From a virus (lineage: Duplodnaviria; Heunggongvirae; Uroviricota; Caudoviricetes): a DNA stretch of 64,000 bases. This document shows, in pieces, positions 1 through 64,000 of the stretch (positions are counted from its first letter, which is position 1; every line of letters begins with the position of its first letter). The DNA lies in IMG/VR virus record IMGVR_UViG_2541047873_000001, one strand, 5' to 3'. The position numbers and the translations under genes were made by a program. The notes under the pieces were generated by a model. The model saw only the letters and a list, made by a program, of their open reading frames with translations, did no database searches and was not told the DNA's origin.

Positions 1-870
1 GGTAATCAGAGCACTACCGGCAATGCTGCAACCGCAACGAAACTTCAGACGGCAAGAACAATCGGCGGGGTGGCATTTGATGGCACTGCCAATATCAACC
101 TGCCGGGTGTGAACATTGCTGGTAACCAGAACACAACAGGTAATGCTGCAACCGCTACAAAACTGCAAACAGCCCGCACAATCAACGGTGTTAAGTTTGA
201 TGGTTCTGCGAACATTTCGATACCAACAATTACGTCCAGAGGGCGTGTTACTGCGCTCACCAGTACAACGCAAGGTGCTACTACTGGATTGCAGATGTAT
301 GAGGCGTACAACAACGGCTATCCTTCTGCTTACGGGAATGTGCTTCATCTTAAGGGCGCAGCTGCCGCTGGTGAAGGCGAGTTGTTCATAGGTTGGAGCG
401 GTACAAGTGGTGCTCATGCGCCTGTACATGTACGTTCGCGACGAGATGCTGATACAGCCAGTTGGTCTGAGTGGGCGCAGGTCTACACATCGAAAGATTC
501 CATCCCTGGTGTAAATACCACGGGCAACCAGAACACAACTGGGAACGCGGCGTCTGCAACGAAATTACAAACGGCAAGAACTATTGGTGGTGTTTCATTT
601 AATGGCACCGCAAATATCGACCTGCCGGGCGTGAATAAAACAGGTAATCAGAGCACTACCGGCAATGCTGCAACTGCAACGAAACTTCAGACGGCACGCA
701 CAATCGGCGGGGTTTCGTTTGATGGTACAGCAAACATCAATCTTCCGGGCGTTAATATTGCCGGAAATCAAAATACAAGTGGTAATGCAGCTACAGCGAC
801 AAAGTTAAAAACTGCCAGAAAAATAAGTGGAGTGGCTTTTGATGGTTCTGCAGACATCAGATTAACGGCA
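1..870 (+). repeat. In-frame tandem ~120-bp repeats inside the fibre gene
   Basis: Segments 1-110, 118-225, 523-640, 641-760 and 761-870 are near-identical at DNA level (ggtaa[ct]cag..actacc/acagg[ct]aatgc[tg]gcaac[ct]gc..aaactgcaaacggc). Confidence 0.8.
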
Positions 871-1464
871 AGTCATGTTGGTGCGTTACCAACAACAGGT
901 GGTACTGTTACCGGTGAAATTATATCCAGCAGCCAAAATGCTATACGCCTAACTTATAATAATAACTATGGATTCCTAATAACTAATACTGGATATAGTT
1001 TCCAGATATCAACCACTGGGCAAAATGTTAATGGTGATGTCGTTTACACTCCATTAAAGATAGATGGCGGTGATGGTCGCGTAGAATTAGGACGTGCTGA
1101 TGGTCATGTAAGGGTTATGGGGAATTTATCTGCCGCTGGTCAGATTACCCCTGGTAACTATAGTAATTTCAACACGAAATATCAGGCTAAAAACACAGCA
1201 TATGCCAACATTCATGGATGGCATAAGGATACATCAACTAAGGTGATGATGCAGTGGGGGTTTATAACAAATTTAACTCCAGGAAGCGTGGTTAAATTTC
1301 CGACTGCTTTTCCTGAGGCGTGTGCGGTAGTTGTGATTTCGCCTCACAGCGGGAATGCTGTCAATTCAATTCTTTATACATACAACCACTCAGCCACTGG
1401 TTTTACAGTGAAAAGTAGCTCCACTGATAAAATATATGCACAGTATGTTGCTTATGGGTATTAA
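1..1464 (+). CDS. Tail fibre protein, 5'-truncated by the window edge
   Basis: Frame is open from position 1 (the ORF-track start at 70 is an internal GTG). At least five ~40-aa repeats GNQxTTGNAATATKLQTARTIGGVxFDGxANI typical of phage tail-fibre repeats; a Tfa gene follows. Confidence 0.85.
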   Translation, partial: GNQSTTGNAATATKLQTARTIGGVAFDGTANINLPGVNIAGNQNTTGNAATATKLQTARTINGVKFDGSANISIPTITSRGRVTALTSTTQGATTGLQMYEAYNNGYPSAYGNVLHLKGAAAAGEGELFIGWSGTSGAHAPVHVRSRRDADTASWSEWAQVYTSKDSIPGVNTTGNQNTTGNAASATKLQTARTIGGVSFNGTANIDLPGVNKTGNQSTTGNAATATKLQTARTIGGVSFDGTANINLPGVNIAGNQNTSGNAATATKLKTARKISGVAFDGSADIRLTASHVGALPTTGGTVTGEIISSSQNAIRLTYNNNYGFLITNTGYSFQISTTGQNVNGDVVYTPLKIDGGDGRVELGRADGHVRVMGNLSAAGQITPGNYSNFNTKYQAKNTAYANIHGWHKDTSTKVMMQWGFITNLTPGSVVKFPTAFPEACAVVVISPHSGNAVNSILYTYNHSATGFTVKSSSTDKIYAQYVAYGY

Positions 1465-1495
1465 AAATATAGTTAATTAGAATGAAGGTGCTTAA

Positions 1496-1918
1496 ATGGC
1501 AAAGTATTACAGCAAAGAGACTGGTGGTTTCTACGACGACAGACTAAAAGAAGATTACGATAAAAACGGTTCATGGCCGTCCGATACTGTACATATACCT
1601 GATGACTTATATGATGAATTGTTATCAGGGTATGGCAATGGGAAAATAATAATTGCAAATGGCGATGGTTATCCAATGTTATCTGACCCACAACCTATGA
1701 GCTTAGAGGATAGAGTCAGCATTGCTGAAAACACCAAAAGTAGTCTTATGAATGATGTGAGCATAAAAATATCAACGCTTCAGGATGCTGTTGATATGGA
1801 TATTGCCACTGATGAGGAAATAGAAATGTTGACAAAGTTAAAGAGGTATAGAGTTCTTCTTAATAGAGTTGACACTTCTGTTGATGCAGATATCTCATGG
1901 CCTGAGATGCCTGTATAA
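1496..1918 (+). CDS. Tail fibre assembly protein (Tfa, P1 U-like)
   Basis: 140 aa, directly downstream of the fibre gene; N-terminus MAKYYSKETGGFYDD is characteristic of Tfa chaperones; good spacing for an RBS. Confidence 0.8.
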   Translation: MAKYYSKETGGFYDDRLKEDYDKNGSWPSDTVHIPDDLYDELLSGYGNGKIIIANGDGYPMLSDPQPMSLEDRVSIAENTKSSLMNDVSIKISTLQDAVDMDIATDEEIEMLTKLKRYRVLLNRVDTSVDADISWPEMPV

Positions 1919-1960
1919 ACAATCATAACAATCCAATCAGCACTGCTTTTTTGATATTTC

Positions 1961-1989
1961 AAGCCCTCTTTTGTTGAGGGCTTTATTAG
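1961..1989 (+). terminator. Hairpin after the fibre-Tfa operon
   Basis: aagccctc-ttttgtt-gagggctt stem-loop followed by a T-rich stretch. Confidence 0.4.
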
Positions 1990-2378
1990 TGAGTGCTTTT
2001 GTGACCTTTTTTAGTAATACAATCCTTTGGTACAAAAAAGCCGCCGTCCAGTCAATGACGGCGGGCAAAATGAACACTCAGTTAGTGGTATCTGAGAGGG
2101 GGGCATTATATTCACTGAATGACGCTTGTGAAGACTCACATGTCATCATTTTGTCCTCAAGAATCAGCTCACATCTTGCGCATTCAAGCGTATTTCTCTT
2201 TAAAGCCGTGTTTGGACCATTTTGTTGATACGCGAATTTGGCATCCTCCACGCTCTGAGTGACGAGGTTTACGGACCACCGGGCCATCATATGCATCCAT
2301 TTTGTGTGAATGGCATTTAGTCGGGAAATAACAAACTGGATAAGTTGAAGCCGCGTTAAACGTCATTTCTGGAGGGGT

Positions 2379-2705
2379 ATGTTTGCAGATTATGAAAATC
2401 TGGCTGTAGCAGTCATAACATCCCTGCTGAGTGGAACCGGCGTATTCCTTCTCGGAGTTAGAGACGGGCGCATTTCTGCGTCACTGCTCAACCTCGCGAG
2501 TGAATTGTTTACTGCAGTAACTGCCGGGCTTGCGGGGTTTTGGGTGGCTGATAGCTATGAATGGCCGGAAGGCATCATTTACTGCGTTGTTCTGATTGCC
2601 AGTAACAACGGAAGTGAAATTTTACAGGGCTTGAAGTCCAGAGCTAGTAACGTCTTGAATCTCTTAAGCGTAATAGCGAGTGGGGGAAAAGGTGGAGAGA
2701 AGTAA
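2379..2705 (+). CDS. Small membrane protein with three predicted TM segments; holin candidate (P1 LydA-like by size and position)
   Basis: 108 aa with three hydrophobic segments; GGAGGGG RBS; first gene of a block that ends in DarA/DdrB-like genes, as I recall for the P1 dar operon. Confidence 0.5.
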   Translation: MFADYENLAVAVITSLLSGTGVFLLGVRDGRISASLLNLASELFTAVTAGLAGFWVADSYEWPEGIIYCVVLIASNNGSEILQGLKSRASNVLNLLSVIASGGKGGEK

Positions 2706-3151
2706 TGGGTGACTTTGGAAATTATTTCATTTTTATCATGGCATTTGTTGCCGTTATTGACCGTTTCTTATTTCGTCGCAAGAGTGTTGATATTTTGAGC
2801 ATTGGCGAAGCTGTAGTGAAAGAGTCTGCTATAGCGTTTCCCGTGTCGCTTCGCGTTAAGCGAAGCTGGGTAAGCAATGCACAAATCGAATATTGGTTGC
2901 AGGACTTGAAAAATCCATCTGTGGTTATTTCGGGGAAAACAAGACCAGTTGACGCATCAAAACGCGGTGAGAGAGAAGAATATTTGCTCATCGACACGAA
3001 ATATCTTGAGCCAGCGAAGTGGGATCTAAAGGTCACATTGACTAACGGTAATTGCCGCCTGAATCCGCTTTATCGCATTTTCCCTATCAATGACTGCATA
3101 GAACGTCAGTTTATGATTGAAAAGTGTGAAGGAGACTGGAATGTCAAATAA
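2705..3151 (+). CDS. N-terminally membrane-anchored protein (P1 LydB-like by size and position)
   Basis: 148 aa; ATG overlaps the upstream stop (translational coupling); N-terminal hydrophobic helix. Confidence 0.4.
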   Translation: MGDFGNYFIFIMAFVAVIDRFLFRRKSVDILSIGEAVVKESAIAFPVSLRVKRSWVSNAQIEYWLQDLKNPSVVISGKTRPVDASKRGEREEYLLIDTKYLEPAKWDLKVTLTNGNCRLNPLYRIFPINDCIERQFMIEKCEGDWNVK

Positions 3152-3758
3152 ATCTAATTATGTTCTTCTTAATTATGATGAGTTAAACGAAAAGGGGCTG
3201 GCAAAACTCGTCAAAGAAATCGGTAAAGGAGGCTACAAGATAGCGAGGGTGATCCCCGCCAGTAATGGCAGGAAGAAAGACGGGATCATGACGCGCACGT
3301 TTACCCTTATCGGAATCGATGAGCAGACGATGGACGTTCAGGTTAATGATACTGGTGATATTTCTGGTGTAAAACTGAACGGAAAAATTGTTCCTTTCAA
3401 GCCAGTTAAAACGCTGATGGCTTTAGGGCAATCACTGGCTGCTTTATTTAATAAAGGCGCATCATCATTTCAGAAATCATTGGCGCGTAAGTTAGCTCGT
3501 GCGGCGAAAGATATTGATGATGGGAATAAGAAAATAAAAGGCGTTAAGTCCAATGCGCAGAAACTAGCAGAGGCAAAGGAATCTCGCGATGCGATCCGCG
3601 AGGATATTGAAAGGGCCAAAGAAAAATTAAATCAGGTGCAAGGTAATTCAGACCGCGCAACAAGAGAAACTGAAATCATTAGAACCGAGATGGCGCAGGA
3701 ACTGGCGAAAACTCGCGTATTGAAAGAAGAAATAGCGCGCCTGGAGGAAGATGCATGA
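3141..3758 (+). CDS. Coiled-coil protein, Hdf-like (homolog of DarA fragment)
   Basis: Start ATG at 3141 with an AGGAG RBS (the ORF-track start at 3117 is less likely); charged coiled-coil C-terminus resembles the central part of the next ORF. Confidence 0.4.
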   Translation: MSNKSNYVLLNYDELNEKGLAKLVKEIGKGGYKIARVIPASNGRKKDGIMTRTFTLIGIDEQTMDVQVNDTGDISGVKLNGKIVPFKPVKTLMALGQSLAALFNKGASSFQKSLARKLARAAKDIDDGNKKIKGVKSNAQKLAEAKESRDAIREDIERAKEKLNQVQGNSDRATRETEIIRTEMAQELAKTRVLKEEIARLEEDA

Positions 3759-5680
3759 TAAAGAAACCTATTCGAATAAATATCCAGTCCACTTTTGCAG
3801 ATACGCTCACTGGATATACGCCTAATCGTTGGGTGGCGGAAGATATCACCGAGGATGATTTACTTATCGAGCCTGCGACGCTGGAAGATATCGAGCTGGC
3901 CTATATGGGCAACGAAATTTTGGTAACTACCAATGAGGCAATGTTCGAAGCTTTAACCACAACAAAATTGCGGTTAGCGCAAACAATGCGAGCATTTGTC
4001 CGGGCGCTTAATCGCGGCCTGAATGGCACTGACATTGCTGCGGGTACGGATGAGGCAGGTGAATATGAAGACGGACGTAATAGTATCGGTGGGGCAATCA
4101 TTGGGCGCGTGCGCCGGGTTGCTAATATCCCTGTTGTAACAGCACAAATACCTCTAACCGATGGACAAACGACAAGCATAATTTTCCATTCTCCAACCGC
4201 AGACGGCACAAGAATTAAAGGGGATGACGAGCTGGTTGCGTTTCAGTTTCTTCTTAACAAAAGAAACGTTACGCATGTTGTTGCGCCAATCGGTGGGCGT
4301 GATGTATCTCTGAGCCAGGTGTGTCAGGCGCTTTCTAACCTCATTGAGCGTAACAGTGCAAAATTCAAAAAAGCAAAGGAGCGCCAGGACAAAATGAAGG
4401 CTGATATTGAGGGGTATCTCAATGAAGCCGACAAGCTGGCAGAAGAACGTTCTGTGCTGATTGAGCAGGTTGAAGACGCACAGCGGGGGCTGGCAGAGAA
4501 ACGCTCAACACTCAATGATATGCAGAATAAATTAGACGCACAAAAAGCCCTTAACGCGGAATTGCAGGCTAAGCGCGATAATTTATTGTCAGCTAAGAGC
4601 CAAGGAACTAAAGAGCGTGCCTTCAATGATCAACTGCGACACATAAAACATAATCTTGCTACAGAAGGCCAAACAACGCTGGATAATGGTGCTGTAGTTA
4701 AGTATGTCACGTCAGGCAGTGATAGCTTTGTCACGATTGAGGCACCAGAAGGCAATTTCAGTATTGATGTCAGTGCTGTTAAAGGTGGGAGTTCAGCGGA
4801 CGCTGCAACCAAATTACTTAAAGCCTATCGTGAACATAATGCTGATCAATACAAAGTGGATGTGTTGCCGGGCCAGCCTGAGCCAACTGATCAGCCGCAG
4901 CCTGAACAGGAGCCACAACCAGCATCACATCCTGATCCCCTGGAGGTTGGTAAATATCGCTATGCGCTACAATCTCGCCCGGCGGGTGTTGGTGCGGTTC
5001 CTGAAGGAAATAAAGCTGTACTTGACCGTCCTGATCAGGCTGATCCGTATTACGAATATGCTCGTCACGGAATCATTACGTATGACCGCAAACTGACAGA
5101 CGAAGAAGTCAGTCAGTACGAATTACGCTATCTGCCTGATGACGATGAACTGAGAGGGATGGCGAACGAGCTGGTTGCGTCCAGCATGGTAAAACATATT
5201 GATGGCTATGTAGATCTGTTTGGAAGTGACCTGAAAACATTCAAGGCGCAAGTTAAAATTCTTTTCCGCAAAGCGTTCCCGAACGTGGCATATCCACTTG
5301 GTGATGGGGAGAACCTTTTCATTATGGACGTGTATAACGCCCTTCAAAATCATTCAAGCGAAGTAAAAACAGATCCTGTAGTTGAGCCAGAATCGCAACC
5401 TGCACCAGCACCAGAACAGGAGCCGGAGCCAGAAGAAGCGGGTGAATCAGCAAGCGAAGCTGACCAGGAAGCAGATAAAGCGCTTGAGTACCTGAAATCC
5501 GTTCCGGAGCAGTTCACATCCCGCGATCTGACGGTCATAAGTGCTGAACTTGATCATGTGCAGGAAGCTGCAAACGCTCTTATCAGTGCTGGTCGATATG
5601 ACGAGAACGAAGCAACTGTAGGTGCAGCCGTTGACTACCTGATCAATATTCTGGCTGAAATTCAGCAGGGAGGTGCTTAA
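3755..5680 (+). CDS. darA: DarA-like internal head / antirestriction protein
   Basis: 641 aa, close to the ~639 aa I recall for P1 DarA; coiled-coil centre and PE/PQ-rich linkers; sits in a lydAB-hdf-darA-ddrA-ddrB-like order. Assignment is positional plus size, not motif-based. Confidence 0.5.
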   Translation: MIKKPIRINIQSTFADTLTGYTPNRWVAEDITEDDLLIEPATLEDIELAYMGNEILVTTNEAMFEALTTTKLRLAQTMRAFVRALNRGLNGTDIAAGTDEAGEYEDGRNSIGGAIIGRVRRVANIPVVTAQIPLTDGQTTSIIFHSPTADGTRIKGDDELVAFQFLLNKRNVTHVVAPIGGRDVSLSQVCQALSNLIERNSAKFKKAKERQDKMKADIEGYLNEADKLAEERSVLIEQVEDAQRGLAEKRSTLNDMQNKLDAQKALNAELQAKRDNLLSAKSQGTKERAFNDQLRHIKHNLATEGQTTLDNGAVVKYVTSGSDSFVTIEAPEGNFSIDVSAVKGGSSADAATKLLKAYREHNADQYKVDVLPGQPEPTDQPQPEQEPQPASHPDPLEVGKYRYALQSRPAGVGAVPEGNKAVLDRPDQADPYYEYARHGIITYDRKLTDEEVSQYELRYLPDDDELRGMANELVASSMVKHIDGYVDLFGSDLKTFKAQVKILFRKAFPNVAYPLGDGENLFIMDVYNALQNHSSEVKTDPVVEPESQPAPAPEQEPEPEEAGESASEADQEADKALEYLKSVPEQFTSRDLTVISAELDHVQEAANALISAGRYDENEATVGAAVDYLINILAEIQQGGA

Positions 5681-6048
5681 TGGCTATCTCTGTTTTAGAA
5701 CGCCTGAAATTAGGTAAAGAGCTATCAGATCTAATGCAGGCGCAGAAAACCGCGCCAGTATTGCAACGCGTCTCAATTGGTAAGCAGATTGTTGATGTGA
5801 TGCTTAAACTGGGGCTTGGGGCTGCGGCCCAATCAGTATCGGATCCGCAGGCGCAGCCAGATACTGTTGCAGGTGACATTCCTAAGATAGTGACAGACTT
5901 CCTTGGAGGTGCATTCACAAAGTCCACGCAAATGGAATTTATTGATGCGCTACGTGGGATCTCAAACTATGTAGGCGAGTTCCTTACGTTGGAACAGGCT
6001 AAAGAGCAGACCATAAGCTGGGTGAAAGCCAACGGTTATGCAGGGTAA
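5680..6048 (+). CDS. DdrA-like small protein
   Basis: 122 aa; start overlaps the darA-like stop; position matches ddrA in the dar operon. Confidence 0.4.
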   Translation: MAISVLERLKLGKELSDLMQAQKTAPVLQRVSIGKQIVDVMLKLGLGAAAQSVSDPQAQPDTVAGDIPKIVTDFLGGAFTKSTQMEFIDALRGISNYVGEFLTLEQAKEQTISWVKANGYAG

Positions 6049-6141
6049 TCAAAGGGGCTGAAATGCCCCTTTCACTTTCCTGTAAGTCCATAAATCACAC
6101 ACTTTTTACACTTCCTGCTTTCTATGTAAGGGGAGTGTATT

Positions 6142-9100
6142 TTGAACAAGTCAGTTACTTCCGCGCTATCCGAAGCAGCAGACATTAACAGTGTTATTGC
6201 GCTGGTTTCTTCATTAGAGAGGCGAGAAACACGCCAGGGGCGCAGTAGTTACGTAGTCACCAGTAAAGGGGCAGAGGTAAAGACGGCTTTTAAGGTCGTT
6301 GATGCCAGCAGTCTGATCATTTCGAACAACCTTGACGGTACGATTAATCCGGCCTTCCCGGAAGAACTCCAGCCACGTGACCGTACACGGCTATCCAGCA
6401 AACTCCAGGTTAACCGTATTGCCTCCAATTTACGCCCGGCACAATTAACGGATTCCGGCATGAGCAGCCACGGAGCGCCGATAGTTGGTCCGGACAACGT
6501 TGTTGAATCCGGCAACGGAAGGAGCATGGGTATCTGGCGTGCCTATGAGCAAGGGCAGGCGGATGAATATCGCCAGTACCTGATCGATCATGCAAAAGAG
6601 TTTGGTCTGAATCCTGACGACATTTCACAAATGTCTATGCCCGTATTGGTGCGCGAAAGACTCACTGATGTTGATCGTGCGCAGTTCGCCCGCGATTCAA
6701 ACATCAGCGATCTGCAAGAGATGGCTGCAAGTGAAAAAGCGTATGCGGATGCGCAATTTCTCACTGAGAGCGTCATGGCGCTATTTAATCCTTCAGATGA
6801 TGGGAATCTACTGGCGCGGTCCAATGATGCGTTTATTCGTGCGTTTTTGCGCGAAATAGGTGATACGGCGACGGCAGGTTTGCTTACAGCCGATGGGCGT
6901 CCAACGAAACAACTTATCGACCGCATCCAGAATGCAATTTTTGCCAAAGCGTACAAGGATGAAAGGCTTGTTCGGTTGGTGGCGGAAGAGCCAGATCCGG
7001 AAATGCGTAACATCCTTACCGCATTAAATACGGCAGCCAGCGATTTTGCGCAAATGCAGTCGCTTTCAGGTGATGTTCACCATGACACGGTAACCGGACT
7101 GGTAGACGGTATAGAGCAATTGAATGGTCTGGATAAACAGGCTATTGCCGCGCTACAGGAAGCAATTAACCTTGTTCGTGAAGCAAAAGATAACGGTCAG
7201 GCAGTAGAAGAGGTGATCGCACAGCGTGGATTGTTTGGAGATAGCACTCCGGAAGCAGAAGCGCTTGCTCTGTTTATTGTTGCCAACAACCGAAGCGCTA
7301 AGCGAATGGGGGCAGCTTTCAAGAAACTGGCGCAAAAAATTAACGATGAACTTATTCACCAGCAACAAGCGTTAGGCGATATGTTCGGCGGCGGAGATGT
7401 CGATCTGCGTAGCATTTTATCTGCCGTTTCTGATGAAATTGAGGCTGAGTATGGCGAAGGTAAAGGGCTTAATTTCGCCATGTTCGAATCGGTTTCGGGA
7501 GATGTCGAACCATACATTTCAAAGCTAATTGCTGATGCGACCAGCGTGGAGGACTTGATCCGAATCGTGAAGGCGTCAGAAAAAATTAAGGAGTCCGCAA
7601 AAAAAATAAAGCGCAATGTATTTTTGGAACTTGGTTTTTATATTCGCAATGTCACCGTTAATGAGATTAAGGCGTGGGCTAAACGTTATGGATACAGCAA
7701 CGCTGTGTTAACAACGATGTTATTGTCTTATCAACGCAGCAATTTTTATGCTAACGCACTGCGTGACGCGATTGAAAAAGGAGATGAAGCTCCTTCACTC
7801 GCAGATGAAAGAAATATTGATTGTGACATTGAAACGTTTTGCAATATGTCAGAAGAAGGCGTGCCCGCTGAACAATTTATACGTGTTTTACATAATGCAG
7901 CAAAACATATTCCTGATGACTTTAGCATTGATGAATTGCGCAATGGTTGTCTTGTTTGGTTAGGTAACTATTTAAAATCTCCAGCGTCTATTGCAGAGAA
8001 AACAGCTTTAAGATTTAGAAAGGAAATGAATAAAGCTGGAAGCGCAGAAGAGATGGTGCGCATAATCCAAAATACTTTGAAGTTATTCAAAAAGAGCTTG
8101 CATAATATCAACGATATTATGGCGGCTGGTAGGAAAATAACAGCCAGCGTCGGAGTTAGCTCCGAACTAACGGCAGAGGAGATCGCTGATGCGTATATTG
8201 AGACACTTGTCAGGCTTAAGGAGATAGTGGAATTAGCAGAGCATTCCTCATATTACGGAATCAAGGAGCGCGTTGACTTTACTATAGAACAAATCAATAA
8301 AGTTAGGTCAAATAAGGAAAAACTCACTGACTACCTTGCTGAGGTTTTGCACCAGAATGATCATGGGATTGGATATGATCTGAAAAAAATGCTTGTTTTT
8401 AATCTGGACATACCGGAAGACTTGCAAGCAGAATTATATGAAATAGCTTCATTAACACGTGGACAAAAAGCCTATCCTAATGCGCTTGAAAATGTAGTAC
8501 ATAAAAAAGTCAGAGCCGCATTTGACATGATTCTTGAATCGTCAAATGTGTCACATGACCAGTCTAAGGAATGGAGTCGTGGGATTGCTATTTCTGATGA
8601 AGCAGAGCAGTTAAGTGGTCACGATAATGAAACTTTCTCCCGTAAAGCATACAGTATTCGCGAGACAATTGAAAAAGCCTATATTATTTCAGGAGGGACT
8701 TTATCTACATTAAAAAATATTAACCACAAGAACAATGTTCGTGCTTTTGCAAGTCGAAATGGGAATATAACAATTGATGCTAATAGTGATCATGAGCGTG
8801 TATTATGGCATGAAATAGGTCACCATATAGAACATTCAAATCCCCATCTATTGGAGAGGGCCAAAGCCTTCATTAAATCAAAAACTAACGGTAAAGTTTC
8901 TTATCATAATATTGGTAGCCGTGGCAGTGCTGAGTATTTGGTGCGAACCGACCTAAGTCATGGATATATGTCTAAAATTTATATGGAAAATACGGTAAGT
9001 TCTGTCAGCGGCAGATTTATATCAAAGCCACCTGCATTAAGCAATTGCAGGGCGACTGAGATTTTTTCTATGGCCTTGCAGATGTATGCCGATCCTGAGC

Positions 9101-9183
9101 AGGCGACTAACTCTGTATTAAACAATGACGGCGTGCTGGAATTTTTCTTGGGATGTATGAAGGAGTTGCAAAATGAAGTATAG
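6142..9183 (+). CDS. Large DdrB-like protein
   Basis: 1013-aa ORF after a short hairpin (6051-6076); size and position fit P1 DdrB; no catalytic motif recognised. Confidence 0.45.
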   Translation: MNKSVTSALSEAADINSVIALVSSLERRETRQGRSSYVVTSKGAEVKTAFKVVDASSLIISNNLDGTINPAFPEELQPRDRTRLSSKLQVNRIASNLRPAQLTDSGMSSHGAPIVGPDNVVESGNGRSMGIWRAYEQGQADEYRQYLIDHAKEFGLNPDDISQMSMPVLVRERLTDVDRAQFARDSNISDLQEMAASEKAYADAQFLTESVMALFNPSDDGNLLARSNDAFIRAFLREIGDTATAGLLTADGRPTKQLIDRIQNAIFAKAYKDERLVRLVAEEPDPEMRNILTALNTAASDFAQMQSLSGDVHHDTVTGLVDGIEQLNGLDKQAIAALQEAINLVREAKDNGQAVEEVIAQRGLFGDSTPEAEALALFIVANNRSAKRMGAAFKKLAQKINDELIHQQQALGDMFGGGDVDLRSILSAVSDEIEAEYGEGKGLNFAMFESVSGDVEPYISKLIADATSVEDLIRIVKASEKIKESAKKIKRNVFLELGFYIRNVTVNEIKAWAKRYGYSNAVLTTMLLSYQRSNFYANALRDAIEKGDEAPSLADERNIDCDIETFCNMSEEGVPAEQFIRVLHNAAKHIPDDFSIDELRNGCLVWLGNYLKSPASIAEKTALRFRKEMNKAGSAEEMVRIIQNTLKLFKKSLHNINDIMAAGRKITASVGVSSELTAEEIADAYIETLVRLKEIVELAEHSSYYGIKERVDFTIEQINKVRSNKEKLTDYLAEVLHQNDHGIGYDLKKMLVFNLDIPEDLQAELYEIASLTRGQKAYPNALENVVHKKVRAAFDMILESSNVSHDQSKEWSRGIAISDEAEQLSGHDNETFSRKAYSIRETIEKAYIISGGTLSTLKNINHKNNVRAFASRNGNITIDANSDHERVLWHEIGHHIEHSNPHLLERAKAFIKSKTNGKVSYHNIGSRGSAEYLVRTDLSHGYMSKIYMENTVSSVSGRFISKPPALSNCRATEIFSMALQMYADPEQATNSVLNNDGVLEFFLGCMKELQNEV

Positions 9184-9466
9184 CATTGTGAGTCCCGCTG
9201 GGATTAGAGGGATTGTTGAATGCTCTGATGACGGCACATTGCGTATATTTGAAGGCGATATTTCGGAAGAAAATATTGCGCAAGATTTACGCTTTATCAA
9301 CACAAATTCCGCAATGGGGATCGTGAATACCATTCATGCCGATGGGGTGTTTGTTCTGCGGAGCCTGGAAACTGTTGGCTGGGAGGTTGAGTGGCCAGAG
9401 GTGGAAGGAGATCCTGACGACGAAGACGATACTGGCGAATCATATCAAGACATTGATGTGAATTGA
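9173..9466 (+). CDS. Hypothetical acidic protein
   Basis: 97 aa; AAGGAG RBS; overlaps the upstream stop; terminator follows. Confidence 0.4.
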   Translation: MKYSIVSPAGIRGIVECSDDGTLRIFEGDISEENIAQDLRFINTNSAMGIVNTIHADGVFVLRSLETVGWEVEWPEVEGDPDDEDDTGESYQDIDVN

Positions 9467-9479
9467 TATGATTGATAAT

Positions 9480-9502
9480 CCCGCCGTCAGGCGGGTTTTT
9501 TT
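9480..9502. terminator. Rho-independent terminator between convergent genes
   Basis: cccgccgtcaggcggg hairpin plus a T7 run. Confidence 0.65.
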
Positions 9503-9764
9503 AGCGTGGTGTAAGAATAAATTCAGGATGCTCTCCAGCAAGCAATAACAGGTACTCAAATTCACCAGCCATAAGGCGTCTCGGTTTATTTCTATCTTCT
9601 TTGAATTGCCAAGCCCGGAGTTGATACCCCATTTTGTGGGCTAACTCCGTTTGCGTTAGCCCCATTCGCTGGCGGATTTCAATTATGGTTTCCGGGGTGT
9701 TTGGTGGGAGTTGTTTCACAATATGCCCTTTGCCAATGCTGTGATTCGCAACGAAGTATATCAT
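9501..9764 (-). CDS. XRE-family HTH regulator (Hxr-like)
   Basis: 87 aa with MGLTQTELAHKMG helix-turn-helix signature. Confidence 0.55.
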   Translation of the reverse strand: MIYFVANHSIGKGHIVKQLPPNTPETIIEIRQRMGLTQTELAHKMGYQLRAWQFKEDRNKPRRLMAGEFEYLLLLAGEHPEFILTPR

Positions 9765-9776
9765 CGTTGAATCGAT

Positions 9777-10079
9777 TCACAGAGCTGCGCCGAACAGACC
9801 GCAGCATGGCATCCCTTCATCACAGTACCTGGCCCATTCTTTTTGGCATTCTTCTGTTTGCGCGTATTGGCTTAACGCGTCATCCAGCATATCCCAGGCC
9901 TTATAGGAATCCTCTGCAACGCTAAACAAAGTCCTGCCTTCCCGGCTTAGAATTTGCAGATTGTAAATGTTTTCATTGCTCAGACATGCGTGGCTGATAT
10001 GCATGTAAACCGACCATGCAGGAACTCGATTTTTGATAGCAAGTTGGTGTAATTTGGAGTTAATTAAAGAGCTTTTCAT
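9777..10079 (-). CDS. Hypothetical protein
   Basis: ATG at 10079 (MKSSLINSKL); the ORF-track start further upstream is less likely. Confidence 0.3.
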   Translation of the reverse strand: MKSSLINSKLHQLAIKNRVPAWSVYMHISHACLSNENIYNLQILSREGRTLFSVAEDSYKAWDMLDDALSQYAQTEECQKEWARYCDEGMPCCGLFGAAL

Positions 10080-10262
10080 GGAATTTCTCCGCAGCAAAGT
10101 GGTCAACTTTTTTAATCTTAATACGCACAATGTGCATATTCAAGTTTTATTCTTCACTTTGTTACGAGAGGGGCCAGCCAATATTTCTAGTTGAAAAGAT
10201 CCATCATCAAAAATCACATACTGACTATGCTGCCGCAAACTGAAAACATTTCGCGGTGACTC

Positions 10263-11948
10263 ATGGCAACGAAAGACAAAAACAAAGGCTTTCTGTCGGC
10301 ATTGAAGAAAGCCTTCAACAGTGGCGATGTCACGCCTGCTGATCCGGTCGTTTTTACAAGCGGTCATAGTGTCGTTGCGCGTTCTGGTCTGTCTGCTTTA
10401 CGTCCGGGTATCCTGGGTGGCAATAGCGATGGCATGACAAGCGCGGCAGATACAGTATCAATTTCGGCAGAACTGCCCGGCGACCGCCTGCAAAAATACA
10501 ACATACTGGAGACGATGGCGAAAAGTCCGACTATCTCCACAGCATTAAACATTCACATTGCGCATTCTCTGGCTCCATCAAAAAAAACAGGCCTCGCATT
10601 TATTCTCGCTCCGAAAAATGGGGCAGATAAGGAGGCTGTAAGTCGATGTGAGGAATTGACCGCTGATTTAAGCTCAATGATTAATGATGGCCTGCCATCG
10701 TGGGCCATGATCATGGCTATTTTCGGTGTGTCGTATATCCGTCCATATGCAGAGCAAGGGAAGGGGATAACTGGAATTGAGTCGAGCTATTACACGCTCC
10801 CTCATTTCGTTCAGGAGTTTTATCGCGGTAGCCAACTTGTCGGATTCAGCGGTGATTACATTCTGGATACGCATACTTTGCGCAGAGTTATAACCGAACC
10901 ATGGAATCTGGTTTCCATGAAAAACCCGTACTGGACGCCTCAGCATAATGTAATGCCAGTAACTTACGGCACTAAAGGCTATTCCTTGCTTAGTGAACAG
11001 CAGGACAAGCCGTTAATGGAGACGCAGAACTACGGTACGTCATTTCTTGAATACAGTTATGAACCCTACCTGAATTTATGTGCCGCGCTTGCTGCGCTGA
11101 AAGCAACGCGAAACAACGCTGCAAAAATTGATCGCCTGATTGCACTCACAACGAACACGATAGATCCGGTAAATGCGGCGAATTATACGCGCGGGGTCAG
11201 CCAGGCACTGAAGCGTCATAGCGACCTCGTAGCGCAACGGTCGATTAATTCTAATGCTCTCCCATCTGTACTTAACCATCTGATACCCGTCATGGGGGAT
11301 GGGAAGAACGGGATCACCATTGATACGCAATCTATACCCGCAGATATCAGTGGTATCGAAGACGTTATGTTTCATCTCCGACAGCTCGCGGCAAGCCTCG
11401 GTATTGACGCAACAATGCTTGGCTGGGCTGATCAGATGAGTGGTGGACTTGGAGAAGGCGGTTGGCAGCAAACAGCTATCCAGGCCGCCTTACGCGCGAA
11501 CTGGATCAGACAGGCCGCCCAGCGGACTATTTATCGGCTTCATGACATTCACCTCGCTTATAAATACGGGAAGGTTTACACCGAAAAAAACCGTCCTTAT
11601 GACGTGCAATTCAACTCAATGAACACAGCTATCCAGGAAGAGGAAAACCGAGAGCTGGATGCGCGCGCCAACTTCGTAGCTGTCATCTCGCAAATAATGG
11701 ACCAGATCCAGAACAACCCGAAACTGGCGGGTAGCGACGCGTTTATGCGTTATCTGTTCACCGAACAGCTTTGTATCGACGATGACACTCTCAACGTAAT
11801 GATCAAAGAGTTTAAAGCGAATGAATCAGAGCAAAACAACGAGCATGGTATGTACGAATCCGCGCCGTTGTCGTCCGGTGACGATCCGGAAAACTGGACG
11901 CAAGAACAATTAATCAACTTTGCAAAATTTGTGATGAGCAATAATTAA
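10263..11948 (+). CDS. Putative portal protein (Prt-like, positional)
   Basis: 561 aa, followed by a 332-aa gene, mirroring the P1 prt-pro pair; no Walker motifs, so not a terminase. Confidence 0.4.
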   Translation: MATKDKNKGFLSALKKAFNSGDVTPADPVVFTSGHSVVARSGLSALRPGILGGNSDGMTSAADTVSISAELPGDRLQKYNILETMAKSPTISTALNIHIAHSLAPSKKTGLAFILAPKNGADKEAVSRCEELTADLSSMINDGLPSWAMIMAIFGVSYIRPYAEQGKGITGIESSYYTLPHFVQEFYRGSQLVGFSGDYILDTHTLRRVITEPWNLVSMKNPYWTPQHNVMPVTYGTKGYSLLSEQQDKPLMETQNYGTSFLEYSYEPYLNLCAALAALKATRNNAAKIDRLIALTTNTIDPVNAANYTRGVSQALKRHSDLVAQRSINSNALPSVLNHLIPVMGDGKNGITIDTQSIPADISGIEDVMFHLRQLAASLGIDATMLGWADQMSGGLGEGGWQQTAIQAALRANWIRQAAQRTIYRLHDIHLAYKYGKVYTEKNRPYDVQFNSMNTAIQEEENRELDARANFVAVISQIMDQIQNNPKLAGSDAFMRYLFTEQLCIDDDTLNVMIKEFKANESEQNNEHGMYESAPLSSGDDPENWTQEQLINFAKFVMSNN

Positions 11949-11961
11949 CCGGAGGGAAATA

Positions 11962-12960
11962 ATGCAATCACTGAATACCGTTACGGATCGCTTCTCCCTG
12001 GTAGAGAAAATCCGCAAACACACACCTCAGAACAATCGCAATTACGTTATCCAGTCGGTACGAGACACATTCAACTCGCCAGAAACAAAAGAGCGTATCG
12101 CACTGGGTGAGATGTATGGTTATTACGGTCATGGTCGCCGGGCGATGCACTATAACAAAACGAAAAGCCTGGACTTGCCGGAAGTCTCTGTTGTGATGGT
12201 AGATGGGAAGCCTGTTGTATTGGAGAACGTGCCGTCAAACAGGACTATCGACATTTCAATTGACGACAACGGCATTGTTACCCATACACAGGAAATACTG
12301 GATACGGACACCGGACGTATTGTTCAGGGTATGATTAATTCTGGCGCAGGTGGTTGGTCATGGGCTACATCTGGTCCAGATTACTCTGTATCCCTGGTAA
12401 AGTCTTTTCACGGTTTTGATTACGTAACTGTGCCTAACTATATCAGCCTCGACAAGAAAAGCCTGATGCTTGAATCAGCAGAAGAACGCGACGCGGCGAT
12501 TCATGCGGCACTTATCGAACAAGGTTTTACCGATAATGCTGCTACGGATCTGGTTCACCACTTTTCAGCAATGAAGAGTCAGCAAGCCATATTCGAATCA
12601 GCACAACGTGAAGTTCTGGAGTCGGAACTGATACATCTTGAAGTGGAAAATATGCAGCTTCGCGACAAACTACGCGACCAGGCCGCGATGATGGAAAGCC
12701 AGGGGGAGAACGCGAAGAAATGCCGCCGTATTTTGCGTGATGCTATCCAGGAAATGCCTGTTTTTATCAGCGCAGAACAGCGCCGGGCGCTCTGCCGTAT
12801 GCAGTCAGAGGATGATGCACGCATTGTCGCAGCGATGCTTGAATCCCTGGGGGCTAATGCCACTTATGGTCTGCCAATATCAGCCAATAAACAACAAGAA
12901 ATACCGGTGAAAGAGAACAAGACGGTGACTCCGCTGATCTTTGTGTCTAAGAGGATGTGA
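11962..12960 (+). CDS. Putative head maturation protease or scaffold (Pro-like, positional)
   Basis: 332 aa directly after the portal-like gene; coiled-coil C-terminus. Confidence 0.35.
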   Translation: MQSLNTVTDRFSLVEKIRKHTPQNNRNYVIQSVRDTFNSPETKERIALGEMYGYYGHGRRAMHYNKTKSLDLPEVSVVMVDGKPVVLENVPSNRTIDISIDDNGIVTHTQEILDTDTGRIVQGMINSGAGGWSWATSGPDYSVSLVKSFHGFDYVTVPNYISLDKKSLMLESAEERDAAIHAALIEQGFTDNAATDLVHHFSAMKSQQAIFESAQREVLESELIHLEVENMQLRDKLRDQAAMMESQGENAKKCRRILRDAIQEMPVFISAEQRRALCRMQSEDDARIVAAMLESLGANATYGLPISANKQQEIPVKENKTVTPLIFVSKRM

Positions 12961-12973
12961 GCTAAAAGCTAGC

Positions 12974-12990
12974 TTAATTTTCTAACACAG
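12974..12990. promoter_or_regulatory. Operator-like site (TTAATTTTCTAACACAG)
   Basis: Copy of the dispersed AATTTTCTAACA motif, 14 bp after the stop of the upstream gene. Confidence 0.5.
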
Positions 12991-13159
12991 TGTGTTTTTA
13001 TACACTGTTGATCCGACGGCACGTGATCGAGTAGGATCGCGGTCACTGCTCCGGTAGCGACTGCCAAAAAAAGCAAAAGCCGCTGAGTAGCGGCTTTTGG
13101 GTGTATAAATCCACTGGCATAGATTTATACGGTAGATAGATTTTTCACGGAACTATCTG

Positions 13160-14122
13160 GTGAGTATTTTAAATTCAGTTTCAGTTACTTTCAACACTTC
13201 TGAGTATAAAAACAACACTGAATACCACAAAAAAATCAAAGGTCATCAGTTGAGTTTTTTTGCTCGTCATAGCGGTTTTCTTTCCCCTTCACATAGCGCC
13301 ATTATTGCCGAGTTCGCCAACCTGGCAGGAGCTACCGATGAATACATGATCCGTCGCTCATATGCGGATATGTCCGAGATTACAGGACGCAGTATTTCTA
13401 CTGTGCGCCGGGCATTTGCCGAAGCGACGAAGTGCGGAATGCTTGTTAAGCAGCATCAGGTAGCGAATAACAATGCTCAGGTGTGTAACGTGTACCGGTT
13501 TACAACACAATTTCTCCACTTCATTCATGTAGCAATGGAGATAGGGAGTAAGCAGGGCATCAAATTTGCCAACGCCACAAAACTGGTTAAGCAGTTGATT
13601 TCAAAGGTTCGTTATTTTTTTGAAACTGGGAACCCCCTGTTCAAATTGAACAAGTCCCCCCATGTTCAAAATGAACAGCCAATAGAAAATAAGAGTCACT
13701 CTATAGCCAAAAGAAGAGAAAGATCATGCGCGGTTCAGCCAAAGGCTTCACCAGCAGATAGTTCTCAAGCGGATAATGGGGGGCTGGATAAAAAACCAGT
13801 AATCAGGGAAGAACATACCAACCACTGCCTGGCGGCGGCAAAAGCGAGAGCTGCAAAGCGTCGTTCAGATGAGGGGCACGCAAAACGGCAGGCTCTGTAT
13901 CGTACCGCTGAAAAGCTGGCAAAAAAATTTGCATGGATACGTAGTGCCGCTACAGCAGTGAATAAGCCTAAACAATCCAGTGCCCTGGATTTCTCAATGG
14001 ATTATTCTGGCTCCCAGGGGTGTGCAAACATTGGTGAAGCCTTTGACCTGATGAAACAGCGTGGCTATCGGTCTGAATTTGACCGGGAAGACTGGTCAAT
14101 TCCGGAGGGCTTTCGGGGATGA
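13160..14122 (+). CDS. HTH DNA-binding protein, possibly from a replication or kil module
   Basis: 320 aa; winged-helix-like segment MSEITGRSISTVRRAFAEATKCGMLV; basic C-terminal half; operator sites on both sides. Confidence 0.4.
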   Translation: MSILNSVSVTFNTSEYKNNTEYHKKIKGHQLSFFARHSGFLSPSHSAIIAEFANLAGATDEYMIRRSYADMSEITGRSISTVRRAFAEATKCGMLVKQHQVANNNAQVCNVYRFTTQFLHFIHVAMEIGSKQGIKFANATKLVKQLISKVRYFFETGNPLFKLNKSPHVQNEQPIENKSHSIAKRRERSCAVQPKASPADSSQADNGGLDKKPVIREEHTNHCLAAAKARAAKRRSDEGHAKRQALYRTAEKLAKKFAWIRSAATAVNKPKQSSALDFSMDYSGSQGCANIGEAFDLMKQRGYRSEFDREDWSIPEGFRG

Positions 14123-14177
14123 TGTTGCGATTGACTGTACAATAACCGTGCGGCGGGAATTTCATCGCTCGAAAATG

Positions 14178-14210
14178 TATGTTAGAAAATTAAATTGATG
14201 TTTCTAATCA
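14178..14210. promoter_or_regulatory. Bipartite operator upstream of the icd-ant locus
   Basis: tatgttagaaaatt..N..tttctaatca inverted half-sites; a further weak half-site at 14269-14277. Confidence 0.55.
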
Positions 14211-14284
14211 AGAATGTATGATTTACATTGTCACTAAAAAACAGCATTTGATAAAAATTCTGTTGATCTTTCTAATGTTCAGGC

Positions 14285-14520
14285 TTATATTCATGCCGTC
14301 GTAGCAAATTCTGCGACCAGGTTTGACAGCCTGAATACTTACGCGGACAACCGCACATTTCCGATATTGCGGTATTTTTGTGTCCGTAAAACCACGTTAC
14401 GCCCGAATTATGGTGGGGCGTGATGGGGAGGCTTCGGCCTGCTGGTTTCGTAAGTGCCAGTCTGTCAACCCTGTCACGTCCTGCCACCTGTTTGACAGCG
14501 GGTCGCAGGTTGTTTATCAA
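14285..14520 (+). ncRNA. Candidate C4-like antisense RNA or immI leader (approximate bounds)
   Basis: ORF-free leader before icd with a UUCG-loop hairpin (gaggcttcggcctg) and repeated ttgacag / ctgtcaa complementary elements, resembling the P1 c4-icd-ant layout. Confidence 0.3.
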
Positions 14521-14537
14521 CTTACGAGGCCGTAACT

Positions 14538-14762
14538 ATGGTTAATGCCAATCATTGCTCACGTCCAGAATTCATCTGGCGTTTCCACTCCCTGCAAAAA
14601 CATTGTGATCACTTCGCAATTGCCGCAACTGAAAAAGAAGCCCGTTCTCTGATCCCTGATCAGTATGGCGTTCTCACTGGTCGTTTCTCTACTTCCCCAC
14701 AACCAAACACTAATCCCTGGTATCGCAATATTACCAATCCCGGCATTGCGGAGGCTCACTGA
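14538..14762 (+). CDS. icd: Icd-like cell division inhibitor
   Basis: 74 aa immediately upstream of and overlapping the Rha/Ant gene; paralog of 52369..52584 (EFIWRF..C..H..AATE.EAR motif). Confidence 0.55.
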   Translation: MVNANHCSRPEFIWRFHSLQKHCDHFAIAATEKEARSLIPDQYGVLTGRFSTSPQPNTNPWYRNITNPGIAEAH

Positions 14763-15469
14763 TGGATATCTGCATTCTCGAAAAACTATCAATGACCAGC
14801 ATTGAGATTGCGGAGCTGGTGGGAAGTCAACACTCTGACGTTAAACGTAGTATTGAGCGTATGGTTGCTCGAAGCATTATCCGAAAACCGCCAATGGCTG
14901 TTTTCGAAAAAATCAATAACTTAGGATTGCGTCGTGGCGTTGAGGCTTACGTCTTCGAAGGCGAGCAAGGCAAACGAGACAGCATTATTGTCGTTGCGCA
15001 GCTCTCTCCGGAATTCACCGCCCGGCTGGTGGACCGCTGGCGCGAACTGGAAGAACAAGTACGCCAGCCGTTGACCGAAATAGAGATGATCGCTGCAATG
15101 GCTGCGAATGCAGTTCAGCAGCAAAAGCGGCTTCATGCTGTTGAGTCAAAGGTTAGCCAGGTCGCTGAAACCGTCGAGCAGATCAAGAAAGGCAACATAC
15201 CAGAAGGCTACATTGGCTACCGCCAACTGGCGGCGAAATGCGGCCTGACTGAAGCCAAATGCCGTAACCTGGTCAACGCTTACCGGATCCCCACAGATAC
15301 GCATGAGTTTTTGACGCCAGAGGGGGTATTGTCGCGTCGTACTATTGTGGCCTTATCTCCCTTCATGAATGCCTTTACCCTGATGATGTCGGAGGCTGAA
15401 CACCGAGGAAAACGCTGGTATCACCCAAGGATGGGGCAATTCCAGGTAATCGGTTGGGGAGGCGAGTGA
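14762..15469 (+). CDS. ant: Antirepressor, Rha/Ant family
   Basis: N-terminal TSIEIAELVGSQHSDVKRSIER (Rha-type) and conserved central/C-terminal blocks shared with 52584..53525. Confidence 0.7.
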   Translation: MDICILEKLSMTSIEIAELVGSQHSDVKRSIERMVARSIIRKPPMAVFEKINNLGLRRGVEAYVFEGEQGKRDSIIVVAQLSPEFTARLVDRWRELEEQVRQPLTEIEMIAAMAANAVQQQKRLHAVESKVSQVAETVEQIKKGNIPEGYIGYRQLAAKCGLTEAKCRNLVNAYRIPTDTHEFLTPEGVLSRRTIVALSPFMNAFTLMMSEAEHRGKRWYHPRMGQFQVIGWGGE

Positions 15470-15666
15470 TGGACATCATGCAGGCGGTAAAAAAAATCAG
15501 GGAAGGACAGGCTGAAGTGTGCCGCCGTAAAGCATGGAGTGTTGGTGTATGGGTCTGGCCTGATAATAGCTCTACTACTGGATGGTTTTGTATTAATGGA
15601 TACCAGATCCGGGAAGTCGATTTATCGACGGCGGATGCAGTCGGTAATGATTGGATCGTAACTTGA
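15454..15666 (+). CDS. Small DUF2829-like (Tad2-like) protein
   Basis: 70 aa, AVKKIREGQAEVCRRKAW...DAVGNDWIVT; homologous to the C-terminal extension of the second Ant copy. Confidence 0.45.
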   Translation: MGRRVMDIMQAVKKIREGQAEVCRRKAWSVGVWVWPDNSSTTGWFCINGYQIREVDLSTADAVGNDWIVT

Positions 15667-15674
15667 AGTGTGAT

Positions 15675-15699
15675 GCCCCGGCTTGGCCGGGGCTTTTTT
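15675..15699 (+). terminator. Rho-independent terminator
   Basis: gccccggcttggccggggc hairpin plus a T6 run, between convergent genes. Confidence 0.65.
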
Positions 15700-16183
15700 A
15701 TGCCTCATTAGTTGAGGTTGCTGCGTCTCCGACTGGTAACAGAGCTGTATTGCGTGGTTCGCCAGCAGGCCAGCGATAGCCAGACACTCTTGATGTTGGG
15801 AATGCGCGAATATTAACAGCATCCCCCTGGTTCCCACCCAAGACAAGCAGATCGCCATTGGCGCGGTGTCCGACAACAAAGCCTACATGCCCACCGCCTG
15901 CGCGAGTAAATACAACGATACATCCGTATGCCGGTGTATCTAATTTCTCGCCCCAATCCAGATAGGATTTTGCCGACTCAAATCTTGTTGAGCGGATACC
16001 TACACGTTCCAGCATTGCACCAACAAATGCAGCGCACCACGGCGTTTCGTCGTCTTTAATTCCGCTGCGCTTAATATCCCGCCAGAACTGAACGATCTCA
16101 GGATTGTGTTTCGCTCCTTTTATTTCGGTGACTCCAATATTTTTACGGGCCTCAATAAGCCAGCGAGGTTCAATGTTTGCCAT
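15698..16183 (-). CDS. Cys/His cell-wall hydrolase candidate (NlpC/P60 or CHAP-like, TIGR02594-type)
   Basis: 161 aa with PWCAAFVGAMLE and GHVGFVVG motifs typical of papain-like peptidoglycan hydrolases. Confidence 0.45.
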   Translation of the reverse strand: MANIEPRWLIEARKNIGVTEIKGAKHNPEIVQFWRDIKRSGIKDDETPWCAAFVGAMLERVGIRSTRFESAKSYLDWGEKLDTPAYGCIVVFTRAGGGHVGFVVGHRANGDLLVLGGNQGDAVNIRAFPTSRVSGYRWPAGEPRNTALLPVGDAATSTNEA

Positions 16184-16320
16184 ATATTTCTCCCGCTCAT
16201 GGGTTAATAAGTAGGCAAACTATGGTGAGTATGTGATTTTGACGGTAGTGTCGTTCATCCCTGAAAATAACATTCTCCATACCCTCTCAAACCGAACCGC
16301 TTAAGGCGGATTTAACGGTT

Positions 16321-19300
16321 TTGAGGGGGCTTCCTTTGGACAAAATAATTGATTCAATTAGCCAGGCCACCAGCATTGGGGCGCTGATTGAAATTGTTAG
16401 TCGGTTGCATAAACCGCGAGCTGTAGTGACCTTTGGCGTTAAGAAAGTCGATGGCGTCAGTATTCAGAAAACACGCCGGACAGCAAACAACGCCGCAGTA
16501 GATCTTCTTAATTCCCTTCCGCCCGGCTTCGATGGAGCGAAATTAACTGACGAACAGCGTCAGATTCTTGCCGGGTATACCGGTGAAGGCGGCCTGACAG
16601 ATGGTGAGGGCAGCCAATACGAATACTATACGCCACAGTTTATGGCAGAAGGTATATGGGATCTCTTCGGCGACTACGGTATTGATAGCGGTCACGTACT
16701 GGAACCGTCAGCAGGCACAGGTATTTTCCAGGAGACAAAACGGCAGGGCATGATAATGACCAGCGCCGAACTGTCTCCGATCTCCGGTCGAATAAACCAG
16801 CTTTTGCACCCGGAAGATGATGTGAATATCGGGGCGTTTGAGGCGCTGGCGGCGAAAGATGCAATGTATGACCACGCAGTTGGTAACGTACCGTTTGGCG
16901 AAGGGCGTTCCGGCGTCGCCGGGCTTGATCCGGCATATGCAAACGAGAAGAACGTTGGCAATTATTTTGTGCTGCGCACGATCGACAAGGTTAAGCCTGG
17001 TGGGCTAATTGTATTGGTGGTGCCGAATGGCATGACCGATGGTACGAAATACAAAAAATTGCGCGATAAAGTCAGCCGTAAAGCGGAATTTTTGGGCGCG
17101 CATCGTATGCCTTCTGGTACGTTCAGCGAATCCGGTACAGATACCGTGGTGGACGTATGGGTATTGCGTAAACACCCGGAAACCTTCCTGGAGATGATCC
17201 CCGACACGGATGATGCAACGCTCAAATCGGCAAACGTCCTTTGGGATACCTTCCTCAAAGGGAAATGGTTTACAACCGAAGGGAAGCGATTTGTTTACGG
17301 CGACATGGAACGCACCAGCTTCCGCAATACCCTGGTGGTGAAAAAGGACGGTCGTGTATCCAATGAGTCGATGAAAACCGCGTTATCACGCCGCTTTGAA
17401 AGCCGTATTAATTGGGATTTGCTCGGAGTAACTACCCAGGCATGGCAGGGCGCAAAAGTAGGGGATAAGCGTCTTGTAGGCGGTATCTGGCATGAGTTTG
17501 ATGGCCTGAAATGGGTTAAGGACACGACAACCAAATCCTCCGCGCTTGATGTAAGTCGATATGGTGTTTCGACGTTTGGCGATCTGCAGATCGCGTTCCA
17601 GTCAACAAACGGGATTCTGGCTTTGTCATGGGACCAGATATCGGCGATCGCGTCCGACTATCCATCGGTTGTCAGTGATGAAGTGGCAGCAATGATTCGC
17701 TTTGCTGGCAAACAGCGAGAAAAAGACAGGGAGCGCGTTATGCGCGGTGCGTTGATAGGGCAGTTGATCAACAAGGCACTTGATTTGCGTAACCTGGGGG
17801 TGAACGTTGATGACAAACTGGCAGATGCATCCCGCCTGGCGGCAGCAGAAGTTGCGAAGTATGGACCACCGCACGCGATTAAGCTGAATGGGCTTGCTGA
17901 AGCTGGCGCTAAAAACTGGATGACGTTCACTGGCAATGTGAAACAGGATGGTTCCACTTCTGACCTTCTGGCAGGGCGACTTGATGTAACGGATGGTGCT
18001 GCCGGTATTGACTTTACACGTCCGGAACAAGTGATAGCACATCTTTTCAGTGATGTAGCCCTTAATCCTATAACGCTGGGCGACTTTCGTGAGGCGTTTG
18101 CTGGTGAACTGCCAGAGGACGACGACGCGGCCCTTGAATACCTGGCGAAATTTGATGATATCGCTATTGATGGGTATGGCTGCCTGCTGCCGATGGACCG
18201 CGCCACCAGCGGCGATATTGTAACCAAAACAGCATTGCTGGTGGGCTGGCGTGATGCATCAACAGGTGAGCAGAAAGCGAACTTTGAGCGTCAGTTGGCG
18301 AAAATCGAAGAGAAACGCATTTTCACGCCACTAAATAAAGTCACCGTTAATCTGAACGCCCGCTGGCTGGATCGCCGCTTGATAAAAGAGTTCCTGGCAG
18401 AGCAGGGCTATGACGAGTTTAAGTACACTGAACCTGATCTGAAGGTCGTCGATGGCATTCTGGTATCTCCGGACGATTACGAAGGTAAGGACGGGGTATT
18501 TACCGGCTATCAGCTACGAACCGTAAACGGCAAAAACGGGAATGAGTTCAAGAAGGCCAACAATAAAGACGGCTTCCTGAACCAGTTAGAAAACTACCTG
18601 AACGGTGTTAAACCGCGTGGGCAGAACGCTAACGAGTACCTGGATAAAATTGCTCAACTGGAAGTTAGCTTTAACGACTGGTTACGCACCCACCCGCAGG
18701 CGGATCAGATAGCCCGTGACTATAACGACGCATTCAATGGCTTCATTCCGTTCACGCACTCTAACGCACCGCTTGGCCTGGAAGGGATTAGTGGAAAGCG
18801 CATTCCTCTGACTTATCAGAATGAAGAAGTTCGTCGCTTATCAGAAGATGGGCGCGGCATCATGGGATTTGGCACCGGGCTGGGTAAAACCACGACCGCG
18901 CTTGCGCTTGAGGCGTATAACTTCGAAACAGGTCGTACTAAACGCACGTGTATTGTTGTTCCGAAGGCGGTTTATCAGAACTGGTATCACGAGGCACAGA
19001 GCTTCTACAGTGCTGATGCCTTCGCCAATATGATGTTTATCGGTCTGGATGAAGTTCGTGATGACAGCGGAAATATTCTGACCGCTCCGGTGCTTGATGA
19101 AAATGGCGAACCCCGCCTCGACAGTAACGGGCAGCCTCTTACCAGAAATGTTGTGAAAGAGTCCGCCAGCGCCGTTATCGTTCAGCGCATGAACATGATC
19201 CCGTCGTCAAATTGGCGAACGGTCATCATGACAAAAGAACAATTCGCGTCTATCCCGCTACGAGAAAAAACCATCGAGGAGAACTCACAGCAAGCTGTCT

Positions 19301-22300
19301 TTAATGCTGTGGAAATGGGGCGTCTTGACCTGGCGTCTGGTAAACACCGTGATGCGCAGAAGAAGAACAAGATTAAGGATCAGGCCGCGAATACCGGTAC
19401 AACGAAGAAGCAGAATATCCCGTACTTTGAGGATATGAACTTCGATAGCGTGATAGCCGACGAGGGGCATAACTACCGCAACTCCTTTAATGCCGGGCGT
19501 GAAGCGGGACAACTGGCATATTTGCCTAACCCGGCAGTATCCAAGATGGCCCGCGACATGGCTGTAAAAGCTGCGTACATGATGAAACGCAACAACGGGC
19601 GTGGTGTAGTCATGCTGACGGCAACACCGCTGGTGAACAGTCCGATTGATGCCTTCAACATGCTGTCTACTGTCATTCCGCAGGAAGAGTGGATGCGCAT
19701 GGGCATCATTACGCCTGATGATTTCGTTCGTGTGTTTGGTAAAACAGCCACAGTTCAGGTCCAGAAAATTTCCGGGGAAGTGGAAGAGAAGCAGGGGCTG
19801 GTTGGCTTCCAGAACCTTGATGGCCTGCGTGGCATTTTCCATCGCTGGACTACTCTGAAGACTGCTGCGGACGTCGGGGCGACGGTTAAAATCCCTGATA
19901 TTGTCGAGAATACCTTGCAGATCCCGATGACAGGGGAGCAGGAGGCTGCTTATGAAGAGCTTCGTAAGCGTGCACAGGAGTTAAGTAGTAAAGATGCGCT
20001 GACGGTTGATGAAAACGGGCATATCACAAACGAAAAACCGGATGATTTCATCTTCTCCATCATCCGCGACATGGATAAGGTTGCTATAGATCCGGATCTG
20101 TATGCCAGTGCGATTACATTCCAGTTCCCCGTTGAGCTTGCAGACAAGGTAAAAGCTATTGCTGATGCCCTGCCAAAAGTAGCTGGCGGTAAAGTGGCAG
20201 ATGATGCAGACGAGGCCGAAGAAGACGGCGCTGGTGGGCTGGTTAGTACGCGCACCAGTAAGGTAGTGAAGACCACCTTTAGTGAACATCCGGCGCATGT
20301 TGAAATACGTGCCAGCATTGAACTGGAAGCTGAAATACTGAAGGCCATTGCTGCCGCCGGGATTGATATGCAGCAGGTATCACACCCAATCCCGCCGAAG
20401 TATGCCGCGCTGATCGAAAACCTTCGTGAAGGTCTGAAGAACGGTAAACAAATTGTCTTCATTGATGAAAAAGCCCAGCACCAGAAGCTGCGCCGTATTA
20501 TCGCCAGTGCACTGCAAATGCCGGAGCAGGAGATAGGCATTATCAATGCGACGACCGTTAGCCAGGCTGGCGGCATCAAGCTGAAGAAGGTGAATAAGCC
20601 GACTGAACCTACTCCGAATAAAAACGGTGAATACAAAGAAGGGGCATGGGAAACCTACTACAGCAAACTTGCCCAATATGAGGATTATCTCTCAGCTAAA
20701 AATGATGCTGGCCTTGAGGGTATGGAAGGCATTGCCGCCGACTATAACGAAGGGCGCACGCGCATAATTATCTGTAACAAGAAGGCTGAAGTAGGTATTA
20801 ACCTGCATATCGGGACAACCGATATCCACCACCTGACACTACCCTGGACACCAGCCAGTATCGACCAACGAAATGGGCGCGGTGCGCGCGTAGGTTCACC
20901 GCAAGAGAAGGTCAATGTTCACTACTATTGTGGCAAAGGCACATTCGACGACTTCCGTCTGGATACGCTGAAACGTAAGAAAGACTGGATCAAGATGGTG
21001 ATGACCTCCGACATGTCAGAGATCGCCAATGGTGATGCGGATGATGCTGATGAACGCGCCATTATGCTGGCGGCAAACCCGGAAGAACGCCGCGCAATCA
21101 TGGCTCGCCAGGCGCAAGAGCGTGAAGAACGTCTGAAACTGAAAGCACAGCGCGAGGCCAACAATGCTCTCGATATCTACCTGAAAGCGGCAAACGCCGC
21201 TGGAAAAGATATCGGCATGATGGAGACAGAACTGAAAAGCGCGATGGAACAGATAGAGTATTACCAGCGAAATCTTGACGACCTGATAAAAGCGGGTACG
21301 AACAGGAATGGGCAAAAATTCGCGCTTGAGCAGTTGAGTAGCTACAGAAAACGTGCGCGGGTGCTGCGGTTTGCGATCACCAGGGCAAAAGACGCGGATA
21401 CCATAATGAAACGCTCTCGTGGTGATGTGGAGCGCGCTATTAAGTCTGGTGTGCTGGATATCAGTATCGATGTTATTCAGAACCCACAGGAATATATGCG
21501 CACTGACAAGAATATCCTGTTGCATAAAGGTAGTTATTACCGTGCAGTCATTGATGATCGCGAAACAACAGCGATTGTCCGGGTGGAAAAAATTGACGGT
21601 GAAAAAGCACAATACCTCTGCCGTATCGCCTGGCTGGATAGAGCAAGTCGTTACGCTCGATCACCGGGGTCAATCGTTACATTGCCGTTTGACTCTGTGA
21701 TTGAAGCGGTAACTTTTGAAGAGGGGGTAGCTGAATCGCGCGCAACGGCTGCGCGTGGTGTTCAGTGCCACCAGCTATCAACAATACTTACTCGCGATCA
21801 GTTCTATGATGCTATTCGCAATGGGGTAATGAATGTTATTGCTGGTAAACCTGGTAATGCATGGGGCGGTGGGTCAGCTATTAAATACTGGGCATATCGT
21901 ACAGATGATGGTCAGATCGCGCTGTCATCGGCCTATGATGGCGTGATAGGCCAAAAAATCGGGCGAGCATCGGATATAGCACCTGAACGATGGATATATC
22001 CAGATGGCAACGATGAGGCGCTGAAGCGTGAAGTGGCAAAAATACAAGCCAGTGATAACCCGCTGAATATCGTGGACGGCGAGGGATTCCTCCAGGCATT
22101 GTATGGGTATGATTACATCCAGGGAATGCAGGCATGGGGCGCACAGGCAACGATGGATGATGTTGTCCAGGAGTTCGAAAACTGGATGGCTGGGCGTGGT
22201 CTGTCAGGTCGTTCGCTTAATAAAGTCACTTCTGAAGATATTCTTAGCTTGTTCCGCAAACCGTCCGGAGAAGGTCTGGAATCATTCTGGAGGACCGTGC

Positions 22301-23172
22301 TGGCATACCGTTTATTCAAGGGCAGAATGAAAGCCTTTAGCAATATCGATGATATTGAACGGATGTTTAATCAGGTCAAGATCGCCAAAATTAAGACGAA
22401 GATCGAAAAAACACGTTCTGCGCTGGTGGCCTGGCGCGATGCATTGTTTGAGCAATATAAATCACTCAGTGATGCAGATGGATGGGCGGCATTGGAACAG
22501 TTGGCGAATAATGGGGTAGATGGAGCGAAACTCGCCATAGTCCAGGCTGATAACCCCCTGGAATCACCGGCAGCACAGTGGATTAAGGTGGGGGCTGTCA
22601 TCAATGCATTTGATGAAAAACACATTAGTAAGGACGATTTTGCTGATGCTGTTTCTGTTAATCGCCTGGTAGAAATGGCTACCCGCCGCGCCCGTGAGTT
22701 GAAAGACGGTGACTATGTGAATGAGTTGCCGGATGCGCTCAAATCAGCAACGTGGCAAGACTATGTATCGCTGAAAAACGGCGGGGCAACCGAATCAGAG
22801 ATCGCGGAAAGGCTTGAACAGGCTGAAAGCAAAAGAGAAGAGCAGGCGGCAGTGGCTGAAGCCAGAGCTGATGAAGCGGCGAATGATGACTATATCATTG
22901 TGGTTAATGATAAGCCGATTCGCGCTAAGGCGCGTGTTCGCGGGCGCTGGTGGAGTGTCAGCGAGGACGTCGGTGCGGTTTATCTCATTGCCGACCAACC
23001 TGGTTCCTCGACAATACGGAACGCCAAAGACGCGATTAAGAAGATTGGCGGGCGTTTCTGGAATTTTGAAGCAAACCCGGTTGCTGATGTGAACTTTGAC
23101 CGTCCTGCATGGATGGTATCTACGCGTTACTCGGTAGATGAACTGCGTAAAATAATCGCCGATGCGGCCTAA
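16321..23172 (+). CDS. darB: DarB-type antirestriction protein (N6-adenine methyltransferase plus DExH helicase)
   Basis: 2283 aa; SAM motif EPSAGTGIF and NPPF-like GNVPFG; Walker A GFGTGLGKTTTA and DEGHNYRN box. Start is uncertain (TTG at 16321 or 16336). Confidence 0.8.
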   Translation: MRGLPLDKIIDSISQATSIGALIEIVSRLHKPRAVVTFGVKKVDGVSIQKTRRTANNAAVDLLNSLPPGFDGAKLTDEQRQILAGYTGEGGLTDGEGSQYEYYTPQFMAEGIWDLFGDYGIDSGHVLEPSAGTGIFQETKRQGMIMTSAELSPISGRINQLLHPEDDVNIGAFEALAAKDAMYDHAVGNVPFGEGRSGVAGLDPAYANEKNVGNYFVLRTIDKVKPGGLIVLVVPNGMTDGTKYKKLRDKVSRKAEFLGAHRMPSGTFSESGTDTVVDVWVLRKHPETFLEMIPDTDDATLKSANVLWDTFLKGKWFTTEGKRFVYGDMERTSFRNTLVVKKDGRVSNESMKTALSRRFESRINWDLLGVTTQAWQGAKVGDKRLVGGIWHEFDGLKWVKDTTTKSSALDVSRYGVSTFGDLQIAFQSTNGILALSWDQISAIASDYPSVVSDEVAAMIRFAGKQREKDRERVMRGALIGQLINKALDLRNLGVNVDDKLADASRLAAAEVAKYGPPHAIKLNGLAEAGAKNWMTFTGNVKQDGSTSDLLAGRLDVTDGAAGIDFTRPEQVIAHLFSDVALNPITLGDFREAFAGELPEDDDAALEYLAKFDDIAIDGYGCLLPMDRATSGDIVTKTALLVGWRDASTGEQKANFERQLAKIEEKRIFTPLNKVTVNLNARWLDRRLIKEFLAEQGYDEFKYTEPDLKVVDGILVSPDDYEGKDGVFTGYQLRTVNGKNGNEFKKANNKDGFLNQLENYLNGVKPRGQNANEYLDKIAQLEVSFNDWLRTHPQADQIARDYNDAFNGFIPFTHSNAPLGLEGISGKRIPLTYQNEEVRRLSEDGRGIMGFGTGLGKTTTALALEAYNFETGRTKRTCIVVPKAVYQNWYHEAQSFYSADAFANMMFIGLDEVRDDSGNILTAPVLDENGEPRLDSNGQPLTRNVVKESASAVIVQRMNMIPSSNWRTVIMTKEQFASIPLREKTIEENSQQAVFNAVEMGRLDLASGKHRDAQKKNKIKDQAANTGTTKKQNIPYFEDMNFDSVIADEGHNYRNSFNAGREAGQLAYLPNPAVSKMARDMAVKAAYMMKRNNGRGVVMLTATPLVNSPIDAFNMLSTVIPQEEWMRMGIITPDDFVRVFGKTATVQVQKISGEVEEKQGLVGFQNLDGLRGIFHRWTTLKTAADVGATVKIPDIVENTLQIPMTGEQEAAYEELRKRAQELSSKDALTVDENGHITNEKPDDFIFSIIRDMDKVAIDPDLYASAITFQFPVELADKVKAIADALPKVAGGKVADDADEAEEDGAGGLVSTRTSKVVKTTFSEHPAHVEIRASIELEAEILKAIAAAGIDMQQVSHPIPPKYAALIENLREGLKNGKQIVFIDEKAQHQKLRRIIASALQMPEQEIGIINATTVSQAGGIKLKKVNKPTEPTPNKNGEYKEGAWETYYSKLAQYEDYLSAKNDAGLEGMEGIAADYNEGRTRIIICNKKAEVGINLHIGTTDIHHLTLPWTPASIDQRNGRGARVGSPQEKVNVHYYCGKGTFDDFRLDTLKRKKDWIKMVMTSDMSEIANGDADDADERAIMLAANPEERRAIMARQAQEREERLKLKAQREANNALDIYLKAANAAGKDIGMMETELKSAMEQIEYYQRNLDDLIKAGTNRNGQKFALEQLSSYRKRARVLRFAITRAKDADTIMKRSRGDVERAIKSGVLDISIDVIQNPQEYMRTDKNILLHKGSYYRAVIDDRETTAIVRVEKIDGEKAQYLCRIAWLDRASRYARSPGSIVTLPFDSVIEAVTFEEGVAESRATAARGVQCHQLSTILTRDQFYDAIRNGVMNVIAGKPGNAWGGGSAIKYWAYRTDDGQIALSSAYDGVIGQKIGRASDIAPERWIYPDGNDEALKREVAKIQASDNPLNIVDGEGFLQALYGYDYIQGMQAWGAQATMDDVVQEFENWMAGRGLSGRSLNKVTSEDILSLFRKPSGEGLESFWRTVLAYRLFKGRMKAFSNIDDIERMFNQVKIAKIKTKIEKTRSALVAWRDALFEQYKSLSDADGWAALEQLANNGVDGAKLAIVQADNPLESPAAQWIKVGAVINAFDEKHISKDDFADAVSVNRLVEMATRRARELKDGDYVNELPDALKSATWQDYVSLKNGGATESEIAERLEQAESKREEQAAVAEARADEAANDDYIIVVNDKPIRAKARVRGRWWSVSEDVGAVYLIADQPGSSTIRNAKDAIKKIGGRFWNFEANPVADVNFDRPAWMVSTRYSVDELRKIIADAA

Positions 23173-23208
23173 CAGATAAGGAGCGGCCCCAACCGGGGCC
23201 GAATTTGA

Positions 23209-23643
23209 ATGACGACATTAATTGACACTGTAAAACCGACGGAATCCTACCTTGAGGACATTTTGCCGCAGGCGCTCAATGGCAGGAGTGAAGAGGCGTT
23301 TCTGGATGCATATCTGGATGGCATGGCGGAAAGGCTGAAAAGAGATCCACAGCTTTATCATCTTTATGGGCCGTGGTGGCCTGCGCTTAAAACGTTATTG
23401 CTGGAGCGTGGCGACATATCATTTGGACAAGTTGTAGATAGTGATGTGGCAGAAATCTACAAAATGAGTCGCCCGGCGCTTACGGTTTTAGCCGGGCATC
23501 TGTATTCGAGCGATCGCCTGGAAAATGACGCGGTATACAATCCCGTTCATGCTCTGGAAGTCGCGCCTTATGCTGATGATACAGAGCCATACGTATACAC
23601 AAGTTACGACGAGTCTATAGAGAAATATCGAATCGTGGGGTAG
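23209..23643 (+). CDS. Hypothetical protein
   Basis: 144 aa with RBS, directly after darB. Confidence 0.4.
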   Translation: MTTLIDTVKPTESYLEDILPQALNGRSEEAFLDAYLDGMAERLKRDPQLYHLYGPWWPALKTLLLERGDISFGQVVDSDVAEIYKMSRPALTVLAGHLYSSDRLENDAVYNPVHALEVAPYADDTEPYVYTSYDESIEKYRIVG

Positions 23644-23645
23644 CC

Positions 23646-23906
23646 ATGCGGAAGAATCGTAGGTTTACGATCGACGACTTAAAAGCGTACTCACAAGGGA
23701 AGGGATACGCCCTTGAATACCACCGTTATAAGCGGGTATTTACCCTGCGGCATATAGAAAACCCTTCGAAATGGGGATGGATTTATTTTCCGCACACTGA
23801 CGATAAGCTGGTGGGACTTGTTGATGATTTATCCTATGAAGGATGGATGATTGCTATCGACAAGGCGGTTACGGAAATTAACGAACCTGATAAAATAAAC
23901 CATTAA
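23646..23906 (+). CDS. Hypothetical protein
   Basis: 86 aa, tightly coupled to the upstream ORF. Confidence 0.4.
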   Translation: MRKNRRFTIDDLKAYSQGKGYALEYHRYKRVFTLRHIENPSKWGWIYFPHTDDKLVGLVDDLSYEGWMIAIDKAVTEINEPDKINH

Positions 23907-24080
23907 AAATAACAAGTTGGGTAAATGACATACAATTTACCCGGCTTGTTGACCCGCATCACCATTTACTCTAAAAACAAGTCCGACCTGTTGCATCCGC
24001 CTATCTCTTCAGTAGTATTCCCCTCGGTTTTGATAAAACTAACGCTCTTGTTATTATCGTGTTCATGATTTCAGGAAGTT

Positions 24081-24094
24081 TGTGTTAGAAATTT
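24081..24094. promoter_or_regulatory. Operator-like site (TGTGTTAGAAATTT)
   Basis: Reverse-orientation copy of the dispersed motif, overlapping the start region of the VRR-NUC gene. Confidence 0.5.
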
Positions 24095-24095
24095 G

Positions 24096-24539
24096 ATGCG
24101 AAGACGCAGGCATCATAGTGCGTATTCTGAAATATCCCCGCACGCTGCTGCACTGAGAGAGTTAGAAAGAAATCCTGACTTATTAAAACGGAATTACGAA
24201 CATTACGAACAGGTTCGCGTTCTGGATTGGCTGTATCGCAACATGCGATACGTGTATGAGCACACACACTCAACACCGAACGGCGGCCTGAGAGGCAAAA
24301 GGACAGCCATTAAGATGGTGGCAGAAGGTCAGAAGAAGGGCTATCCGGACCTTTCTATTGACCTTGCTCGTGGTGGGTATCACGGAATGCGCATTGAGAT
24401 GAAGCACGGGAGAAACCGTCTGACTCCCGAACAGCTCGTCTGGATGACTCGCCTCACGGAAGCAGGCTATTACTGCTTTGAGGCGCGCAGTGCCGATGAA
24501 GCCATAAAAGCTATCACGGAATATGTAAATCTTGATTAA
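24096..24539 (+). CDS. VRR-NUC domain nuclease
   Basis: GYPDLSI...GMRIEMKHGRNRLTPEQLVWM matches the VRR-NUC PD-(D/E)xK signature. Confidence 0.6.
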   Translation: MRRRRHHSAYSEISPHAAALRELERNPDLLKRNYEHYEQVRVLDWLYRNMRYVYEHTHSTPNGGLRGKRTAIKMVAEGQKKGYPDLSIDLARGGYHGMRIEMKHGRNRLTPEQLVWMTRLTEAGYYCFEARSADEAIKAITEYVNLD

Positions 24540-24553
24540 ACGGAGAAATCGTT

Positions 24554-24754
24554 TTGCGTTTACTTAACGTGGCTGAACTTATCCCTGCCGGTGCTAACGT
24601 TGTTGCTCGTCGCTGCTCATGGCCTCATTCTTTCTGTATAGAGCTTAAAAAGATGGATGATGGGGCATTAGAAGCCCGAAACATAGTTACCGGCGACAAG
24701 GTATGCATTACCCCGGAAAGCGCGAAAGCCAATGATTGGGAGTTTGTTCATTGA
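24554..24754 (+). CDS. Small DUF2829-like (Tad2-like) protein
   Basis: 66 aa, AELIPAGANVVARRCSW...AKANDWEFV; TTG start with GGAG RBS (GTG at 24569 is an alternative). Confidence 0.4.
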   Translation: MRLLNVAELIPAGANVVARRCSWPHSFCIELKKMDDGALEARNIVTGDKVCITPESAKANDWEFVH

Positions 24755-25062
24755 GCAGAAAACACCACGTAAATCTGACGTTTGCTGATGACGCCGGAAG
24801 AACCAGAAGCATAACCATGAAAGTTGCTTCCAGGAAAGTAACCGCGCCACTTATACGAGAGGCCGTAAGTGAACTTGATATGAGTGAGAATGCAGCTCTG
24901 TTATCGGTAAGCTGGCTGGGGAAAATGACGGATCAGGAATACTCGGATGGTATACCCCACGGTGAGCGGCAGATAGTAAAGCGCGCGTTTAGAATTTCAG
25001 AGGTAGTTGTCGTACTGATAGCTTTGATTTATATGGCATACATGCTACTCCAACACGTCTAA
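24736..25062 (+). CDS. Hypothetical protein with C-terminal TM anchor
   Basis: 108 aa; C-terminal VVVLIALIYMAYMLL hydrophobic helix. Confidence 0.35.
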   Translation: MGVCSLSRKHHVNLTFADDAGRTRSITMKVASRKVTAPLIREAVSELDMSENAALLSVSWLGKMTDQEYSDGIPHGERQIVKRAFRISEVVVVLIALIYMAYMLLQHV

Positions 25063-25073
25063 ACGGTCATAAA

Positions 25074-25097
25074 CCCGCCAGTTGGCGGGTTTTTTTG
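25074..25097 (+). terminator. Rho-independent terminator
   Basis: cccgccagttggcggg hairpin plus a T8 run. Confidence 0.7.
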
Positions 25098-25135
25098 TTG
25101 CCTGAGTCTTTTTATTGAAATTGCATACTAATAAA

Positions 25136-25153
25136 ATATGTTAGAAAACTAAT
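25136..25153. promoter_or_regulatory. Operator-like site (ATGTTAGAAAACT)
   Basis: Motif copy ~20 bp upstream of the 402-aa gene. Confidence 0.45.
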
Positions 25154-25172
25154 TTCAAGAAAGGGAACAAAC

Positions 25173-26381
25173 ATGAGTCAGCAAGTAGAATCATCAAGCC
25201 TGGAGATCATCTCAACCGCAATTGAAACGCTGCGGACACAAATCGCGCTTATACAGAAACGAAATCCGGGCGATGACCTGTCAAAGCGACTGCATGAGAG
25301 CGTCATTGCCACTACAGATAACCTGGTGGCGGAAATCAACCAGCTCCTTGATGATGGGGCAGTTGATTACAATAAGCTGGTGGATCAGTTTGAGGAATAT
25401 CAGCAAGCCGTTAATGATGGCTTGATCCGTTTTTCTCAAGTCACTGGTGTATCAGCGACAGTTGAAAGCCTGGGGGATGCAGTTAATCAATTTGCCGCGA
25501 ATATGCGTAATGAGATCGGCAATCTGGAGGCGCGTCTTGAGCAGGCAAATACACTGCGCAAATCTGCTGAAGTCGATTTGAGTCGTTACAAAAAAGACTA
25601 TCCGCCAAGCCTGACAAAACGACTGGATGTTGCGGAGAAAGATAACCGCACGCTGAAAAGAGAGCGTCGGGAACTAAAAGAGCGTTTAACCAAGCTAAAT
25701 CAGCAATGCGTTGAGTATCAAGGCGAACTCGTCACACTGCGTAAAAAGTTAGCAGCGGCGCAGAGCATTATTGAAACATTGAAACGAGAGTGCTCAGAGC
25801 TTGGTCATGATCTGAATCGCGCCTGTGGCATGGGGCAAAGGCCAGAGACATTCCCGCTAATGTATGACGGAAGAGAAGCTATTGCCTATATCCATGAGTT
25901 TCCGCATGGTCTGGTCGCGGAGACTGGGCAACGTGGCGAAGCGTTGCTGACGGCAAATTACCATCAGCAAATCAGAACCAGCCGCCTGCTGACGATGGAT
26001 GTGATCCCGTCAGTATGGGGAACGCCGCTTTACTACCGAATTCCTGGCTTCGAAACTGACTGGAATACCGACATAGACGAATGTCTGGCAGATAAAATTA
26101 TGGCGTACCTTGAAACGGATTTTCCACGCTTGCATCGCCGGATTATGGACTCTAAGGATGCACCGATCGACGAATTGAAAATGCGTCCAGAGACGTTGGA
26201 GGCAATCAAGCAGACTGAGTTTGATACAGTGTTCAGTGTGGCCTGCATTCCAAGCAGCTTTCATGAAAGCATTCCGTTCATGCAGGGCGATCGCCGTCAG
26301 GAAATAATTGATGCTTGCCGGGTATGGGCGAACGAGTGGGATAAGAAGAACGGTGGAGTTGAAAATCTTTACGGGAAATAA
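25173..26381 (+). CDS. Coiled-coil protein of unknown function, bracketed by operator sites
   Basis: 402 aa; long coiled coil (residues ~100-210) and a globular C-terminus; good RBS. Confidence 0.5.
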   Translation: MSQQVESSSLEIISTAIETLRTQIALIQKRNPGDDLSKRLHESVIATTDNLVAEINQLLDDGAVDYNKLVDQFEEYQQAVNDGLIRFSQVTGVSATVESLGDAVNQFAANMRNEIGNLEARLEQANTLRKSAEVDLSRYKKDYPPSLTKRLDVAEKDNRTLKRERRELKERLTKLNQQCVEYQGELVTLRKKLAAAQSIIETLKRECSELGHDLNRACGMGQRPETFPLMYDGREAIAYIHEFPHGLVAETGQRGEALLTANYHQQIRTSRLLTMDVIPSVWGTPLYYRIPGFETDWNTDIDECLADKIMAYLETDFPRLHRRIMDSKDAPIDELKMRPETLEAIKQTEFDTVFSVACIPSSFHESIPFMQGDRRQEIIDACRVWANEWDKKNGGVENLYGK

Positions 26382-26415
26382 TGTGTTAGAAAATTAAAAT
26401 TGTTTTTCTAACATA
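26382..26415. promoter_or_regulatory. Palindromic operator pair
   Basis: tgtgttagaaaattaaaattgtttttctaacata: perfect inverted half-sites gttagaaaa / ttttctaac. Confidence 0.6.
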
Positions 26416-26532
26416 TTGATTATGTAGTTAACTTAACATAGAATTTTTCGTGCTGGTGGGGAGCTTCCCATGTCGCTTGCGGGTTTGATAGTCACTTCAT
26501 TGTCTTTCCCCACCAGCATCAAACAATTTTAA

Positions 26533-26546
26533 GTGTTAGAAAGTAA
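26533..26546. promoter_or_regulatory. Operator-like half-site (GTGTTAGAAAGT)
   Basis: Motif copy 120 bp downstream of the palindromic pair. Confidence 0.4.
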
Positions 26547-27726
26547 ATTTTAAGGTAAGGGAAAGCTCCGGCACCGTGCAAATACATGCCCGGCAGGTTT
26601 AGTGCGTAAAGTGGTTTCAGCGAGAGCATTTTACGGAGTAAACGACAGTGACTTGAGCCACGGAAGGTCTTTTTATGGTGTTCATTGATGATGATCTGGC
26701 AGTGAGTATGTTAAGTGGGCCAGGCTGCATCGGGTCATCATCAGTGCACATCCTCAACGTTAAGGAGGCGCAGAGTTGGGTTTTCCTCTTATTTTGCTGA
26801 CTCTGAGTCTCCTTAACGTTGCGGTAATGCACCTATGCGGATGTGGCCTTGCATTGTGTCTTGAAAGAATGGGGTAAGGCCGGGGATATTCCCAGGGGGA
26901 GGCACCCCCGCTGCAACGAACAGCCATAGACGGCAGTCGAGTGATGAAAACGTGAAAAGACTTTAAACCTCGTTACGGCTGGCGTGGCAAACGCGACAAC
27001 CGGGATAGGACGGTGACGGGCGGAGAGAGAGCCGCTTCAAGATAAAAGCCGACTATGGATTCCTTTCTGCGGGCCTTTGAAAGTGAATCTTGCTCAGGCA
27101 GTCGGCTTTTATGTTGATACGTAGCGATAACCGCGACAGGCGCGGCGGTAAGTATGGCGGGGTTATTCCTTCCCCGTTGAGGACACCGAGTTGCCAGGTT
27201 GACCATACGCCTAAGTGGCAATACCGCGAGTGGGATATTTGCCCACCTTCGGGTGGGTGTTTTTTCAGTGTTTTCGTCATGGTTAGCGACTTTGCGGCGG
27301 TTTAGAACCCGACCATTAAAGTAAATGCAAACGATGATCTGATGATGGTAGCGGCCTAAGAAGCCTGACGCCACGGGGTATGAGTCGTCCCCCGTCAAAA
27401 AATCGACCGCAGAGTGTCCCCGTCTGTGTATTAGGGAACGGGGAGGCATAACAGGCAAGGGCGCTGGTGTGATTAACCAGATGAATGAGAAGGGTCAGGT
27501 CTTTCTGGTCAGCGCCCTTACCTGTTACGTCCCTCCCGCGTAACAGCCATTGGTTAATGGCTTTCTGGGATAATGTCTTGTAACGGGTATATCCCGTCAT
27601 GCTGAAGGCGCTAATCACGCTGGAAGCCAGGGTTATGCATCCCCTGTTACCGAATTGCAGCCAGGGCGCGGTGCGCCGAAAAGCATACGGAGGTGGAAGC
27701 CCTCGCCGGAGACGTACCCGGCAAGT

Positions 27727-27803
27727 GATGGTGTAGCTCAGTAGGATAGAGCAGCAGCCTTCTAAGCTGTCGGTCGGTGGTTCGAATCCACCCACCATCG
27801 CCA
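27727..27803 (+). tRNA. tRNA-Arg (anticodon UCU)
   Basis: Hand-folded cloverleaf: acceptor gatggtg/caccatc, D arm gctc/gagc, anticodon loop cuUCUaa, T loop ggtgg-ttcgaat-ccacc, encoded CCA. Confidence 0.8.
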
Positions 27804-27808
27804 ATTTA

Positions 27809-27895
27809 GGGGAGTTAGTCCGTAGGGGTAGCGGGGTAGACTGTAAATCTACTGTCATTGCGACTCGGATGGTTCGACTCCATCACTCCCCACCA
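27809..27895 (+). tRNA. tRNA-Tyr (anticodon GUA), long variable arm
   Basis: Acceptor ggggagt/actcccc, anticodon arm gtaga-cuGUAaa-tctac, long variable arm, T arm gatgg-ttcgact-ccatc, CCA; resembles E. coli tRNA-Tyr. Confidence 0.7.
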
Positions 27896-27899
27896 AATT

Positions 27900-27975
27900 G
27901 CCGGTTTAGCTCAGTTGGTAGAGCGCCTGCCTTGTAAGCAGGATGTCAGCGGTTCGAGTCCGTTAACCGGCACCA
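27900..27975 (+). tRNA. tRNA-Thr (anticodon UGU)
   Basis: Acceptor gccggtt/aaccggc, D loop agctcagttggtagagc, anticodon arm cctgc-cuUGUaa-gcagg, T loop ttcgagt, CCA. Confidence 0.85.
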
Positions 27976-27983
27976 ACACAACA

Positions 27984-28056
27984 GGTAAGGGTATTTTGCG
28001 ACGTCGGAGATCGCCGAGCTTGGCAGAGGGTTCGAATCCCTACGAAGTACCCTTAC
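27984..28056 (+). other. tRNA-like element or pseudo-tRNA (T arm plus 10-bp terminal stem; no anticodon arm, no CCA)
   Basis: ggtaagggta...tacccttacc terminal helix encloses a gggttcgaatccc T-arm-like hairpin; too short for a complete tRNA. Confidence 0.25.
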
Positions 28057-28163
28057 CGTTGTGATGAATGCACAGGCTGATGTGCCGCAACTACAGTAGT
28101 GCGCGCTTTGCGGGGCTTGCTACAACCCTGTGTCGGAGTTCAGCACCGACCATCACAATCACT

Positions 28164-28250
28164 GGAGAGTAGGGAGCATGGTGCTCAAGCGGTCTTGAAA
28201 ACCGTCCCATTGCGCAAGCGATGATGGTTCGATTCCATTACTCTCCGCCA
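28164..28250 (+). tRNA. tRNA-Ser (anticodon UGA), type II
   Basis: Acceptor ggagagt/actctcc, anticodon arm gcggt-cuUGAaa-accgt as in E. coli tRNA-Ser(UGA), long variable arm, T loop ttcgatt, CCA. Confidence 0.7.
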
Positions 28251-28679
28251 GCGCAACGTTAAGAGTATTTGGCTAATTAAGCGAATGCCGGAAGCAGAAC
28301 CGGATCACCAAATGCGTACAGGCGTCATCGCCGCCCAGTCAGCCAAATGCTCTTACCATTGCGGTGAATGCGGCTAAGCGCACGCGGAACAGTTAAAACA
28401 GTAAAGGTGGTCTTTTTACTGGCGTAACGAGAATCCATAAGTGATCCGGCGTTAATTGTTAACTGGTTAACGTCACCGGGAGGCACCCGGCACCGCAACC
28501 TAACAGCAATGGCGTTTTGTCTTAAAAGGTGGCTGCAAGTGATGGATTTTTGGGCGTTTGCCGATAAAAACCCGGAGTGGACATTATTGTTTCTGCTGGT
28601 GGTTGCATACGGGGTAGAGCAAGCGGCAAAAGCCTTACGCGGTTCTGGCAAAAAGCGTAAGCGTAATTAACAGTAATCT

Positions 28680-28755
28680 GGCCCTTTAGCTCAGTGGTTA
28701 GAGCGGGCGACTCATAATCGCACGGTCACCGGTTCAAGTCCGGTAGGGGCCACCA
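28680..28755 (+). tRNA. tRNA with CAU anticodon, most like tRNA-Ile2 (AUA-decoding); elongator Met not excluded
   Basis: Near-complete resemblance to E. coli ileX-type tRNA as I recall it (GGCCCUUUAGCUCAGUGGUUAGAGC...CUCAUAAUCGC...GGUUCAAGUCC...GGGGCCACCA). Confidence 0.8.
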
Positions 28756-29207
28756 CATTTGGTTGTAACACGGCGTATGGCACATGCGTCGTTAGCGGTC
28801 TGGTGTAGCTGTTAGGTACCTTTTACTAACACTGCATGGGCACACCAGGTAGCCGGAATGTGCAAGCCCCGTTCATAGCGTCGGACTGCGGATTCACCAT
28901 CCTGGCGATTCGGTGTGACAGCCGGAAGAGCACGGCGTACAACAGGAAAAGGCGTTTAATTAGCGTGAGCGCCGTTTCCGTTGTGGTAATTGCGGCTATG
29001 CGCTCGTGACGAAGCCATTTTCATTCACTACGTTCTGATAAGTGTCGTCGCCGGGCGTGGCTAACCTGGCAGGTGGAGGCACCACCGCCACAACTCCTTT
29101 CAATTCATCATATAGCCGCTCAGGCTGTAACCCTTAATTAATACGAAGTTACGACGTCACTACCGGTTCAGCCGGGGGATAGTCGCGCGTGTAAAAAAGG
29201 AGACGTT

Positions 29208-29783
29208 ATGTTAACGGCGAACGATAACGCGTATTTAGAAGATGATCTCGTTTTGAGTGACTTTATAGGGCGACGAGAATGCTGGACGCAAAAGCGCGAG
29301 GAGCTTTATGCAGCGTTAGTTCGTAAAGGCGTCAACATCGAAACCGCACAGAACGGTGATATGACAGTGGTAAGTGTTGGACTGCACGGCGTAAGTGTGT
29401 CAGCAATCAATCATGAGCCGTACATTGCGTTATCCGAGTCGATGGTAAGGTTAGTTAAGTTCCTGAAGTACACAGAAGCGAATAACGTGCTCATCGCCAA
29501 AAAGAACATCCCGTTCTCATCGGCCTTTTACTGGATGATGAAGGGGCTTGATGCCCGGCGAACATCATGGCCTAAAGGGAGCTATATATCGATGCTCCGT
29601 GGCAGTGTTGGTAGCAAAGAAAAGCTCGTCGAATTCCTGCCGGAAGAGGCATTCGATATTGTTGAAGGTTGTGATGTGATGGTTATGCCTCGCCTGGTAA
29701 TGATGAATGGGGATTTACAGGCGCAGACAGACTGGTTTGCAACTGGAGTTGATATTATCGCTACTGACTGGGAGGTTTTTTGA
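29208..29783 (+). CDS. Hypothetical protein with C-terminal DUF2829-like module
   Basis: 191 aa; AAGGAG RBS; C-terminus FYWMMKGLDARRTSW...DIIATDWEVF. Confidence 0.45.
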   Translation: MLTANDNAYLEDDLVLSDFIGRRECWTQKREELYAALVRKGVNIETAQNGDMTVVSVGLHGVSVSAINHEPYIALSESMVRLVKFLKYTEANNVLIAKKNIPFSSAFYWMMKGLDARRTSWPKGSYISMLRGSVGSKEKLVEFLPEEAFDIVEGCDVMVMPRLVMMNGDLQAQTDWFATGVDIIATDWEVF

Positions 29784-30163
29784 TGTACGAGGCTACTAAA
29801 TTACGCACTGAGGATGCGATGCACATTGGTTGGGACATCATCACCTGCAAGATAACATCATGCAAGGCTACACGCACAGACGCCGGACACAAGAGCACAA
29901 TATCAGGTTATGTCGTGATGTCAGTCAGGAGTGTGCGCATACGCTTCAGATGGAAAGCCAGCCAGGTTACATCATCAATGCCGCTTACCGTCGAGCAGGA
30001 TTATTTATGCTTACCCGAAATAGACGGAGCGTTGCTGGTGGGCAATAGTGGTCGAAAAGCCGATTTTGAAGCCAGTCTGAAGATGGCGCAGGCGGTGATC
30101 AACAAACATAAAGGGAAGTGGGAGGCAAAAGTTAAGCATGTTGTTCGTTTATCCCGCTGGTAG
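29780..30163 (+). CDS. Hypothetical protein
   Basis: 127 aa, start overlaps the upstream stop. Confidence 0.35.
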   Translation: MMYEATKLRTEDAMHIGWDIITCKITSCKATRTDAGHKSTISGYVVMSVRSVRIRFRWKASQVTSSMPLTVEQDYLCLPEIDGALLVGNSGRKADFEASLKMAQAVINKHKGKWEAKVKHVVRLSRW

Positions 30164-30194
30164 TGTTAGCAAATTGATATTAATTTTCTAATAC
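30163..30194. promoter_or_regulatory. Bipartite operator upstream of the lpa-like/pac operon
   Basis: gtgttagcaaattgatattaattttctaata inverted half-sites. Confidence 0.5.
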
Positions 30195-30270
30195 ATCATG
30201 TTTTTGACAGTCTTCTCAGTATTAACAAGCTGATTATCATCCCCTCGGTCTTTTTCTATCCGGGGGATAA

Positions 30271-30663
30271 ATGGAGCAAATCAGTAGCGCCGAAATAGCG
30301 GATATCATGATCAGGGCTAACTGCTATCTGACGGTCACCGAAATCACCAGCCGTGCAAAAGCACAATATCCTCACCTTCATGTGTCGCGCGTAAACGTAA
30401 ATAACATCATACGTTTTTTTGTTCGTTCCAGTCGTGCCATTTGCGAAATAGACGACCGCGTATACCCCCGGAAATATTGGTTACATGGCCTGAATGGATA
30501 CCAGTTCAAGGTGCGCGGGCGCACTCCTGAATTCGGTCGGCTGTTGGTGAAAAACACCAACCGAAAGATAGAAGCTCAATTACGAAAGGAGCAGCGTCAG
30601 TTGGTGGCGATGACTAACCAGCTATGGAACGCCGCTGTGAAAAAACGTGAGGCTTCCCTATGA
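30271..30663 (+). CDS. Putative late-gene activator (Lpa-like, positional)
   Basis: 130-aa gene between an operator and pacA, as lpa sits in P1 (from memory); no motif support. Confidence 0.35.
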   Translation: MEQISSAEIADIMIRANCYLTVTEITSRAKAQYPHLHVSRVNVNNIIRFFVRSSRAICEIDDRVYPRKYWLHGLNGYQFKVRGRTPEFGRLLVKNTNRKIEAQLRKEQRQLVAMTNQLWNAAVKKREASL

Positions 30664-32024
30664 CGTTAATTAACTGGGAAGCGCATCGAGCTAAGTTCCT
30701 GGAGTTAAGAGAAGAAACCGGGATCACCATAAAAGAATATTGCGAGCAGCATGACCTCAGCTTTAACACCGCCAGAAAGCATCTCAATATGAAAAAAAAT
30801 GAGGTTAAGGCGAAAGCTAAGGCTGCCGGGAAAAGTACAAAACAGCGCGCAAAAAGCAGCGCCACCGGCTCAAAAAAAGAGCAAAAAAAGGCTGATAAAA
30901 GCACAGAATTTACAAAAACTGACAAATCGTTAGCTGGTGGACGGTTCCGCGCCATGCCGCAAAAACAAAATGCGGATCACAAAGAAAAGCCAAGTAATAA
31001 CAACAAGATACACAAGGATGTGAAGGGATCATTTTGTGATGAAATGGGAGAAATGATCCCTAAAAGCAGCGAAAAAGCCCAACGAAACAAGGGATCATTG
31101 CAAATGATCCCTGACTCATCAGCTCAAAGCGCCACTTTGCCTGCCACCAACGTCGCCCGTGAGATGATGAAGAACGGCGCGACTGAACATTTACGACTTG
31201 CGATACAGATGGCGCAGGAACGAGCAATTCAGTATCAGGCCATCGTTGACCAGGAAGCGGAGCGACTACAGGAAGAGATTGACGCCCTCGGCGATACACA
31301 GCCAGAGGGGATGCACCCAGGGCAGCGTCTTCTCGGCCTAATAAGCGATGCGGCCTACTACATGAATGACTTTATCAGTAGGTTGGCAGCCATCTACCAG
31401 ACCGAGCAGAAGCTACGCCAGGGGGATGAAAAACTTGCGCAGGGCGCGCGTCAGCAGGCATTCAGGGAGGCTGAGGCCAGAGAAAAACTGGCGATTGCCC
31501 GCCTGCAAGCCGAGCAGCGTGGCAAAGAGATTGAGTATCGCATTGGCGCTGACGCACGCGCCGCCAGGGTTATCGCCGCCGCTATACGTATGCGTGAGCG
31601 CGAGGAGCTGGACGATATAGGCGTAGCTGAATATATCGAGCGGCAGGGCGTCAGTGTCCCGGCTATCCTGGCGGCACGAGCGGCAAAAGCGATCTCACTT
31701 CTGGAGCCTCCGGTTTCTGACGTTAACGATGTTGATGATGAGCAACTGGATAAAGAGGCGAAGCAGTTTGCCGAGCAACAAGCTGGACTCCCACAATGGC
31801 TTGCACAACGCCGGGCTGAAGTAGCGAAAATCGTTGATAGGCTTGGGATGGGGGATTACGACCGGAACGGAGAACGTAAAGCCGGTGAATTTGAGGCCAA
31901 TGATGAAGACCTGAATATAGACCCTTCCGCCACGGCTGATATCTACGGTGATTATGACGCGGGGGATACCGGTTTTGATGCTGTAGATGACGAGATTGCG
32001 ATAGACCAGCCGGAGGATGACTAA
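30660..32024 (+). CDS. pacA: Pacase small subunit PacA
   Basis: 454 aa with N-terminal HTH-like region, lysine-rich linker, acidic C-terminus; directly upstream of the large terminase; contains the GATC-hexamer cluster. Confidence 0.6.
   Translation: MTLINWEAHRAKFLELREETGITIKEYCEQHDLSFNTARKHLNMKKNEVKAKAKAAGKSTKQRAKSSATGSKKEQKKADKSTEFTKTDKSLAGGRFRAMPQKQNADHKEKPSNNNKIHKDVKGSFCDEMGEMIPKSSEKAQRNKGSLQMIPDSSAQSATLPATNVAREMMKNGATEHLRLAIQMAQERAIQYQAIVDQEAERLQEEIDALGDTQPEGMHPGQRLLGLISDAAYYMNDFISRLAAIYQTEQKLRQGDEKLAQGARQQAFREAEAREKLAIARLQAEQRGKEIEYRIGADARAARVIAAAIRMREREELDDIGVAEYIERQGVSVPAILAARAAKAISLLEPPVSDVNDVDDEQLDKEAKQFAEQQAGLPQWLAQRRAEVAKIVDRLGMGDYDRNGERKAGEFEANDEDLNIDPSATADIYGDYDAGDTGFDAVDDEIAIDQPEDD
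30970..31112. other. Candidate pac site: cluster of five Dam (GATC) hexamers inside pacA
   Basis: GATC at 30975, 31027, 31055, 31093 and 31106, arranged as GGGATCATT / AATGATCCC inverted units; P1 pac is a hexamer cluster of this kind inside pacA. Confidence 0.5.
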
Positions 32025-33532
32025 TGGCTGGTGGTCGTAAGATTAAGTGCGTCACCAGTGATCCACGTTGGCGCGATATGGTTATCAGGTATCGATACAA
32101 CTTTACCCAGGCGGTTGTCGATATTTTTGGGATGTTACCCTCCCACCAGCAGCAGCAGATCATTCAGTCAGTGCAGGAGACGGGGAGCAGGACGACCGTT
32201 ACGTCCGGACACGGAACGGGTAAGTCGTCCCTTACCGCGATGTTGCTACTAATTTTCATGATCCTGTTCCCCGACGCCCGCGTCATTATTGTTGCGAACA
32301 AAATAGGCCAGGTAAAAACAGGCGTATTCAAATACGTGAAACAGTTTTGGGCGAATGCTGTTAAGCGTCACGGCTGGTTACAGACCTATTTTGTCCTGTC
32401 TGACACCATGTTTTATGAGCGTTCCCGTAAAGGGATATGGGAAGTGCTCTGTAAAGGTTATCGACTCGGTAACGAAGAGGCACTGGCGGGGGAGCACGCT
32501 GAGCATTTACTGCTAATCCTTGATGAAGCATCGGGCATATCCGATAAGGCGATTAACGTCATGACGGGGGCGTTAACGCAGAAAGATAACCGTATGCTCA
32601 TGCTTTCCCAGCCTACGCGTCCAAGCGGTTACTTTTATGAATCTCACCATTCAAGGGCAAAGGCAGAAGGCAATCCGGAAGGTGTCTGGACGGCAATAGT
32701 CCTTAACTCTGAAGAATCACCATTCGTTGAACCGAGCTTTATTCGTGAGAAATTGCTGGAGTACGGCGGCAGGGATTCGCTGGAGTACATGGTTAAGGTG
32801 CTGGGCCAGTTCCCGCGTGCAATTAACGGGTATTTGCTTGGTCGTGATGAGTGCGACCGCGCCGCACGGCGTAAAGTGTTGCTGGAGAAAGATTGGGGCT
32901 GGGTAGCGACCGCTGACGTCGGTAATGGTCGCGACAAATCGGTGCTCAATATATGCAAAGTATCCGGTTATCGTGAGAAACGACGCGTTGTGAACTTTAA
33001 GATACTGGAGATGCCAGGCACTATGGACCCGTTGGCTTTTGCCGACTTTATCTATAACGAATGCACTCCTGATAAATACCCGAACATCACCATTGCTGTG
33101 GATGCTGATGGCTTTGGTTCAGATACGTGTGCGCAGCTTGTCCGCCGTGGTGCTAATCCCGTTCGCATCCGTTGGGGTAAGCCTATGTTTGCGCTAAGAG
33201 ACAGAGAACGCTTTGTCAATCAGCGTGCTTACGCCAATATTATGGCAGGGGATGCCATTAAATCAGGGCGTATGCGTATCGATAGTGACCCCAAAACCGC
33301 AGATCAGGCATCAAAAATCCCGTATATGCTTAACGAAGAAGGGAAGGTAGCGATGATGCGCAAGGAGCACATGCGGCAGAAGTTAAACATCAAGTCGCCG
33401 GACAGATGGGATACCTACTGCTTCACTATGCTGGTGGATTACGTGCCTGCTAATGAAGACATTGGCGCAGAACTCGCAACATTCCGCGATCAGGTGTTGG
33501 CAGAAGTGGATATTCCTGATATTGACATTTAA
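32024..33532 (+). CDS. pacB: Terminase large subunit PacB
   Basis: Walker A GHGTGKS and Walker B LLILDEASG; 502 aa; start overlaps the pacA stop. Confidence 0.85.
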   Translation: MAGGRKIKCVTSDPRWRDMVIRYRYNFTQAVVDIFGMLPSHQQQQIIQSVQETGSRTTVTSGHGTGKSSLTAMLLLIFMILFPDARVIIVANKIGQVKTGVFKYVKQFWANAVKRHGWLQTYFVLSDTMFYERSRKGIWEVLCKGYRLGNEEALAGEHAEHLLLILDEASGISDKAINVMTGALTQKDNRMLMLSQPTRPSGYFYESHHSRAKAEGNPEGVWTAIVLNSEESPFVEPSFIREKLLEYGGRDSLEYMVKVLGQFPRAINGYLLGRDECDRAARRKVLLEKDWGWVATADVGNGRDKSVLNICKVSGYREKRRVVNFKILEMPGTMDPLAFADFIYNECTPDKYPNITIAVDADGFGSDTCAQLVRRGANPVRIRWGKPMFALRDRERFVNQRAYANIMAGDAIKSGRMRIDSDPKTADQASKIPYMLNEEGKVAMMRKEHMRQKLNIKSPDRWDTYCFTMLVDYVPANEDIGAELATFRDQVLAEVDIPDIDI

Positions 33533-33556
33533 AAGCCCCGGCGATTCGGGGCTTGT
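33532..33556 (-). terminator. Hairpin terminator for the leftward gene
   Basis: agccccggcgattcggggct hairpin; the T-run is on the minus strand. Confidence 0.45.
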
Positions 33557-33569
33557 GGGTGGCTTGCGA

Positions 33570-34607
33570 TTACCAGAGTTTTGCCGCGTACATCGTTTGT
33601 GTGAATGTGTACCCATAGCGTTCTTCAACGCTTTTACCGTATTTTTTCCTGGCTTCAGTAAGGCGGATGCCTGTCAGGTCATCGCCGGAGGCAATCATAA
33701 CTTCCAGTAGTTCCAGGTCCATTTTATCCAGCCTTGCCATTGCATCTTTAGCCTCTTGAATTTTCCGGCTAACGATCTGGTGTATGGCTGGATCGGCTTC
33801 GGCCAGCATTTTATCTGATTTGTTTTTTAAACTCTGATTGCGGATATCAATGTTTCTCAGGATATATGACTTCACGACATAGCTTGGCTGCTGCTTTTCC
33901 AGATCACGAACCCGATAAAGGTCAAATTCGCCGAGAAGTCCGCACGGAAGCGGTTTAATGCCAGTGTAAATGGTAAGGGTGCGGCGCTCACCAACGTTGT
34001 TAACAACGGGAATCTCTGTGTTTGCTTTTTTTGCAAAGATCAGCGCACCGTGCGTACCCACTCTGAAGCGTGAAAGTCCATTGTTGCCCTCGATATTGGT
34101 GGTAATCACCACATCGGTATAACCTTCTTTTCTTGCGCGGTATACCTCGCCCTCACGTTCAGCGGCGAAGAATCTGCGTTCTTCTTCAAGCGCACCGACA
34201 ACCTGTGAAAATATCCTGTTTTTCATGCTTTTCTTTATAGTTTTATCGTATTTTTTCAACAGGTCTTCGCGCGTAAATGTTCTCGTTGTGGTTGCGCTTT
34301 GCATAACGATATGCGTACTCTGATTAGTATCCTCAACAATGAATGGGATCGGTAAATAAACCGACTCAACAATGTTTGAGGCTTTGTCATCATCCTTGCG
34401 ACACAGATCAACAAAGGCTTTCCATTCGGCTACGCATTTTTCAGCTTCTTCTAATACAGCCGGATCATGTGTTAATGCAACATGGCGAAATTCCTCGCCA
34501 ACATAACTGGTATCATGGAAAACAGAGTTTGCGACCACCAGCTCTTTCCACCGTTCAGCGGTTTGCAGGAACCGTTTGTACTCATTCTCGATCGACTTCT
34601 TACTCAT
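33570..34607 (-). CDS. Candidate C1-type immunity repressor (positional inference only)
   Basis: 345 aa (ATG at 34607, MSKKSIENEY; the ORF-track N-terminal extension crosses operator sites). Divergent from the recombinase gene, with operator copies in its 5' region; sits between pacB and the lox-like site where c1 lies in P1. Confidence 0.35.
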   Translation of the reverse strand: MSKKSIENEYKRFLQTAERWKELVVANSVFHDTSYVGEEFRHVALTHDPAVLEEAEKCVAEWKAFVDLCRKDDDKASNIVESVYLPIPFIVEDTNQSTHIVMQSATTTRTFTREDLLKKYDKTIKKSMKNRIFSQVVGALEEERRFFAAEREGEVYRARKEGYTDVVITTNIEGNNGLSRFRVGTHGALIFAKKANTEIPVVNNVGERRTLTIYTGIKPLPCGLLGEFDLYRVRDLEKQQPSYVVKSYILRNIDIRNQSLKNKSDKMLAEADPAIHQIVSRKIQEAKDAMARLDKMDLELLEVMIASGDDLTGIRLTEARKKYGKSVEERYGYTFTQTMYAAKLW

Positions 34608-34623
34608 TATTCCTACTCGATTT

Positions 34624-34637
34624 AGTTTTCTAACATA
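34624..34637. promoter_or_regulatory. Operator-like site (AGTTTTCTAACATA)
   Basis: Motif copy 17 bp upstream of the candidate repressor start. Confidence 0.5.
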
Positions 34638-34710
34638 AAAGTCCTGTGACAAATTTATGCCGAATAACAAGGTGAGTAAAGGATAAAACCGCTTTTTTTT
34701 GATTGTTCCT

Positions 34711-34722
34711 ATTAGAAAATGT
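34711..34722. promoter_or_regulatory. Weak operator-like half-site (ATTAGAAAATGT)
   Basis: One-mismatch variant of the motif in the repressor/recombinase intergenic region. Confidence 0.3.
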
Positions 34723-34802
34723 AACCAGGAGCGGCTACCGCATGGCTGACGGATTTGCGAAGTGATCTGGTCGGTGTTTTTTTGGGAAAAAGTCCCGATT
34801 TC

Positions 34803-34834
34803 TAACTTTAAATAATTGGCATTATTTAAAGTTA
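34803..34834. other. rox-type recombination site (14-bp inverted arms, 4-bp spacer)
   Basis: taactttaaataat-tggc-attatttaaagtta is the reverse complement of the rox sequence TAACTTTAAATAATGCCAATTATTTAAAGTTA as I recall it; 150 bp upstream of the Cre-like gene. Confidence 0.85.
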
Positions 34835-34986
34835 GGCTATAATCTCCAGTAAACAGGCAGTATTGACAAGGATGAAAAATCATGCCTCGAATCAAAGGCT
34901 TGAATTTTGAAAATTAACTTATAACTACCCTGTCAGTTTTCTATTTTTCACGTAGCGTTATCTGTATATAGAGGTTTAATAGTTTC

Positions 34987-36015
34987 ATGGGTGAACTAGT
35001 TATCTCCGGCGGTTCTGGTGGTTTTCTGCGCGATATTGGCACCGAATACCAGGAAGCTGCAAAAAACTTTATGCAGTTCATGAACGACCAGGGAGCTTAT
35101 GCCCCAAATACACTTCGTGATCTCCGTCTGGTGTTTCATTCCTGGGCGCGGTGGTGTAACTCGCGCCAGCGCCCCTGGTTCCCGATTACGCCGGAAATGG
35201 CCCGCGAGTATCTTCTCCAGTTGCATGAGGCCGATCTGGCTTCGACCACCATTGATAAGCACTATGCCATGCTTAACATGCTGCTTTCGCAATGTGGCCT
35301 CCCGCCGCTGTCGGACGATAAAAGTGTGTCTCTGGCCATGCGGCGCATCCGGCGCGAAGCGGCAACGGAAAAAGGCGAGCGAACAGGCCAGGCTATACCG
35401 TTGCGGTGGGATGATCTGAAATTGCTCGACGTGTTGCTGTCCCGTTCCGAGCGGCTGGTGGACCTGCGCAATCGGGCGTTTCTCTTCGTGGCATACAATA
35501 CCCTGATGCGTATGTCAGAAATCTCGCGCATCCGCGTCGGAGATCTGGACCAAACAGGTGACACTGTAACGCTGCATATTTCACACACGAAGACCATCAC
35601 GACCGCCGCAGGACTTGATAAGGTGCTTTCTCGTTACACTACCGCCGTACTGAACGACTGGCTGGAGGTGTCCGGACTTCGAGAACATCCGGACGCGGTG
35701 CTATTCCCGCCAATACACCGCAGTAATAAGGCCAGAATCACGACAACGCCCCTTACTGCACCTGCAATGGAGAAAATATTCAGCGATGCCTGGGGGTTGC
35801 TGAACAAACGAGATGCCACGCCGAACAAGGGAAGATACCGGACGTGGACAGGCCATAGTGCGCGTGTTGGTGCGGCAATTGATATGGCTGAGAAACAGGT
35901 GTCAATGGTCGAGATCATGCAGGAAGGCACATGGAAAAAGCCCGAAACACTTATGCGATATTTGCGCCGTAGCGGGGCATCCGTTGGTGCAAATAGTCGC
36001 CTGATGGATTCATAA
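34987..36015 (+). CDS. dre: Dre-type tyrosine recombinase (Cre homolog)
   Basis: 342 aa, colinear with P1 Cre from memory (HSWARWC, SVSLAMRRIRRE, AYNTLMRMSEISRIRVGD, WTGHSARVGAAIDMA); cognate rox site upstream. Confidence 0.9.
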   Translation: MGELVISGGSGGFLRDIGTEYQEAAKNFMQFMNDQGAYAPNTLRDLRLVFHSWARWCNSRQRPWFPITPEMAREYLLQLHEADLASTTIDKHYAMLNMLLSQCGLPPLSDDKSVSLAMRRIRREAATEKGERTGQAIPLRWDDLKLLDVLLSRSERLVDLRNRAFLFVAYNTLMRMSEISRIRVGDLDQTGDTVTLHISHTKTITTAAGLDKVLSRYTTAVLNDWLEVSGLREHPDAVLFPPIHRSNKARITTTPLTAPAMEKIFSDAWGLLNKRDATPNKGRYRTWTGHSARVGAAIDMAEKQVSMVEIMQEGTWKKPETLMRYLRRSGASVGANSRLMDS

Positions 36016-36016
36016 A

Positions 36017-36030
36017 TTAATTTTCTAACA
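36017..36030. promoter_or_regulatory. Operator-like site (AATTAATTTTCTAACA)
   Basis: Motif copy immediately after the recombinase stop. Confidence 0.45.
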
Positions 36031-36087
36031 ATCTTTTTAGACAGTGCATTTTAATGTAAAGTACCCTCGCCTATTGCGGAGGGTACT

Positions 36088-36432
36088 TTGCACAATCGTA
36101 TTACGGAATCAAAACGCTTCACTGTTGACGGTTACACCATAACCTTCACTGCGGGCGTTAAGCGCGACCAGGCGGTCGTGGTGTTCGGTGTTATGACCGG
36201 GCTTGATGCCGTTCCCGTGTTTAACCTCGAAAAAAACTGGCGAAATCTGGAGGAAGCTGAACGCTACGTCCGGAAAGTAACCGTCATTGCTGCTGAAAAA
36301 CTCCTGGCCCACTATCAGGAAAATTATCGCGCTATGACCGAGAAAATTAACCATGTTTTCACTCGCCCCACCAGCGGCTTCATTGCCCCTGATGCAAATG
36401 CCGGGCGCTATCCGGCAAGGGGGCGCAAATGA
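36088..36432 (+). CDS. Hypothetical protein
   Basis: 114 aa; TTG start with GGAGGG RBS embedded in a hairpin. Confidence 0.35.
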   Translation: MHNRITESKRFTVDGYTITFTAGVKRDQAVVVFGVMTGLDAVPVFNLEKNWRNLEEAERYVRKVTVIAAEKLLAHYQENYRAMTEKINHVFTRPTSGFIAPDANAGRYPARGRK

Positions 36433-36917
36433 AAACTTACTACCCATCCCTGAACTGCTATCCAACCACTAATCCTGAGCTGTCAGGGAAACTTCTGTCC
36501 CTCCTGGCTGATAGTCCTGATGAATGGCATAAGCCTGGTGATATCAACACACAGTTCCCTGAGTACGGGTGTATCCGCACCAGAAATGAGCTGAAGAACC
36601 TCATTGCTCACGGTTTTGTCCGTCACCGTAGCGGGAAAGGCTATCAGTTGGCCATCCCACAAGGAGAGGCAAGAGAACTCTTTGGCTATCGAGAAAGCCA
36701 GACGCAAGCGCGGGTGATCGCAGAAATTATCCGTAATGGCAGCGTCTATGCCCGCAAATTCTGGCTGTCTGGCGGTGGTGATGCATCACAGTTCTTGCGT
36801 GCTGTGCGATCGCTGGAGGAACAAGGTGTTATCGAGAATACCTGCGTCTCCGTTCCGACCGCTCCGCATATCAAACGCCGGATTTATACATTTACCCGGA
36901 GAGCTAAAAAGCAATGA
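36429..36917 (+). CDS. Hypothetical protein
   Basis: 162 aa, overlapping start/stop with neighbours. Confidence 0.4.
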   Translation: MKTYYPSLNCYPTTNPELSGKLLSLLADSPDEWHKPGDINTQFPEYGCIRTRNELKNLIAHGFVRHRSGKGYQLAIPQGEARELFGYRESQTQARVIAEIIRNGSVYARKFWLSGGGDASQFLRAVRSLEEQGVIENTCVSVPTAPHIKRRIYTFTRRAKKQ

Positions 36918-37408
36918 TTAACGTGAAAGTGAAACGCCTTCATCCGGCGGCAAAACTCCCCGTTTACGCCACCGCCGGATCGGCGGCGATGGATTTTGTT
37001 GCTGTTGAAATAACGCCGGGTATCGATAGCAACGGCGCTATTTCCTCAAGCTGGTGGGTGCATACCGGCCTCGCTATGGCGATCCCTCCTGGCTGGTGTC
37101 TGAAACTTTATCCTCGTTCCGGATTGGGCTGCAAAAAGCATACGCGCCTGGCTAACTGCGTAGGAATTATCGACTCCGATTATCGCGGTGAAATCAAAGC
37201 AAAACTGATTACAGATCCCGGTGGTGAAGGCGTTTGCCTCAAGCCAGGAATGGCGGTCATGCAAGGCATTTTTGAGCGTGTTGAACCGGTATCGCTGGTA
37301 GAAGTTGATGAACTCGATGAAACAGAGCGAGGTGCTGGTGGCTTTGGTAGCACATCGGAAGACCGCATTGAAATCAAGCGTACACCGCTTCAGTACGCAA
37401 AGTTTTAA
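36914..37408 (+). CDS. dut: dUTP diphosphatase
   Basis: Conserved dUTPase motifs ATAGSAAMDF, GIIDSDYRGEI and RGAGGFGSTS. Confidence 0.9.
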   Translation: MINVKVKRLHPAAKLPVYATAGSAAMDFVAVEITPGIDSNGAISSSWWVHTGLAMAIPPGWCLKLYPRSGLGCKKHTRLANCVGIIDSDYRGEIKAKLITDPGGEGVCLKPGMAVMQGIFERVEPVSLVEVDELDETERGAGGFGSTSEDRIEIKRTPLQYAKF

Positions 37409-37422
37409 GTAGAGGAAAGGCT

Positions 37423-38073
37423 ATGAATAACATGCCAACGAAAGAGCTTTTTAAGTTCCTTCCCAAATACAAAGCTCACAAAAACGTTAGTGCATCGAAA
37501 ATCAAAAATGTTGTTATTTTCGGCGTAACTGATGCCCCACTTTGGGGCTGCATCGAACTCGTTGAACCAAAAGGGGCAACAGTTTGTGTTGACGCAATGT
37601 TTTTACAAAAACACCGACCAAAAACTGGCGGGTATCTGATCGTTTATGAAAACGGTTATCTGTTCTATGCCCCGGAGAAACCATTTGAGGAATGCTATGG
37701 CCTGGTTAACGACGCCTCCAAAAATGGAACCACGGTCATCATTACGGATGACAACGGCGTGATGATTAATCTTACTGGGAGCGTAACTATTTCTGCTGGT
37801 GGCATCACCACCCAGCAAGAAGAAATCGACCTTGAAGCAGCCGACTTCTCTGATGCGCTAATGTGGTTGAAGGAAGGCAAGAAAGTTGCCCGACGCGAGT
37901 GGAAAGGCGAAAAGCAATTCTGCTGGTTAGTTCTCGCTGGAAGCGTCAATTTACACGGCATTCACGTTCCTTATGGTGACCATTTTGTATTGAAAGATGC
38001 ACAAAATATGGACAGCGTTTGGTTGCCGTCTGTGGATGATTTACTGGCCTGTGACTGGTTTGTTGTGGAGTGA
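37423..38073 (+). CDS. Two-domain protein with C-terminal DUF2829-like (Tad2-like) module
   Basis: C-terminus FSDALMWLKEGKKVARREWKG...DDLLACDWFVVE. Confidence 0.5.
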   Translation: MNNMPTKELFKFLPKYKAHKNVSASKIKNVVIFGVTDAPLWGCIELVEPKGATVCVDAMFLQKHRPKTGGYLIVYENGYLFYAPEKPFEECYGLVNDASKNGTTVIITDDNGVMINLTGSVTISAGGITTQQEEIDLEAADFSDALMWLKEGKKVARREWKGEKQFCWLVLAGSVNLHGIHVPYGDHFVLKDAQNMDSVWLPSVDDLLACDWFVVE

Positions 38074-38079
38074 TTTAAC

Positions 38080-38877
38080 GTGGAAAATACCAAGAACATT
38101 CAATATCGCCTGCGTAACGGCCTGCTGGTGGATGTAAACGATGATATGTCCCTGCCCTTTGCCACCATTGAGCGAACCATCCTTACATACCTGGGTTTAG
38201 ACGAAGAGTTAGATAGTGAGAATGGCATTGCTATCTGGCGTGACGGAAAAACGGGAGTCAGACGTTTTATTACGGCAAGAGGCATTCAGTGCACACAGGA
38301 AGAATTGTTTGAACTGGCGCAGTCTTATGGATGCATCGCGTTAGATCCCCTGCATGACCCAGCCATAGCGCAACAACTCATTCGAGAGCTGTCGCTTTCG
38401 GTCACGCCAATAATCTTCCGCCAGGGAACCTTAACCGGCACATGGCGTGTAGAACGCATCTCTAAATATCAGCCATATAATATCCATTTGAACGGCACTA
38501 TTACTGGTGTGGATCAACCAGTAGCAGGTGAAAACAAAGACCTGGAACTTGCAGTAATGATGGCTGCTTGTCGCGTGCTTGGCCTGGGCAAGCAGATGTT
38601 TATCCATTTCCCAAACGGCGCGGAAGGCGAAGTAGAGCTGATTTCCTGCGACTTTTCCTTAACCTGGATGCTTGATGAATTCCTGGACAAAACAGTATTC
38701 CGTGCTGAAGAACTGGATATGTATGTCACCTCAAGTATTCCTAATGACGTGAAAGTTGAGGCCATCGCTACAGCCAGGGCGAAATGCCGTGCGGCGATTG
38801 CAGAACAGGCCAAAGAAGAACAGTCCGATGAAGTCGCGGCAGATGTGGAAGCAGAGGATGCTGATGCTGACGCCTAA
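38080..38877 (+). CDS. Hypothetical protein with acidic C-terminal tail
   Basis: 265 aa; GTG start; terminator downstream. Confidence 0.4.
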   Translation: MENTKNIQYRLRNGLLVDVNDDMSLPFATIERTILTYLGLDEELDSENGIAIWRDGKTGVRRFITARGIQCTQEELFELAQSYGCIALDPLHDPAIAQQLIRELSLSVTPIIFRQGTLTGTWRVERISKYQPYNIHLNGTITGVDQPVAGENKDLELAVMMAACRVLGLGKQMFIHFPNGAEGEVELISCDFSLTWMLDEFLDKTVFRAEELDMYVTSSIPNDVKVEAIATARAKCRAAIAEQAKEEQSDEVAADVEAEDADADA

Positions 38878-38928
38878 AAGCAAGAAATTAGCTGGCTGAC
38901 AGCAGAAAAAATCATTGAGTGATAGTAG

Positions 38929-38958
38929 GAAGCCCGCTTGGTTGAGCGGGCTTCTTTT
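38929..38958 (+). terminator. Rho-independent terminator
   Basis: gaagcccgcttggttgagcgggcttc hairpin plus a T run. Confidence 0.55.
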
Positions 38959-39338
38959 CAAATATTGGAACCATATAGTTCACGTAGTTTTTCCGCTACT
39001 GAAGATACGGGGATTTCACCAGTTGCAGCCCCCACCGCAAGTTCCACCAGCACGGGAGAATCATATACCTGTATACCGTTACGGCGTAGAAATAGCAGCG
39101 CACTGTTTAGCGCGGTACGCTTATTGGCATCATTGAATATATGCCCTCTCGCTGTAGCCACCAGGTAGGTGGCGGAGACTTCGAAAAGGTCGGTGATCTC
39201 TTCGTAGGCAACTCTGGCCTGAACTCTCCCGATAATGGCCTCTGCCCTACCCGGATCTGACATTCCCGGCAGGCCGCCGTAGCGGTTTATATTCGCATCA
39301 TGAAGCGCAATAAGTTCTTCCGGTGATATATGCCTCAT
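38958..39338 (-). CDS. doc: Doc toxin (Fic/Doc family)
   Basis: 126 aa, near-identical to P1 Doc as remembered ([17 protein letters not shown]...[15 protein letters not shown]). Confidence 0.9.
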
Positions 39339-39559
39339 TATCGGTTAACCAGTTCCTTGTTGGTGGAGTCCAGGGTGTCAAACAGGGATGCAAATTCAGC
39401 ATCCAGCGCCGCTTTTTTGTAGGCTTCGAAAGTAGCCTTGCTGACAATTACTGCTGGCTCACGGCCTCTGCGGGTGATTTCAACCTCTTCCCCTGCTTCA
39501 ACATTATTGAGCACTTCGCTAAGGTTGCCGCGTGCGGTACGGAAGTTAATGGATTGCAT
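39338..39559 (-). CDS. phd: Phd antitoxin
   Basis: [39 protein letters not shown]; ATG at 39559 (the ORF-track start is an upstream GTG); stop overlaps the doc start. Confidence 0.9.
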
Positions 39560-39565
39560 AAACAC

Positions 39566-39592
39566 CTCGTGTACTCGTTATGTGTACGCAAT
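39566..39592. promoter_or_regulatory. Putative Phd/Doc operator (repeated GTGTAC half-sites)
   Basis: cgtgtactcgttatgtgtacgca directly upstream of phd. Confidence 0.4.
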
Positions 39593-39667
39593 TATAGGTT
39601 TTAATGATGCTGAATACCACTTCTTGGTGCCTTAAATCCTCGAGATGCAGTCTTGCAATTGCTGGGA

Positions 39668-40090
39668 TTAAGCAGAATAAGTGGTTGGAATTCTGAGCAG
39701 TAATCCAATCTTGGCTATGTGCTCATATGGCAGCTCTCCGGTTTTACCATCATGTATCGAGGCTATCAGATTCAATTCATGCGCCGCTTTACGAATTTCA
39801 GTTTCTGATGGAACAAGGCGAAAACCGATGGGTAACATTTTGATATAGAAAGGTAATAGTTCGTACTTCACCCGTAACTGTGCTGCCGCATCTTTCAAAT
39901 CATGGATGATTTCTTGTTTTAAGTCAGAGCGGGGATTCGATAGCTTTGCTTGGTTAGACAATAACAGATGCGATATTTCCCCCAACTGTTCCTTGAATGA
40001 AATGTAAGACTCAACCCCCTTGATGATGAGTCGACCTAGGACAAAAACGCTTACTCCAGTGACAACAGTGACAAAAGCAGACGAACTCAT
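39668..40090 (-). CDS. Small membrane-anchored protein of unknown function
   Basis: 140 aa, N-terminal TM helix, somewhat AT-rich; inserted between phd-doc and humD. Confidence 0.4.
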   Translation of the reverse strand: MSSSAFVTVVTGVSVFVLGRLIIKGVESYISFKEQLGEISHLLLSNQAKLSNPRSDLKQEIIHDLKDAAAQLRVKYELLPFYIKMLPIGFRLVPSETEIRKAAHELNLIASIHDGKTGELPYEHIAKIGLLLRIPTTYSA

Positions 40091-40224
40091 TCGCGTACCT
40101 AAAAAGAGAATTATAACCTCATCTTATCTTCAAGTGAGTAACCGCGTCTAATGGGAGGAATCATTTAAATGGCCAGGGCGATATAGGTCCAGTCATGCCT
40201 CTCTATGGTTTCTCTGAAAACAAA

Positions 40225-40614
40225 TCATATAGCAGGACTATCATCAAATTCACCGCCCCTGGCGTCATTGATAATGTGGGTGATCACACCAAAAACAGCA
40301 TTACTGCCCGTGTATCCATCGTCATCCACTGGTAACGCCTCTTTCTTCCCGGTGCTTAAATCCTCCAGGTGCTGGCGCGGATACTTCCTGTATCTCTTTA
40401 TGCGATATTCACCCTCCATAGCGCATATAAGCAGTGAACCATCAACCGGAGTAAGTGAGGAATCAACCACCAGCAAAGCACCTTGCAATATTCCCTCACG
40501 GTGATGGCTGTCTGCCGCCCGCATGAAGTAGGTCGCAGAAGGATGTCTGATTAGTTGCTGATCAAGAGAAATTCGGCTTTCAACATAATCCGCCGCAGGA
40601 GAAGGGAAGCCCAT
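40225..40614 (-). CDS. humD: HumD (UmuD homolog, S24 peptidase-like)
   Basis: 129 aa as in P1 HumD; UmuD-type C-terminal core; LexA box in its promoter. Confidence 0.75.
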   Translation of the reverse strand: MGFPSPAADYVESRISLDQQLIRHPSATYFMRAADSHHREGILQGALLVVDSSLTPVDGSLLICAMEGEYRIKRYRKYPRQHLEDLSTGKKEALPVDDDGYTGSNAVFGVITHIINDARGGEFDDSPAI

Positions 40615-40633
40615 AGCGTTTTACCTCAATAAT

Positions 40634-40653
40634 ACTGTTTATTCATACAGTAT
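40634..40653. promoter_or_regulatory. LexA (SOS) box
   Basis: TACTGTTTATTCATACAGTA fits CTGT-N8-ACAG, 20 bp upstream of the humD start. Confidence 0.65.
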
Positions 40654-40737
40654 ACATTGAAAAGGCATAGTTTGTGAAAGCGGGGTTTGTAGGCGCGCCA
40701 CGCTGGGGGCTAATCACATTTCTCCCCCAGCTTGCCG

Positions 40738-40989
40738 TTATTTTTTTGGTGCATCCTCGTTCTGATACACCGGATCGCTCCCTTTTGGCAACTGGAGGCT
40801 TAACTGCCGGTAGTGCCGTAGCCGTTCCATGAAATAGGCGCGCAGGTTTTCCGGTTGCTCACGGGCCACCTGCTCTGCAATCACAGGTATATTCAGCCGT
40901 TCTTTGTAAGCAACGCCGCTGGCGGCAAGGTCTACGTTCACCTTGTCTCGCTCTTCCTGGCTTTTAGCTGCTATATTTCGATCTGACAC
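40738..40989 (-). CDS. Hypothetical protein
   Basis: 83 aa, upstream of humD on the same strand. Confidence 0.4.
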
Positions 40990-41021
40990 AAGAAACCTCC
41001 AGGAGTTAGTGGATCAGGCAC

Positions 41022-41372
41022 ATGCACAATAACGTTCTCAATGTTAGCCGTTCAATTCAGACAATCAGGGACTGCACCAGTGTGGTGGCATCAATCCCAT
41101 TGCGAAACAGCATAGACGAACTGCAAATTCGTGTATTGAATCCGAATCAGGCTAATAAGCAATTGCGCTTTATTTTGACGCTGAAAAGTGAAACAGAGGG
41201 GATAAAGCACAGCGTAAAAGTGTTTTCTGAGGCCATTCTGCTTAATGGGAAGCTCCGGCATCTGATAAGGCCAGAACGTCAATATCCTGACGTCCTGGCG
41301 CGAGAAAAAGACCTTCTTTCTGAAGTTCAGGATAGGGTGATCGATTTCGTCAAATGCTATCCCCTGCATTGA
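41022..41372 (+). CDS. Hypothetical protein
   Basis: 116 aa; lone rightward ORF with a competing antisense ORF. Confidence 0.3.
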   Translation: MHNNVLNVSRSIQTIRDCTSVVASIPLRNSIDELQIRVLNPNQANKQLRFILTLKSETEGIKHSVKVFSEAILLNGKLRHLIRPERQYPDVLAREKDLLSEVQDRVIDFVKCYPLH

Positions 41373-41624
41373 GGGCAGATGTTCCCTTCCGCAAAGTAGG
41401 GAAAACTGCTATCAAGTTCATCACACCATCTGCGATGGTCGTAGCACCAAAACGCCTCCCACGGTGCACGGAAATACTTCATCCATCAGGACACGCGATC
41501 AGGTATATCTGCTGGTGGCAGTTCTTCTGGCAATAATTTGCCTGATAATTCCCTTTCCGCCCGCGACAGCATTTTTTTGAGGCTCGCGTTCTCTTTTTCA
41601 AGCTCATCTACGCGCACCTGTAAT

Positions 41625-42077
41625 TCAGCTTTCGTTGGCATGGTCCGCCTCATGCTTTTCAGCCACCAGCGGCAATAAAGCCCTGGCCATCTTATGAACC
41701 AACAGAGCATCGATAATGCCAAGCGTATGCCCCGGCTTAATGTTTAATGCCGCCTCAAGGTGACACCTTTCCAGGTCACTTTTCTCGGCTTGTTTATGAT
41801 GATCTGGCGTAATAACGTCGCCCAAAACACGGCTAATTCTTTCTCGTAATTGCTGGGTGCCAGCACACTTGATCGCTGTATCGTGGAGACGGTTAACCAG
41901 TTCGCGATAAACATGCGGCTTAATTCGGATACGTTCACCGGTGACGCCCTTTCCTGGTGCTGGCACCGAACTATCCGGAATATCCGGATAGTTGCCAGCC
42001 AGTCTGCGCAAAACAGCCTTAACACCCTCAATACGGTCATCATCGCAATTTTCCAGCGTATCTATGCGGTCGTGCAT
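41625..42077 (-). CDS. Hypothetical protein sharing a domain with the C-terminus of the DUF4406 protein
   Basis: HVYRELVNRLHDTAIKCAGTQQLRERISRVL parallels HIYRELVNALRDIAAVYHGTEQLRERLAHTI in 50097..50708. Confidence 0.4.
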   Translation of the reverse strand: MHDRIDTLENCDDDRIEGVKAVLRRLAGNYPDIPDSSVPAPGKGVTGERIRIKPHVYRELVNRLHDTAIKCAGTQQLRERISRVLGDVITPDHHKQAEKSDLERCHLEAALNIKPGHTLGIIDALLVHKMARALLPLVAEKHEADHANES

Positions 42078-42131
42078 GATGATTGCGTTATCAATATCAG
42101 GATTGCCGGTCCACTCATTACCGCGATTGGA

Positions 42132-42707
42132 TTAGGCAGCCTGGTTGCCGCGTACTGGTTGATTCTCGGCTTTACCCTGTCTGTCGTCGCTGCATGAATG
42201 CCCTTCCAGCCAGACCAGTGCTTGTCGCATGAAATACGCAATATGCTTGCCGTGGTAATCGTCTTCATCGATGTGAAAAGCGATACTGCGGATATATTCA
42301 ATTGCGTTTTCAATGGCCTCCGGCGTTACCGGTGCTGACATATTTTGATTTTGGAGTGCCAAGACGCGGCTGGCATCCTCTACGCCTTTAACTGCATCTG
42401 CGCAGTAGTTATAGCGATTGCATTCCACTAACTTCTGCTTGAGATTTTCAATTGCTTGTGCGACATCAGCCTGCAATTCCGGAACTGGCGGAGTGGCATA
42501 TAACGGCACCCACTTTGGTGCTTTATCCCCGACCGAACGCTGATACCAGTCACCCGGTTTGTATTCATAAAACTCACCAACAGGCTCTGCTTCCAGCGAT
42601 GCCAGCGCAATTTCATAAGCACGGCGCTCAATATTGTCTCGCACGTCCAGACTGCCTATGCGCTCTTTGATTTCTTTAATCAGTTCTTTGTCGGTTAAAG
42701 TGGTCAT
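42132..42707 (-). CDS. Hypothetical protein
   Basis: 191 aa within the long leftward operon. Confidence 0.4.
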   Translation of the reverse strand: MTTLTDKELIKEIKERIGSLDVRDNIERRAYEIALASLEAEPVGEFYEYKPGDWYQRSVGDKAPKWVPLYATPPVPELQADVAQAIENLKQKLVECNRYNYCADAVKGVEDASRVLALQNQNMSAPVTPEAIENAIEYIRSIAFHIDEDDYHGKHIAYFMRQALVWLEGHSCSDDRQGKAENQPVRGNQAA

Positions 42708-42717
42708 AAATTATGCC

Positions 42718-43251
42718 TCAGTTGTATCCGATTGGATTAACCGCAACAATAACGCCATCCGCGAACAAATCTTTAATGAGGTGTTCGCTCGGCTCGCCTT
42801 TTTCGTACTCTTCAATAAGGTAAGTGTCTCCATCCTCATTGATATAAACTGGAAGAATGGAACCGTTGATGAAGTAGGTTCCGTTGTTATCGAGGATTTT
42901 TGCCTCGGCGATTTGTTTTTTGGTAAAAAGATCTTCTTTTTTCAAAGTTGCCATATCTGTTTCCTTATGTGGGTTAATTTTATTGTGTAGCTTCCTGAAT
43001 GGGGTCCACACTATATCGATATACAGTTCAACTAACGGTTCAAATACTTTCCCCATTAGAACAGTCACTAATATTGAGGCTATTGGTATCAGCAACACGA
43101 AAAACAGAATGATAAACAGCAATTCTATTGCTCTACTCTTTCGCGGATATTCTTTTCTGAATAAAGTGGGCATTTCCTCCCCATTAAATGCCTCAATGAT
43201 TTCTCCAGTGTTTTGCGCTGCACCTGAATTATCTTTAAATCCTTCTTTCAT
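42718..43251 (-). CDS. Membrane protein, AT-rich gene
   Basis: 177 aa with a central TM helix; an internal ATG at 42954 with RBS could give a separate 78-aa product. Confidence 0.35.
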   Translation of the reverse strand: MKEGFKDNSGAAQNTGEIIEAFNGEEMPTLFRKEYPRKSRAIELLFIILFFVLLIPIASILVTVLMGKVFEPLVELYIDIVWTPFRKLHNKINPHKETDMATLKKEDLFTKKQIAEAKILDNNGTYFINGSILPVYINEDGDTYLIEEYEKGEPSEHLIKDLFADGVIVAVNPIGYN

Positions 43252-43979
43252 CGTTTGCTATCTTCCTCACACCCAAGATATGAAAGAGATGTAATTGCTT
43301 TTGCACGGAAACCACCAACCTTGCTAAGTGCGCTTTTAAGTGCGTCAAGGTCAGATTGTGATTTGATCATGAAAGTTAACCGCGCAATTCCAGACATAGA
43401 GTCAGAACCATTCACTGCGTTGTAGTGATATATGTATCGGGTGACTGATTGAGTCACGCCCTCCTGCTGGTGGTTTATATTGGCGTCCTGTCTTGTGTTG
43501 GCCTGCTCCAACTCTTCGATACGTTCAGCCATCGCAGCACACTCTTCAAAGTTGCTTAATGCTTTTCGCTCCGATTCAGCGCATTGTTTTTCCAGTTCTG
43601 CTATGCGCTTACCTCCATCCGCGATTACTCCCTCGTAATGCTCGCGCTGCTCGTTGAGTTTTGATTTTGCCGACTCCAGTTGTTTTGTTAGTTCCGCAAT
43701 ACGGCAAACATCGTTGATACGCGTTTCCTCTAATGCGTTGATCTCATCCAGTAGTGCCAGCGCAACTTTTGGTGGGATAGCCGCGATATAACGGGCATTA
43801 GCACCAGCATTCCTTTGCCCATCAATGCCAGGCCAGTCAATAAAGTATCCGCAATGCCTACCCTCAGACGTGCGCGAAGGATAAATGCCGTTATGACCCG
43901 GCAAAATATATGCTACCCATTCATCTTGCGTTGCCTGTTCCGCCGCCTCGCGCAGTTCTTGATAGTTAATTTTGCTCAC
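43248..43979 (-). CDS. Ea22-like coiled-coil protein
   Basis: N-terminus MSKINYQELREAAEQATQDEW, shared with 48436..49122; typical of ead/Ea22-like prophage proteins. Confidence 0.5.
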   Translation of the reverse strand: MSKINYQELREAAEQATQDEWVAYILPGHNGIYPSRTSEGRHCGYFIDWPGIDGQRNAGANARYIAAIPPKVALALLDEINALEETRINDVCRIAELTKQLESAKSKLNEQREHYEGVIADGGKRIAELEKQCAESERKALSNFEECAAMAERIEELEQANTRQDANINHQQEGVTQSVTRYIYHYNAVNGSDSMSGIARLTFMIKSQSDLDALKSALSKVGGFRAKAITSLSYLGCEEDSKR

Positions 43980-44232
43980 TGGTTGCCTCCGCTTCCCACG
44001 TTTTCAGACTTTCACCACAGAACGGGCAAAATGAAATTCGAATCGGCGATTTAGAAAACTCGCCTGACCGCAGCATGATCAGGTCTTGTGAATGAATTAA
44101 TGCATGGTTATAGATTTTGTATTTCAGCAGACCTTTTCGCGTCGTGTATTCAGCGTCATGTTCCAGGGATTGCGTCAACGCCGCGCACGGTTCTATCTTG
44201 TTGCCATTAATTTGGCATTTTGACTCACTCAC
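43966..44232 (-). CDS. Hypothetical Cys-containing small protein
   Basis: 88 aa, in-operon. Confidence 0.3.
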   Translation of the reverse strand: MSESKCQINGNKIEPCAALTQSLEHDAEYTTRKGLLKYKIYNHALIHSQDLIMLRSGEFSKSPIRISFCPFCGESLKTWEAEATSEQN

Positions 44233-44815
44233 TGGTTGCCCCCTGAATACGCTTAAACTCGATTACCCATACCCACGGGTTAGATAGCCAGTTATCCTGC
44301 CCGTAAATACTGCGCCAGATATCACCAAAACCAACGCGATAAACAGCTTCAGGTGGCGTAATCTTGTACGTCGCCGGAGTTGCGCCTTCTGCTTTAGCAT
44401 CTGCCTCGCTCATGTCATGCAGCCGTTCCACACGCACGTCGGTAATTTCCAGAAGAATGCGCGATGCCCAGCGCGGCATGTGAATTGATGGCGTCCACTT
44501 TTCTGATACTGGTTTATTACAAACATCGACCGGAACCCGGTGCGTTTGTTCTGTCCAGGAGTTACGCACGCTTGCGCGATAAACCAGCGTTGCGACGTCC
44601 GTCGCTTTGCCATGTACCCGGTAGGTTTCGCGAACCCAAATACGATCGCCCGGTTGACCATATGGACAATGCTTGGCAAGCAACTCTGCGGCAACTGCTC
44701 GTCCATAGAATTTTTCTTCAACAATCCTGCGAGTCTGTGTTTTATTCCCGCCAAGAATTGCCCGGACCATCTCATCGTTAAAAATCATCCCGCGTTCTTT
44801 CATTTTTTGATCCAC
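44225..44815 (-). CDS. Conserved phage protein of unknown function
   Basis: 196 aa; N-terminus MIFNDEMVRAILGGNKTQTRR recurs in prophage proteins. Confidence 0.4.
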   Translation of the reverse strand: MDQKMKERGMIFNDEMVRAILGGNKTQTRRIVEEKFYGRAVAAELLAKHCPYGQPGDRIWVRETYRVHGKATDVATLVYRASVRNSWTEQTHRVPVDVCNKPVSEKWTPSIHMPRWASRILLEITDVRVERLHDMSEADAKAEGATPATYKITPPEAVYRVGFGDIWRSIYGQDNWLSNPWVWVIEFKRIQGATSE

Positions 44816-44819
44816 TCCA

Positions 44820-45815
44820 TCAGTTATTGAACGTGATCACTCCGCGCTCGATGGCGAAGTCGAAAAGCTGGTTGGCGGCTACGTAAAGGCGTATGCCATG
44901 TGCTTTTTCCCATGCCCGGACATCGTTTTCTGCGCTTCTGGCGCATTCATCGCAAAGAGGAACGGCCCAGCGATCGTGTTCGTTTAACGAGCGGGCGCGG
45001 TACATGAACGGGTGATTAACTTTGCCTCCGCATCCGATGCACGGACGAGAAATCACAAACCGGAGATAAGCCGGGCTTTTACCGAGAACCGCTTTTGGTC
45101 GGCGCATATACAGCAGGCCGGAATCCTCATCTACAGACAGGTTGACGATCTGCTCTGCGGTTATGTCCACCAGCTCACGGGTGCTGTGCTCCCAGGTGAT
45201 ATCCGATTCTTTCAGTGTGCCGGTAGGGATTTCCTGTTTTGGCTGACAAAATGCAATGCGACCGGCTTCATCTGGCAGCTCGTCTTTCAGATTCCGGCGA
45301 ATGGCCCAAAAAGTGAGTTCAACCATGCTCAGATCGCGTTCTGGCGGTAGTTTTAACTCGCTCGCAGCCCAGTTCATAACCCAGTTGGCACGATTCAGGG
45401 ATAACTGGTCATCCAGCTTGCCGTACCCCTTCATCATGTATTCCGCATCATGCTTCCAGCACAGGCGAACGGCAGAGCCGTTATAGAAATGAGTGGTTAG
45501 CTGGTGGCTGCAATCGCGCTTATCGTGCGCCTGGCAATCGTGGATATTGGAACTTACCCAATGAACAAGCGAATCTTCACCGCCTAATGCGTTAAATACG
45601 CGCTCGCTTTGAAAAAATGCTTTCAGAGACTGGTTGGCAACCAGCGAATAGTTCAGATCCACTACGCCATCTGGCGTGTTTTCAGCCTGTTCGCGCGGAA
45701 GTGGAGAGATAATGAAACGGCGACCTGCGCCAATGTAGTTGCTGGTGGGCTTGTCTACCGGAAAGACAGCCACACCAGCTCCGTTTACGAAATGAGGTGT
45801 GATTATTGCACTCAT
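44820..45815 (-). CDS. DUF968-like protein with C-terminal Cys cluster
   Basis: 331 aa; CIGCGG...PLCDEC motif. Confidence 0.35.
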   Translation of the reverse strand: MSAIITPHFVNGAGVAVFPVDKPTSNYIGAGRRFIISPLPREQAENTPDGVVDLNYSLVANQSLKAFFQSERVFNALGGEDSLVHWVSSNIHDCQAHDKRDCSHQLTTHFYNGSAVRLCWKHDAEYMMKGYGKLDDQLSLNRANWVMNWAASELKLPPERDLSMVELTFWAIRRNLKDELPDEAGRIAFCQPKQEIPTGTLKESDITWEHSTRELVDITAEQIVNLSVDEDSGLLYMRRPKAVLGKSPAYLRFVISRPCIGCGGKVNHPFMYRARSLNEHDRWAVPLCDECARSAENDVRAWEKAHGIRLYVAANQLFDFAIERGVITFNN

Positions 45816-45856
45816 AATGTATACCGACTCTGTTTTGTTCCGAGCGGTAAAATAAT

Positions 45857-45888
45857 ATGTTAGAAAATTAAAATCAATATTCTAACAC
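45857..45888. promoter_or_regulatory. Bipartite operator
   Basis: atgttagaaaattaaaatcaatattctaaca inverted half-sites, intergenic. Confidence 0.55.
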
Positions 45889-45919
45889 GGTTATGAGTGC
45901 ATAAACGATGTGTTCAGGA

Positions 45920-46606
45920 TTACGGCTGTCCTCCCTTCACCTGCTTTAGCGTCAGATTTCCGCAAAAAACCGCGCCAGTGTCTATGTAGTGCTGGTTCCA
46001 GAAAGATTTCGGGCTGTTTACTGGCGTATGCCCGAAAATAAAGCTATCTGCACCAGTGATCATTCCACCAACACCATCAACCGCGTCATAAAATCGCTCA
46101 CGCCGCCAGGTAACATTGAGATCGCTAACAGGTTTACCAAACTGGTATTCGTTATCAGGATAGTCGGCATGGGCTATAACGATAGTTTTATGCCCGGTGT
46201 TCAACTCAATGATATAGGGTAAACGTCTTACCAGCTCCACCAGCGCCCTGGCTAATATTTCCCGATCAGCGTCCAGCATGAAGAACCATTGGCCGCCATT
46301 CATTAGCCAGTTATTCACGTTGCCTGCGGGGCTTAACGCATCGATCATTAATCGCTCGTGGTTTCCCATAACCGACCGAAACCAGGGCATCTGCAATAGC
46401 TCCAGGCATTCAACATTTTCGGTGCCGCGATCGATAAGGTCGCCAACCGATATCAGTAAATCCTGTGTCGGGTCAAAGTCCACACGATGAAGTTCAGACA
46501 TCAATCTGGTGTAGCAACCATGCAGATCACCAACAACCCATATGTTTCTGTAGCCTGAACCATCAATACGGCTATATAAATTCACTTCATGCAGCGCCTG
46601 GGTCAT
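45920..46606 (-). CDS. ppp: Ser/Thr protein phosphatase (lambda PPase / P1 Ppp-like)
   Basis: GDLHGC, GDLIDRG and GNHE metallophosphatase motifs; ATG at 46606 overlaps the upstream stop. Confidence 0.8.
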
Positions 46607-46914
46607 GCGGCAACCTTCTCCCGCAGCCAGATACAAACCGGGCCATCTTCAGTGTCATGAATAGAGCCAACAAACCATCCTTCGCCCTCTGGTCGCTCTG
46701 GTTCCCAGGCGGCAATATCGGGACCATCTGCGTCCAGATTAAAATGATCTTCATCCATACTGCGAATAGTCCACTGAAGATTATTTTCCTTCATCCAGGC
46801 GTCAAATTCCTCAGTGGATATATATTCACGATCTGCGCAAAACTTTTCATACTCCGGATGTGTCCAGCAGCCATATTCATCACGTTCTACCGGCATTTCT
46901 TTAATGATGCTCAC
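46603..46914 (-). CDS. Hypothetical protein
   Basis: 103 aa, coupled to ppp. Confidence 0.4.
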
Positions 46915-47135
46915 TCTTCATCCTCCAAGTCGGCAACGGCCTCCATCACATCAGAACCGCGAATAACCTCAAAAGCACGGCAGGCCATTTCAAACACCTG
47001 TTGTTCTTGCGGATGCGGTGACTCCCAATACTTAAAACCAGGTCGATGCTCGTAACCCAACATGGAATAAAAATCGCCAGCAAGTTCAATCGCGGCATCA
47101 ACAAGTTCGCGATTTGTCATCGTCTGTTCTGTCAT
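46911..47135 (-). CDS. Hypothetical protein
   Basis: 74 aa, coupled. Confidence 0.35.
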   Translation of the reverse strand: MTEQTMTNRELVDAAIELAGDFYSMLGYEHRPGFKYWESPHPQEQQVFEMACRAFEVIRGSDVMEAVADLEDEE

Positions 47136-47407
47136 TTTGTTTTCTCCTGTCTGAACATCACTATCATCAGGTCGCCTTTTGTCGCTATCCTGGCTGTTGT
47201 ACCTGGTTCAATGCGGCTAAGCTCAAATGCGTCATAGAACGCTTCTAATGCCTTCTGGCGTAGTTCCTGTTTGCGCCGTTTTTTCCACTGTTTTAGGAAA
47301 ATGGAACCCAGCCATCGCCATGTACGGGACATGATGTAAAGCCAACCGAGAAGTGCCAGACCGGTATTTAGGAGCGTATCGATCGTTATTGTCGTGTCGA
47401 TATTCAC
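47132..47407 (-). CDS. Small membrane protein
   Basis: 91 aa with TM helix LLNTGLALLGWLYIM. Confidence 0.35.
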   Translation of the reverse strand: MNIDTTITIDTLLNTGLALLGWLYIMSRTWRWLGSIFLKQWKKRRKQELRQKALEAFYDAFELSRIEPGTTARIATKGDLMIVMFRQEKTK

Positions 47408-48114
47408 TGGCTGCCTCCTTTGCGAAGCTGTTCAGCAATACTTACGCATATCTCTGCGCCTCTAATCAGCCCCGGAACGTTCTTGTTTGGCCCAACTTCA
47501 CCATCGACAAAATCAATCATCGCGTTACGAGCCATATCCACGCCCTGCGCACGTACTTCAGCCAGGAAAGCATCGGTGGCTGGGGTGTCAACACGGATAC
47601 TGTCGCGCAAGATGAAAAATGCATTGAGCATTCCAGTCTCTGGCACTTCATCCTGATGCTTCTCATACGCATCAAGAGCCTTCATCATCTCAGCTCCGAA
47701 TGGTTGAGGGTGCACAGACTTCAGCTCCGCATTCTCCGCCGCCAGCACCACGCGTTCGCTCTCCAGTTCTGTAATGCGCCGTCTTGCAGCATCCAGTTCA
47801 ATCGACAATTTTCCCAACTGCTCTTTATGCTTCTTGTATTCCTGATATGCGTGCCAAGACTGACCTTTGCGCACACTATCCGTGATATCAGTAATCTGTT
47901 CTGGTGTTAGCGTGGTCAGTGGCTGTGCTGGGAAAATCAGCACTTTCCCGGCATCCCAATCAAAACCCACCTGAATTGACTGAACCTCAACTGATGGTGT
48001 TGAACCGATGCGACCAGGCGAATGAACAACGATCGTTACATTCATATCGCGACGATGGCTGTGGTTGTTGGACAAAATACGATTCACCAACTCCGAGAAT
48101 TTGGAAAATTTCAT
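47404..48114 (-). CDS. Ea22-like family protein
   Basis: ATG at 48114 ([10 protein letters not shown]) overlapping the upstream stop; C-terminus related to 49119..49793. Confidence 0.4.
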
Positions 48115-48434
48115 GCTGATTCCCTTTGCTCTTCCTGGATAATGTTGTTGCAATCTTTCACGCACTCGTTGCAGATGAAAACGTTGTCCCCGGCAATTAA
48201 CTTTTTAACGGTGTGCTGGGATTTGTTGCAGAAGCTGCAATAAAGCGTTGGACTGGCTGATACGGATGGTGCGCCAGATGTCAGCCGCGCGATGTCGTTC
48301 TTGCGACGCAATATCACACGGCTGCACTCGACCAGCATCTCCGGGGATATATCCTCCTCCGTGGCGAGCGCCTCCAGACGTTCGAGCAAGCGAAATACTT
48401 TTTCCTGGGTGATTGCAGAATGCGATGTGGTCAT
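48111..48434 (-). CDS. Stand-alone ClpX-type C4 zinc-finger (ZBD-like) protein
   Basis: [39 protein letters not shown] closely parallels the ClpX N-terminal zinc-binding domain; AAGGAGAG RBS; no AAA+ module. Confidence 0.55.
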
Positions 48435-48435
48435 C

Positions 48436-49122
48436 TCACTCTCCTTTGAGGCGAATGCCAGCGGCACGGGAATCATTCCATCGCTTTACTTCTTCACGAA
48501 TTACGTCAATGCATTCTTTCGAATCCATTAGGTAATCTTCATCAAAAAGCCTTTCCTGTTCGTTTTCTATCGCAACAATGATTGCTTCAACTAACTTTTG
48601 TGCCTGAGAACCACTTTCTAACTCTGCAATGCGCTTCTCTGCGGCTTCCAGCTTCTCGCGCATATCGTCAACGTACTCGACCAGAGATCCGCCAGCAGGA
48701 ATTTCGCACTCCTCGACCAGTTGGAAGTAGATATCAGCTGCGGCCCGTGTGTTGCTATGCCTAGCGTCGCCCATCTCACCTTCACGAAGAGCATCGCGTT
48801 CGGCGGTAAGATTGGCTATTTTGCTGTCTTTGCCTTCAAGCTCAACGCGCAGCTTCCCTACCGTTAGCGCAATATCCTCGTTCTCCTGGTCGCGGCGTTT
48901 GATGTATTGCTGGTTTCTTTCCCGTTCACCCAGTAGTGCCAGCACGGTTTCTGGTCCGGCCAGAAATTTGAAGGCGTTGAGCGCATCAATATCCACACCG
49001 TAATCTTTAAGTTCCTGTTCACTTAACAAATCATCATCAGCTGGCAACATTAACAGGCGTTCCATTGCTGGAATTGCACGTTCCGCCGCCTCACGCAGTG
49101 CCTGGTAATTAATTTCGCTCAT
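48436..49122 (-). CDS. Ea22-like coiled-coil protein
   Basis: N-terminus [16 protein letters not shown], paralogous to 43248..43979. Confidence 0.5.
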
Positions 49123-49793
49123 TGGTTGCCTCCTTTGCGAAGCTGGGCAGCGAACCTATCAGCTGCATCCGCGCAAGCAGAAGCAACGGAATCAAAAAAT
49201 GGATCATCTCCTGTATCGCGCATCGTCAAAGCGAATGCCTCCACCCCTTGTGCCTGTATTTCTACAAGGGATGCCTTAGATGTACTGCTTTTCGCCTCGC
49301 CTAATTCGTTATGAGCGATGTTCGCTATACATGCGATGTCTATATCTGGATGATTAATTGGGCAATGGCTAAGAATTGCCTCAAGTGCTGCTTTTTTGCT
49401 TTGGCATTCCGCCACCAGCGCCCCGCAATTGCTTTCCAGCTCTGCAATACACTTTTTAGCGGCCTCCAGCTCAACACGCAGATTCTCAAGCGTTAGAGCC
49501 TTCTCCACGTTCTCGTCCAGCAGTTCAATCACATCAGGATCGCTACCATCAACTACTGATATGCGCGAATTTTTGTAATGCTCGTCAGCATAAGTTCGTC
49601 CAGTTTTGAAGCATCCGTCATCCTCCATGCCGGAACAGGCATAAACAACATGTGATCCAGATATGCGCTGCATTGACATTTCCTCGCCACAAACAGGGCA
49701 TTTAGGCGCTGGTTTCGGTGAATAACGTTCACGTAACGGATAGTAAAGCTCGATCTCCGCCAGTTGCTCTGGCGTTAAACCTTCAGACTTCAT
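49119..49793 (-). CDS. Ea22-like protein with Cys-rich N-terminal region
   Basis: C-terminus matches 47404..48114; CPVCGEE...C..C motif. Confidence 0.45.
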   Translation of the reverse strand: MKSEGLTPEQLAEIELYYPLRERYSPKPAPKCPVCGEEMSMQRISGSHVVYACSGMEDDGCFKTGRTYADEHYKNSRISVVDGSDPDVIELLDENVEKALTLENLRVELEAAKKCIAELESNCGALVAECQSKKAALEAILSHCPINHPDIDIACIANIAHNELGEAKSSTSKASLVEIQAQGVEAFALTMRDTGDDPFFDSVASACADAADRFAAQLRKGGNQ

Positions 49794-50100
49794 GTACTCT
49801 CCTTTCGAAATAAACGTACTGATTAATCATTCCCAGGGGCATTTCGAGTTTTTCTGCGATCTCACGGCGGGGAACACCACACTGATGAAGCTGCCGCGCC
49901 AGTTCTATATCGCTCTGCCGGTATTTGGCTGACTGGTGAAAGTCTCCTTTCAGAATCATGCTGATCCGCAGTTGCCGCGCTTTAGTCCTGACAGCACCAC
50001 CGGTACGCCCGATCAGTCTCCCAATACCCTCGACTGTCATAGTCCCGGCGCACTGGCGGAGTATCATGATTTCTGCCCTTCCCCATCCCCGCCAGCTCAC
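49783..50100 (-). CDS. Hypothetical protein, possible HTH
   Basis: 105 aa; ARQLHQCGVPRREIAEKLEMP resembles a helix-turn-helix. Confidence 0.35.
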   Translation of the reverse strand: MSWRGWGRAEIMILRQCAGTMTVEGIGRLIGRTGGAVRTKARQLRISMILKGDFHQSAKYRQSDIELARQLHQCGVPRREIAEKLEMPLGMINQYVYFERRVHEV

Positions 50101-50708
50101 GCAGAACTCCTTCTAACCAAAAGAACGCCATCTTCAGAAACAACGTTGCAGGACTTCAGGTAATTCATTGCCTCTTTCGGTAATGGATTCTTTGGATCGG
50201 CGCTTGCCAGGGATTTCGATAACCTCATGATAAATTTGATCATTACCTTCTGACGGAGCTTGTGCTCATGAGATGCAGACAGGTAATAGGAAATGGTATG
50301 GGCTAAACGCTCACGAAGCTGTTCTGTGCCGTGATATACAGCAGCGATATCACGCAGTGCATTGACCAGTTCCCGGTAAATATGCGGAGCAACCTGGCAT
50401 TCAATGTTGGTTGGTGACTCATAAATTACATTCAGCCCCAGCTTTTGAGCCAGCTCGTGCTCTGCACGAGCGCCAACTGATTCCTCCCACCCCTTGAGCA
50501 AATAGACCGCATTAGCCGAACGCACCATTGCAAGGCAAATATCCATGTATTCGCTCTGGCAGAGGCCAGCAGGTAACAGCGCCGGATTCAGAACAATATG
50601 CCCTACCTCCATCAGCTCTTTTGCTTTCGAAAAAAACGCTGTGCGGTTGTAGTCGGGATAACCAGTCATCGGACCCGCGATGTAAATTTTCATAATGCGT
50701 TTTGACAT
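50097..50708 (-). CDS. DUF4406 (nucleoside 2-deoxyribosyltransferase-like) protein with extra C-terminal domain
   Basis: MKIYIAGPMTGYPDYNRTAFF...GHIVLNPA signature; ATG at 50706-50708 overlaps the stop of the small ORF upstream (TGATG). Confidence 0.5.
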   Translation of the reverse strand: MSKRIMKIYIAGPMTGYPDYNRTAFFSKAKELMEVGHIVLNPALLPAGLCQSEYMDICLAMVRSANAVYLLKGWEESVGARAEHELAQKLGLNVIYESPTNIECQVAPHIYRELVNALRDIAAVYHGTEQLRERLAHTISYYLSASHEHKLRQKVMIKFIMRLSKSLASADPKNPLPKEAMNYLKSCNVVSEDGVLLVRRSSA

Positions 50709-50860
50709 CAAAGTTTCCCCAGGAACGTTACGCAAAAGTTGATGAGAGCAAAGAGTTCAATGCCCAGCTCAAACAACGCCAGGACAGTGAAAAACAGGGC
50801 ATATAGCAACCCAATTTCTGTACCGGATTGCTGGTGGATTGCACTTATTGCGACAAGCAT
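50708..50860 (-). CDS. Small hydrophobic peptide (~50 aa), first gene of the leftward operon
   Basis: GGAGG RBS, then MLVAISAIHQQSGTEIGLLYALFFTVLALFELGIELFALINFCVTFLGKL; not in the ORF track (under 60 aa). Confidence 0.3.
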   Translation of the reverse strand: MLVAISAIHQQSGTEIGLLYALFFTVLALFELGIELFALINFCVTFLGKL

Positions 50861-50904
50861 CATGACCTCCTGATATAGCGTCTGAAAAAAAGTATCTTCA
50901 TTTT

Positions 50905-50938
50905 GTGTTAGAAAATCAATTTTGATTTTCTAACACAT
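50905..50938. promoter_or_regulatory. 34-bp palindromic operator between divergent operons
   Basis: tgtgttagaaaatcaa-tt-ttgattttctaacaca: perfect 16-bp inverted repeat. Confidence 0.65.
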
Positions 50939-50980
50939 TTGATCAACCATAGCGGCGATGTAGACAAACCGGGTATTTCT

Positions 50981-51556
50981 ATGAAGCAAAGCTATTGGGA
51001 GAAACAGACACAAAAAGCCCTGCAAAAACTGGCTGATCCGAAATGGCGGGAGGAACAAAGGGCAAAGCGTCTTCAGCAAGCTCAACGCCAGCAGCAGCGT
51101 GCGCGAGAAAAAGCCGCATCGCCTGAATATCGGCAAAAGAAAATTGAAAAAGCGAAGCAATATGAACAGCGAAGAAAAGAGAAGGCCGCTTCTGCTCCTG
51201 TCAAAAAAACTCGCGCGTCACGCGGCCTGAAAGGCAGAACACTCACAGCAGATGAGCGCCGGATACAAACTGCCATCGGTGCTCTCCCCTGCATTGCCTG
51301 CCATATGCACGGACAGCATAGCCCTGTGGTATCCCTGCACCACATCTTCGGAAGAACAGCAGAGAACGCGCATAAATACGTCCTCCCTTTGTGTAAATGG
51401 CACCATCAACACGCAGCGCCAGCAGAGATCCGCGAGCAATACCCCTGGTTGGTTCCTGTTCATGCTGATGGAAAAATAGGCGGCAAAGCAGATTTCAGGC
51501 GGCACAATGCTGATGAAATGACGTTGTATCAGATGGTGACTGAATTAATAAATTAA
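50981..51556 (+). CDS. Ref-like HNH-type nuclease (recombination enhancement function-like)
   Basis: Basic N-terminus, then His/Cys cluster CIACHMHGQHSPVVSLHHIFG...PLCKWHH; sits next to an operator as ref does in P1. Start is uncertain (50939 or 50981). Confidence 0.45.
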   Translation: MKQSYWEKQTQKALQKLADPKWREEQRAKRLQQAQRQQQRAREKAASPEYRQKKIEKAKQYEQRRKEKAASAPVKKTRASRGLKGRTLTADERRIQTAIGALPCIACHMHGQHSPVVSLHHIFGRTAENAHKYVLPLCKWHHQHAAPAEIREQYPWLVPVHADGKIGGKADFRRHNADEMTLYQMVTELIN

Positions 51557-51568
51557 TTTTCTAACATT
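51551..51568. promoter_or_regulatory. Operator-like site (AATTAATTTTCTAACATT)
   Basis: Motif copy immediately after the ref-like stop. Confidence 0.45.
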
Positions 51569-51887
51569 TTAAGTTGAATTATGAGATCCACCGTTGTACA
51601 TTCACAACCGATTGGTACACCGGTCAACTTTTTGAGACAAACCGTTTGGTTTTTCGTATGATTGCCGCCGCCATACCAATGGCGGTGCAATATAGGTGGC
51701 TGAAAAGCCCCCGTTGACTCACGGTGTTCCAGCCTTTATTGCGCCGCCACCAGACCGTGGAACAGTCGATGGCGGCTCCGAAAGCAAGGAGTCACTACAC
51801 TATGAACAGCTACTGTCTTTTCCCATCACTCGTTGTCCGCCACTCACGCGATAATCTGCATTCTTTACTCGCGCTGGGGGTGTCAAA

Positions 51888-52055
51888 ATGACCGTTCGCT
51901 ACCTCAACTTTCAAATCCAGAACATCACTGGCGGTTGCTATGACTGGTTTGTCACTCTCGGAAAAGAAGTGATCACCGGGAAGCTGGATGAAGTGAAAGC
52001 TAAAGCAATGGCCTACGCCTGCAAGCAAGCCCAAAAGAAGAAAAGAAAAGCATAA
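51888..52055 (+). CDS. Small basic protein (55 aa), tentative
   Basis: GGGGG RBS then MTVRYLNFQIQNITGGCYDWFVTLGKEV...KKKRKA; terminator follows. Confidence 0.25.
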   Translation: MTVRYLNFQIQNITGGCYDWFVTLGKEVITGKLDEVKAKAMAYACKQAQKKKRKA

Positions 52056-52160
52056 GAAAACACACAGTTGCGCCCTGGCATTATCGTGGGGTATATTTCT
52101 ACGGCACCTTAGAAAAACGGGTGCCGGGATTGGAACCCCGGATAATGCAAAAGGCGACAC

Positions 52161-52184
52161 AGACGCCGAAAGCGTCTTTTTTTG
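52161..52184 (+). terminator. Rho-independent terminator
   Basis: agacgccgaaagcgtct hairpin plus a T7 run. Confidence 0.6.
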
Positions 52185-52199
52185 TGTCATGCCATCGCA

Positions 52200-52345
52200 C
52201 AGCCATGCGTAGCGTTTAGCTCAGAGATCAATGGTAGTGCTGGCTGGGCTGCCGAAAGGCAGGCCGGTTCCCTTTTGCGCCGGTAGTTCCAACCCAGTCA
52301 GTGCTACCGCCATTGAGATTGGAACCTCACGCGGTAGCTCCTTAA
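52200..52345 (+). ncRNA. Candidate C4-like antisense RNA or immI leader, second copy (approximate bounds)
   Basis: GAAA-loop hairpin ggctgccgaaaggcagcc-like and elements complementary to the icd RBS region (ggaggctgcc); same architecture as 14285..14520. Confidence 0.3.
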
Positions 52346-52368
52346 ATTAGCAAAAGGAGGCTGCCAAT

Positions 52369-52584
52369 ATGGCTACTATCCCTACCCCAACTCATTCTGA
52401 ATTTATCTGGCGTTTCTATTCCTGCCAAAAACACCTCTATATCTGCGTAATGGCTGCTACCGAAGCAGAGGCGCGCTCATACCTTCCCGAAGAACCCTGT
52501 ATTTTTGCTGCTCGCTTCACTCTTGATGCGATGGAGATCCTCAATTACTGGAATCTGCCGATGAACTGCGTGGAGGTGCACTGA
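52369..52584 (+). CDS. icd: Icd-like cell division inhibitor, second copy
   Basis: 71 aa, paralog of 14538..14762; overlaps the start of the second Ant gene. Confidence 0.55.
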   Translation: MATIPTPTHSEFIWRFYSCQKHLYICVMAATEAEARSYLPEEPCIFAARFTLDAMEILNYWNLPMNCVEVH

Positions 52585-53525
52585 TGAATCTGTCCATCTC
52601 TCAAAAAGCGACAATGACCAGCATTGAGATCGCGGAACTGGTGGGAAGTCGTCACTCTGATGTTAAACGCAGCATCGAAAGACTTGTTGCTAAAGGAGTT
52701 ATCCAACATACGCCATTGGCTACAGTTGAGAATAATCAATCACTTAGCCCTAATAAATACACAAAAGCCTATTTCTTCGAAGGCGAACAAGGCAAGCGCG
52801 ATAGTATTATCGTCGTCGCGCAGCTCTCTCCGGAATTCACCGCCCGGCTGGTGGACCGCTGGCGCGAACTGGAGAATGTCAGGGGACCGTTAAAATCAAA
52901 AGCCGAAATCCTGGCTGAAATGGCGCAAATGCATCTTGAGCATGAACGCAGGATCAACGCCGTAAATGCCCAGGTAGCCGAGGTATCGGCACAAGTGTCC
53001 AGGGTCACCGAAACACTTGAGCAGATCAAGAAAGGCAATATTCCAGAAGGCTACATTGGCTATCGCCAGTTGGCGGCAAAATGCGGCCTGACTGAAGCCA
53101 AATGCCGCAACCTGGTCAACGCTTACCGGATACCCACTGATACGCATGAGTTTTTAACTCCCGACGGTTTGCTTGCGCGACGCTCCATTGTGGCCCTGGC
53201 CCCCTTCCGGAAAGCCTTTAAGCAGGTTATGTCGGAGGCAGAACCACGTAACAAACGCTGGTATCATCCCAGGATGGGGCTATTTCAGGCCATTCACCAT
53301 CCTGTGCCTGAAAGTCCAAAGGCAAACCTGTCGTTGCATACCGCCAGAGAGAAGATTAAAACAGGGTATGCAACCGTATGCCGTCGAGCATCCTGGCCTG
53401 AAAGTGTCTGGGTATGGCCCGAAAGAGGCTCACGGAAAAACTGGCGCACCATTCGCGACGGCAAGATCTGTGCGATTGATTTACAGCCAGAAGATGTAGC
53501 AGCGACCGACTGGATTGTTAGTTAA
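52584..53525 (+). CDS. ant: Antirepressor (Rha/Ant family) fused to a C-terminal DUF2829-like module
   Basis: Rha-type N-terminus; 56-bp block identical to the first ant; C-terminus TVCRRASWPESVWVWP...AATDWIVS. Confidence 0.7.
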   Translation: MNLSISQKATMTSIEIAELVGSRHSDVKRSIERLVAKGVIQHTPLATVENNQSLSPNKYTKAYFFEGEQGKRDSIIVVAQLSPEFTARLVDRWRELENVRGPLKSKAEILAEMAQMHLEHERRINAVNAQVAEVSAQVSRVTETLEQIKKGNIPEGYIGYRQLAAKCGLTEAKCRNLVNAYRIPTDTHEFLTPDGLLARRSIVALAPFRKAFKQVMSEAEPRNKRWYHPRMGLFQAIHHPVPESPKANLSLHTAREKIKTGYATVCRRASWPESVWVWPERGSRKNWRTIRDGKICAIDLQPEDVAATDWIVS

Positions 53526-53532
53526 TAGATTT

Positions 53533-53555
53533 GCCCCGGTCATGCCGGGGCTTTA
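53533..53555 (+). terminator. Hairpin terminator
   Basis: gccccggtcatgccggggc hairpin plus a short T run. Confidence 0.5.
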
Positions 53556-53563
53556 ACTACTAA

Positions 53564-53902
53564 GTGACCGGACACAGCAAAATGTATGCCACGAAAAAAA
53601 TTGATTTCACTTATTCTTCCGCCACAATTGAGCGGCGCTTCACCCTCATTAGAGAGTTGGAACTGTCAAAAGTCTGGTATCAAATTCTACTGGATGAAGA
53701 GTTCTCACTGATGATAATGGCTAAAAAAGAAGCAATGCCGAATGACCGGCATAAAGTCATTGCCAGCCTTGACCTGGTGACAAACAGATACTGGGAGACA
53801 GAGGAACTGCGTGAAGCGGGAGTAATTCGTGACCTGATGGAGAGTTCCGTTCCCCGCCGCTATCGTGCGGGAAACGAAATCTCCGTGATTAAAGGGGCTT
53901 AA
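53564..53902 (+). CDS. Hypothetical protein
   Basis: 112 aa; start ambiguous (53564 or 53582). Confidence 0.35.
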   Translation: MTGHSKMYATKKIDFTYSSATIERRFTLIRELELSKVWYQILLDEEFSLMIMAKKEAMPNDRHKVIASLDLVTNRYWETEELREAGVIRDLMESSVPRRYRAGNEISVIKGA

Positions 53903-54342
53903 AGCTCACCAGCACGCTGTTTTTCAAGCGTAGATTTAACATTGGGCGCTTTCCCTTTAAAAGAATGGAAAGTGCCACATTTTTCTGTTTTAACCTCGCG
54001 CAGAGCTTCGCCATCGGCGTTCTGCCATTGATGAGATAACGTCATATCACCGCGAGAAGGAACATCCAGCGAGTACAACGTGTAAGTTCCCCCCATCTCG
54101 GCATACTCCTGGAACACATAGCTCATTACGTCAGATTCAGTTTTCCGGTGCGCGTTATCAACCTTATTCCCATTCAGAAATATGGCGTTCGGATAGATTT
54201 TTATATCAAACCTACCGCACTTTACCTGCAAATTCCCAGCATTAGCAATCAAAGGAAAAAACATTAATGCCGCTATAGCCAGCTTATTCAAGTTTGATGT
54301 CTTTGTTGAAGAAAATGGTTTCTCTTTTTTTATGCGTATCAT
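53899..54342 (-). CDS. Exported protein with signal peptide
   Basis: ATG at 54342 with GGAG RBS; N-terminus MIRIKKEK...LAIAALMFFPLIANA is signal-peptide-like. Confidence 0.4.
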   Translation of the reverse strand: MIRIKKEKPFSSTKTSNLNKLAIAALMFFPLIANAGNLQVKCGRFDIKIYPNAIFLNGNKVDNAHRKTESDVMSYVFQEYAEMGGTYTLYSLDVPSRGDMTLSHQWQNADGEALREVKTEKCGTFHSFKGKAPNVKSTLEKQRAGEL

Positions 54343-54385
54343 TTCATTAACTCCAGACATTGTTGTCTTTTCATCCAATTTGAGG

Positions 54386-55015
54386 TTAATTAGTACAATT
54401 CATTTTTGCAGCGACTTCGGCTACCCCACGATCAATGTAAGGCTGCTCACTTAATATCTTTTGGATCTCACTACGAATGCATTCCGCTGTAGGTTGCTTA
54501 GGTGCTTGTTTTTGCTTCGCGGATCGTTCAAGTTCCATCATGTTATTGAATCCTGCCACATCACTTTGCCGAAGCATCCCTTTCCGGATAAGAAACTGCT
54601 GCCCTTCAGGCACCCAAGCCAGCATATACAAAGGCTGCAATAGATCTCCCATTCCTTGCTGACGATAAAGCTCAAACTGCAACACGCCGTTACTTAACAC
54701 CGACATTGTGTCTTTGGTGGAATACCCTGTCTTTTGTATGGCTTTGCCTGTTTCATCTGCTGCATATGCAAATACACAGAACTCAATGTTGCTTTTAAAG
54801 AATGGCTCTACAGGTTTCAGCGGGATATTTTCTTTCTGGCAATAGTTTGAAACTTCATCAGGCGTATAGTTTGTTTTGGCGTTTCGCAACACCTTCAGCC
54901 CAGCCTCATACTTTGCAGGTAACGCGCCTGCATAGGCAGCATTAAGAGAAACTCCCCCCAATATAACCGCGAGCACTGCTCCCAAAACCCTTAACTTCAC
55001 AAAACCATCCTTCAT
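54386..55015 (-). CDS. Exported protein with signal peptide
   Basis: ATG at 55015; N-terminus MKDGFVKLRVLGAVLAVILGGVSLNAAYA is signal-peptide-like. Confidence 0.4.
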   Translation of the reverse strand: MKDGFVKLRVLGAVLAVILGGVSLNAAYAGALPAKYEAGLKVLRNAKTNYTPDEVSNYCQKENIPLKPVEPFFKSNIEFCVFAYAADETGKAIQKTGYSTKDTMSVLSNGVLQFELYRQQGMGDLLQPLYMLAWVPEGQQFLIRKGMLRQSDVAGFNNMMELERSAKQKQAPKQPTAECIRSEIQKILSEQPYIDRGVAEVAAKMNCTN

Positions 55016-55280
55016 GTAAACAAACTGAAGTTTTATGTTACAAAAACAAACATCTACGCCAAAATGACTTAGGCCAAATTCAGCGCGAATAAAAAAATCA
55101 AAAAAATTGTTGACACTATTCTGGAAATCACAATCTGGACAAAATCCATTGCGCAAACGGCTCCCGTTGAAGGTTCTTTTGACGACTAACTTTCAGCCGA
55201 TGCGCGGTAGGGAGTCATAACGCCAAAGCAGGCCGCCATGTGCGGCCTTTTTTTGTGCCTGCTATCGTGGAGTAAAAGCC

Positions 55281-55934
55281 ATGCAAAAGATCGCAATATT
55301 CAGTCTTTCTACTAACAAGCCGCTGATGGCTACGGCAGTCCTGAAAGACGGCGCGCTTGTAATTGACAAAGTAAAGCCGCTCCCTGCATCTGCTATTGAA
55401 CAAAAACGAAAAATTCCACCAGCAATTGCCGAGCTGCGTAAAAGTGAATTTAAGGTGCTGGTTGACGAAATCACGCCAACCATTTCAGCCGGTACAGGTG
55501 CCAGCCAGGTAACATTAAAAACACGGCACGCCGACGGCAGAGCAGCGATCATTGTCGGCATGGAGAGATACCGGGAGCTGAAACTACAAAGGCTGCTATC
55601 CCTGCCTGACAAGAACAAAGGGGCATTTGAGATCCCCGACTCTATCGTCGATACCGAATACAACGGCAACGGTGAAGAGGTTTATCGAGTTAACTGGCAA
55701 GATATCCGACCAGAGCACATCCTGATGATTCTGTGCTGCTATGCAACGGTATACCACAATGTTGCCAGCGCGGATTACCTGAAACAAATGACAGGAGCGG
55801 TAGAGAAAGAAAACAAAGCAGGGATAATGGCCTCGTTCCTGTCCATTATCAGCGATCAAAAAGCTAAAGCAGGAAATACCCAACCAAAATCGCTGGCCGG
55901 GCAAGTAATTGATGAAGATACGGTGATACTTTAA
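55281..55934 (+). CDS. Hypothetical protein
   Basis: 217 aa; preceded by a hairpin plus T-run at 55230-55255. Confidence 0.4.
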   Translation: MQKIAIFSLSTNKPLMATAVLKDGALVIDKVKPLPASAIEQKRKIPPAIAELRKSEFKVLVDEITPTISAGTGASQVTLKTRHADGRAAIIVGMERYRELKLQRLLSLPDKNKGAFEIPDSIVDTEYNGNGEEVYRVNWQDIRPEHILMILCCYATVYHNVASADYLKQMTGAVEKENKAGIMASFLSIISDQKAKAGNTQPKSLAGQVIDEDTVIL

Positions 55935-56265
55935 TCAACTCAGTAGCTTTGTTAACTCCCTTAATACCAGGTAGAAGAGTAACAAAAATACTAACGCCAG
56001 TATTTGCGTGGTCAACGAGGCGTTCATAAACAGAACAATTAGCTTTAACAATTCGAGAATAACGTCCATGTCATTCACACTATTTAATTTTTAATCTACA
56101 GCCAGCAAACAATGAAGCTGGCCCCCGCATAAAGATTAATGAAAGTCACTTGTCACCAGTGAGGGGATTTATGAACCACATCCCCCTGAACTGGTGGACT
56201 GTCTATTTCTCGCATTTCACACCCTGCATACAGTTCCCCCCAGGTTATGACTGTGAGGAACTGTT

Positions 56266-56595
56266 ATGAGTTACAGCAGGCTCGACGATCGATGCATTGA
56301 AGACGATGTGCTGCGCGCACTATTCCATCAGGAGATGATCAAGCGGGTATCGGAGTACCACTCCGATAATTTCCAGTACACGATAAAAATTGATGAGGTT
56401 TATCGCTCAGACCTGGCGGCCTATCGCGCCTATGGCAACGCTGATTTGCGCTGGGTATTTCGCGTGCTGGTGGGCCATGAGTCAGAAATGGAAGAAATGC
56501 CGGTAGGGACAACGTTAACTCTTCCTGACGCAGCATGGCTAAGAAACAAGATTCGCGATTACGCTGGCTCGGCACCGGAGATAGAAAATGCCTGA
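56266..56595 (+). CDS. Hypothetical protein
   Basis: 109 aa, coupled to the next gene. Confidence 0.4.
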   Translation: MSYSRLDDRCIEDDVLRALFHQEMIKRVSEYHSDNFQYTIKIDEVYRSDLAAYRAYGNADLRWVFRVLVGHESEMEEMPVGTTLTLPDAAWLRNKIRDYAGSAPEIENA

Positions 56596-57784
56596 CTTCC
56601 TGAAAAATCAGGACGGGCGATATATCACTGACGGCCTGTCCTCTAAGGATTTCACACGCGTATTTGAACTCATCAGGAAAGAGCAAAACCGCAAACGCCG
56701 CCAGGCGCACAGGACACTCACGCCGGGCAGGCTTAGGAATAAATCAGCCGAAGACATTCTTAAGCTGGGGAAAAAGAAAGGCGGCACGTTCTTTACGCGT
56801 GACGATCTGAAAGGCTTCGAAAAGCTGCGAAGCAAAGCACGCGAAAAATACGACAGCAAGACGGCTGGCATTACATACGCACAACTGGTAGCGTCCAGCC
56901 AGGCTATCGATATTAAGCGAGCAAATAACGCCGTAGACGACGGTTCTGGTATCAAAAGAGCTACGCCCGTATCTCTTCGTCACAATGTGATTAATATCCG
57001 CGTGGAAGCGTCCGATATATCCGTTCACCAGCACCACATTGTCCGGGTACGTTTTGAAGAATGGGATCAGATGGTCGATGACATCGCAGAAGACGATAAA
57101 TCAGCCCTGAAAGTCACAAAATCACTGTGTGCCGGGCGAGTGTCTTTCGATTGTGACTGCGGTCGCCATCAATACTGGTATCGCTACATCGCCACTGCGG
57201 GTAACTTTGCCCTGGCCCCGCCAAAAGAATACGCCTATCCAAAAGTTCGCAACCCTAAGCTGCAAGGCGTCGCCTGTAAACATGTGATCCACTCAATGAC
57301 ACGACTACAGTCTGCCAGTTGGCAGATGAGTATTGCTCGCGCCCTGCAAAAAGCTGCAACGCAAGTTGCCTTTGGTGACGATCGCCGCCGCACGACAAAA
57401 CACTTCACAAAAGAAGACGAGAAGGCGTTCAATCGAAACCGTAGCAGCAAAACGAATGTTGAGGCAGCTAAACGTGAATGGAAGCTCTATCAGAAACGCC
57501 AGGCCGCTTTAAGCACAAAACTGGCAAAGGACAACGGCAAGATTGACAAGCTACGTGACCAGCTGACCAGGGCCAGAAAGTTGTCCGATGCACAGAAAAA
57601 ACGGGCAGCAGCAAAAGAAGCAGCCTTGCAACGTGAGAAACAGAAAAACAAGGAGCTTCAGCAACGCCTTGCCGATCAATTCGCACTGAAGAAGCAAGCG
57701 TTCATTGATGCGCTGGTCATGACAGGAACGTCACCTGAGCAAGCTGAAAAAATGTTTATGGAGTATGTGAAGAAAGGTTCTTAA
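56588..57784 (+). CDS. Hypothetical protein with SWIM-type zinc finger and basic coiled-coil C-terminus
   Basis: CDCGRHQYWYRY...CKH fits CxCxnCxH. Confidence 0.4.
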   Translation: MPDFLKNQDGRYITDGLSSKDFTRVFELIRKEQNRKRRQAHRTLTPGRLRNKSAEDILKLGKKKGGTFFTRDDLKGFEKLRSKAREKYDSKTAGITYAQLVASSQAIDIKRANNAVDDGSGIKRATPVSLRHNVINIRVEASDISVHQHHIVRVRFEEWDQMVDDIAEDDKSALKVTKSLCAGRVSFDCDCGRHQYWYRYIATAGNFALAPPKEYAYPKVRNPKLQGVACKHVIHSMTRLQSASWQMSIARALQKAATQVAFGDDRRRTTKHFTKEDEKAFNRNRSSKTNVEAAKREWKLYQKRQAALSTKLAKDNGKIDKLRDQLTRARKLSDAQKKRAAAKEAALQREKQKNKELQQRLADQFALKKQAFIDALVMTGTSPEQAEKMFMEYVKKGS

Positions 57785-57792
57785 TTTACAAC

Positions 57793-57816
57793 AAAGGCGG
57801 TTATCCCGCCTTTTAT
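57793..57816. terminator. Bidirectional terminator
   Basis: aaaggcggttatcccgcctttt hairpin between convergent genes. Confidence 0.6.
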
Positions 57817-57817
57817 A

Positions 57818-58555
57818 TTACTTGTCCTTTGATGTCGATTGAGACTCATATATTGTCTCTACGTCATCTATTAGTTTATTAATACCCCACAATCCAGTGT
57901 CTTTATAAAAATCGCTTTCTTCAATTGCTTTTAATAAATCGGCAAAATCTTCTTGGGTGGAAATTCTTTTCTTTTTTGCTTTATATACATCGACAATTAC
58001 TTTTATGCCGTGATACAGAGCCAATCTGGCACTCTCAGTCTCTCTCTTCTTCTCTTCAATTGCAGACAATAATTTATATTGATCTTCTGTTTGCTTTTCT
58101 AGACTTAAAAGCTTGCTCTCTTTTTGCTTCAAGTTGATCTGCAACTCTTTTATTCTTGCCCTCTCTTCTAAATCAAACTCATAGTCAATGTATCTAATTC
58201 TTGCATAGTTCCTGCCTGTTGCTTTTGATATATACATTGTTATATAAGGCATTACCACTGACGCAGTGGTTCCATATATAAATGGCATAACAAAATGAGC
58301 CACAAACGGAGATACAATGATGGGGCCAACATAAGGAAAGTGATATTTCTCACCAACCCATACTATAGACAATGTTGTATATATATCGTACTTTGATTTA
58401 AATAATATAATAATATCCTGCCAGTTAACGACAAAGAAAGAAACCACAACATATGCAAACAACTTATTGAATAACTTGTCTCTTATGGCTTCTTCTATTG
58501 TGTTCCTGACTGTGACATTTTCATCTTTATTTTCTAATGATGAATCTTTGCTCAT
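57818..58555 (-). CDS. AT-rich gene for a multi-TM membrane protein with cytoplasmic coiled coil; exclusion or abortive-infection candidate
   Basis: ATG at 58555 (MSKDSSLENK); ~33% GC by eye against ~50% in flanks; three hydrophobic helices then a KE-rich coiled coil; downstream of higA on the same strand. Confidence 0.45.
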   Translation of the reverse strand: MSKDSSLENKDENVTVRNTIEEAIRDKLFNKLFAYVVVSFFVVNWQDIIILFKSKYDIYTTLSIVWVGEKYHFPYVGPIIVSPFVAHFVMPFIYGTTASVVMPYITMYISKATGRNYARIRYIDYEFDLEERARIKELQINLKQKESKLLSLEKQTEDQYKLLSAIEEKKRETESARLALYHGIKVIVDVYKAKKKRISTQEDFADLLKAIEESDFYKDTGLWGINKLIDDVETIYESQSTSKDK

Positions 58556-58616
58556 ATAAAAATTCAAACCTTCTTATCTTTATTTTTGGTGAAGGCGGTC
58601 TTCCAGACCGCCAAAC

Positions 58617-58976
58617 TCAAACACCAACCAGGCTTTCAAGAGGAATGCCAAACTGGGAATGTAAACGACGAATCATAGGTAACGTCAAATTTCGCGTGCC
58701 ATTAAGCACTTCGTAAACACGGTTTGACTTACCAATTGCCGGTTCCAGATCCTTCACTGTCAGCCCTTGCTGTTCCATACGAAACTTAATGGCTTCAATA
58801 GGTGATGGTGGCTCAATTGGGTAATGCTTTTTCTCGTACTCTTCGATGAGCAGGCACATTACTTCAAAGAAATCGCCTTCCGGTGTGTTCATTTCCGGTT
58901 CGTTATCGAACATCGGTTCGACCGCACGCAGTGCGGCCTCATAATCTTGTTCTGTACGGATAGGTTTAATGTTCAT
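58617..58976 (-). CDS. higA: HigA antitoxin (HTH)
   Basis: MNIKPIRTEQDYEAALRAVEPMFDNEPEMNTPEGD...MIRRLHSQFGIP matches the HigA family. Confidence 0.85.
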   Translation of the reverse strand: MNIKPIRTEQDYEAALRAVEPMFDNEPEMNTPEGDFFEVMCLLIEEYEKKHYPIEPPSPIEAIKFRMEQQGLTVKDLEPAIGKSNRVYEVLNGTRNLTLPMIRRLHSQFGIPLESLVGV

Positions 58977-58979
58977 GAT

Positions 58980-59282
58980 TTACTCCAGTTCTATTGTATC
59001 CGCTTCAATGGCATCATATTCCTTATGTGTTCCAATAAACTTAACGAACATCCATCCTCGCTGATAAGCAATTGCGACAATTAACCTGTAATCATTTCCC
59101 TTAATATTAAACACCACGCGCCTGTTTTTAAGGATGCTGGCTGTCCGGTACTGTTCTTTGATCTCAGCCGGATTTTTCCAGTCAGCCTTTGTTGCTTCAT
59201 CAACCCATGCCTTTAATGGCTGTTCTGCATCGGGATTCTTCGCCCAGAAATCCCTTAGTGTTTTTACCGAAATTATTTTCAT
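58980..59282 (-). CDS. higB: HigB toxin (RelE/ParE superfamily mRNA interferase)
   Basis: ATG at 59282 (MKIISVKTLRDFW...GNDYRL...THKEYD); toxin-first order. Confidence 0.85.
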   Translation of the reverse strand: MKIISVKTLRDFWAKNPDAEQPLKAWVDEATKADWKNPAEIKEQYRTASILKNRRVVFNIKGNDYRLIVAIAYQRGWMFVKFIGTHKEYDAIEADTIELE

Positions 59283-59312
59283 CACAGATTCCTTCTCTCT
59301 GAAAGTATAGTA

Positions 59313-59357
59313 GTCCCAATATGGGACAATGTAAAGCACTTTAGTCCCATGCTGGGA
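59313..59357. promoter_or_regulatory. higBA operator palindromes
   Basis: gtcccaatatgggac and tcccatgctggga palindromes overlapping the higB promoter. Confidence 0.5.
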
Positions 59358-59426
59358 TATGAATTGAAATCACAATCTCCAGACAATGCCCCTCGATACC
59401 AGATAAATCGACCTTTGAGGACGCTT

Positions 59427-60218
59427 ATGGGCCGTTTTGATGAATGGCTTGCTGATGATGCAAGCCTGATGAGAAAGGGAACAGAACATGACAGCACGCA
59501 GAGAGAAGAGACAACGACGGTTGAAGCGAATGAAGGAAGCACAACGGAAAATGGGAATGTCAGTGCAGGGCCATTCAGTATTCTGGAAGAGCACGCCGCC
59601 ACCCAATCTAATAGCCATGATAATTGGCCTGATAATGCTGGTGACTCTGTTACGGAAGTGATTGAACCTGACATCGCTCCCCTACCGGCATCGCTCGCTA
59701 ACAGAGAACCAAACCAGCAGCTTAAAACCCGATATAACGGACACAAAGCGTTCAACGACCAGATCCGCGCCGATTGGATGCTCATTATTGAATCAAGCCC
59801 TGACGCATTCGAGGCGCTTTTATATCGCCCGGCTGATGGCACCTATGGCGTCGTAAACGATGAAACAGGTGAAGAGTCATTCACGCAACTGGACAACAAC
59901 CAGCGTGAGCTTACCTATCTGGAACCGGAAATCGTATACGTCCTGGACAACCCGGACGGAAGGGATTCGTTTCATGCCATTGATGCCGATGGAGAACAGG
60001 ATGGTCTTGCTGATGAAGTGCTAATCCTGCGTATTGCTGCAAACAACGTACCTGTTGGTTCAATCCTGGAATGGAACGAAGAAATGGCGAATGGCCTCGC
60101 CCGCCGCTGGTGGTACGTGCACCGAATCTTCAGCTACGGAACACAACACGTCGGCTCCCTTTATTACTGCATCCCGGCTAGGAACTTTGATACCACTCAA
60201 AACGGAGTGATCGAATGA
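59427..60218 (+). CDS. Hypothetical acidic protein (start uncertain)
   Basis: ORF 59349..60218; an internal ATG at 59427 avoids overlap with the higB promoter. Confidence 0.35.
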   Translation: MGRFDEWLADDASLMRKGTEHDSTQREETTTVEANEGSTTENGNVSAGPFSILEEHAATQSNSHDNWPDNAGDSVTEVIEPDIAPLPASLANREPNQQLKTRYNGHKAFNDQIRADWMLIIESSPDAFEALLYRPADGTYGVVNDETGEESFTQLDNNQRELTYLEPEIVYVLDNPDGRDSFHAIDADGEQDGLADEVLILRIAANNVPVGSILEWNEEMANGLARRWWYVHRIFSYGTQHVGSLYYCIPARNFDTTQNGVIE

Positions 60219-60982
60219 CATCCAACAAAACTCTCCTGTCCCGCATTGGCGAGTGGCAGACAACGCGTACTGGAAAATTCCAGACAACTGGTCTGGAAAG
60301 AGTGGATAACGCTTTTGCTACGCTAATCAGCGACATTTTTTCTGACGTAACGCTGGTGGAACCAGCAAAAGAAGAAAGGCGCTTTGCATCATTCCTGAGT
60401 CGCCCACCAGCGGAGCGTGTTTATGTTGCCCGTTTTGATAACGCGGTCGAGTTCCTTAAAGCGGTTCGCCGTGCTAATGCCGGGCAAGGGAGAAAGCCAG
60501 AGAATCCGAACATTAATCGCGATGCGCTCCCTCTGATTAATATCTCGCGCTCAATGGATATCAGCTATATCAACAATGACCAGCAGATAGACCGCAAAAG
60601 CTGTGATCACTTCTGCGAACCTGACAGCGGTATGCCTTTAGTAGCCCTGGAATACACCCAGGCAAATCTGACGTATGACGTTACGTTAATGGCGACGGAT
60701 AAGGCGACCATGAGTCTGATGTGTAATTCGCTAGGAGCACGTCTTCGCTTGATGGCAGGAACGCAGTTTGAAGCAACAACCCCGCTGGTACGAGTACCCG
60801 TCCCGCTAATTTGCGCGGTTCAGGATGCTAAAGACATCAGTTTTACTGATGTTTCAGCCCCAATTGGGGAAGAGCGTATTTATGCTGCACAAACGGCAAT
60901 TAGTGTTATAGCAGACGTGATCACCGCCTGGGAGCTGGACGCGAAACGAATTATTACTGAAACCTCTCTGAGAATGGGGTAA
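60215..60982 (+). CDS. Hypothetical protein, possibly part of a baseplate module
   Basis: 255 aa, coupled to neighbours. Confidence 0.35.
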   Translation: MTSNKTLLSRIGEWQTTRTGKFQTTGLERVDNAFATLISDIFSDVTLVEPAKEERRFASFLSRPPAERVYVARFDNAVEFLKAVRRANAGQGRKPENPNINRDALPLINISRSMDISYINNDQQIDRKSCDHFCEPDSGMPLVALEYTQANLTYDVTLMATDKATMSLMCNSLGARLRLMAGTQFEATTPLVRVPVPLICAVQDAKDISFTDVSAPIGEERIYAAQTAISVIADVITAWELDAKRIITETSLRMG

Positions 60983-60985
60983 GCC

Positions 60986-61966
60986 ATGTCCCAGGAGCTA
61001 CAGCAATACTTTCTACAGTCCATTACCATCAACGGAAACAAAGTGCCCAGGGAGTGGATATTCACTGCCGTATATGTGGAAAAGGCAAACCTGCGAGCAC
61101 CATTGCTGAAACTGGAAATTCACGACATTACCGGCACCATAATTGATGACTGGAAAACAAAATACGGCGCAGCACTGGTTGCAGAGATGGGAGATCCACA
61201 AGGCAATTCAGGCACGTTTAAAACAACTTTTTTCGTAACATCTGCGGTGCTGGCTGGTGATGTCATCACGGTCATTGCAGTCAGTGAAGACGTTCGGATA
61301 TTTAAGATCCCCGCTATACGGGCTAACCTGCATACAAATAAAACGCCTGATACCATTTTCAAGACGTATACCGGTACACTGAAAATCGCCTCCAGCGCAT
61401 TGAAACGAAGCTGTACGTACCATCTTTCCGCCGGGGAAAAACCCTCCAAAATGCTATCTGAAATGGCCCGCGATAAAGGCGCTTTATGCTGGGCCTGCCG
61501 TGGTCAGTTTAACTTTTATACATTAGCTGACCTTATGAAAGCCAAACCATCATTCACCTATGAAGGGAACAACCCCAGGGCGGAATACACGATTTCAAAA
61601 ATGAGGCTTATACAGCAAGAGTATGCCGTTACGGCAAATACTCAGTATCGATTTACCGGCTATTCAATGACTGAAGGCTATGTCGAATATGGCGATAGCT
61701 CACTTCCAATACGCTATATATCCGATCCGGATATGGAAACTCTGCGCAATATGCAATTGTCGCTCGTACCCAAAATGGATATTGAGGTCGCGGGTAATCC
61801 CGACATCACGCCGGGAATGGTTATTGAGATCCTCGTGTATCGTTACGACCAGGAAAATAAGCTGGACGAATCGTTGCCTCGTAAGCTGTTGGTGAAAAAC
61901 GTAGCCCATTTTGAGGACCGGATCGGCTATACAACACGAATGATATTAGGAGTACCCAACCAGTGA
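60986..61966 (+). CDS. Putative baseplate or tail protein
   Basis: 326 aa directly upstream of the gpV-like spike gene. Confidence 0.35.
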   Translation: MSQELQQYFLQSITINGNKVPREWIFTAVYVEKANLRAPLLKLEIHDITGTIIDDWKTKYGAALVAEMGDPQGNSGTFKTTFFVTSAVLAGDVITVIAVSEDVRIFKIPAIRANLHTNKTPDTIFKTYTGTLKIASSALKRSCTYHLSAGEKPSKMLSEMARDKGALCWACRGQFNFYTLADLMKAKPSFTYEGNNPRAEYTISKMRLIQQEYAVTANTQYRFTGYSMTEGYVEYGDSSLPIRYISDPDMETLRNMQLSLVPKMDIEVAGNPDITPGMVIEILVYRYDQENKLDESLPRKLLVKNVAHFEDRIGYTTRMILGVPNQ

Positions 61967-62640
61967 AACGCAGAGCGCAAATCGTAGGGACCAAACACCC
62001 TGCCGGACTTATGCGAGCGCAGGTCCGCATACTGCCTGACTGGAACGGTGTACCGGATGAAGACCTCCCATGGGCAGAGTATCAAATGCCTATCGGTAAC
62101 GCCTTTACACCTACAGTCAGCGGCGATTTAGTCTGGGTCGAATTTCCTTATCTGGATGCTAAAGGCAGGATAGACACGCGCCGACCTTTAATCGTTGGTG
62201 CGGCGCAGGATGCCCCAGGAGGCGTACCAAATGTGCCTCCGGAAGCCTCCGGACAAGGAAGTGGATGGTCGCCAGAAGAAGTTGATGGTGCCCCTGCCCG
62301 CCCCCAGTTTTCGGCGACTGAAGATTTTGTTATTCACCGAAACAATATCCTTGAGGTCAGAACGGCTGGCGGTGGCTATGAAATAGCAAACACCGCCGCA
62401 GGATCAAGGATAGGGATGAACGAATCCGGCCAGATTTACATAATCGGCCCGGCGAATATAGTGCTTAATGCTGGAGGTGAGGTTAACGTCAAATCAAGCA
62501 GCAAAACCAATGTATCCTCAGATGGAGACGTTAATGTAAAAGGCAGCAATGTAACCGTCGCAGCTGATGGTGATATAGCCCTGAAAGCTGGTGGCGCGCT
62601 AAAAGCAACAGCGAGCAATTTCTCCTTTGTGAAGGGATAG
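61963..62640 (+). CDS. Baseplate hub/spike protein (gpV / gp5-like)
   Basis: N-terminal OB-fold-like RILPDWNGVP...GDLVWVEF...RPLIVG and Gly-rich beta-helical C-terminus. Confidence 0.5.
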   Translation: MKRRAQIVGTKHPAGLMRAQVRILPDWNGVPDEDLPWAEYQMPIGNAFTPTVSGDLVWVEFPYLDAKGRIDTRRPLIVGAAQDAPGGVPNVPPEASGQGSGWSPEEVDGAPARPQFSATEDFVIHRNNILEVRTAGGGYEIANTAAGSRIGMNESGQIYIIGPANIVLNAGGEVNVKSSSKTNVSSDGDVNVKGSNVTVAADGDIALKAGGALKATASNFSFVKG

Positions 62641-62654
62641 CAAAATGCAAAACT

Positions 62655-62688
62655 GTATTAGATAATTGAGTTTTATTTTCTAACACAG
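62655..62688. promoter_or_regulatory. Bipartite operator upstream of rdgC
   Basis: gtattagataattgagttttattttctaacacag, with a degenerate left half-site. Confidence 0.5.
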
Positions 62689-62690
62689 TT

Positions 62691-63605
62691 TTGCTAAACA
62701 TGAGATTAGTCGCCTTTAAAAACATATACGTCTATCGCCTTGCCCGCGAAATAAAACTGGACTCAACCACCGTTAGTGATGCCTTAAGCCAATTCACATT
62801 CACTCCATGCGCATCACAAGAAATGGCAAAAGTCGGATGGGTGCCGGTTCTGGCTGACAACCTGATCCATGAATACCACGGTTTTCTACTTCTCCAGCAA
62901 CAGCGAGAAATTAAGCTCCTGCCCTCTCATGTCATTAAGGAGGAAGTGCAGAAAAAAGTGGAAAAGCTCGAAAATGAGCAATCTCGTAAGCTGAAGAAGT
63001 CGGAAAAAAACACCCTGAAGGATGAAGTTCTCCACTCTTTGTTGCCTCGTGCATTCACTCGCAAATCATTGTCGCGAATCCTTATTGATCGCGACAACTA
63101 TCTGGTCTTCGTAGAAGCTTCCAGCGCCAGAAAAGCTGAAGAAATGCTGGCGCTCTTACGTAAATCACTTGGCAGCCTGCCAGTGATTCCATTCACGCCG
63201 ATAGAACCGCTCGAAATGACTATGACCGAATGGTTCAAGTCAACATTTCCTCAAGGCTTTAAAGCAGGCGAAGAAGCCATATTGAAATCTCTGTTCGATG
63301 ACGGCGGCGCAGTTCGTTGCAAGAAAGTAGACCTACAGTCAGAGGAAATAATGACTCATATTGAAGCCGGAAAAGTTGCAACAACAGTTGCAATCAACTG
63401 GCAGGACCGCGCGACCTTCAGGTTAAACGATGACATGAGCATCAAAGCACTGACGTTTTGCGATGATCTCTATGACCAGAACGATGACATCGACCGTGAA
63501 GATGTTGCCCAGCGATTTGATGCTGACTTCATTCTGTTCACAAGCGAATTATCCGCGATGTTTAGCTCGCTGGTGGAGGCCATTGGCGGTGAAGCAGAGC
63601 ATTAA
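62691..63605 (+). CDS. rdgC: Recombination-associated protein RdgC
   Basis: Colinear with E. coli RdgC from memory (FTPC.SQ.MAK.GWVP, LKDEVLHSLLPRAF, ALLRKSLGSLPV, EDIDREDVAQRFDADFIL). Confidence 0.9.
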   Translation: MLNMRLVAFKNIYVYRLAREIKLDSTTVSDALSQFTFTPCASQEMAKVGWVPVLADNLIHEYHGFLLLQQQREIKLLPSHVIKEEVQKKVEKLENEQSRKLKKSEKNTLKDEVLHSLLPRAFTRKSLSRILIDRDNYLVFVEASSARKAEEMLALLRKSLGSLPVIPFTPIEPLEMTMTEWFKSTFPQGFKAGEEAILKSLFDDGGAVRCKKVDLQSEEIMTHIEAGKVATTVAINWQDRATFRLNDDMSIKALTFCDDLYDQNDDIDREDVAQRFDADFILFTSELSAMFSSLVEAIGGEAEH

Positions 63606-63621
63606 TAACCGACCGCTGGCG

Positions 63622-64000
63622 GTGAGTCTTTGTGATTATACAGGGAATATGGTTTCCCCCTGGCTGGAACACGGCATTGATGCAGTCATTGTCGATCCGC
63701 AACACCAGGAGTCCGGCAGCCAATTGATGGAGTCAGGTGCTGTACTCACACGTATCAGCGCAATTATTGACAGTGATGAGGTCTACAATTTCCTTCGGAA
63801 AAATTTGCACAGAGTTGTATTTTTAGCCGGTTTCCCTCCGTGTACTGACCTGGCTGTATCTGGCGCACGCTGGTTCGCAGATAAAGCGAAAAAAGATCCG
63901 GTTTTCCAGTTCAAAGCAATGCAGGTTGTCTGGCAGTGTTACGACATTGCAAAGATGATTGGTTGCCCGTACATGATTGAAAACCCGGTCAGCCAAATAT
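63622..64000 (+). CDS. Partial ORF (3'-truncated by window edge), possible Cys-dependent pyrimidine-modifying or C5-methyltransferase-like enzyme
   Basis: VVFLAGFPPCTDLAVSG resembles motif IV (GFPCQ.FS) of C5-cytosine methyltransferases, but no clear motif I; GTG 63622 or ATG 63649 start. Confidence 0.3.
   Translation, partial: MSLCDYTGNMVSPWLEHGIDAVIVDPQHQESGSQLMESGAVLTRISAIIDSDEVYNFLRKNLHRVVFLAGFPPCTDLAVSGARWFADKAKKDPVFQFKAMQVVWQCYDIAKMIGCPYMIENPVSQI

Follow-up and report, generated by a model that had tools for sequence, protein, structure and literature searches.

We identified five Tad2-like (DUF2829) modules in the window, the whole 64,000-nucleotide stretch of viral DNA that was analyzed. 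The window is a D6-type (P1-related) phage-plasmid of Escherichia coli. We explain the modules as five diverged paralogues of one Tad2/DUF2829 domain, in two structural classes that most likely have different jobs, and we give this explanation a probability of roughly 0.55. A six-frame scan found exactly these five copies in the window and no others. They are numbered here by position, and all lie on the plus strand. What was observed is their homology and fold, their residue patterns, synteny, and the structure of the operons; every biochemical activity assigned to them is a prediction.

Family membership and fold

The five ORFs and the motifs quoted for them in the initial annotation are present. 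The start of copy 1 was corrected from a TTG at 15454 to the most likely start, an ATG at 15469; the ORF itself and its motif were confirmed. A regular expression for the motif matched the true copies only. Six-frame HMM scans, the motif search, and shuffle z scores link all five, so the shared signature is beyond chance.

The Pfam model for the family is PF11195 (Tad2-like; DUF2829), which has a curated gathering cutoff of 25 bits. Copy 3 (40.4 bits; E = 4.4e-10) and copy 4 (66.7 bits) pass this cutoff. The short forms do not reach it: copy 1 scored 16.1 bits, the copy 5 module scored 10.7 bits, and copy 2 gave no match. The DUF2829 assignment first made by eye is confirmed by HMM for copies 3 and 4, and copies 1, 2, and 5 fall below the threshold. 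PF11195 was the consistent best subthreshold match for the short forms, with full coverage of the profile (E = 0.016 for copy 1). Copies 1 and 5 have a distant relative, P0019, that scored 23.9 bits and helps to link the short forms to the long class. NCBIfam assigned none of the five to a family, and one of them carries no RefSeq annotation.

There are two classes, a long one (copies 3 and 4) and a short one (copies 1, 2, and 5; 65 to 68 aa). An HMM built from short forms only was run against all six frames (1,153 fragments). It retrieved copies 1, 2, and 5, and its sole further match was copy 3 (E = 4.5e-5). A second HMM, made with three solved Tad2 sequences alone, retrieved only copy 4 (2e-11) and copy 3 (6e-3) in a six-frame scan. 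Smith-Waterman z scores, taken against 1,000 shuffles, were 22 for copies 1 and 5, 11 for copies 2 and 5, 6.0 for copies 2 and 3, and 4.5 both for copies 3 and 5 and for copies 3 and 4. Scores to ModTad2 were 6.6 for copy 3 and 29 for copy 4. Direct Smith-Waterman comparison of copy 1 or 2 with copy 4 or ModTad2 was not significant. Judged by these alignments, copy 3 is the bridge between the short and long classes.

Homologues of the short form are few, with only about nine cluster representatives among 1.84 billion proteins. Word-indexed searches returned close relatives only. An exhaustive profile search gave 15 matches, several of them spurious (long repetitive proteins). One candidate relative, P0016, was rejected as an Ig-repeat protein. 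A search of PDB sequences with short-form alignment profiles returned nothing informative.

The Tad2/DUF2829 fold begins with a helix, continues with an antiparallel sheet of five strands and a short helix, and ends in a DW-x-V strand. Solved Tad2 structures include 8SME, 9EIB, 8KBI, and 8WJD. Copy 1 was modeled with AF2 from an alignment free of canonical Tad2 (pLDDT, 96.1). In a Foldseek search of the PDB with this model, the best 23 matches were all Tad2/AcrIIA7 (TM score, 0.71 to 0.77; probability, 1.0), and noise followed. The copy 5 module shares 40% identity with copy 1 (E = 3e-18) and is predicted from this to have the same fold. For copies 3 and 4, the Tad2 fold is given by sequence-level alignment to PDB chains. 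The Foldseek search with copy 2 did not retrieve Tad2. The copy 2 family showed no significant match (P = 0.023) when aligned by hhalign to the three solved Tad2 sequences. Convergence might explain the short modules, and copy 2 in particular: they would be small beta-rich proteins, nonhomologous to Tad2, that share an RR..W and DW.V motif. We consider this very unlikely. The proposal of five Tad2-fold modules is supported.

The ligand pocket and the long copies

The published gcADPR contacts of Tad2, in SPO1 numbering, are W25, N26, W73, S76, T78, and D79. The ligand lies between the two tryptophans, and its hydroxyls and phosphates are bound by the aspartate. N26, which contacts the diphosphate, is sensitive to mutation and does not vary among the solved sponges. 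A working gcADPR site is predicted to be missing from only about 1% of Tad2 proteins. Solved Tad2 uses its β2-β3/α2 insertion for both the dimer interface and the cyclic-dinucleotide pocket; in the HgmTad2 and SptTad2 subclass, a β2-β5 insertion domain makes up that pocket. Tad2 is a homotetramer of α2/β2 dimers interlocked through α1. Ligands known for the family are gcADPR, His-ADPR, N7-cADPR, cyclic dinucleotides, and cUMP, which sometimes occupy separate pockets.

The full gcADPR set (W25-N26, W73, and S76/T78/D79) is complete in none of the five copies. W25 is kept in all five, and an equivalent of D79 is kept in four. N26 is replaced in every copy (by K, P, S, P, and P; copy 3 has P and copy 4 has K). 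Copies 3 and 4 keep W25, W73, and D79, and copy 4 also keeps S76. In copies 1 and 5, W25 and the D79 equivalent remain, but position 73 is V or I. W25 is the sole pocket residue that copy 2 retains. W73, α2, and the whole β2-β3/α2 insertion are missing from copies 1, 2, and 5. In length, the insertion of copy 3 equals that of SptTad2, and the insertion of copy 4 is short.

The characterized Tad2 proteins (SPO1 Tad2, ModTad2, HgmTad2/AcrIIA7, and SptTad2) are phage encoded, as are the copies described here, with which they share a fold that is putative for copy 2. The characterized sponges are free-standing homotetramers of about 90 to 105 aa with an invariant W-N pair. Here, unlike in those sponges, N26 is replaced throughout, and copies 3, 4, and 5 are fusions. 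The short forms (65 to 68 aa) also differ from Tad2 in lacking α2, the insertion, and W73, and they lie below the Pfam threshold.

Copy 3 (29208..29783) encodes 191 aa and is the equivalent of D6 orf6. Its C-terminal long Tad2-like domain spans aa 98 to 191 (nt 29499 to 29780). The N-terminal domain (aa 1 to 97) has no family assignment. Like SptTad2, which binds dinucleotides, copy 3 has a long β2-β3 insertion. RefSeq names it an MW1434 family type I TA system toxin. We set this name aside because NCBIfam gave no family, so the current library does not back it.

Copy 4 (37423..38073) encodes 216 aa and is named DUF2829 in RefSeq. Its canonical Tad2-like domain is likewise a C-terminal fusion and spans aa 136 to 216 (nt 37828 to 38070). 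The domain is about 40% similar to ModTad2 and matches the solved ModTad2 (9eib) with an E value of 7.5e-11 and SPO1 Tad2 with an E value of 5e-6. No Pfam model matches the N-terminal half (aa 1 to 135). This half is weakly Dec-like: residues 56 to 126 align with residues 53 to 122 of Dec (6e3c) at a marginal E value of 0.02 (17.9 bits). Copy 4 thereby resembles the Dec-like Tad2 fusion class, sharing its C-terminal Tad2 domain and, before it, the marginal match to phage L Dec. Its neighbors are dut and isaA-like accessory genes and not structural genes.

Copies 3 and 4 look, from their sequences, like the only two possible signal sponges of the five. We predict that their long domains capture a small molecule derived from a nucleotide and serve as sponges for immune signals. 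Their specificity or assembly is probably unlike that of the characterized sponges, given the substituted Asn beside W25 and the added N-terminal domains. Copy 4 is perhaps no sponge, because Tad2 proteins with Dec-like partners were excluded from the sponge survey: the largest survey of Tad2 (Hadary et al. 2025; bioRxiv 10.1101/2025.08.24.671296) deliberately left out Dec-like (PDB 6E3C) and PF21825 fusions.

It may be that none of the five is a sponge. The Tad2 fold would then have been co-opted as a small structural or protein-interaction domain: copy 4 as part of a Dec-like virion protein, copies 5 and 1 together with an antirepressor, and copy 2 next to head-completion genes. The loss of N26 in every copy, the Dec match and the excluded fusion class, and the translational coupling of copy 2 to a pmgR-like gene, a relative of one essential for P1 head completion, all fit this. 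Against it, the copy 4 domain closely resembles the proven sponge ModTad2 and keeps four of the pocket residues; the Dec match is marginal, and the genes adjoining copy 4 are accessory ones. On balance we regard it as rather unlikely.

The short copies and their gene neighborhoods

Copy 1 (15469..15666) is free-standing and encodes 65 aa. This length, counted from the ATG at 15469, is that of RefSeq, D6 orf17, and phrog_7385. The ATG overlaps the stop codon of the upstream Rha/Ant gene (TGATG) and is preceded by a GGGGAGG Shine-Dalgarno sequence. The upstream gene (14762..15469) encodes a Rha-type antirepressor (Ant) paralogue that has no C-terminal module and is 68% identical to residues 1 to 237 of copy 5. 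RefSeq assigns its product to the Rha family, and the D6 annotation calls it anti-repressor Ant. It is preceded by a gene of 74 aa (14538..14762) that is Icd-like in RefSeq and D6. Upstream of this first icd-ant operon are a c4-a1b1 target element and a C4 antisense RNA (14285..14491; Rfam RF03163, 55.2 bits, and RF01695, 69.6 bits; both above the gathering score).

Copy 5 (52584..53525) encodes a Rha-type antirepressor of 313 aa with a short Tad2-like tail and is the equivalent of D6 orf82. The reported fusion to an antirepressor is correct: the module forms the C terminus of a Phage_pRha protein (PF09669; 33.6 bits against a cutoff of 29.9). It spans aa 246 to 313 (nt 53319 to 53522) and matches phrog_7385, the family of copy 1 (3.3e-12). 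An isrK-like RNA, a C4 antisense RNA, and an icd-like gene precede it (52104..52584; RF01394, 62.5 bits, and RF01695, 76.7 bits). The icd-like ORF lies at 52369 to 52584 and is Icd-like in RefSeq and D6.

Both loci have the order C4 RNA, icd, and antirepressor, which is the gene order of the P1 immI operon (c4 antisense RNA, icd, and ant1/ant2). Unlike P1 immI, the antirepressor is of the Rha type and not Ant1/2, two paralogous operons are present, and a Tad2-like module lies on or after the antirepressor. By sequence comparison, the Rha gene and copy 1 together are a translationally coupled, split twin of the copy 5 fusion. Because each comes from an icd-ant operon under C4 RNA control, copies 1 and 5 most likely act with the antirepressor in the lysis-lysogeny switch.

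Copies 1 and 5 have distant relatives that stand alone, in a capsid-to-partition accessory slot with no Ant gene nearby, so the short module does not require Ant. These relatives weaken the view that the short form serves only as a subunit of Ant. Two ORFs of 81 to 83 aa named transcriptional regulator (P0009 and P0012) were considered as an independent architecture and rejected; they are 3'-end remnants of Ant beside a Cre-like recombinase and an IS element.

Copies 1 and 5 may have a reduced pocket, since W25 and an invariant D79 equivalent are kept. The D79 equivalent (D56) and W25 are both invariant in the copy 1/5 family. The antirepressor's tail and its split twin could in that case be ligand sensors, with a host immune or stress nucleotide switching the antirepressor on and coupling induction to defense signaling. 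A ligand-binding fold fused to a lysis-lysogeny regulator suits this idea, as do the two invariant residues and an architecture that is duplicated and conserved in D6. It is speculative and has to contend with the loss of W73 and N26, the absent insertion domain, distant relatives without Ant, and a searched literature with no report of a Tad2-antirepressor fusion. We rate it a long shot. Equally improbable in our judgment is its extended form, in which the minimal module on the Rha-type antirepressor is a sponge-derived small-molecule sensor that gates the antirepressor, and the prophage induces, or blocks superinfection immunity, upon abortive-infection signaling by the host.

Copy 2 (24554..24754) is free-standing and encodes 66 aa from a TTG start. 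It is equivalent to D6 orf11 and phrog_7206. It had been placed beside a VRR-NUC nuclease, and it does lie 14 nt downstream of a VRR-NUC (P1 pmgM-like) gene (24093..24539; PF08774, 26.2 bits against a cutoff of 23.8). The D6 counterpart of that gene, orf12, is described as similar to P1 pmgM. The next gene is pmgR-like (24751..25062), as read from its sequence and translation; D6 orf10 is similar to P1 pmgR. Its TTG start overlaps the copy 2 stop codon (TTGA). pmgR of P1 is essential for head completion or joining (PMC9024508). The synteny of copy 2 is retained at 44% identity. The context of copy 2 is a conserved morphogenesis-type gene block and not an anti-defense island, and copy 2 is cotranslated with the VRR-NUC/pmgR block.

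The short domains (copies 1 and 2 and the copy 5 tail) are probably a lineage-restricted minimal version that kept the core fold and lost the insertion and W73. They would not be canonical gcADPR or cyclic-dinucleotide sponges and may instead be compact protein-interaction or assembly modules.

The initial annotation suggested several anti-defense sponges with different ligands. A broad form of this would make immune-signal sponges of at least four, if not all five, modules, diversified for ligands as a broad arsenal against Thoeris, CBASS, and Pycsar. The family is known to be versatile in its ligands, W25 and the D79 equivalent are widely kept, all five copies have been kept since the split from D6, and the element carries further anti-defense genes (the Dar system and Ulx). 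Set against this, the short forms lack W73 and the insertion that supplies the dimer interface and dinucleotide pocket, N26 is replaced in five of five compared with about 1% of Tad2 proteins lacking a predicted working site, three of the five are fusions, and copy 2 sits inside a morphogenesis-type block. For the same reasons the suggestion is unsupported as worded, and we consider the broad form improbable. Two classes with different jobs remain our preferred explanation.

The element and its relatives

All five copies are present at syntenic sites in Escherichia phage D6 (NC_050154), as orf6, orf11, orf17, orf82, and orf114. The D6 annotation has the DUF2829 label on orf114 only. Nucleotide identity to D6 is about 80%, and protein identity to the D6 orthologue is 94% for copy 1 and 70% for copy 2. 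Copy 4 of D6 has a shorter N-terminal part (146 aa), about 70 N-terminal residues fewer than copy 4 of the window. The five diverged copies have been retained since before the split from D6. A divergent 90-kb element carries copy 1-like, copy 2-like, and copy 3-like genes together. P1 has no Tad2-like copy anywhere. The P1 C1-operator consensus, allowing up to 3 mismatches, had no match within the window. Other anti-defense genes on the same element are the Dar system and Ulx. About 2% of complete E. coli genomes contain the D6-like lineage, every time on a plasmid.

Tad2 is among the main phage sponge families for bacterial immune signals, and surveys define it by PF11195. A stripped-down, previously unrecognized version of the fold, 65 to 68 aa long, exists under that detection threshold. 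The Tad2-like fold can also be wired to an antirepressor within a C4-RNA-controlled immunity operon. If the module there were a sensor, it would directly link immune signaling to the lysis-lysogeny decision. If the short copies are not sponges, they mark the point beyond which a Tad2-like fold no longer predicts function. D6-like plasmids, if their long copies are sponges, may weaken signaling-based immunity in the host, which matters for phage therapy and plasmid ecology.

Family membership of the five copies

The five Tad2-like (DUF2829) ORFs of the initial annotation, with their quoted motifs, are all present in the window sequence. They are copies 1 (15469..15666), 2 (24554..24754), 3 (29208..29783), 4 (37423..38073), and 5 (52584..53525), all on the plus strand. 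Copies 1 and 2 and the copy 5 module are short forms (65 to 68 aa), and the C-termini of copies 3 and 4 are long forms. A six-frame scan of the window recovered no sixth copy. Copy 1 starts at ATG 15469 (65 aa), preferred over TTG 15454 because RefSeq, D6 orf17, and phrog_7385 agree on it. This ATG overlaps the stop codon of the preceding Rha/Ant gene (TGATG), with a GGGGAGG Shine-Dalgarno sequence 5' of it.

The best-supported reading is one domain family with two classes. Existing annotations already class copies 3 and 4 as DUF2829-type proteins. Against the Pfam Tad2-like profile (PF11195; cutoff, 25 bits), copy 4 scored 66.7 bits and copy 3 scored 40.4 bits. Copy 1 (16.1 bits; E = 0.016; whole profile covered) and the copy 5 module (10.7 bits) fell below the cutoff, and copy 2 had no match to the profile. 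By this profile, the proposed DUF2829 membership stood for the long forms only. Copy 4 matched the solved sponges ModTad2 (9EIB; E = 7.5e-11) and SPO1 Tad2 (8SME; E = 5e-6), and AcrIIA7/HgmTad2 weakly. Copy 3 aligned end to end with SptTad2 at an E value of only 0.5 but nonetheless passes Pfam. RefSeq labels copy 3 (29208-29783) "MW1434 family type I TA system toxin." A search of NCBIfam release 20 gave no MW1434-type match for it, and by Pfam its C-terminus falls in Tad2-like; the label seems to be a legacy name for DUF2829 and is probably misleading.

Pairwise scores were judged against 1,000 shuffles. The z values were 22 for copies 1 and 5, 11 for copies 2 and 5, 6.0 for copies 2 and 3, and 4.5 each for copies 3 and 5 and copies 3 and 4. 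ModTad2 gave 6.6 with copy 3 and 29 with copy 4. These pairs chain all five together, with copy 3 bridging the two groups, so the signature is real and not compositional. An HMM built from short forms only found copies 1, 2, and 5 in a six-frame scan, and its sole extra match was copy 3 (E = 4.5e-5). When the HMM came from three solved Tad2 sequences only, the matches were copy 4 (2e-11) and copy 3 (6e-3). The short-form families are very small: when a short-form profile was run exhaustively with HMMER against 1.84 billion cluster representatives, 15 matches came back, about 9 of them credible. One credible match, P0019, a distant relative of copies 1 and 5, scored 23.9 bits on PF11195. In profile-profile comparison, the copy 2 family matched the copy 1/5 family (P = 5e-6; 86%), and against solved Tad2 the copy 1/5 family gave P = 4e-4 (36%). 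The copy 2 family against solved Tad2 gave P = 0.023, which was not significant.

The fold-prediction alignments held short-form sequences only, so no canonical Tad2 bias was possible. The copy 1 model (pLDDT, 96.1) has the order helix, four strands, short helix, strand. Its best 23 Foldseek matches in the PDB were all Tad2/AcrIIA7 chains (TM, 0.71 to 0.77; probability, 1.0), with noise beneath, which bears out the expected structural match to Tad2. Copies 1 and 5 therefore adopt the Tad2 fold. Because its sequence is linked to those of copies 5 and 3, copy 2 very probably adopts it also; taken alone, its structural evidence does not single out Tad2. A lack of homology between the short forms and Tad2 is very unlikely. 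In the shuffle test, neither copy 1 nor copy 2 reached significance directly against copy 4 or ModTad2.

Element, antirepressor operons, and neighboring genes

Sequence comparison places the window among the P1-related phage-plasmids, as one of the D6 type. Positions 28000-40000 share 99.5% identity with E. coli plasmid NZ_LR890273.1 and about 81% with Escherichia phage D6. Window genes match D6 and P1 gene for gene, including RepL, icd, ant, DarB, pacAB, a cre-like recombinase, and phd/doc. D6 carries all five copies at syntenic positions (orf17, orf11, orf6, orf114, and orf82), and P1, compared with the window and D6, carries none. Among 5,426 complete E. coli genomes, 97 have the copy 2 region, plasmid-borne every time. 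The divergent 90-kb element SRR32291423_190 has copy 1-like, copy 2-like, and copy 3-like genes.

The copy 5 module is fused to an antirepressor, as first described, and makes up the last 68 aa of a Phage_pRha protein 313 aa long. Over residues 1 to 237, that protein shares 68% identity with the product of the gene at 14762-15469. This gene ends exactly before the module position. Copy 1 begins on its stop codon and is 40% identical to the copy 5 module. By alignment, copy 1 with its Rha gene and copy 5 are split and fused paralogues. Both Rha-type antirepressor genes have a C4 antisense RNA (69.6 and 76.7 bits by Rfam) and an icd-like gene ahead of them, so the element has two P1-type immI operons. 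Operon 1 (14285-15666) contains a c4-a1b1 target element, and operon 2 (52104-53525) has an isrK-like RNA (RF01394; 62.5 bits) upstream. P1 has one immI operon with unrelated Ant1/2, whereas the two operons here are paralogous. By analogy with the well-established P1 immI, C4 RNA would repress translation of copies 1 and 5 in the lysogen, and they would be expressed together with the antirepressor.

In SRR32291423_190 and another element, a copy 1-like gene is free-standing between capsid and upfC/StbA genes, away from Ant. Such modules of distant ~90-kb P1/D6-like elements (L006, 5001-5291; L007, 5001-5207) occupy an accessory slot with the major capsid/Big_2 genes on one side and the upfC (PAAR-like)/StbA partition genes on the other; D6 has unrelated hypothetical genes there instead. 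In other E. coli plasmids, 81-aa ORFs (L013, 3001-3246; L014, 3001-3246; L015, 2985-3230) are the isolated 3' end of an Ant-Tad2-like gene. NCBI labels them "transcriptional regulator." Their neighbors are an IS element and a Cre-like recombinase of 342 aa, and they are apparently leftovers of rearranged D6-like elements.

Copy 2 lies beside a VRR-NUC (pmgM-like) gene, as noted initially, beginning 14 nt after it, and its stop overlaps the pmgR-like start. In relatives with 44% identity, the gene order DarB-Ulx-x-VRR-NUC-copy 2-pmgR-like is conserved, as is the length of exactly 66 aa. RefSeq/PGAP records of identical plasmids leave copy 2 and the pmgR-like gene (24554-25062; L012, 1062-1570) unannotated, with 630 bp empty from the VRR-NUC gene to the next gene; the D6 GenBank record annotates their equivalents as orf11 and orf10. 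A DarB-like SNF2/helicase-methyltransferase gene (2,283 aa) and an Ulx-like gene (together 16321-23172) lie between copies 1 and 2, an anti-restriction block flanked by two short modules.

Copy 3 is upstream of lpa and pacAB. Four tRNA genes (Rfam; 27727-27800, 27809-27892, 27900-27972, and 28680-28752) sit between it and a pmgS-like gene, matching the D6 tRNA cluster. Copy 4 is flanked by dut and an isaA-like gene. Its N-terminal 135 aa (37423-37827) weakly match phage L decoration protein Dec (PDB 6E3C; E = 0.02), and aa 100 to 130 are rich in short T/I/G beta-like repeats. The N-terminal part is variable, since the D6 orthologue lacks about 70 N-terminal residues. Tad2 proteins with a Dec-like domain were removed from the largest Tad2 survey (Hadary et al. 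2025, bioRxiv 10.1101/2025.08.24.671296).

Ligand site and possible roles

In SPO1 Tad2, W25 and W73 make van der Waals contacts with gcADPR, and N26 and D79 make polar ones; S76, T78, D67, H71, I63, and T65 contribute. HgmTad2 mutants W21A/N22A and S90A/T92A/D93A lose binding. The site is predicted to be absent in only ~1% of Tad2 proteins. A second pocket, for cyclic dinucleotides, is built by the beta2-beta5 insertion. SPO1 numbering is valid on the copies, as each named residue falls on the right letter. Copy 4 retains W25, W73, S76, and D79, with K at N26. Copy 3 retains W25, W73, and D79, with P at N26 and T at S76; like SptTad2, it has a long insertion. The pocket of copies 3 and 4 is thus largely intact but altered. 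Copy 1 retains W25, S76, and D79, with V at 73, copy 5 retains W25 and D79, with I at 73, and copy 2 retains only W25. All three lack the entire beta2-beta3 loop and the alpha2 within it, the part of Tad2 that makes the V-shaped dimer interface. With these changes, the short forms cannot build the known pockets in the manner of characterized Tad2 proteins.

We infer every activity of the five copies. Copies 3 and 4 probably still bind a nucleotide-derived ligand and may be sponges with non-standard specificity or assembly. The suggestion of several sponges with different ligands does not find support in the form first given; the short forms have lost the elements for known pockets. That none of the five is a sponge is unlikely, given the ModTad2-like domain of copy 4 and its retained pocket residues. 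That all, or at least four, are sponges is still less likely. A ligand-sensing role for the antirepressor tail is highly improbable, even with W25 and D79 retained.

The literature searched contains no report of a Tad2 fold in the three short ORFs, of short forms fused or coupled to an antirepressor within duplicated immI operons, or of a conserved set of five copies. The short class is best read as a lineage-restricted minimal Tad2 fold, stripped of what the known pockets and dimer require. Copy 2 is linked to the VRR-NUC/pmgR block. Because two of the three short members are tied physically or translationally to a Rha-type antirepressor, the most economical reading is that the short class may be a partner or assembly module of that antirepressor.

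Follow-up and report, generated by a model that had tools for sequence, protein, structure and literature searches.

The first of two antirepressor-type genes in the phage DNA studied here ends short of a small C-terminal module that its paralog carries within the same polypeptide, and the missing module is encoded by a separate small open reading frame (ORF) overlapping the stop codon of that gene. Is this split an error or a recent mutation, a site of programmed frameshifting that yields short and fused forms, or an arrangement of two genes, as had all been considered in a preliminary description of this DNA? The whole stretch analyzed, 64,000 nucleotides long and referred to below as the window, can be assigned to a D6-like phage-plasmid: the region shares 91% identity with Escherichia phage D6 and 99.9% with E. 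coli plasmid NZ_AP019805, the closest plasmids are 99.8 to 99.9% identical over the region and have the same two coding sequences annotated, and coverage of the locus-1 query reaches at least 80% in approximately 108 plasmids of approximately 90 kb (from E. coli, Salmonella, Shigella, and E. marmotae). Phage-plasmids of this D6-like family are common in E. coli and Salmonella.

The window contains two paralogous immI-type operons, in each of which a C4 antisense RNA is followed by an icd-like ORF and then by a Rha/Roi-type "ant" gene; the presence of a second c4/icd region in D6-like elements has already been noted (PMC6799933). Locus 1 is organized as follows.

14285..14337, + strand: c4-a1b1 target element of the immI-like locus 1 (Rfam RF03163, 55.2 bits against a gathering score of 46.7)
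14406..14491, + strand: C4 antisense RNA (Rfam RF01695, 69.6 bits against a gathering score of 45)
14538..14762, + strand: icd-like ORF, 74 aa (annotated as Icd-like in D6 and RefSeq plasmids)
14762..15469, + strand: ant1, encoding a Rha/Roi-type "antirepressor" of 235 aa without the tail module (Pfam PF09669, 31 bits; phrog_63, E = 1.4e-45)
15456..15462, + strand: Shine-Dalgarno sequence GGGGAGG of the small gene, within the last ant1 codons (W-G-G), kept in 32 of 32 relatives
15467..15471, + strand: TGATG stop/start overlap (ant1 stop at 15467-15469, small-gene ATG at 15469-15471)
15469..15666, + strand: free-standing module gene, 65 aa (ORF65; D6 orf17; PHROG 7385), intact in 31 of 32 relatives
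15675..15700, + strand: intrinsic terminator GCCCCGGC-TTG-GCCGGGGC followed by T6, closing the operon 3' of the small gene (hairpin homologous to the one after ant2)

ORF65 is the last cistron ahead of the operon terminator, which is located 3' of ORF65 and not directly 3' of ant1. The icd/ant1 junction shows GGAGG (14750-14754), a spacing of 7 nt, and TGATG (14760-14764), in which the icd stop overlaps the ant1 start. Locus 2 is organized as follows.

52104..52182, + strand: isrK-like RNA element 5' of the locus-2 C4 RNA (Rfam RF01394, 62.5 bits)
52227..52314, + strand: C4 antisense RNA (Rfam RF01695, 76.7 bits)
52369..52584, + strand: icd-like ORF, 71 aa, whose stop overlaps the ant2 start
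52584..53525, + strand: ant2, 313 aa (Rha/Roi body, residues 1-237; linker, 238-250; fused module, 251-313)
53295..53333, + strand: ant2 linker
53334..53522, + strand: ant2 fused module
53533..53551, + strand: GC-rich hairpin 3' of ant2, homologous to the locus-1 terminator stem and followed by TTT only

Coordinates and alignment thus agree with the initial account of the locus-2 Ant as a 313-aa protein with the homologous module at its C-terminal end; the module measures approximately 63 aa. All full-length, non-frameshifted locus-2 copies are fused, with lengths of 308 to 313 aa (19 IMG/VR loci, 7 plasmids, and D6 orf82). Some assemblies have C6 in place of the C5 run of ant2 (53201-53205), an apparent frameshift that recurs. 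Two candidates for additional variants were discarded: a "transcriptional regulator" of an IncY plasmid proved to be the fused tail in truncated form, and the record of pSa1423-160k is full of indels. Modeling of the complete fused Ant2 with AlphaFold gave a structure (mean pLDDT of 61, pTM of 0.30) too poor to judge docking of the tail on the body.

When the two loci were compared, Ant1 residues 1-230 and Ant2 residues 1-237 were found to be 68% identical, up to the matching segments HPRMGQFQVI and HPRMGLFQAI. The small ORF, in turn, is 41 to 43% identical to Ant2 residues 251-313, with C18, R19, R20, W23, W28, P31, D56, D61, and W62 invariant, giving a core pattern of CRR..W....W..P....D....DW shared by both copies; the 65-aa family PHROG 7385 matches ORF65 over its full length (E = 3.7e-47) and the Ant2 tail with an E value of 3e-12. 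No counterpart of the intervening locus-2 linker, HHPVPESPKANLSLHT, was found in any frame of locus 1. At the DNA level, inter-locus identity falls from 90 to 95% in stretches of the ant body to approximately 40 to 60% over the junction and module; the two modules (43% at the amino acid level) are anciently diverged, unlike the ant bodies with their highly similar stretches. Because the linker lacks homology between the loci, a one-base indel fails to explain the split, and this non-homology, together with the drop of DNA identity at the junction and module, argues that the split is old and did not arise by such an indel in a recently duplicated fused gene.

The junction itself reads ...GGT TGG GGA GGC GAG TGA TGG ACA TC..., so that the final A of the ant1 stop doubles as the first base of the ATG at 15469. 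Two sequence features expected of a translationally coupled gene pair are found here, the stop/start overlap (TGATG, 15467-15471) and a Shine-Dalgarno sequence inside the upstream gene (GGGGAGG, 15456-15462, invariant in the relatives), the latter placed 6 nt from the ATG, an ideal spacing for the overlapping start. As first described, the small ORF overlaps the ant1 stop in another frame; this frame is −1 relative to ant1. It had then been given as 70 aa at 15454..15666, and an ORF beginning with TTG at 15454 is indeed present, but the start is most likely the ATG at 15469, with a 65-aa product, because the Shine-Dalgarno sequence and the stop overlap converge on this codon and because D6 (orf18 and orf17) and RefSeq both annotate a 235-aa Ant followed by a separate 65-aa hypothetical protein starting there. 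ORF65 and D6 orf17 are 94% identical.

Conservation of this arrangement was assessed in 32 locus-1 sequences, comprising the window, D6, 9 plasmids (from E. coli, E. marmotae, and Salmonella), and 21 IMG/VR contigs, with DNA divergence of up to approximately 9%. The junction, GGTTGGGGAGGYGARTGATGGAC, is kept in all 32, the sole variants being two changes synonymous for Ant1, and ORF65 is open in 31, the exception (L045) having a 1-nt deletion in a run of eight A residues. Approximately 110 plasmids contain a full-length (residues 1-65) locus-1-type match to ORF65 at an identity of at least 80%.

We consider it probable that the two-gene arrangement is common to the D6-like lineage and that ORF65 is made by termination-reinitiation coupling at UGAUG. 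The anatomy of the junction is present in every D6-like relative examined, frameshift signals are absent, and lone module genes exist, as detailed below; the coupling, and dependence on the C4 RNA, are what we infer. Ribosomes ending at the ant1 stop would reinitiate at the overlapping ATG to produce ORF65, and an active C4 RNA would silence ORF65 along with icd and ant1, since in P1 the C4 RNA represses Ant synthesis (PMC8546580). Free ORF65 may do the same job as the fused tail of Ant2, either bound noncovalently to Ant1 or independently. Our best guess is that the module serves the antirepressor system, either as a binding partner or as an effector; a role as a small-molecule sponge is less likely.

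The module was also found by itself. P0124 (96 aa) and P0125 (68 aa) are encoded by lone genes located 45 to 55 nt 3' of a c4-a1b1 element and a C4 RNA, without icd or ant; the loci are syntenic and belong to two diverged contigs that resemble phage-plasmids and are approximately 90 kb long. The two proteins are 42% identical to each other, and each is 27 to 40% identical to the two copies in the window, identities among the modules being star-like overall (27 to 43%). With genes this diverged placed directly behind C4 RNAs, the link between C4 RNA and module must have been maintained for long; it is kept in three formats, with the module alone, coupled, or fused. Even as a lone gene, the module is invariably associated with a C4 antisense RNA, and this suggests that it functions in the bypass of immunity or early in infection. 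The N-terminal extension of P0124 aligns weakly with the linker of the fused form, which hints at a fused ancestor for P0124.

The module had been labeled DUF2829-like, and we therefore scored it against PF11195 (Tad2-like, formerly DUF2829). ORF65 obtained 16.7 bits (E = 0.011), the Ant2 tail 10.6 bits, P0124 23.9 bits (E = 6e-5), and P0125 14.0 bits; all four fall below the gathering threshold of 25 bits, which places the module outside formal membership and leaves the label as a suggestion. The profile has 73 positions and is covered almost entirely by the matches of ORF65, the Ant2 tail, and P0124, whereas that of P0125 spans positions 15-73. An AF2 model of ORF65 (pLDDT of 73.6) predicts a helix, four strands, a short helix, and a last strand, which would correspond to the order of elements in Tad2 without the α2 insertion. 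When this model was compared with the PDB using Foldseek, Tad2 chains occupied ranks 1 to 9 with weak E values of 0.27 to 0.76. Profile alignment by hhalign against three PDB Tad2/AcrIIA7 sequences, a shallow profile, gave a P value of 6.2e-4 and a probability of 28% over 62 collinear columns, and against 35 PF11195 proteins it gave a P value of 5.9e-5 and a probability of 65%, with only the N-terminal 35 columns aligned; PDB sequence searches with the module profiles or with P0124 returned chance matches only, with no Tad2 chain among them. Taken together, the module is probably a remote homolog of Tad2/DUF2829. Since α2, the dimer interface of Tad2, is missing, a sponge function is not to be assumed.

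The family is very narrow: a HMMER profile of the module retrieved only 7 matches among 1.84 billion representative proteins, a word-index search with ORF65 yielded near-identical proteins only, and no relative was found in the GTDB representative genomes scanned. None of the annotations retrieved for PHROG 7385 or D6 orf17 ties this family to the tail of D6 orf82 or to DUF2829, and no paper in the literature searched paired DUF2829 with any of the antirepressor terms used.

We then compared selection on the free and fused copies, and they differ sharply. In the D6-like clade, ORF65 shows approximately 20 nonsynonymous to 6 synonymous substitutions, a sample of only approximately 26 that fits the neutral expectation (binomial P = 0.81), whereas the fused tail in D6-like alleles shows 22 nonsynonymous to 45 synonymous state changes (pN/pS of 0.15). 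The difference was significant between ORF65 and the fused tail (Fisher P = 1.7e-4) and between ORF65 and the adjacent CHAP gene (8:32; P = 8e-6). The nonsynonymous/synonymous ratio is approximately 0.7 to 0.9 for ORF65 and 0.08 for its CHAP neighbor, and pN/pS is 0.27 for ant1 (24 alleles), 0.26 for the Ant2 body, and 0.13 for the Ant2 linker. With so few substitutions, and with approximately 5% of random changes expected to create a stop, the open state of ORF65 is weak evidence of constraint. The two-gene option of the preliminary description is supported, with the caveat that no purifying selection is detectable on the free copy in the D6-like clade. This near-neutral pattern could reflect relaxed constraint, e.g., redundancy with locus 2, or diversifying selection; the changes in ORF65 form three allele classes that covary at residues 29, 34, 45, and 57. 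The outgroup protein P0124 is 40% identical to ORF65 and 37% identical to the fused tail; that ORF65 is at least as close to this outgroup as the constrained tail is argues against long-term decay.

These data bear directly on the possibility that ORF65 is a relic, in which case an ancestral fused ant1 would have been interrupted in the D6-like ancestor and the detached tail, still open and perhaps translated, would be unneeded and drifting. A neutral ratio in ORF65, against the low values of the fused tail, ant1, and the CHAP gene, is what such drift predicts, and disrupted variants do occur now and then, truncated singletons of the module being seen in P0002, P0003, P0126, and L045. Yet the Shine-Dalgarno sequence, the ATG, and the stop overlap persist in all 32 sequences and the frame is open in all but one of them and in approximately 110 plasmids, the ORF65 of the window keeps all nine residues of the family core, and its distance from the outgroup matches that of the constrained fused tail. 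Nor does a simple interruption account for a linker that is non-homologous between the loci, and the three covarying allele classes fit diversifying selection equally well. We regard decay of a detached tail as rather unlikely. The fused copy at locus 2 is an example of a supplier that could make a detached tail dispensable.

A further alternative, which we hold to be doubtful, is that the 63- to 65-aa module is a C4-gated effector, either a minimal Tad2-like sponge or a true repressor-binding antirepressor, which occurs in three interchangeable formats and is under diversifying selection on its binding surface. As a sponge, it would sequester a host immune signal only once phage immunity has been bypassed. 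Two of the covarying positions, residue 45 in the β3-β4 loop and residue 57 in helix α3, map to elements of the Tad2 ligand pocket.

Compared to the coupled two-gene arrangement, it is very improbable that a short Ant and a fused Ant-module protein are both produced, whether by programmed −1 frameshifting of ribosomes or by transcriptional slippage, close to where ant1 ends. The ORF65 frame is −1 relative to ant1 and open from position 15400, leaving an overlap window of 70 nt within which the Shine-Dalgarno-like GGGGAGG lies, but inspection of 15400-15469 for slippery heptamers revealed no X_XXY_YYZ motif in the frame of ant1, with partial matches only, and no slippery site between GGGGAGG and the stop, where stimulation would need one. 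Runs ahead of the stop are limited to two G4 tracts, with none of A or T, and the A8 run (15489-15496) follows the stop. RNA folding of 15420-15530 was no better than that of shuffled sequences (minimum free energy of −29.2 versus a mean of −27.8 kcal/mol; z = −0.41), and the downstream ORF has its own strong Shine-Dalgarno sequence and ATG. The programmed frameshift entertained at the outset is therefore not supported. In-frame readthrough of the ant1 UGA was rejected as well; a TAA at 15488-15490, 7 codons on, would limit the gain to 6 residues.

Finally, the true gene could be a plain fusion in which an indel was introduced during sequencing or assembly, or in which a frameshift mutation private to the window arose recently. 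This option, raised earlier, has nothing but the frame difference itself in its favor and is effectively refuted by the sequences compared, as the identical junction recurs in independent assemblies (D6, the 9 plasmids, and the 21 IMG/VR contigs), approximately 110 plasmids match the 65-aa product over its full length, the nearest plasmids have the two coding sequences annotated alike, no homopolymer is present at the junction, and the linker is absent from locus 1.

Altogether, the split and fused forms represent ordinary gene fission/fusion between paralogous operons, already annotated as such genes, and point to neither recoding nor an assembly error. D6 orf17/PHROG 7385, annotated as a "hypothetical protein," can now be connected with the C-terminal domain found in the second antirepressor and, at a remote level, with the fold of Tad2/DUF2829. 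This remote similarity in fold is one of three additions made here, the others being the module genes that stand alone 3' of C4 RNAs and the near-neutral evolution seen in the free copy. If the module were an anti-defense sponge or the actual antirepressor, P1-type immunity circuits would be joined to counter-defense.

Compared to the known Tad2/DUF2829 proteins (SPO1 Tad2, ModTad2, and AcrIIA7), which have 85 to 104 aa, the module is shorter, with 63 to 65 aa. The Tad2 fold consists of an N-terminal helix and an antiparallel β1-β5 sheet with α2 and α3 in loops, and its β2-β3 insertion carries α2, which forms the dimer interface; the module is without that insertion. Unlike Tad2, it sits in an immunity operon and is fused or coupled to a DNA-binding regulator.

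The ant1/ORF65 junction resembles known UGAUG-coupled gene pairs in having one base shared between stop and start and a Shine-Dalgarno sequence within the upstream gene. The same overlap design recurs at the icd/ant junctions of both loci, and nothing about it is unusual relative to known pairs. In P1, icd and ant are translationally coupled.

The closest known system is immI of P1 (c4, icd, and ant1/ant2), whose Ant acts as a two-polypeptide complex (PMC8546580). Similar to immI, a C4 RNA (RF01695) is present at both loci and an a1b1 target element at locus 1, C4 RNA and target elements lie upstream of the regulated ORFs, and the stop of the icd-like ORF overlaps the start of the next gene. 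Unlike immI, both Ant proteins here belong to the Rha family (PF09669) and are Roi-like rather than homologs of P1 Ant, two operons are found per genome, and these operons include an additional module, which is either encoded by a third, coupled cistron or fused to Ant as a tail.

The two overlapping gene junctions of locus 1 are closely similar, and both downstream proteins, Ant1 and ORF65, begin with the residues MDI.

14750-14770, icd/ant1 junction, GGAGGCTCACTGATGGATATC
15458-15478, ant1/orf65 junction, GGAGGCGAGTGATGGACATC

The ant1/orf65 junction may have arisen as a copy of the icd/ant1 junction; alternatively, the likeness may reflect convergence or chance.

Comparison of ant1 with ant2 revealed a mosaic, in which stretches of 90-95% DNA identity are interspersed with stretches of about 45-60%. 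The ant1 segments compared with locus 2 are the following.

14975-15034, ant1 segment
15163-15312, ant1 segment

Because high and low identity alternate in this manner, the sequences suggest that gene conversion has occurred between the two loci. In L066, the Ant protein is 313 aa long and combines an Ant1-like N-terminus (MDICILEKPSMT) with an Ant2-type tail. The elements upstream of the C4 RNA differ between the two immI-like loci: that of locus 2 (52104-52182) scores as isrK (RF01394) and that of locus 1 (14285-14337) as c4-a1b1 (RF03163).

In ant2, a C5 run lies at 53201-53205 (codon about 206), and it is replaced by C6 in 4 of 26 locus-2-type IMG/VR contigs (L059, L061, L062, and L063), which represent at least two distinct sequence backgrounds. 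The added base shifts the frame and so divides ant2 into a fragment from the N-terminus and an ORF of 120 aa with the module at its end. Either the homopolymer has been misread repeatedly in sequencing, or mutations that inactivate the second antirepressor have recurred. ORF65 contains an A8 run at codons 8-10 (15489-15496), which in one IMG/VR contig (L045) is 1 nt short, destroying the ORF, and truncated variants of the ORF65 protein are present in the database as singletons (P0002, P0003, and P0126).

The module also occurs in distant phage-plasmid-like contigs, and a truncated copy lies in one plasmid.

L009, 3752-4291, module-bearing contig
L010, 3746-4207, module-bearing contig
L011, module-bearing contig
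L013, 1753-1998, 81-aa CDS of the E. coli IncY plasmid NZ_CP139341

In the phage-plasmid-like contigs, which carry ParM/StbA and PAAR-like neighbors, the module is the sole ORF immediately 3' of a c4-a1b1 element and C4 RNA, and in L010 and L011 it is followed by a 65-aa NikA-like ORF. The Ant2 linker aligns weakly with the N-terminal 25 aa of P0124, a distant 96-aa module protein. The plasmid CDS, annotated as "transcriptional regulator" and adjoining a tyrosine recombinase, is a truncated copy comprising the linker and fused tail of Ant2 (MFQAIHHLLPESPK...DWIVS), probably a recombination remnant.

Other genes of the window include the following.

15698-16183, minus strand, CHAP-domain peptidoglycan hydrolase gene (TIGR02594 family)
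16321-23172, plus strand, 2283-aa ORF, next after the CHAP gene
27727-28752, four-tRNA gene cluster

The hydrolase gene is convergent with the immI terminator and strongly constrained, with nonsynonymous and synonymous changes at 8:32. The D6 counterpart of the 2283-aa ORF is annotated as "similar to P1 gene darB."

Follow-up and report, generated by a model that had tools for sequence, protein, structure and literature searches.

What is the role of a short block of three genes, encoding a VRR-NUC nuclease, a 66-aa protein and a small membrane-anchored protein, in the life of a phage-plasmid? A first-pass annotation had paired the nuclease with a putative ligand sponge under repressor control, and proposed that the two are aimed at the nucleic acids or the signalling of the host or of competitors. 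The stretch of DNA analysed here (the window, 64,000 nt) is a D6-like phage-plasmid of the P1 family, 86% identical to phage D6 and 99.9% identical to E. coli plasmids. The three-gene block (24081-25062) is matched in PLSDB by 113 plasmids, and sequence comparison indicates that it is already catalogued in D6/P1-type phage-plasmids and is largely ordinary. Phage D6 (NC_050154) has the same genes in the same order and with the same flanks (ulx/orf13 and pmgS) at about 86% DNA identity. The operator core, the terminator and the operator downstream are shared as well. There the genes are annotated as orf12 ('similar to P1 pmgM'), orf11 (hypothetical) and orf10 ('similar to P1 pmgR'). The RefSeq annotation of near-identical plasmids contains exactly the same 147-aa nuclease CDS; it lacks both of the conserved genes with TTG starts, which encode the 66-aa protein and the PmgR homologue.

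In P1 the corresponding genes belong to two C1-controlled units, LPpmgL/O26(Op82)-pmgL-pmgM and OpmgRa/b(Op86)-pmgR-pmgS. P1 pmgM and pmgR are 2.8 kb apart with pmgN-pmgQ/ppp between them, and a homologue of the 66-aa protein is missing from P1. We consider it reasonably probable that the segment is the D6-lineage counterpart of these two P1 sets, fused into a compact transcription unit. We likewise lean towards reading it as a lytic-phase operon for DNA maturation and head completion, rather than as an anti-host or signalling weapon. The features on which the argument draws are collected in Table 1.

Table 1. Features of the three-gene block and of related loci in the window
Feature	Coordinates	Strand	Description
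Conserved stem-loop	23919..23942	+	GGGTAAAT...ATTTACCC; directly after stop of D6 orf13 homologue
Sigma-70-like promoter, predicted	24030..24057	+	TTGATA-16 nt-TATTAT, TG upstream of -10
C1-type operator, monovalent degenerate copy	24081..24096	+	TGTGTTAGAAATTTGA
VRR-NUC nuclease gene, P1 pmgM homologue	24096..24539	+	147 aa, ATG 24096
66-aa protein gene (D6 orf11, phrog_7206)	24554..24754	+	TTG start
103-aa PmgR homologue gene	24751..25062	+	TTG start; C-terminal TM helix
Intrinsic terminator	25071..25099	+	AAACCCGCC-AGTT-GGCGGGTTT, then TTTTTGTT
Strong operator copy	25137..25152	+	TATGTTAGAAAACTAA; precedes pmgS homologue
pmgS homologue	25173-26381		phrog_1660 PmgS-like, E=3.8e-143
C1 homologue	33570-34895	-	tblastn E=1e-5, 21% identity to P1 C1

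Operon structure and conservation

The nuclease gene is followed, after a 14-nt gap containing GGAG, by the 66-aa gene, whose TTG start lies 8 nt after the GGAG. The stop of the 66-aa gene in turn overlaps the TTG start of the PmgR homologue by 4 nt (ATTGA). No internal promoters or terminators were called within the three-gene unit. Because of the 14-nt gap, the 4-nt overlap and the conservation of this coupling in other lineages, co-transcription of the three genes is strongly implied. The order darB-ulx-orf13-VRR-NUC-66 aa-~100 aa TM-terminator-operator-pmgS, with overlapping stops and starts, is found in five diverged lineages; across diverged lineages with the same gene order, the 66-aa proteins share only 33-45% identity. 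Local departures are also seen: in L006 a 65-aa ORF and then lpa stand in place of pmgS, and in L008 the third gene of the unit was not called.

The strong terminator that the first-pass annotation had placed at the end of the block is present just beyond 25062. It consists of a 9-bp stem with six G-C pairs and a 4-nt loop, followed by TTTTTTTGTT, and the 70 nt after the stop codon, which contain the hairpin, fold with -17.9 kcal/mol (RNAfold). A hairpin with a T-run also follows the third ORF in D6, L007, L008 and L009, and in L006 the hairpin is G+C-rich and has no T-run. Rfam gave no match above threshold; the leader matches below it are caused by the terminator hairpin.

The nuclease

The VRR-NUC assignment of the first gene holds in profile and sequence comparisons. 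PF08774 (VRR-NUC) is matched with 26.2 bits against a Pfam gathering cut-off of 23.8 (E=9e-6), the match spanning profile positions 45-114 only, with the N-terminal part resting on the alignments to PmgM and psNUC. The protein of the solved VRR-NUC structure 4QBL (psNUC) is matched in sequence over residues 39-147 (E=1.1e-16), and identity to P1 PmgM is 56%. The catalytic residues, on which the original call hinged, are present on alignment: E35, D85 (in GYPD), E101 and K103, plus Q39 (numbered from ATG 24096). Q39, D85, E101 and K103 are invariant in all eight aligned sequences (the window, D6, P1, four metagenomic lineages and 4QBL), and E35 is kept in 7/7 phage-plasmid sequences, its column being outside the 4QBL fragment used. 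The gene is under purifying selection (dN/dS of 0.025 against D6). Its N-terminus and leader differ from those annotated in D6, where a TTG lying 50 nt further upstream is the start. In the window an in-frame stop is present, and the gene starts inside the operator, at TTG 24093 or one codon downstream at ATG 24096.

psNUC, the closest solved relative, is a canonical resolvase of Holliday junctions and leaves linear duplex DNA intact (PMC4103454). The nuclease belongs with the psNUC-type Holliday-junction resolvases rather than with toxins. The GYPD...IE.K site and the beta1-beta2 insertion of psNUC, which like other stand-alone prokaryotic/viral VRR-Nuc proteins is a dimeric resolvase, are also found in the nuclease. 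Unlike psNUC, the phage-plasmid VRR-NUC proteins have a basic N-terminal tail of 15-35 residues. By analogy, the nuclease is presumably dimeric and would cut four-way junctions selectively.

T6SS VRR-Nuc domains are antibacterial toxins with adjacent immunity genes (PMC9635880), and the block could be read in the same way: a toxic nuclease, a 66-aa protein that inhibits it and a membrane protein that takes part in superinfection exclusion. The tight translational coupling and the strictly conserved linkage of the nuclease and 66-aa genes would suit such a pair. However, the P1-type lineage has pmgM without a 66-aa homologue, the closest solved relative is junction-specific and leaves linear duplex uncut (PMC4103454), the third gene's homologue acts in morphogenesis, and Pfam searches showed no similarity to TsiV-type immunity proteins. 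We regard a toxin and its antidote as very improbable.

For a junction resolvase, phages offer several precedents. T4 endonuclease VII (gp49), T7 endonuclease I and lambda Rap resolve junctions and so remove branches from phage DNA ahead of packaging or while it proceeds. They are functional analogues, with folds that are unrelated or distantly related and with a different regulation. P1 grows lytically without pmgM (PMC10695390), so that a role in packaging is unproven even for P1.

The PmgR homologue

The 103-aa product of the third gene is about 50% identical to the D6 orf10 product and 28% identical to P1 PmgR (BLASTP E=9e-8). Its residues 3-66 match positions 6-70 of the 72 in phrog_3177 (E=7.9e-10), a profile that P1 PmgR itself matches at 4e-47. 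The PmgR family has no significant relative in Pfam or PDB. The C-terminal anchor noticed in the first reading of the DNA is a transmembrane helix at residues 82-100 (nt 24994-25050), with a Kyte-Doolittle 19-residue mean of 2.42; a single-sequence model of the protein is of low confidence (pLDDT 61) and was used for this C-terminal helix only. The helix is carried by a 35-aa extension that is present in 5/5 D6-type lineages, with Kyte-Doolittle means of 1.97-2.52 as against 0.88 in P1, whose PmgR has 72 aa and is without a membrane helix.

P1 PmgR is essential for head completion, and a P1 delta-pmgR mutant produces tails and incomplete heads (PMC9024508). The function proposed for the homologue is carried over from P1, while the homology and the membrane helix are observed here. 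A membrane anchor on a head-completion factor counts against the DNA-maturation and head-completion operon.

The 66-aa protein and the question of a Tad2-like fold

The middle ORF had been labelled DUF2829-like. The ORF itself is real: its 66-aa length is kept, its product is 71% identical to that of D6 orf11, and it is under purifying selection (dN/dS of 0.155 against D6). The label, however, stays below every family threshold. In a Pfam search the window's protein has no match to PF11195 at E<=10. Its best relative, P0010, aligns with PF11195 end to end (residues 1-64 on positions 1-72 of 73), with a score of 13.1 bits (E=0.15) where the cut-off is 25. No other Pfam family is matched by two or more proteins of the 66-aa family. 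When the family is compared with PF11195 by hhalign, the probability is 1.5-2.2% (P=0.02-0.03), and the alignment is collinear, with G..R..W and A.DW-plus-4-residue C-terminal motifs in both. P0077 has a short DUF2829-like repeat at its N-terminus, and comparing profiles with this repeat brought no match. Weak matches of the 66-aa protein to P0012-P0014, which are repeat proteins, were ignored, and P1 PmgL, considered as a relative, is unrelated.

The predicted structure (pLDDT 84) has a short helix and a small SH3-like beta-barrel, with the elements H-E-E-E-(E)-H-E. In BFVD it is matched best by a DUF2829 protein of likewise 66 aa (E=0.011, prob 0.99, 26% identity). Tad2 was not found in a profile search of PDB with the 66-aa family, and is absent from the top 50 of a Foldseek search of PDB with the model. 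The structural matches to the signal sponges Tad2 / AcrIIA7 (PF11195) are marginal: the predicted order of elements, namely N-terminal helix, beta strands, short helix and final strand, would correspond to theirs; the Tad2 fold itself has an N-terminal helix, an antiparallel beta1-beta5 sheet and alpha3 before beta5. In SPO1 Tad2, gcADPR is contacted by W25, N26, W73 and D79 (bioRxiv 10.1101/2023.05.01.538930). In the hhalign alignment the W25 counterpart (W23) alone is retained: the position after W23 is variable, the 'NGW' W73 falls in a gap, and the short helix is without a conserved Asp. The beta2-beta3 loop and the alpha2 helix that build the Tad2 dimer are missing from the model. Unlike Tad2 / AcrIIA7, the protein is restricted to one phage-plasmid group: the relatives found are only 66-76-aa proteins of P1/D6-type elements, with no bridge to PF11195, and their genes are always between pmgM and pmgR homologues. 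The protein is possibly a very distant, minimal relative of Tad2/DUF2829.

The end-to-end alignment of P0010, the BFVD match and the collinear motifs, together with the position of the three genes directly after darB and ulx, would fit a counter-defence module. In such a module the 66-aa protein would be a minimal Tad2-like sponge for a Thoeris/CBASS-type signal and the nuclease would act on host or competitor DNA, both being expressed upon derepression beside the darB-ulx anti-restriction genes. However, the Tad2 scores are all sub-threshold, the pocket residues other than the W25 counterpart and the dimer element are gone, the family is confined to its place in P1/D6-type phage-plasmids, the nuclease groups with junction resolvases, and PADLOC defence models match 0/3 proteins. 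We find this module quite unlikely. A variant in which D6-type phage-plasmids recruited a pared-down Tad2-like sponge, or a protein on the same scaffold that binds some other small ligand or nucleic acid, is in our view improbable; there the protein would be expressed with the junction nuclease at derepression, and the block would be a compact early counter-defence unit beside the Dar anti-restriction genes. The 'signal sponge' reading of the 66-aa protein thus has only weak backing, and with a pmgM orthologue for a nuclease, a marginal link to Tad2 and no PADLOC match, the proposed attack on host or competitor nucleic acids or signalling is not borne out.

The predicted operator family and its repressor

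A 16-mer consensus, TGTGTTAGAAAATTAA, has 18 matches in the window with up to 3 mismatches, where 0.67 are expected, and 14 copies of its 9-mer core, TGTTAGAAA, compare with an expected 0.58. All but one of the 14 core copies fall within the 8% of the window that lies outside long ORFs. Copies precede the homologues of ref (50904/50922), lpa-pacA (30162/30180), hrdC (62654/62672), the pmgT operon (45856/45874), pmgS (25137) and ant (14178), and there is a c1 site at 34622, the gene of the C1 homologue having a motif copy immediately upstream. Compared with the P1 annotation, these positions are syntenic with C1-controlled genes, and P1 and the window are alike in having asymmetric repressor operators dispersed before the same genes. 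We identify the dispersed 16-bp motif as the predicted operator of the D6-type C1 repressor. Nowhere in the window is the P1 operator consensus, ATTGCTCTAATAAATTT, matched, and the C1 homologue is only 21% identical to P1 C1; the D6-like element evidently uses its own operator motif, not that of P1. The copy at 25137-25152 (TATGTTAGAAAACTAA) is identical in D6, and with it begins the next C1-controlled unit, separate from the three-gene operon.

The copy at the nuclease start, already noticed in the first-pass annotation, is TGTGTTAGAAATTTGA on the + strand (24081-24096). It differs from the 16-mer at two positions, its 11-nt core is intact, and it overlaps the TTG 24093 / ATG 24096 start; the predicted -10 is some 24-39 nt upstream of it. 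No copy in the family is weaker: it scores 19 bits with itself in the training set and <6 bits under a leave-one-out matrix, and both of its departures from the consensus are at positions invariant among strong sites. Repression may therefore be weak or absent. The site could even be a decayed, non-functional relic or a chance match to the core, the genes then being expressed at a low constitutive level from the sigma-70 promoter or by late read-through from the darB-ulx-orf13 unit, with no repressor control. Its degeneracy would fit such a relic, as would its being monovalent (in several other regulatory regions the sites are paired, with an 18-bp offset), its location downstream of the predicted promoter and not over it, a hairpin after orf13 that has no T-run, and the lack of a clear operator near the VRR-NUC start in L009. 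However, the exact 11-nt core, TGTGTTAGAAA, is retained at the same place in D6 amid diverged flanks, and L006, L007 and L008 have operator-like sites, in either orientation, within 40 nt of the VRR-NUC start. The avoidance of long ORFs by 13/14 core copies also speaks against a chance match. Moreover, P1 operators are comparably placed: in the P1 annotation C1 operators are at pmgL/26 and pmgR, and OpmgRb is 20 nt downstream of a -10. On balance, a relic appears unlikely.

The leader

The gap between the orf13 homologue and the nuclease gene is 186 bp. The stem-loop at 23919 was scored as terminator-like on the minus strand, and its stem is conserved in D6, with a different loop. It probably bounds the darB-ulx-orf13 unit against the three-gene operon. 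Because no T-run follows it on the + strand, its terminator function is putative, and read-through from the upstream darB operon is possible. The promoter predicted at 24030..24057 has 10/12 matches and the top score in 22800-26600, and its -10 with TGt is identical in D6. Promoter-like sites overall are not enriched (6 found against 5.4 expected), so that its function, too, is a prediction. The assignment is also ambiguous: the annotated TTG start of the D6 nuclease falls inside the spacer of this promoter, and a second candidate conserved in D6, TTGCAT-16-TAGTAT (23991-24018), may therefore serve additionally or instead. P1 pmgL has a late promoter; a search of the window for an Lpa-type late-promoter motif, by shared intergenic 9-mers and CCGGTAG-type repeats, gave nothing convincing. 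A 47-aa ORF in the leader (23925-24068), which has no family match and is unannotated in D6, was set aside as non-coding.

A probable lytic-phase operon for DNA maturation and head completion

The preferred explanation, a fused D6-type counterpart of the two P1 sets, would work as follows. A sigma-70 promoter in the 186-bp gap would read through a weak single C1-type operator that covers the ribosome-loading region of the nuclease gene. In the plasmid-prophage state the C1 homologue would damp the unit, and inactivation of the repressor would turn it on. The nuclease would most likely cut Holliday junctions and forks, making branched intermediates of replication and recombination packageable by the headful machinery; this activity is extrapolated from psNUC, the family assignment and the catalytic residues being the observations made here. 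From the same message would come the 66-aa beta-barrel protein, probably an accessory factor, and the tail-anchored PmgR homologue, which would act in head completion. The hairpin and T-run at 25071-25099 would end the transcript, leaving the downstream pmgS homologue under its own, stronger operator.

The D6-type repressor operator is now definable and can be used for mapping the early regulon. As for the site of head completion, a membrane-anchored version of the essential PmgR may provide a handle on it, and a Tad2-like fold of the 66-aa protein, if confirmed, would add a minimal member of 66 aa to the sponge family. The main value of these results is an improved annotation of a group of phage-plasmids that is widespread in E. 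coli and Salmonella.

Gene order and relatives of the locus

The 3.2 kb around the finding are 86% identical to Escherichia phage D6, a plasmid prophage of the P1 family, and 99.2-99.9% identical to seven non-mobilizable plasmids of 90-94 kb from E. coli and E. marmotae; 113 plasmids in total match this stretch. D6 annotation lists genes 1, 2 and 3 as 'similar to P1 pmgM', 'hypothetical' (orf11) and 'similar to P1 pmgR'.

Features of the three-gene unit and its surroundings (window coordinates)
Feature	Position	Remarks
DarB-like methylase/helicase		2283 aa; upstream of the unit
Ulx-like protein		upstream of the unit
D6 orf13 homologue		upstream of the unit
Second candidate promoter	23991-24018	TTGCAT-16-TAGTAT; conserved
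Best candidate promoter	24030-24057	TTGATA-16-TATTAT with upstream TG; region's best sigma-70-like site, 10/12 matches
Gene 1, VRR-NUC nuclease	24096-24539	
Gene 2	24554-24754	66 aa; TTG start 8 nt after GGAG
Gene 3, PmgR homologue	24751-25062	103 aa; TTG start overlaps gene 2 stop (ATTGA)
Terminator	25071-25099	9-bp G+C-rich hairpin and T-run
Strong operator	25137	between terminator and pmgS
PmgS-like protein		downstream of the unit

Genes 1 and 2 are separated by 14 nt, genes 2 and 3 by -4 nt, no promoter or terminator is predicted inside the unit, and the strong terminator that the first-pass annotation placed after the third gene is present. The order darB-ulx-orf13, VRR-NUC, 66 aa, ~100 aa (TM), terminator, operator-pmgS recurs in five diverged lineages (L006-L010), with stops overlapping starts; no third gene was called in L008. 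In L006 (3497-4900) the G+C-rich hairpin after the unit lacks a T-run, and a 65-aa ORF and then directly lpa (PF25716) follow in place of pmgS, which is therefore not an obligatory neighbour. In P1, by contrast, the homologous pmgM and pmgR are 2.8 kb apart, with C1 operators adjoining each.

Genes 2 and 3, with their conserved TTG starts, are missed by current RefSeq annotation: in the near-identical plasmid NZ_CP085065.1, 633 bp between the pmgS-like and VRR-NUC coding sequences (40646-41277) carry no annotated gene. The nuclease appears in an older PLSDB table as a truncated 75-aa product. A ~50-nt direct repeat (…GTTGCAGCATTGCCGGTAGTGCTCTGATTACC…) at the window's left end occurs in two near-identical copies 642 nt apart (1-60 and 640-700), the second inside ORF 70-1464.

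A dispersed family of putative operators

A k-mer scan followed by a pattern search of the window revealed a dispersed family of sites with the consensus TGTGTTAGAAAATTAA. Eighteen sites have ≤3 mismatches against 0.67 expected, a count reached in 0 of 100 shuffles, and the 9-nt core TGTTAGAAA has 14 copies against 0.58 expected. Long ORFs leave 5.3 kb (8%) of the window free, and this space holds thirteen of the cores; the other is slightly 5' of the homology start within the c1-like ORF. In five regions the sites form inverted pairs at an 18-bp offset, resembling the bivalent operators of P1. Sites stand before homologues of ref, lpa-pacA, c1, hrdC, the pmgT operon, pmgS and ant, all of which are annotated in P1 as C1-controlled. 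The C1 homologue of the window is distant (33570-34895, minus strand; 21% identity to P1 C1, E=1e-5), and the P1 operator consensus has no match anywhere in the window. We conclude that the motif is the operator at which the lineage's own C1-type repressor would bind.

Read mechanically, the C1-like ORF has 441 aa from a TTG, with family homology only from residue 97, and an operator copy (34622-34637) lies within its 5' extension. The true start is therefore probably close to 34607, and this copy would be an autoregulatory operator immediately upstream of it. Directly 3' of the pmgS-like stop codon, 26382-26547 holds three copies (26382+, 26400- and 26532+), one of which matches the consensus perfectly and has an inverted partner at an 18-bp offset; this cluster presumably controls the next downstream unit.

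Operator and candidate promoters at the nuclease start

The first-pass annotation had an operator copy overlapping the nuclease start, and this holds: TGTGTTAGAAATTTGA, beginning at 24081, belongs to the 18-site family, and an in-frame TGA at 24066 limits the start to TTG 24093 or ATG 24096, therefore inside the operator. RefSeq currently uses ATG 24096 (147 aa). The copy is monovalent and the weakest of the family, with a perfect 11-nt core and two changes at positions invariant in strong sites; it scores 19 bits in a matrix that includes it and <6 bits in one that does not. D6 keeps TGTGTTAGAAAAATAG at the equivalent place in an otherwise diverged leader, and the more distant lineages L006, L007 and L008 have operator-like sites ≤40 nt from the nuclease start, in either orientation. 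This recurrence argues for a functional but weak site.

The extended -10 of the best candidate promoter is identical in D6. Relative to this predicted promoter the operator would lie at about +17 to +32, comparable to P1 OpmgRb, which follows the pmgR -10 by 20 nt. The start or promoter of the pmgM-like gene differs in D6, where the annotated TTG start is inside the spacer of the best predicted promoter (D6 locus, 4844-4900) and the reading frame runs on across the operator without a canonical in-frame start downstream of it. Because of that TTG, the second candidate promoter may be used; either assignment for the three-gene unit is a prediction.

The promoter spacers of the window and D6 share a conserved CTAACG element (24036-24048). 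What aligns with this element in L007 and L008 is a good operator copy in reverse orientation (TTTTCTAACG), yet in the window and D6 its A/T run is inverted and the element no longer scores as an operator, which suggests that operators turn over between lineages. Directly after orf13, an 8-bp stem GGGTAAAT/ATTTACCC (window 23919-23942; D6 locus 4725-4748) is conserved while its loop varies. A T-rich tract lies behind it on the minus strand but no T-run does on the plus strand, and the stem may act in RNA stability or as a terminator that is weak or bidirectional.

The three proteins

The gene 1 product exceeds the Pfam VRR_NUC gathering score, is 56% identical to P1 PmgM and has a dN/dS of 0.025 against D6. 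Its best solved relative is psNUC (4QBL; E=1.1e-16), a stand-alone VRR-Nuc with sub-nanomolar affinity for four-way junctions, which it cleaves symmetrically (PMC4103454). The catalytic residues, whose absence would have spoken against a nuclease, are present in the alignment: Q39, D85, E101 and K103 are invariant in the window, D6, P1, four metagenomic lineages and psNUC, and E35 is kept in 7/7 phage-plasmid sequences, the psNUC fragment used ending short of that column. In P1, pmgM is not essential for lytic growth (PMC10695390).

Gene 2 is a real ORF, since its product matches phrog_7206 (E=3.7e-43), its dN/dS is 0.155, and it belongs to a conserved family of 66-76-aa proteins (identity down to 33%) with invariant G13, R19, W23, G47, A59, D61 and W62. 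Every member found comes from a P1/D6-type element, on a contig of 24-92 kb, and D6 is the only one of 50,697 phage records to have the protein. The stand-alone ORF of the first-pass annotation thus stands, but its DUF2829-like label is less secure. The window protein has no Pfam match even at E≤10, a search of the PDB sequence set with the family profile recovers no Tad2 chain, Foldseek of a good structure model (pLDDT 84) against the PDB finds no Tad2 among the top 50, and the hhalign probability against real Tad2/AcrIIA7 sequences is 1.5-2.2%. In favour of the label, PF11195 (Tad2-like, formerly DUF2829) is the only Pfam family matching more than one family member, one of which aligns with it end to end (E=0.15). 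BFVD ranks a 66-aa DUF2829 protein first for the model (E=0.011, 26% identity) and two further 'Tad2-like' proteins within the top 40, and hhalign aligns the sequences collinearly over the full length, pairing the G..R..W and C-terminal A.DW motifs. Distant homology to Tad2-like proteins has roughly even odds. Such homology does not imply a sponge function: of the SPO1 Tad2 ligand contacts W25, N26, W73 and D79 (bioRxiv 10.1101/2023.05.01.538930), only W25 has a counterpart, W73 falls in a deletion, and the dimer-forming beta2-beta3 loop with helix alpha2 is absent.

The gene 3 frame is open upstream to 24736, and its start is set by the P1 PmgR alignment and the D6 annotation. Residues 3-66 match phrog_3177, the PmgR family (E=7.9e-10, against 4e-47 for P1 PmgR itself), and BLASTP against P1 PmgR gives E=9e-8. 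Deletion of P1 pmgR leaves tails and incomplete heads and is complementable, and PmgR had no known relatives (PMC9024508). Compared with P1 PmgR, the D6-type proteins are extended by 35 residues, the last of which form a hydrophobic helix (Kyte-Doolittle 19-residue mean 1.97-2.52 in five lineages vs 0.88). This C-terminal helix follows basic residues, which points to a tail-anchored topology and agrees with the small anchored protein first described. A single-sequence model has low confidence; a long terminal helix is visible in it.

Function of the unit

The anatomy proposed at first was essentially right; the function, aimed at host or competitor nucleic acids or signalling, is mostly unsupported. 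A counter-defence unit is an unlikely reading that draws on two things, the marginal Tad2-like signal of gene 2 and the closeness of darB/ulx. None of the three proteins has a match among the PADLOC models. The three genes are most parsimoniously read as a unit, homologous to known P1 genes, that acts in DNA maturation and head completion during the lytic phase and would be weakly held down by the prophage repressor. Descriptions of D6 and P1 already cover the genes and this type of regulation. To these are added an explicit operator consensus for the D6-type lineage, a membrane anchor on a PmgR homologue, two genes unannotated in RefSeq copies, and a weak, testable Tad2-like fold assignment for the gene 2 protein.

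Follow-up and report, generated by a model that had tools for sequence, protein, structure and literature searches.

A putatively repressor-controlled pmgS homologue with a predicted C-terminal (HhH)2 module in a D6-like phage-plasmid

Does a gene that lies between phage operators on both sides answer to both of them, and what does it encode? In the window, a 64,000-nucleotide stretch of tailed-phage DNA (IMG/VR record IMGVR_UViG_2541047873_000001), the initial annotation described such a gene, coding for an unknown coiled-coil protein that matched no family by eye. The 402-residue reading frame is confirmed, with an AGGGA Shine-Dalgarno sequence 6 nt 5′ of its ATG (Table 1), as are, in the AF2 model, the long helices of its product. 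The protein is not without a family. The remote-homology search aligned its residues 1-401 with positions 1-404 of the 405-position PHROG 1660 profile (E 3.8e-143), a full-length match that places it in the PmgS family. The orf9 product of phage D6 (YP_009914686) is 94% identical in amino acid sequence, and P1 PmgS is colinear with the window protein at 22% identity (residues 2-395 against 7-415, E 2e-13), with intermediate homologues bridging the two.

The gene order around this frame is that of the P1 pmgR-pmgS and P7 shtA-shtB pairs, in which a homologous, full-length colinear protein also follows pmgR. A pmgR-like frame (24736-25062) lies just 5′ of it, in the slot held in D6 by the pmgR-like orf10; darB, ulx, pmgM and pmgR are its neighbours on the 5′ side, where the dar anti-restriction cluster precedes it, and a tRNA leader lies on the 3′ side. 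Unlike in P1, no pap gene follows pmgS. The window is also 99.8% identical to the E. coli plasmid NZ_LR890273. On these comparisons we assign the window to a D6-like (P1-family) phage-plasmid of E. coli and the frame to the D6-type copy of P1 pmgS, rather than to an orphan. Homologues occur in many D6-like phage-plasmids of E. coli, Klebsiella and Salmonella; the 90% protein cluster has 922 members, and at least 80% of this 5-kb region is present in 97 plasmid records, with 1116 sharing some part of it. The family was thus named before this study, and its existing labels are 'PmgS-like' or 'putative prohead scaffolding protein' (D6 GenBank), 'head morphogenesis' (PHROGs) and 'sheath contraction' (P7 ShtB). 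The functional labels among them were given without evidence.

Table 1. Coordinates of features at the pmgS locus, in the adjoining transcription unit and at the c1 homologue of the window.
Feature	Coordinates	Strand	Details
Intrinsic terminator ending the pmgM/pmgR-like unit	25071..25099	+	10-bp perfect G+C-rich stem, 2-nt loop, then TTTTTTTGTT
Predicted sigma-70 promoter of pmgS	25115..25142	+	TTGAAA, 16 nt, TATGTT; consensus scan 9/12
Monovalent C1-type operator before pmgS (putative)	25139..25155	+	TGTTAGAAAACTAATTT; 1 mismatch to 17-bp consensus
pmgS homologue	25173..26381	+	ATG start, 402 aa, PHROG 1660
N-terminal long-helix/coiled-coil region, aa 6-217	25188..25823	+	AF2 helices 6-30, 35-91, 100-141, 145-217
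Central beta domain, aa 226-290	25848..26042	+	AF2 strands, pLDDT 73-92
Predicted C-terminal (HhH)2/RNAP alpha-CTD-like domain, aa ~329-393	26157..26351	+	
Bivalent C1-type operator (putative)	26384..26413	.	Inverted 17-mers 26384-26400 (+) and 26397-26413 (-), 4-bp overlap
Predicted rightward promoter, next unit	26416..26444	+	TTGATT, 17 nt, TAGAAT; scan 9/12; both hexamers kept in D6
Conserved leader hairpin, next unit	26446..26523	+	17-nt arms; MFE -32 kcal/mol, z = -2.45
Monovalent C1-type operator 3′ of rightward promoter (putative)	26534..26550	+	2 mismatches; 9-bp core kept in D6
P1 ban-operon leader homologue (dicF-like region, first tRNA)	27128..27805	+	86% identity, P1 68737-69426
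c1 repressor homologue, 345 aa	33573..34607	-	PHROG 1678; presumed binder of these operators

The terminator and the operator reported on the 5′ side of the gene are both present. The terminator hairpin (25071-25092) reads AAACCCGCCA-GT-TGGCGGGTTT and runs into a stretch of T; D6 keeps its stem. The operator had been placed at 25136, and its 9-bp core TGTTAGAAA begins 3 nt further on, at 25139, within a full 17-mer. This site sits in a conserved block of about 32 nt common to the window and D6 (30/32 identical, with one perfect run of 29 nt), beyond which the flanks diverge. It overlaps the -10 and the start of the pmgS promoter, itself a prediction only: the promoter is weak (9/12) and D6 lacks its -35. 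An inverted repeat around the operator (25111-25122 and 25151-25162), absent from D6, was dropped.

Sites of this kind recur far beyond chance. The window contains 14 copies of the 9-mer, where 0.58 would be expected, and, counted with up to 3 mismatches, 16 of the 17-mer TGTTAGAAAATTAAWWT (consensus TGTTAGAAAATTAAwwT), where 1.1 would be; neither count was reached by any of 100 shuffles. In the 19 kb of phage D6 the 17-mer is found 5 times against 0.24 expected, at orthologous places. The information content of the motif extends over about 17 bp, and every listed site is intergenic. In front of the c1 homologue, 11 nt 5′ of its ATG, lies one site (34619-34635), and the homologues of lpa, ref, pdcB/ppp, hrdC and ant(c4) are preceded by bivalent ones. 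Among the P1 operator features retrieved, which did not include the ref and ant/immI ones, Oc1, Olpa, Oppp, Odmt, Oban and OpmgRa/b are matched by the site set of the window. Because the sites front c1, lpa, ref, ppp/pdcB, hrdC and ant homologues, the P1 C1 regulon, we identify them as putative C1-type operators of a D6-like phage-plasmid. The initial reading of the repeats as repressor operators therefore holds, in that architecture and target gene set are those of the P1 C1 operators, and repressor binding itself is what we infer.

The presumed binder is 21% identical to P1 C1, with which it is colinear (E 1e-7); its D6 equivalent by annotation, orf1, is a 'prophage repressor'. The P1 C1 consensus ATTGCTCTAATAAATTT is not matched by the consensus of the window, and a different operator specificity would be consistent with so divergent a C1 homologue. 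The regulation is otherwise ordinary. C1 control of pmgR-pmgS was already annotated in P1 (Op86a/b) and P7, where repressor operators likewise front the pmgR-pmgS unit, and the P1 OpmgRa/b feature carries the remark 'controls expression of pmgR and pmgS'; it would be the functional analogue of the operator before pmgS in the window. The window differs from P1 in having a terminator between pmgR and pmgS and in giving pmgS an operator and predicted promoter of its own. The operator consensus and map would delimit the immunity regulon in D6-type phage-plasmids, and may be useful for annotating them and for predicting hetero-immunity with P1.

The palindrome after the pmgS stop exists, with a perfect 10-bp core (TGTTAGAAAA/TTTTCTAACA) around a 10-bp spacer; its full arms, AATGTGTTAGAAAA (26380-26393) and TTTTCTAACATATT (26404-26417), match at 13/14 positions. 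The identical 30-bp operator-pair geometry is found at 30164-30193, 45858-45887 and 50906-50935. In D6 only the left half of the counterpart is intact, so that the site after the orf9 stop is monovalent with a degenerate right arm; the upstream operator block, downstream promoter, hairpin and second operator are shared, whereas D6 differs in carrying tciA/B and in encoding its tRNAs on the opposite strand.

This palindrome is best assigned to the next transcription unit and not to pmgS: beyond it come a rightward promoter, conserved in D6, and then a unit of leader and tRNAs that shares 86% identity with the P1 sequence past Oban (Op72). Together they appear to be the counterpart of P1 Oban/Op72, where two inverted, overlapping 17-bp sites (Obanab) likewise stand before an early operon that opens with a dicF-like region and tRNAs. 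The P1 pair measures 28 bp with a 6-bp overlap, against 30 bp and 4 bp here; its promoter lies inside the operator, whereas that of the window lies beside it, and in the window some 715 bp of additional leader, including the hairpin and a further operator, separate the operator from the shared region. Between the window and D6 the stem of the leader hairpin has changed in a compensatory way (GGGGA/TCCCC against GGGCG/CGCCC). An Rfam search at the hairpin gave no match, and the C4 RNAs of the window sit elsewhere. Five tRNAs of this unit lie at 27727-28755. The operators on both sides of pmgS are accordingly those of two adjoining C1-controlled units, and the downstream pair, contrary to what had been supposed, has no role in pmgS control. 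A leftward promoter (26553-26526) overlapping the operator at 26534 was considered as a source of RNA antisense to pmgS; D6 lacks its -10, and it is probably due to chance.

The structure prediction proposed with the first description was run on the 402-residue protein with an alignment of 53 sequences (AF2, mean pLDDT 85.5); it supersedes an earlier model from 10 close homologues that was poor at residues 213-300. It returned the long N-terminal helices and a C-terminal fold that could be recognized, whereas the central beta domain, which holds the best-conserved motifs of the family (YIH..P.GL, H.QIRT and W.xP), gave no match in a fold search (aa 226-290). The C-terminal family profile matches solved (HhH)2 domains (1doq, 8.8e-7; 1b22, 1.6e-6), Pfam HHH_5 or RNA_pol_A_CTD is matched by 5-6 family members, and the domain model superposes on alpha-CTD at 2 Å over about 60 residues. 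In the profile comparison the RAD51 N-domain and Brr2 match equally well. The predicted five-helix, two-hairpin fold is the one found in RNAP alpha-CTD, the RAD51/DMC1 N-terminal domain, NusA AR1/AR2 and the Brr2 Sec63 HhH (profile E about 1e-6). We therefore regard the PmgS C-terminus, on model and profile, as a predicted alpha-CTD/RAD51-N-like (HhH)2 domain, previously unremarked. What sets PmgS apart from other (HhH)2 proteins is that this domain is combined with a coiled coil and with a beta domain that is novel.

Within the family, distant members retain a canonical GhG hairpin (KG[ILMF]G) that the D6 clade has lost: its second hairpin is degenerate, with PFMQGD and a single Gly in place of KGIG in the window protein. 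The family, with this module, is also acidic (net charge -5 for the domain in the window protein; family median pI 5.4). Given this charge and the lost hairpin, direct DNA binding by the D6-clade proteins is not assured. Several other matches reflect the coiled coil. ATG17, ERM, DivIVA, SMC, Rad50, JetC and LmuB (also myosin), found with Pfam, NCBIfam and PADLOC, are sub-threshold and compositional. The matches to SMC, Rad50, JetC and LmuB cover coiled-coil stretches alone and score 14-27 bits where the cut-offs are several hundred, and the protein has no ABC ATPase heads. The haemagglutinin and CREB matches of a single-sequence PDB search are noise of the same origin.

The gene neighbourhoods of distant homologues point to recombination. 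The PmgS-like gene follows exoVIII and RecT in a Plesiomonas prophage, RecT in a short contig (L009), and RecT and MuGam in Pseudomonas phage 15b; in Aeromonas phiARM81mr the order is exoVIII-RecT-int-x-PmgS-like-x-Dam, in Vibrio YfdP-DUF2303-PmgS-like-MTase, and in an 80-kb Vibrio element an exonuclease, TrfA and RdgC lie nearby. In 29/36 IMG/VR loci with a PmgS-like gene, a RecT gene of the same strand precedes it within 1-3.5 kb, although these 36 loci are closely related and not independent. The homologues of siphovirus-type prophages belong to early or recombination regions well away from the head genes. The neighbours of pmgS in P1 and D6 are pmgR and dar genes, with no RecT. Most non-P1 loci have a conserved gene of about 150 aa 3′ of the pmgS-like gene; P1 Pap was compared with it and is unrelated. 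Two scans for related loci with single proteins found no match. We take the early-operon neighbourhood as a weak sign of shared function. What is new here is the predicted (HhH)2 C-terminus and the placement of distant homologues beside RecT/Exo/Gam, YfdP-YfdQ and DNA methyltransferase genes rather than head genes.

We conclude that the PmgS family is probably an early DNA-transaction factor, from its predicted (HhH)2 module, its presumed early expression under repressor control and its repeated linkage to RecT/Exo/Gam genes. The reading that we favour as a whole, with a probability of roughly 55%, is that pmgS encodes a repressor-silenced, early, non-essential accessory protein of DNA transactions and no scaffold or sheath component. 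A C1-type master repressor would hold the gene silent in the prophage by occupying the 17-bp asymmetric operator, which overlaps a weak sigma-70 promoter at its -10 and start, and the upstream terminator would set pmgS apart as a small early transcription unit of its own. The bivalent operator after its stop would govern the next early unit with its promoter, structured leader, dicF-like region and five tRNAs. The N-terminal helical half would presumably serve oligomerisation, followed by the family-specific beta domain and by the predicted (HhH)2 module of the RNAP-alpha-CTD, RAD51-N-domain or NusA-AR type, which would dock PmgS onto DNA or a DNA-bound partner. Its part may be an accessory one in phage recombination, DNA-end handling or replication.

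Repressor control had been taken to suggest a product harmful in the lysogen, and a host-directed toxic or anti-defence protein kept silent there, for instance an acidic coiled coil acting as a decoy to block RecBCD or some other nuclease in the manner of lambda Gam, would also account for the acidic charge and coiled coil of PmgS, for its Gam-like, Exo and RecT neighbours in other phages and for the dar anti-restriction cluster that precedes the gene in the window. Harm to the lysogen does not follow from the operators: many harmless genes stand behind the same ones, and the C1-type regulon includes ref, ppp, hrdC and lpa. An in-frame deletion of P1 pmgS is viable, with no plaquing defect and unchanged antirestriction (PMC9024508), and the gene is non-essential by CRISPRi (PMC10695390). 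Matches to defence and anti-defence families are coiled-coil noise alone. Nothing here positively supports a kil or anti-defence role, which we consider unlikely.

A morphogenetic protein, acting as prohead scaffold, in head morphogenesis or in sheath contraction with its coiled coil templating assembly, is what the D6, PHROGs and P7 labels propose. The long coiled coil of the model fits such a role, pmgS constantly adjoins pmgR, which is needed for P1 head completion (PMC9024508), and the P1 scaffold has not been identified (PMC9024508). Scaffolds such as P22 gp8 and P2 gpO are elongated and helical like PmgS, and its Pfam Phage_GPO match is weak and sub-threshold (E 0.19). A scaffold would, however, be expected to be required for head assembly, and the P1 homologue is dispensable for plaquing and under CRISPRi (PMC9024508, PMC10695390). 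Unlike scaffold genes, which are expressed late and share a cluster with those for the portal, the protease and the major capsid protein, pmgS in the window lies outside a head cluster behind a predicted early-type, repressor-controlled promoter, and a P1-type late box is absent from the window. The predicted nucleic-acid-type (HhH)2 domain and the linkage to recombination genes, distant from head genes, in other phages lead us to doubt the head and scaffold labels, and we hold a structural role to be distinctly improbable.

We give little credence to a third possibility, that PmgS modulates transcription through an alpha-CTD-like module that mimics or docks onto RNAP alpha-CTD, NusA or activators and so redirects early host transcription. 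The top structural and sequence matches are indeed RNAP alpha-CTD and the NusA acidic repeat, and NusA AR domains are acidic and protein-binding, a charge that PmgS shares; RAD51-N and Brr2 nevertheless match equally, so the fold is not transcription-specific, and the neighbouring genes are of recombination and not regulators. It is very improbable that the TGTTAGAAA sites serve another factor such as the late activator Lpa, which would make pmgS a late gene: a short palindrome is present in P1 late promoters too (PMC10695390) and some sites (24083, 25139) lie near morphogenetic-looking genes, but the P1 late box is one 9-bp palindrome at -22, which neither the asymmetric 17-bp sites nor their 30-bp pairs resemble. 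The motif precedes lpa itself as well as c1, ref, hrdC, ppp and the c4/ant immunity region, exactly as in the P1 C1 regulon, and no sites were found before the large structural operons of the window. The P1 late promoter pattern AAGTNACTT(8-11)TANNNT does not occur in the window, which shows no enrichment of the AGTNACT core (14 copies, 9.3 expected); none of these lies 5′ of pmgS.

For a gene that has been without phenotype in P1 genetics, reading PmgS as an early accessory of DNA transactions offers a concrete hypothesis; the re-annotation is modest and does not overturn current understanding. A tentative and rather doubtful extension is that the family constitutes an unrecognised recombination or DNA-end accessory, a coiled coil with an (HhH)2 adaptor, that works alongside RecT/Exo/Gam or YfdP-YfdQ, maybe with the ~150-aa downstream product as partner, and that in P1- and D6-type elements acts on incoming or replicating phage DNA just after repressor loss. 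More loosely still, the operators at the two ends of pmgS, 1.25 kb apart, might let C1 loop out the gene; C1 looping has been described for P1 c1 autoregulation.

The 2.1 kb around the open reading frame matches Escherichia phage D6 at 87% DNA identity, and a 5-kb stretch of the window is 99.8% identical to the E. coli plasmid NZ_LR890273 (92.8 kb). At least 80% of this stretch is present in 97 plasmid records, nearly all non-mobilisable, and some part of it in 1116. These matches, with the gene order annotated in D6 (darB-like, ulx-like, orf13, pmgM-like, orf11, pmgR-like, pmgS-like, tRNAs, lpa, pacA, pacB, c1), identify the window by sequence as a D6-like member of the P1 phage-plasmid family.

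The protein had been described as an unknown coiled-coil protein without a family match, a view refuted by its match to PHROG 1660 ('PmgS-like') over its full length (E 4e-143). It is 94% identical to D6 orf9 and colinear with P1 PmgS (22% identity, E 2e-13), and its assignment to the PmgS family is, by homology, nearly certain. The family is small: a search of 1.84 billion proteins yielded 86 representatives at E <= 0.001. Searches of the window protein against Pfam, NCBIfam and PADLOC returned sub-threshold coiled-coil matches only. The window pmgS adds a new member to a family that is known but has no assigned function. Taken together, family identity, operator control and a role in DNA transactions form a reading to which we give a probability of roughly 0.55.

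The 64 kb contain 14 copies of the operator 9-mer, where 0.58 would be expected, and alignment of these copies shows information across ~17 bp (consensus TGTTAGAAAATTAAwwT). At up to 3 mismatches this 17-mer has 16 sites against 1.1 expected, a number reached by none of 100 shuffles. Sites are single or paired, a pair being two 17-mers in inverted orientation with a 4-bp overlap (a 30-bp unit), much as the C1 operators of P1 are monovalent 17-bp sites or overlapping bivalent pairs. The P1 GenBank record places C1 operators at corresponding positions; the comparison covers Oc1, Olpa, Oppp, Odmt (uhr-hrdC-dmt), Obanab and OpmgRa/b. D6 carries sites at the same five places in the 19 kb examined. 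Positions, P1 counterparts and conservation in D6 make it highly probable that these are operators that a D6-type C1 repressor would bind. The window c1 homologue shares only 21% identity with P1 C1, which fits an operator sequence differing from that of P1. The sites are unlike P1 late promoters, whose 9-bp -22 box is not enriched in the window and is absent before pmgS.

Features of the pmgS region and operator-associated sites in the window
Feature	Position (nt)	Strand	Remarks
Paired operator, c4/ant region	14180-14209		Upstream of c4 antisense RNA (C4 14406-14491) and ant/kilA-like gene
Regions of two C4 antisense RNA genes	14285-14337, 14406-14491, 52104-52182, 52227-52314		Rfam, 69.6 and 76.7 bits
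Promoter-like site	24030-24057		Good; TTGATA-16-TATTAT; upstream of weak core
Weak operator-like core	24083-24091		TGTTAGAAA alone, remainder of 17-mer unmatched; just upstream of pmgM-like (VRR-NUC) ORF
Terminator upstream of pmgS	25071-25092		Perfect 10-bp G+C-rich stem, then T-run
Inverted repeat, 12 nt	25111-25122 / 25151-25162		TTTATTGAAATT / AATTTCAAGAAA, 11/12
Predicted pmgS promoter	25115; 25137-25142		TTGAAA, 16 nt, TATGTT (promoter scan)
P1-operator-like sequence	25120-25137		ATTGCATACTAATAAAAT
Upstream operator core of pmgS	from 25139		TGTTAGAAA
pmgS ribosome-binding site			AGGGA, 6 nt upstream of ATG
pmgS ORF	25173-26381	+	ATG start, 402 aa
Palindrome arms	26380-26393 and 26404-26417		13/14 positions match; 10-bp core perfect
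Stretch of ~715 bp	26414-27127		Without P1 counterpart
Predicted promoter after palindrome	26416-26444		TTGATT-17-TAGAAT; better than pmgS promoter; conserved in D6 (scan)
Hairpin	26446-26523		17-nt arms, -32 kcal/mol, z -2.45; compensatory stem changes vs D6
Further operator	26534-26550		After hairpin
P1-like stretch	27128-27805		86% identical to P1 directly downstream of Obanab (dicF-like region, first tRNA)
Five tRNA genes	27727-28755	+	Arg-TCT, Tyr-GTA, Thr-TGT, Ser-TGA, one with CAT anticodon
STnc100 match	28360-28497		Sub-threshold; within tRNA cluster span
Paired operator, lpa homologue	30164-30193		Upstream of gene
Single operator, c1 homologue	34619-34635		11 nt upstream of c1 ATG
Paired operator, ppp-like/pdcB-like	45858-45887		Between the two genes
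Paired operator, ref homologue	50906-50935		Upstream of gene
Operator, hrdC/RdgC-like gene	62669-62685		Upstream of gene

The ORF, the terminator before it and the upstream operator core reported in the initial annotation are all present in the sequence. The operator overlies the -10 and start region of the predicted promoter. A ~32-nt block holding the -10 and operator is kept between the window and D6 (30/32 identical, including one perfect 29-nt run), whereas its flanks, with the -35, have diverged. The corresponding P1 operator, OpmgRa/b (Op86a,b), is on record as one that 'controls expression of pmgR and pmgS', and its P7 equivalent as Op(sht a/b). Unlike in P1 and P7, a terminator parts pmgR from pmgS in the window, and pmgS therefore has its own operator. 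Such regulation is ordinary in the P1 phage family and had been recorded before for the P1 homologue. New here are a consensus for the D6-type operators with a map of their regulon, the placing of the downstream palindrome with an Oban-like unit, and an argument for PmgS function from domain plus context.

Immediately 5' of the pmgS operator, ATTGCATACTAATAAAAT resembles a P1 C1 operator (e.g. O26, ATTGCACTAATAATTTT) with one extra base; its ATTGCA part is not kept in D6, and the sequence could be the remnant of an operator of P1 type or a coincidence in AT-rich DNA. The 12-nt inverted repeat on either side of the promoter and operator lacks conservation in D6 and probably arose by chance.

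The palindrome reported after the pmgS stop is also present, although the description of a gene flanked by operators resolves into two neighbouring repressor-controlled units, the palindrome serving the next operon. The adjoining promoter and the 86% match to the P1 sequence following Obanab identify it, on sequence grounds, as the equivalent of P1 Oban/Op72 in the D6 type, part of the next early operon. Its right arm is degenerate in D6, so perfect symmetry is not required. The conserved hairpin has no Rfam match and may serve the tRNA operon as a leader or sRNA. In D6, unlike in the window, the tRNA genes and pmgS are on different strands. Since the scan found no terminator between the pmgS stop and the next promoter, read-through into this unit during lytic growth is possible.

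PmgS has been labelled 'putative morphogenetic', 'prohead scaffolding' or 'sheath contraction'. In P1, pmgS has been deleted in frame and does not belong to the five essential pmg genes; the 24 mutants other than those five showed no plaquing or antirestriction defect (PMC9024508), and CRISPRi also scored pmgS as non-essential (PMC10695390). The paper on the P1 virion proteome does not mention PmgS in its main text or tables, and our literature search found no paper assigning it a function. On these grounds the structural labels are unsupported. The kil or anti-defence function initially suggested from tight repressor control is a possible reading with no positive support.

Domain and gene context argue instead, tentatively, for PmgS proteins as early accessory factors in DNA transactions, with an alpha-CTD/RAD51-N-like module, and against their being capsid or sheath proteins. 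The AF2 model, built from 53 homologues (mean pLDDT 85.5), comprises long helices (aa 6-217), a beta domain (aa 226-290) bearing the family's most conserved motifs, and a helical C-terminus. The C-terminal (HhH)2 module carries a net charge of -5, and acidity is a trait of the family as a whole (median pI 5.4); the D6 clade has PFMQGD in place of the KG[ILMF]G kept by distant members. By analogy with the NusA acidic repeats, these features suggest that the module may dock on protein rather than DNA.

Outside the P1/D6 group, the homologues at the loci examined are located in early regions. The orders are exoVIII(DUF3799)-RecT-PmgS-like in a Plesiomonas prophage, RecT-PmgS-like ahead of an integrase in a short contig (L009), RecT-MuGam-PmgS-like in Pseudomonas phage 15b, exoVIII-RecT-int-x-PmgS-like-x-Dam in Aeromonas phiARM81mr, and YfdP-DUF2303-PmgS-like-methyltransferase in Vibrio phages and one Vibrio prophage; in a Vibrio 80-kb element the gene adjoins an Rv2179c-like exonuclease, with TrfA and RdgC near. 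In 29 of 36 IMG/VR loci a RecT, of one or other of two types, is encoded 1-3.5 kb upstream of the gene and on its strand; the 36 loci are mutually related members of one clade and not independent observations. In the non-P1/D6 contexts examined, head or tail genes never surround the gene; phage 15b has an adhesin/tail-like ORF ~1.8 kb downstream of it.

A ~150-aa gene downstream of the PmgS-like gene is common to 33 of these 36 loci (L014-L049). This conserved gene, ~140-160 aa long in non-P1 phages (also L011 6197-6673, L010 6218-6673, L012 6161-6586), comes directly after the pmgS-like gene, its start often overlapping the pmgS-like stop codon; it has no Pfam match and is absent from the window, D6 and P1. 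Beside P1 pmgS, the 'acid phosphatase' Pap (2388-2894 in the P1 region, L003) matches Pfam HAD_PNKP, the phosphatase domain of polynucleotide kinase-phosphatase, above cut-off (E 5e-12), which suggests a nucleic-acid end-healing enzyme encoded next to pmgS.

Elsewhere in the window, the first C4 gene has c4-a1b1 target sites nearby and lies downstream of a bivalent operator, before the ant/kilA-like gene; the second adjoins an isrK-like sRNA. The element holds these two immI-type immunity regions.
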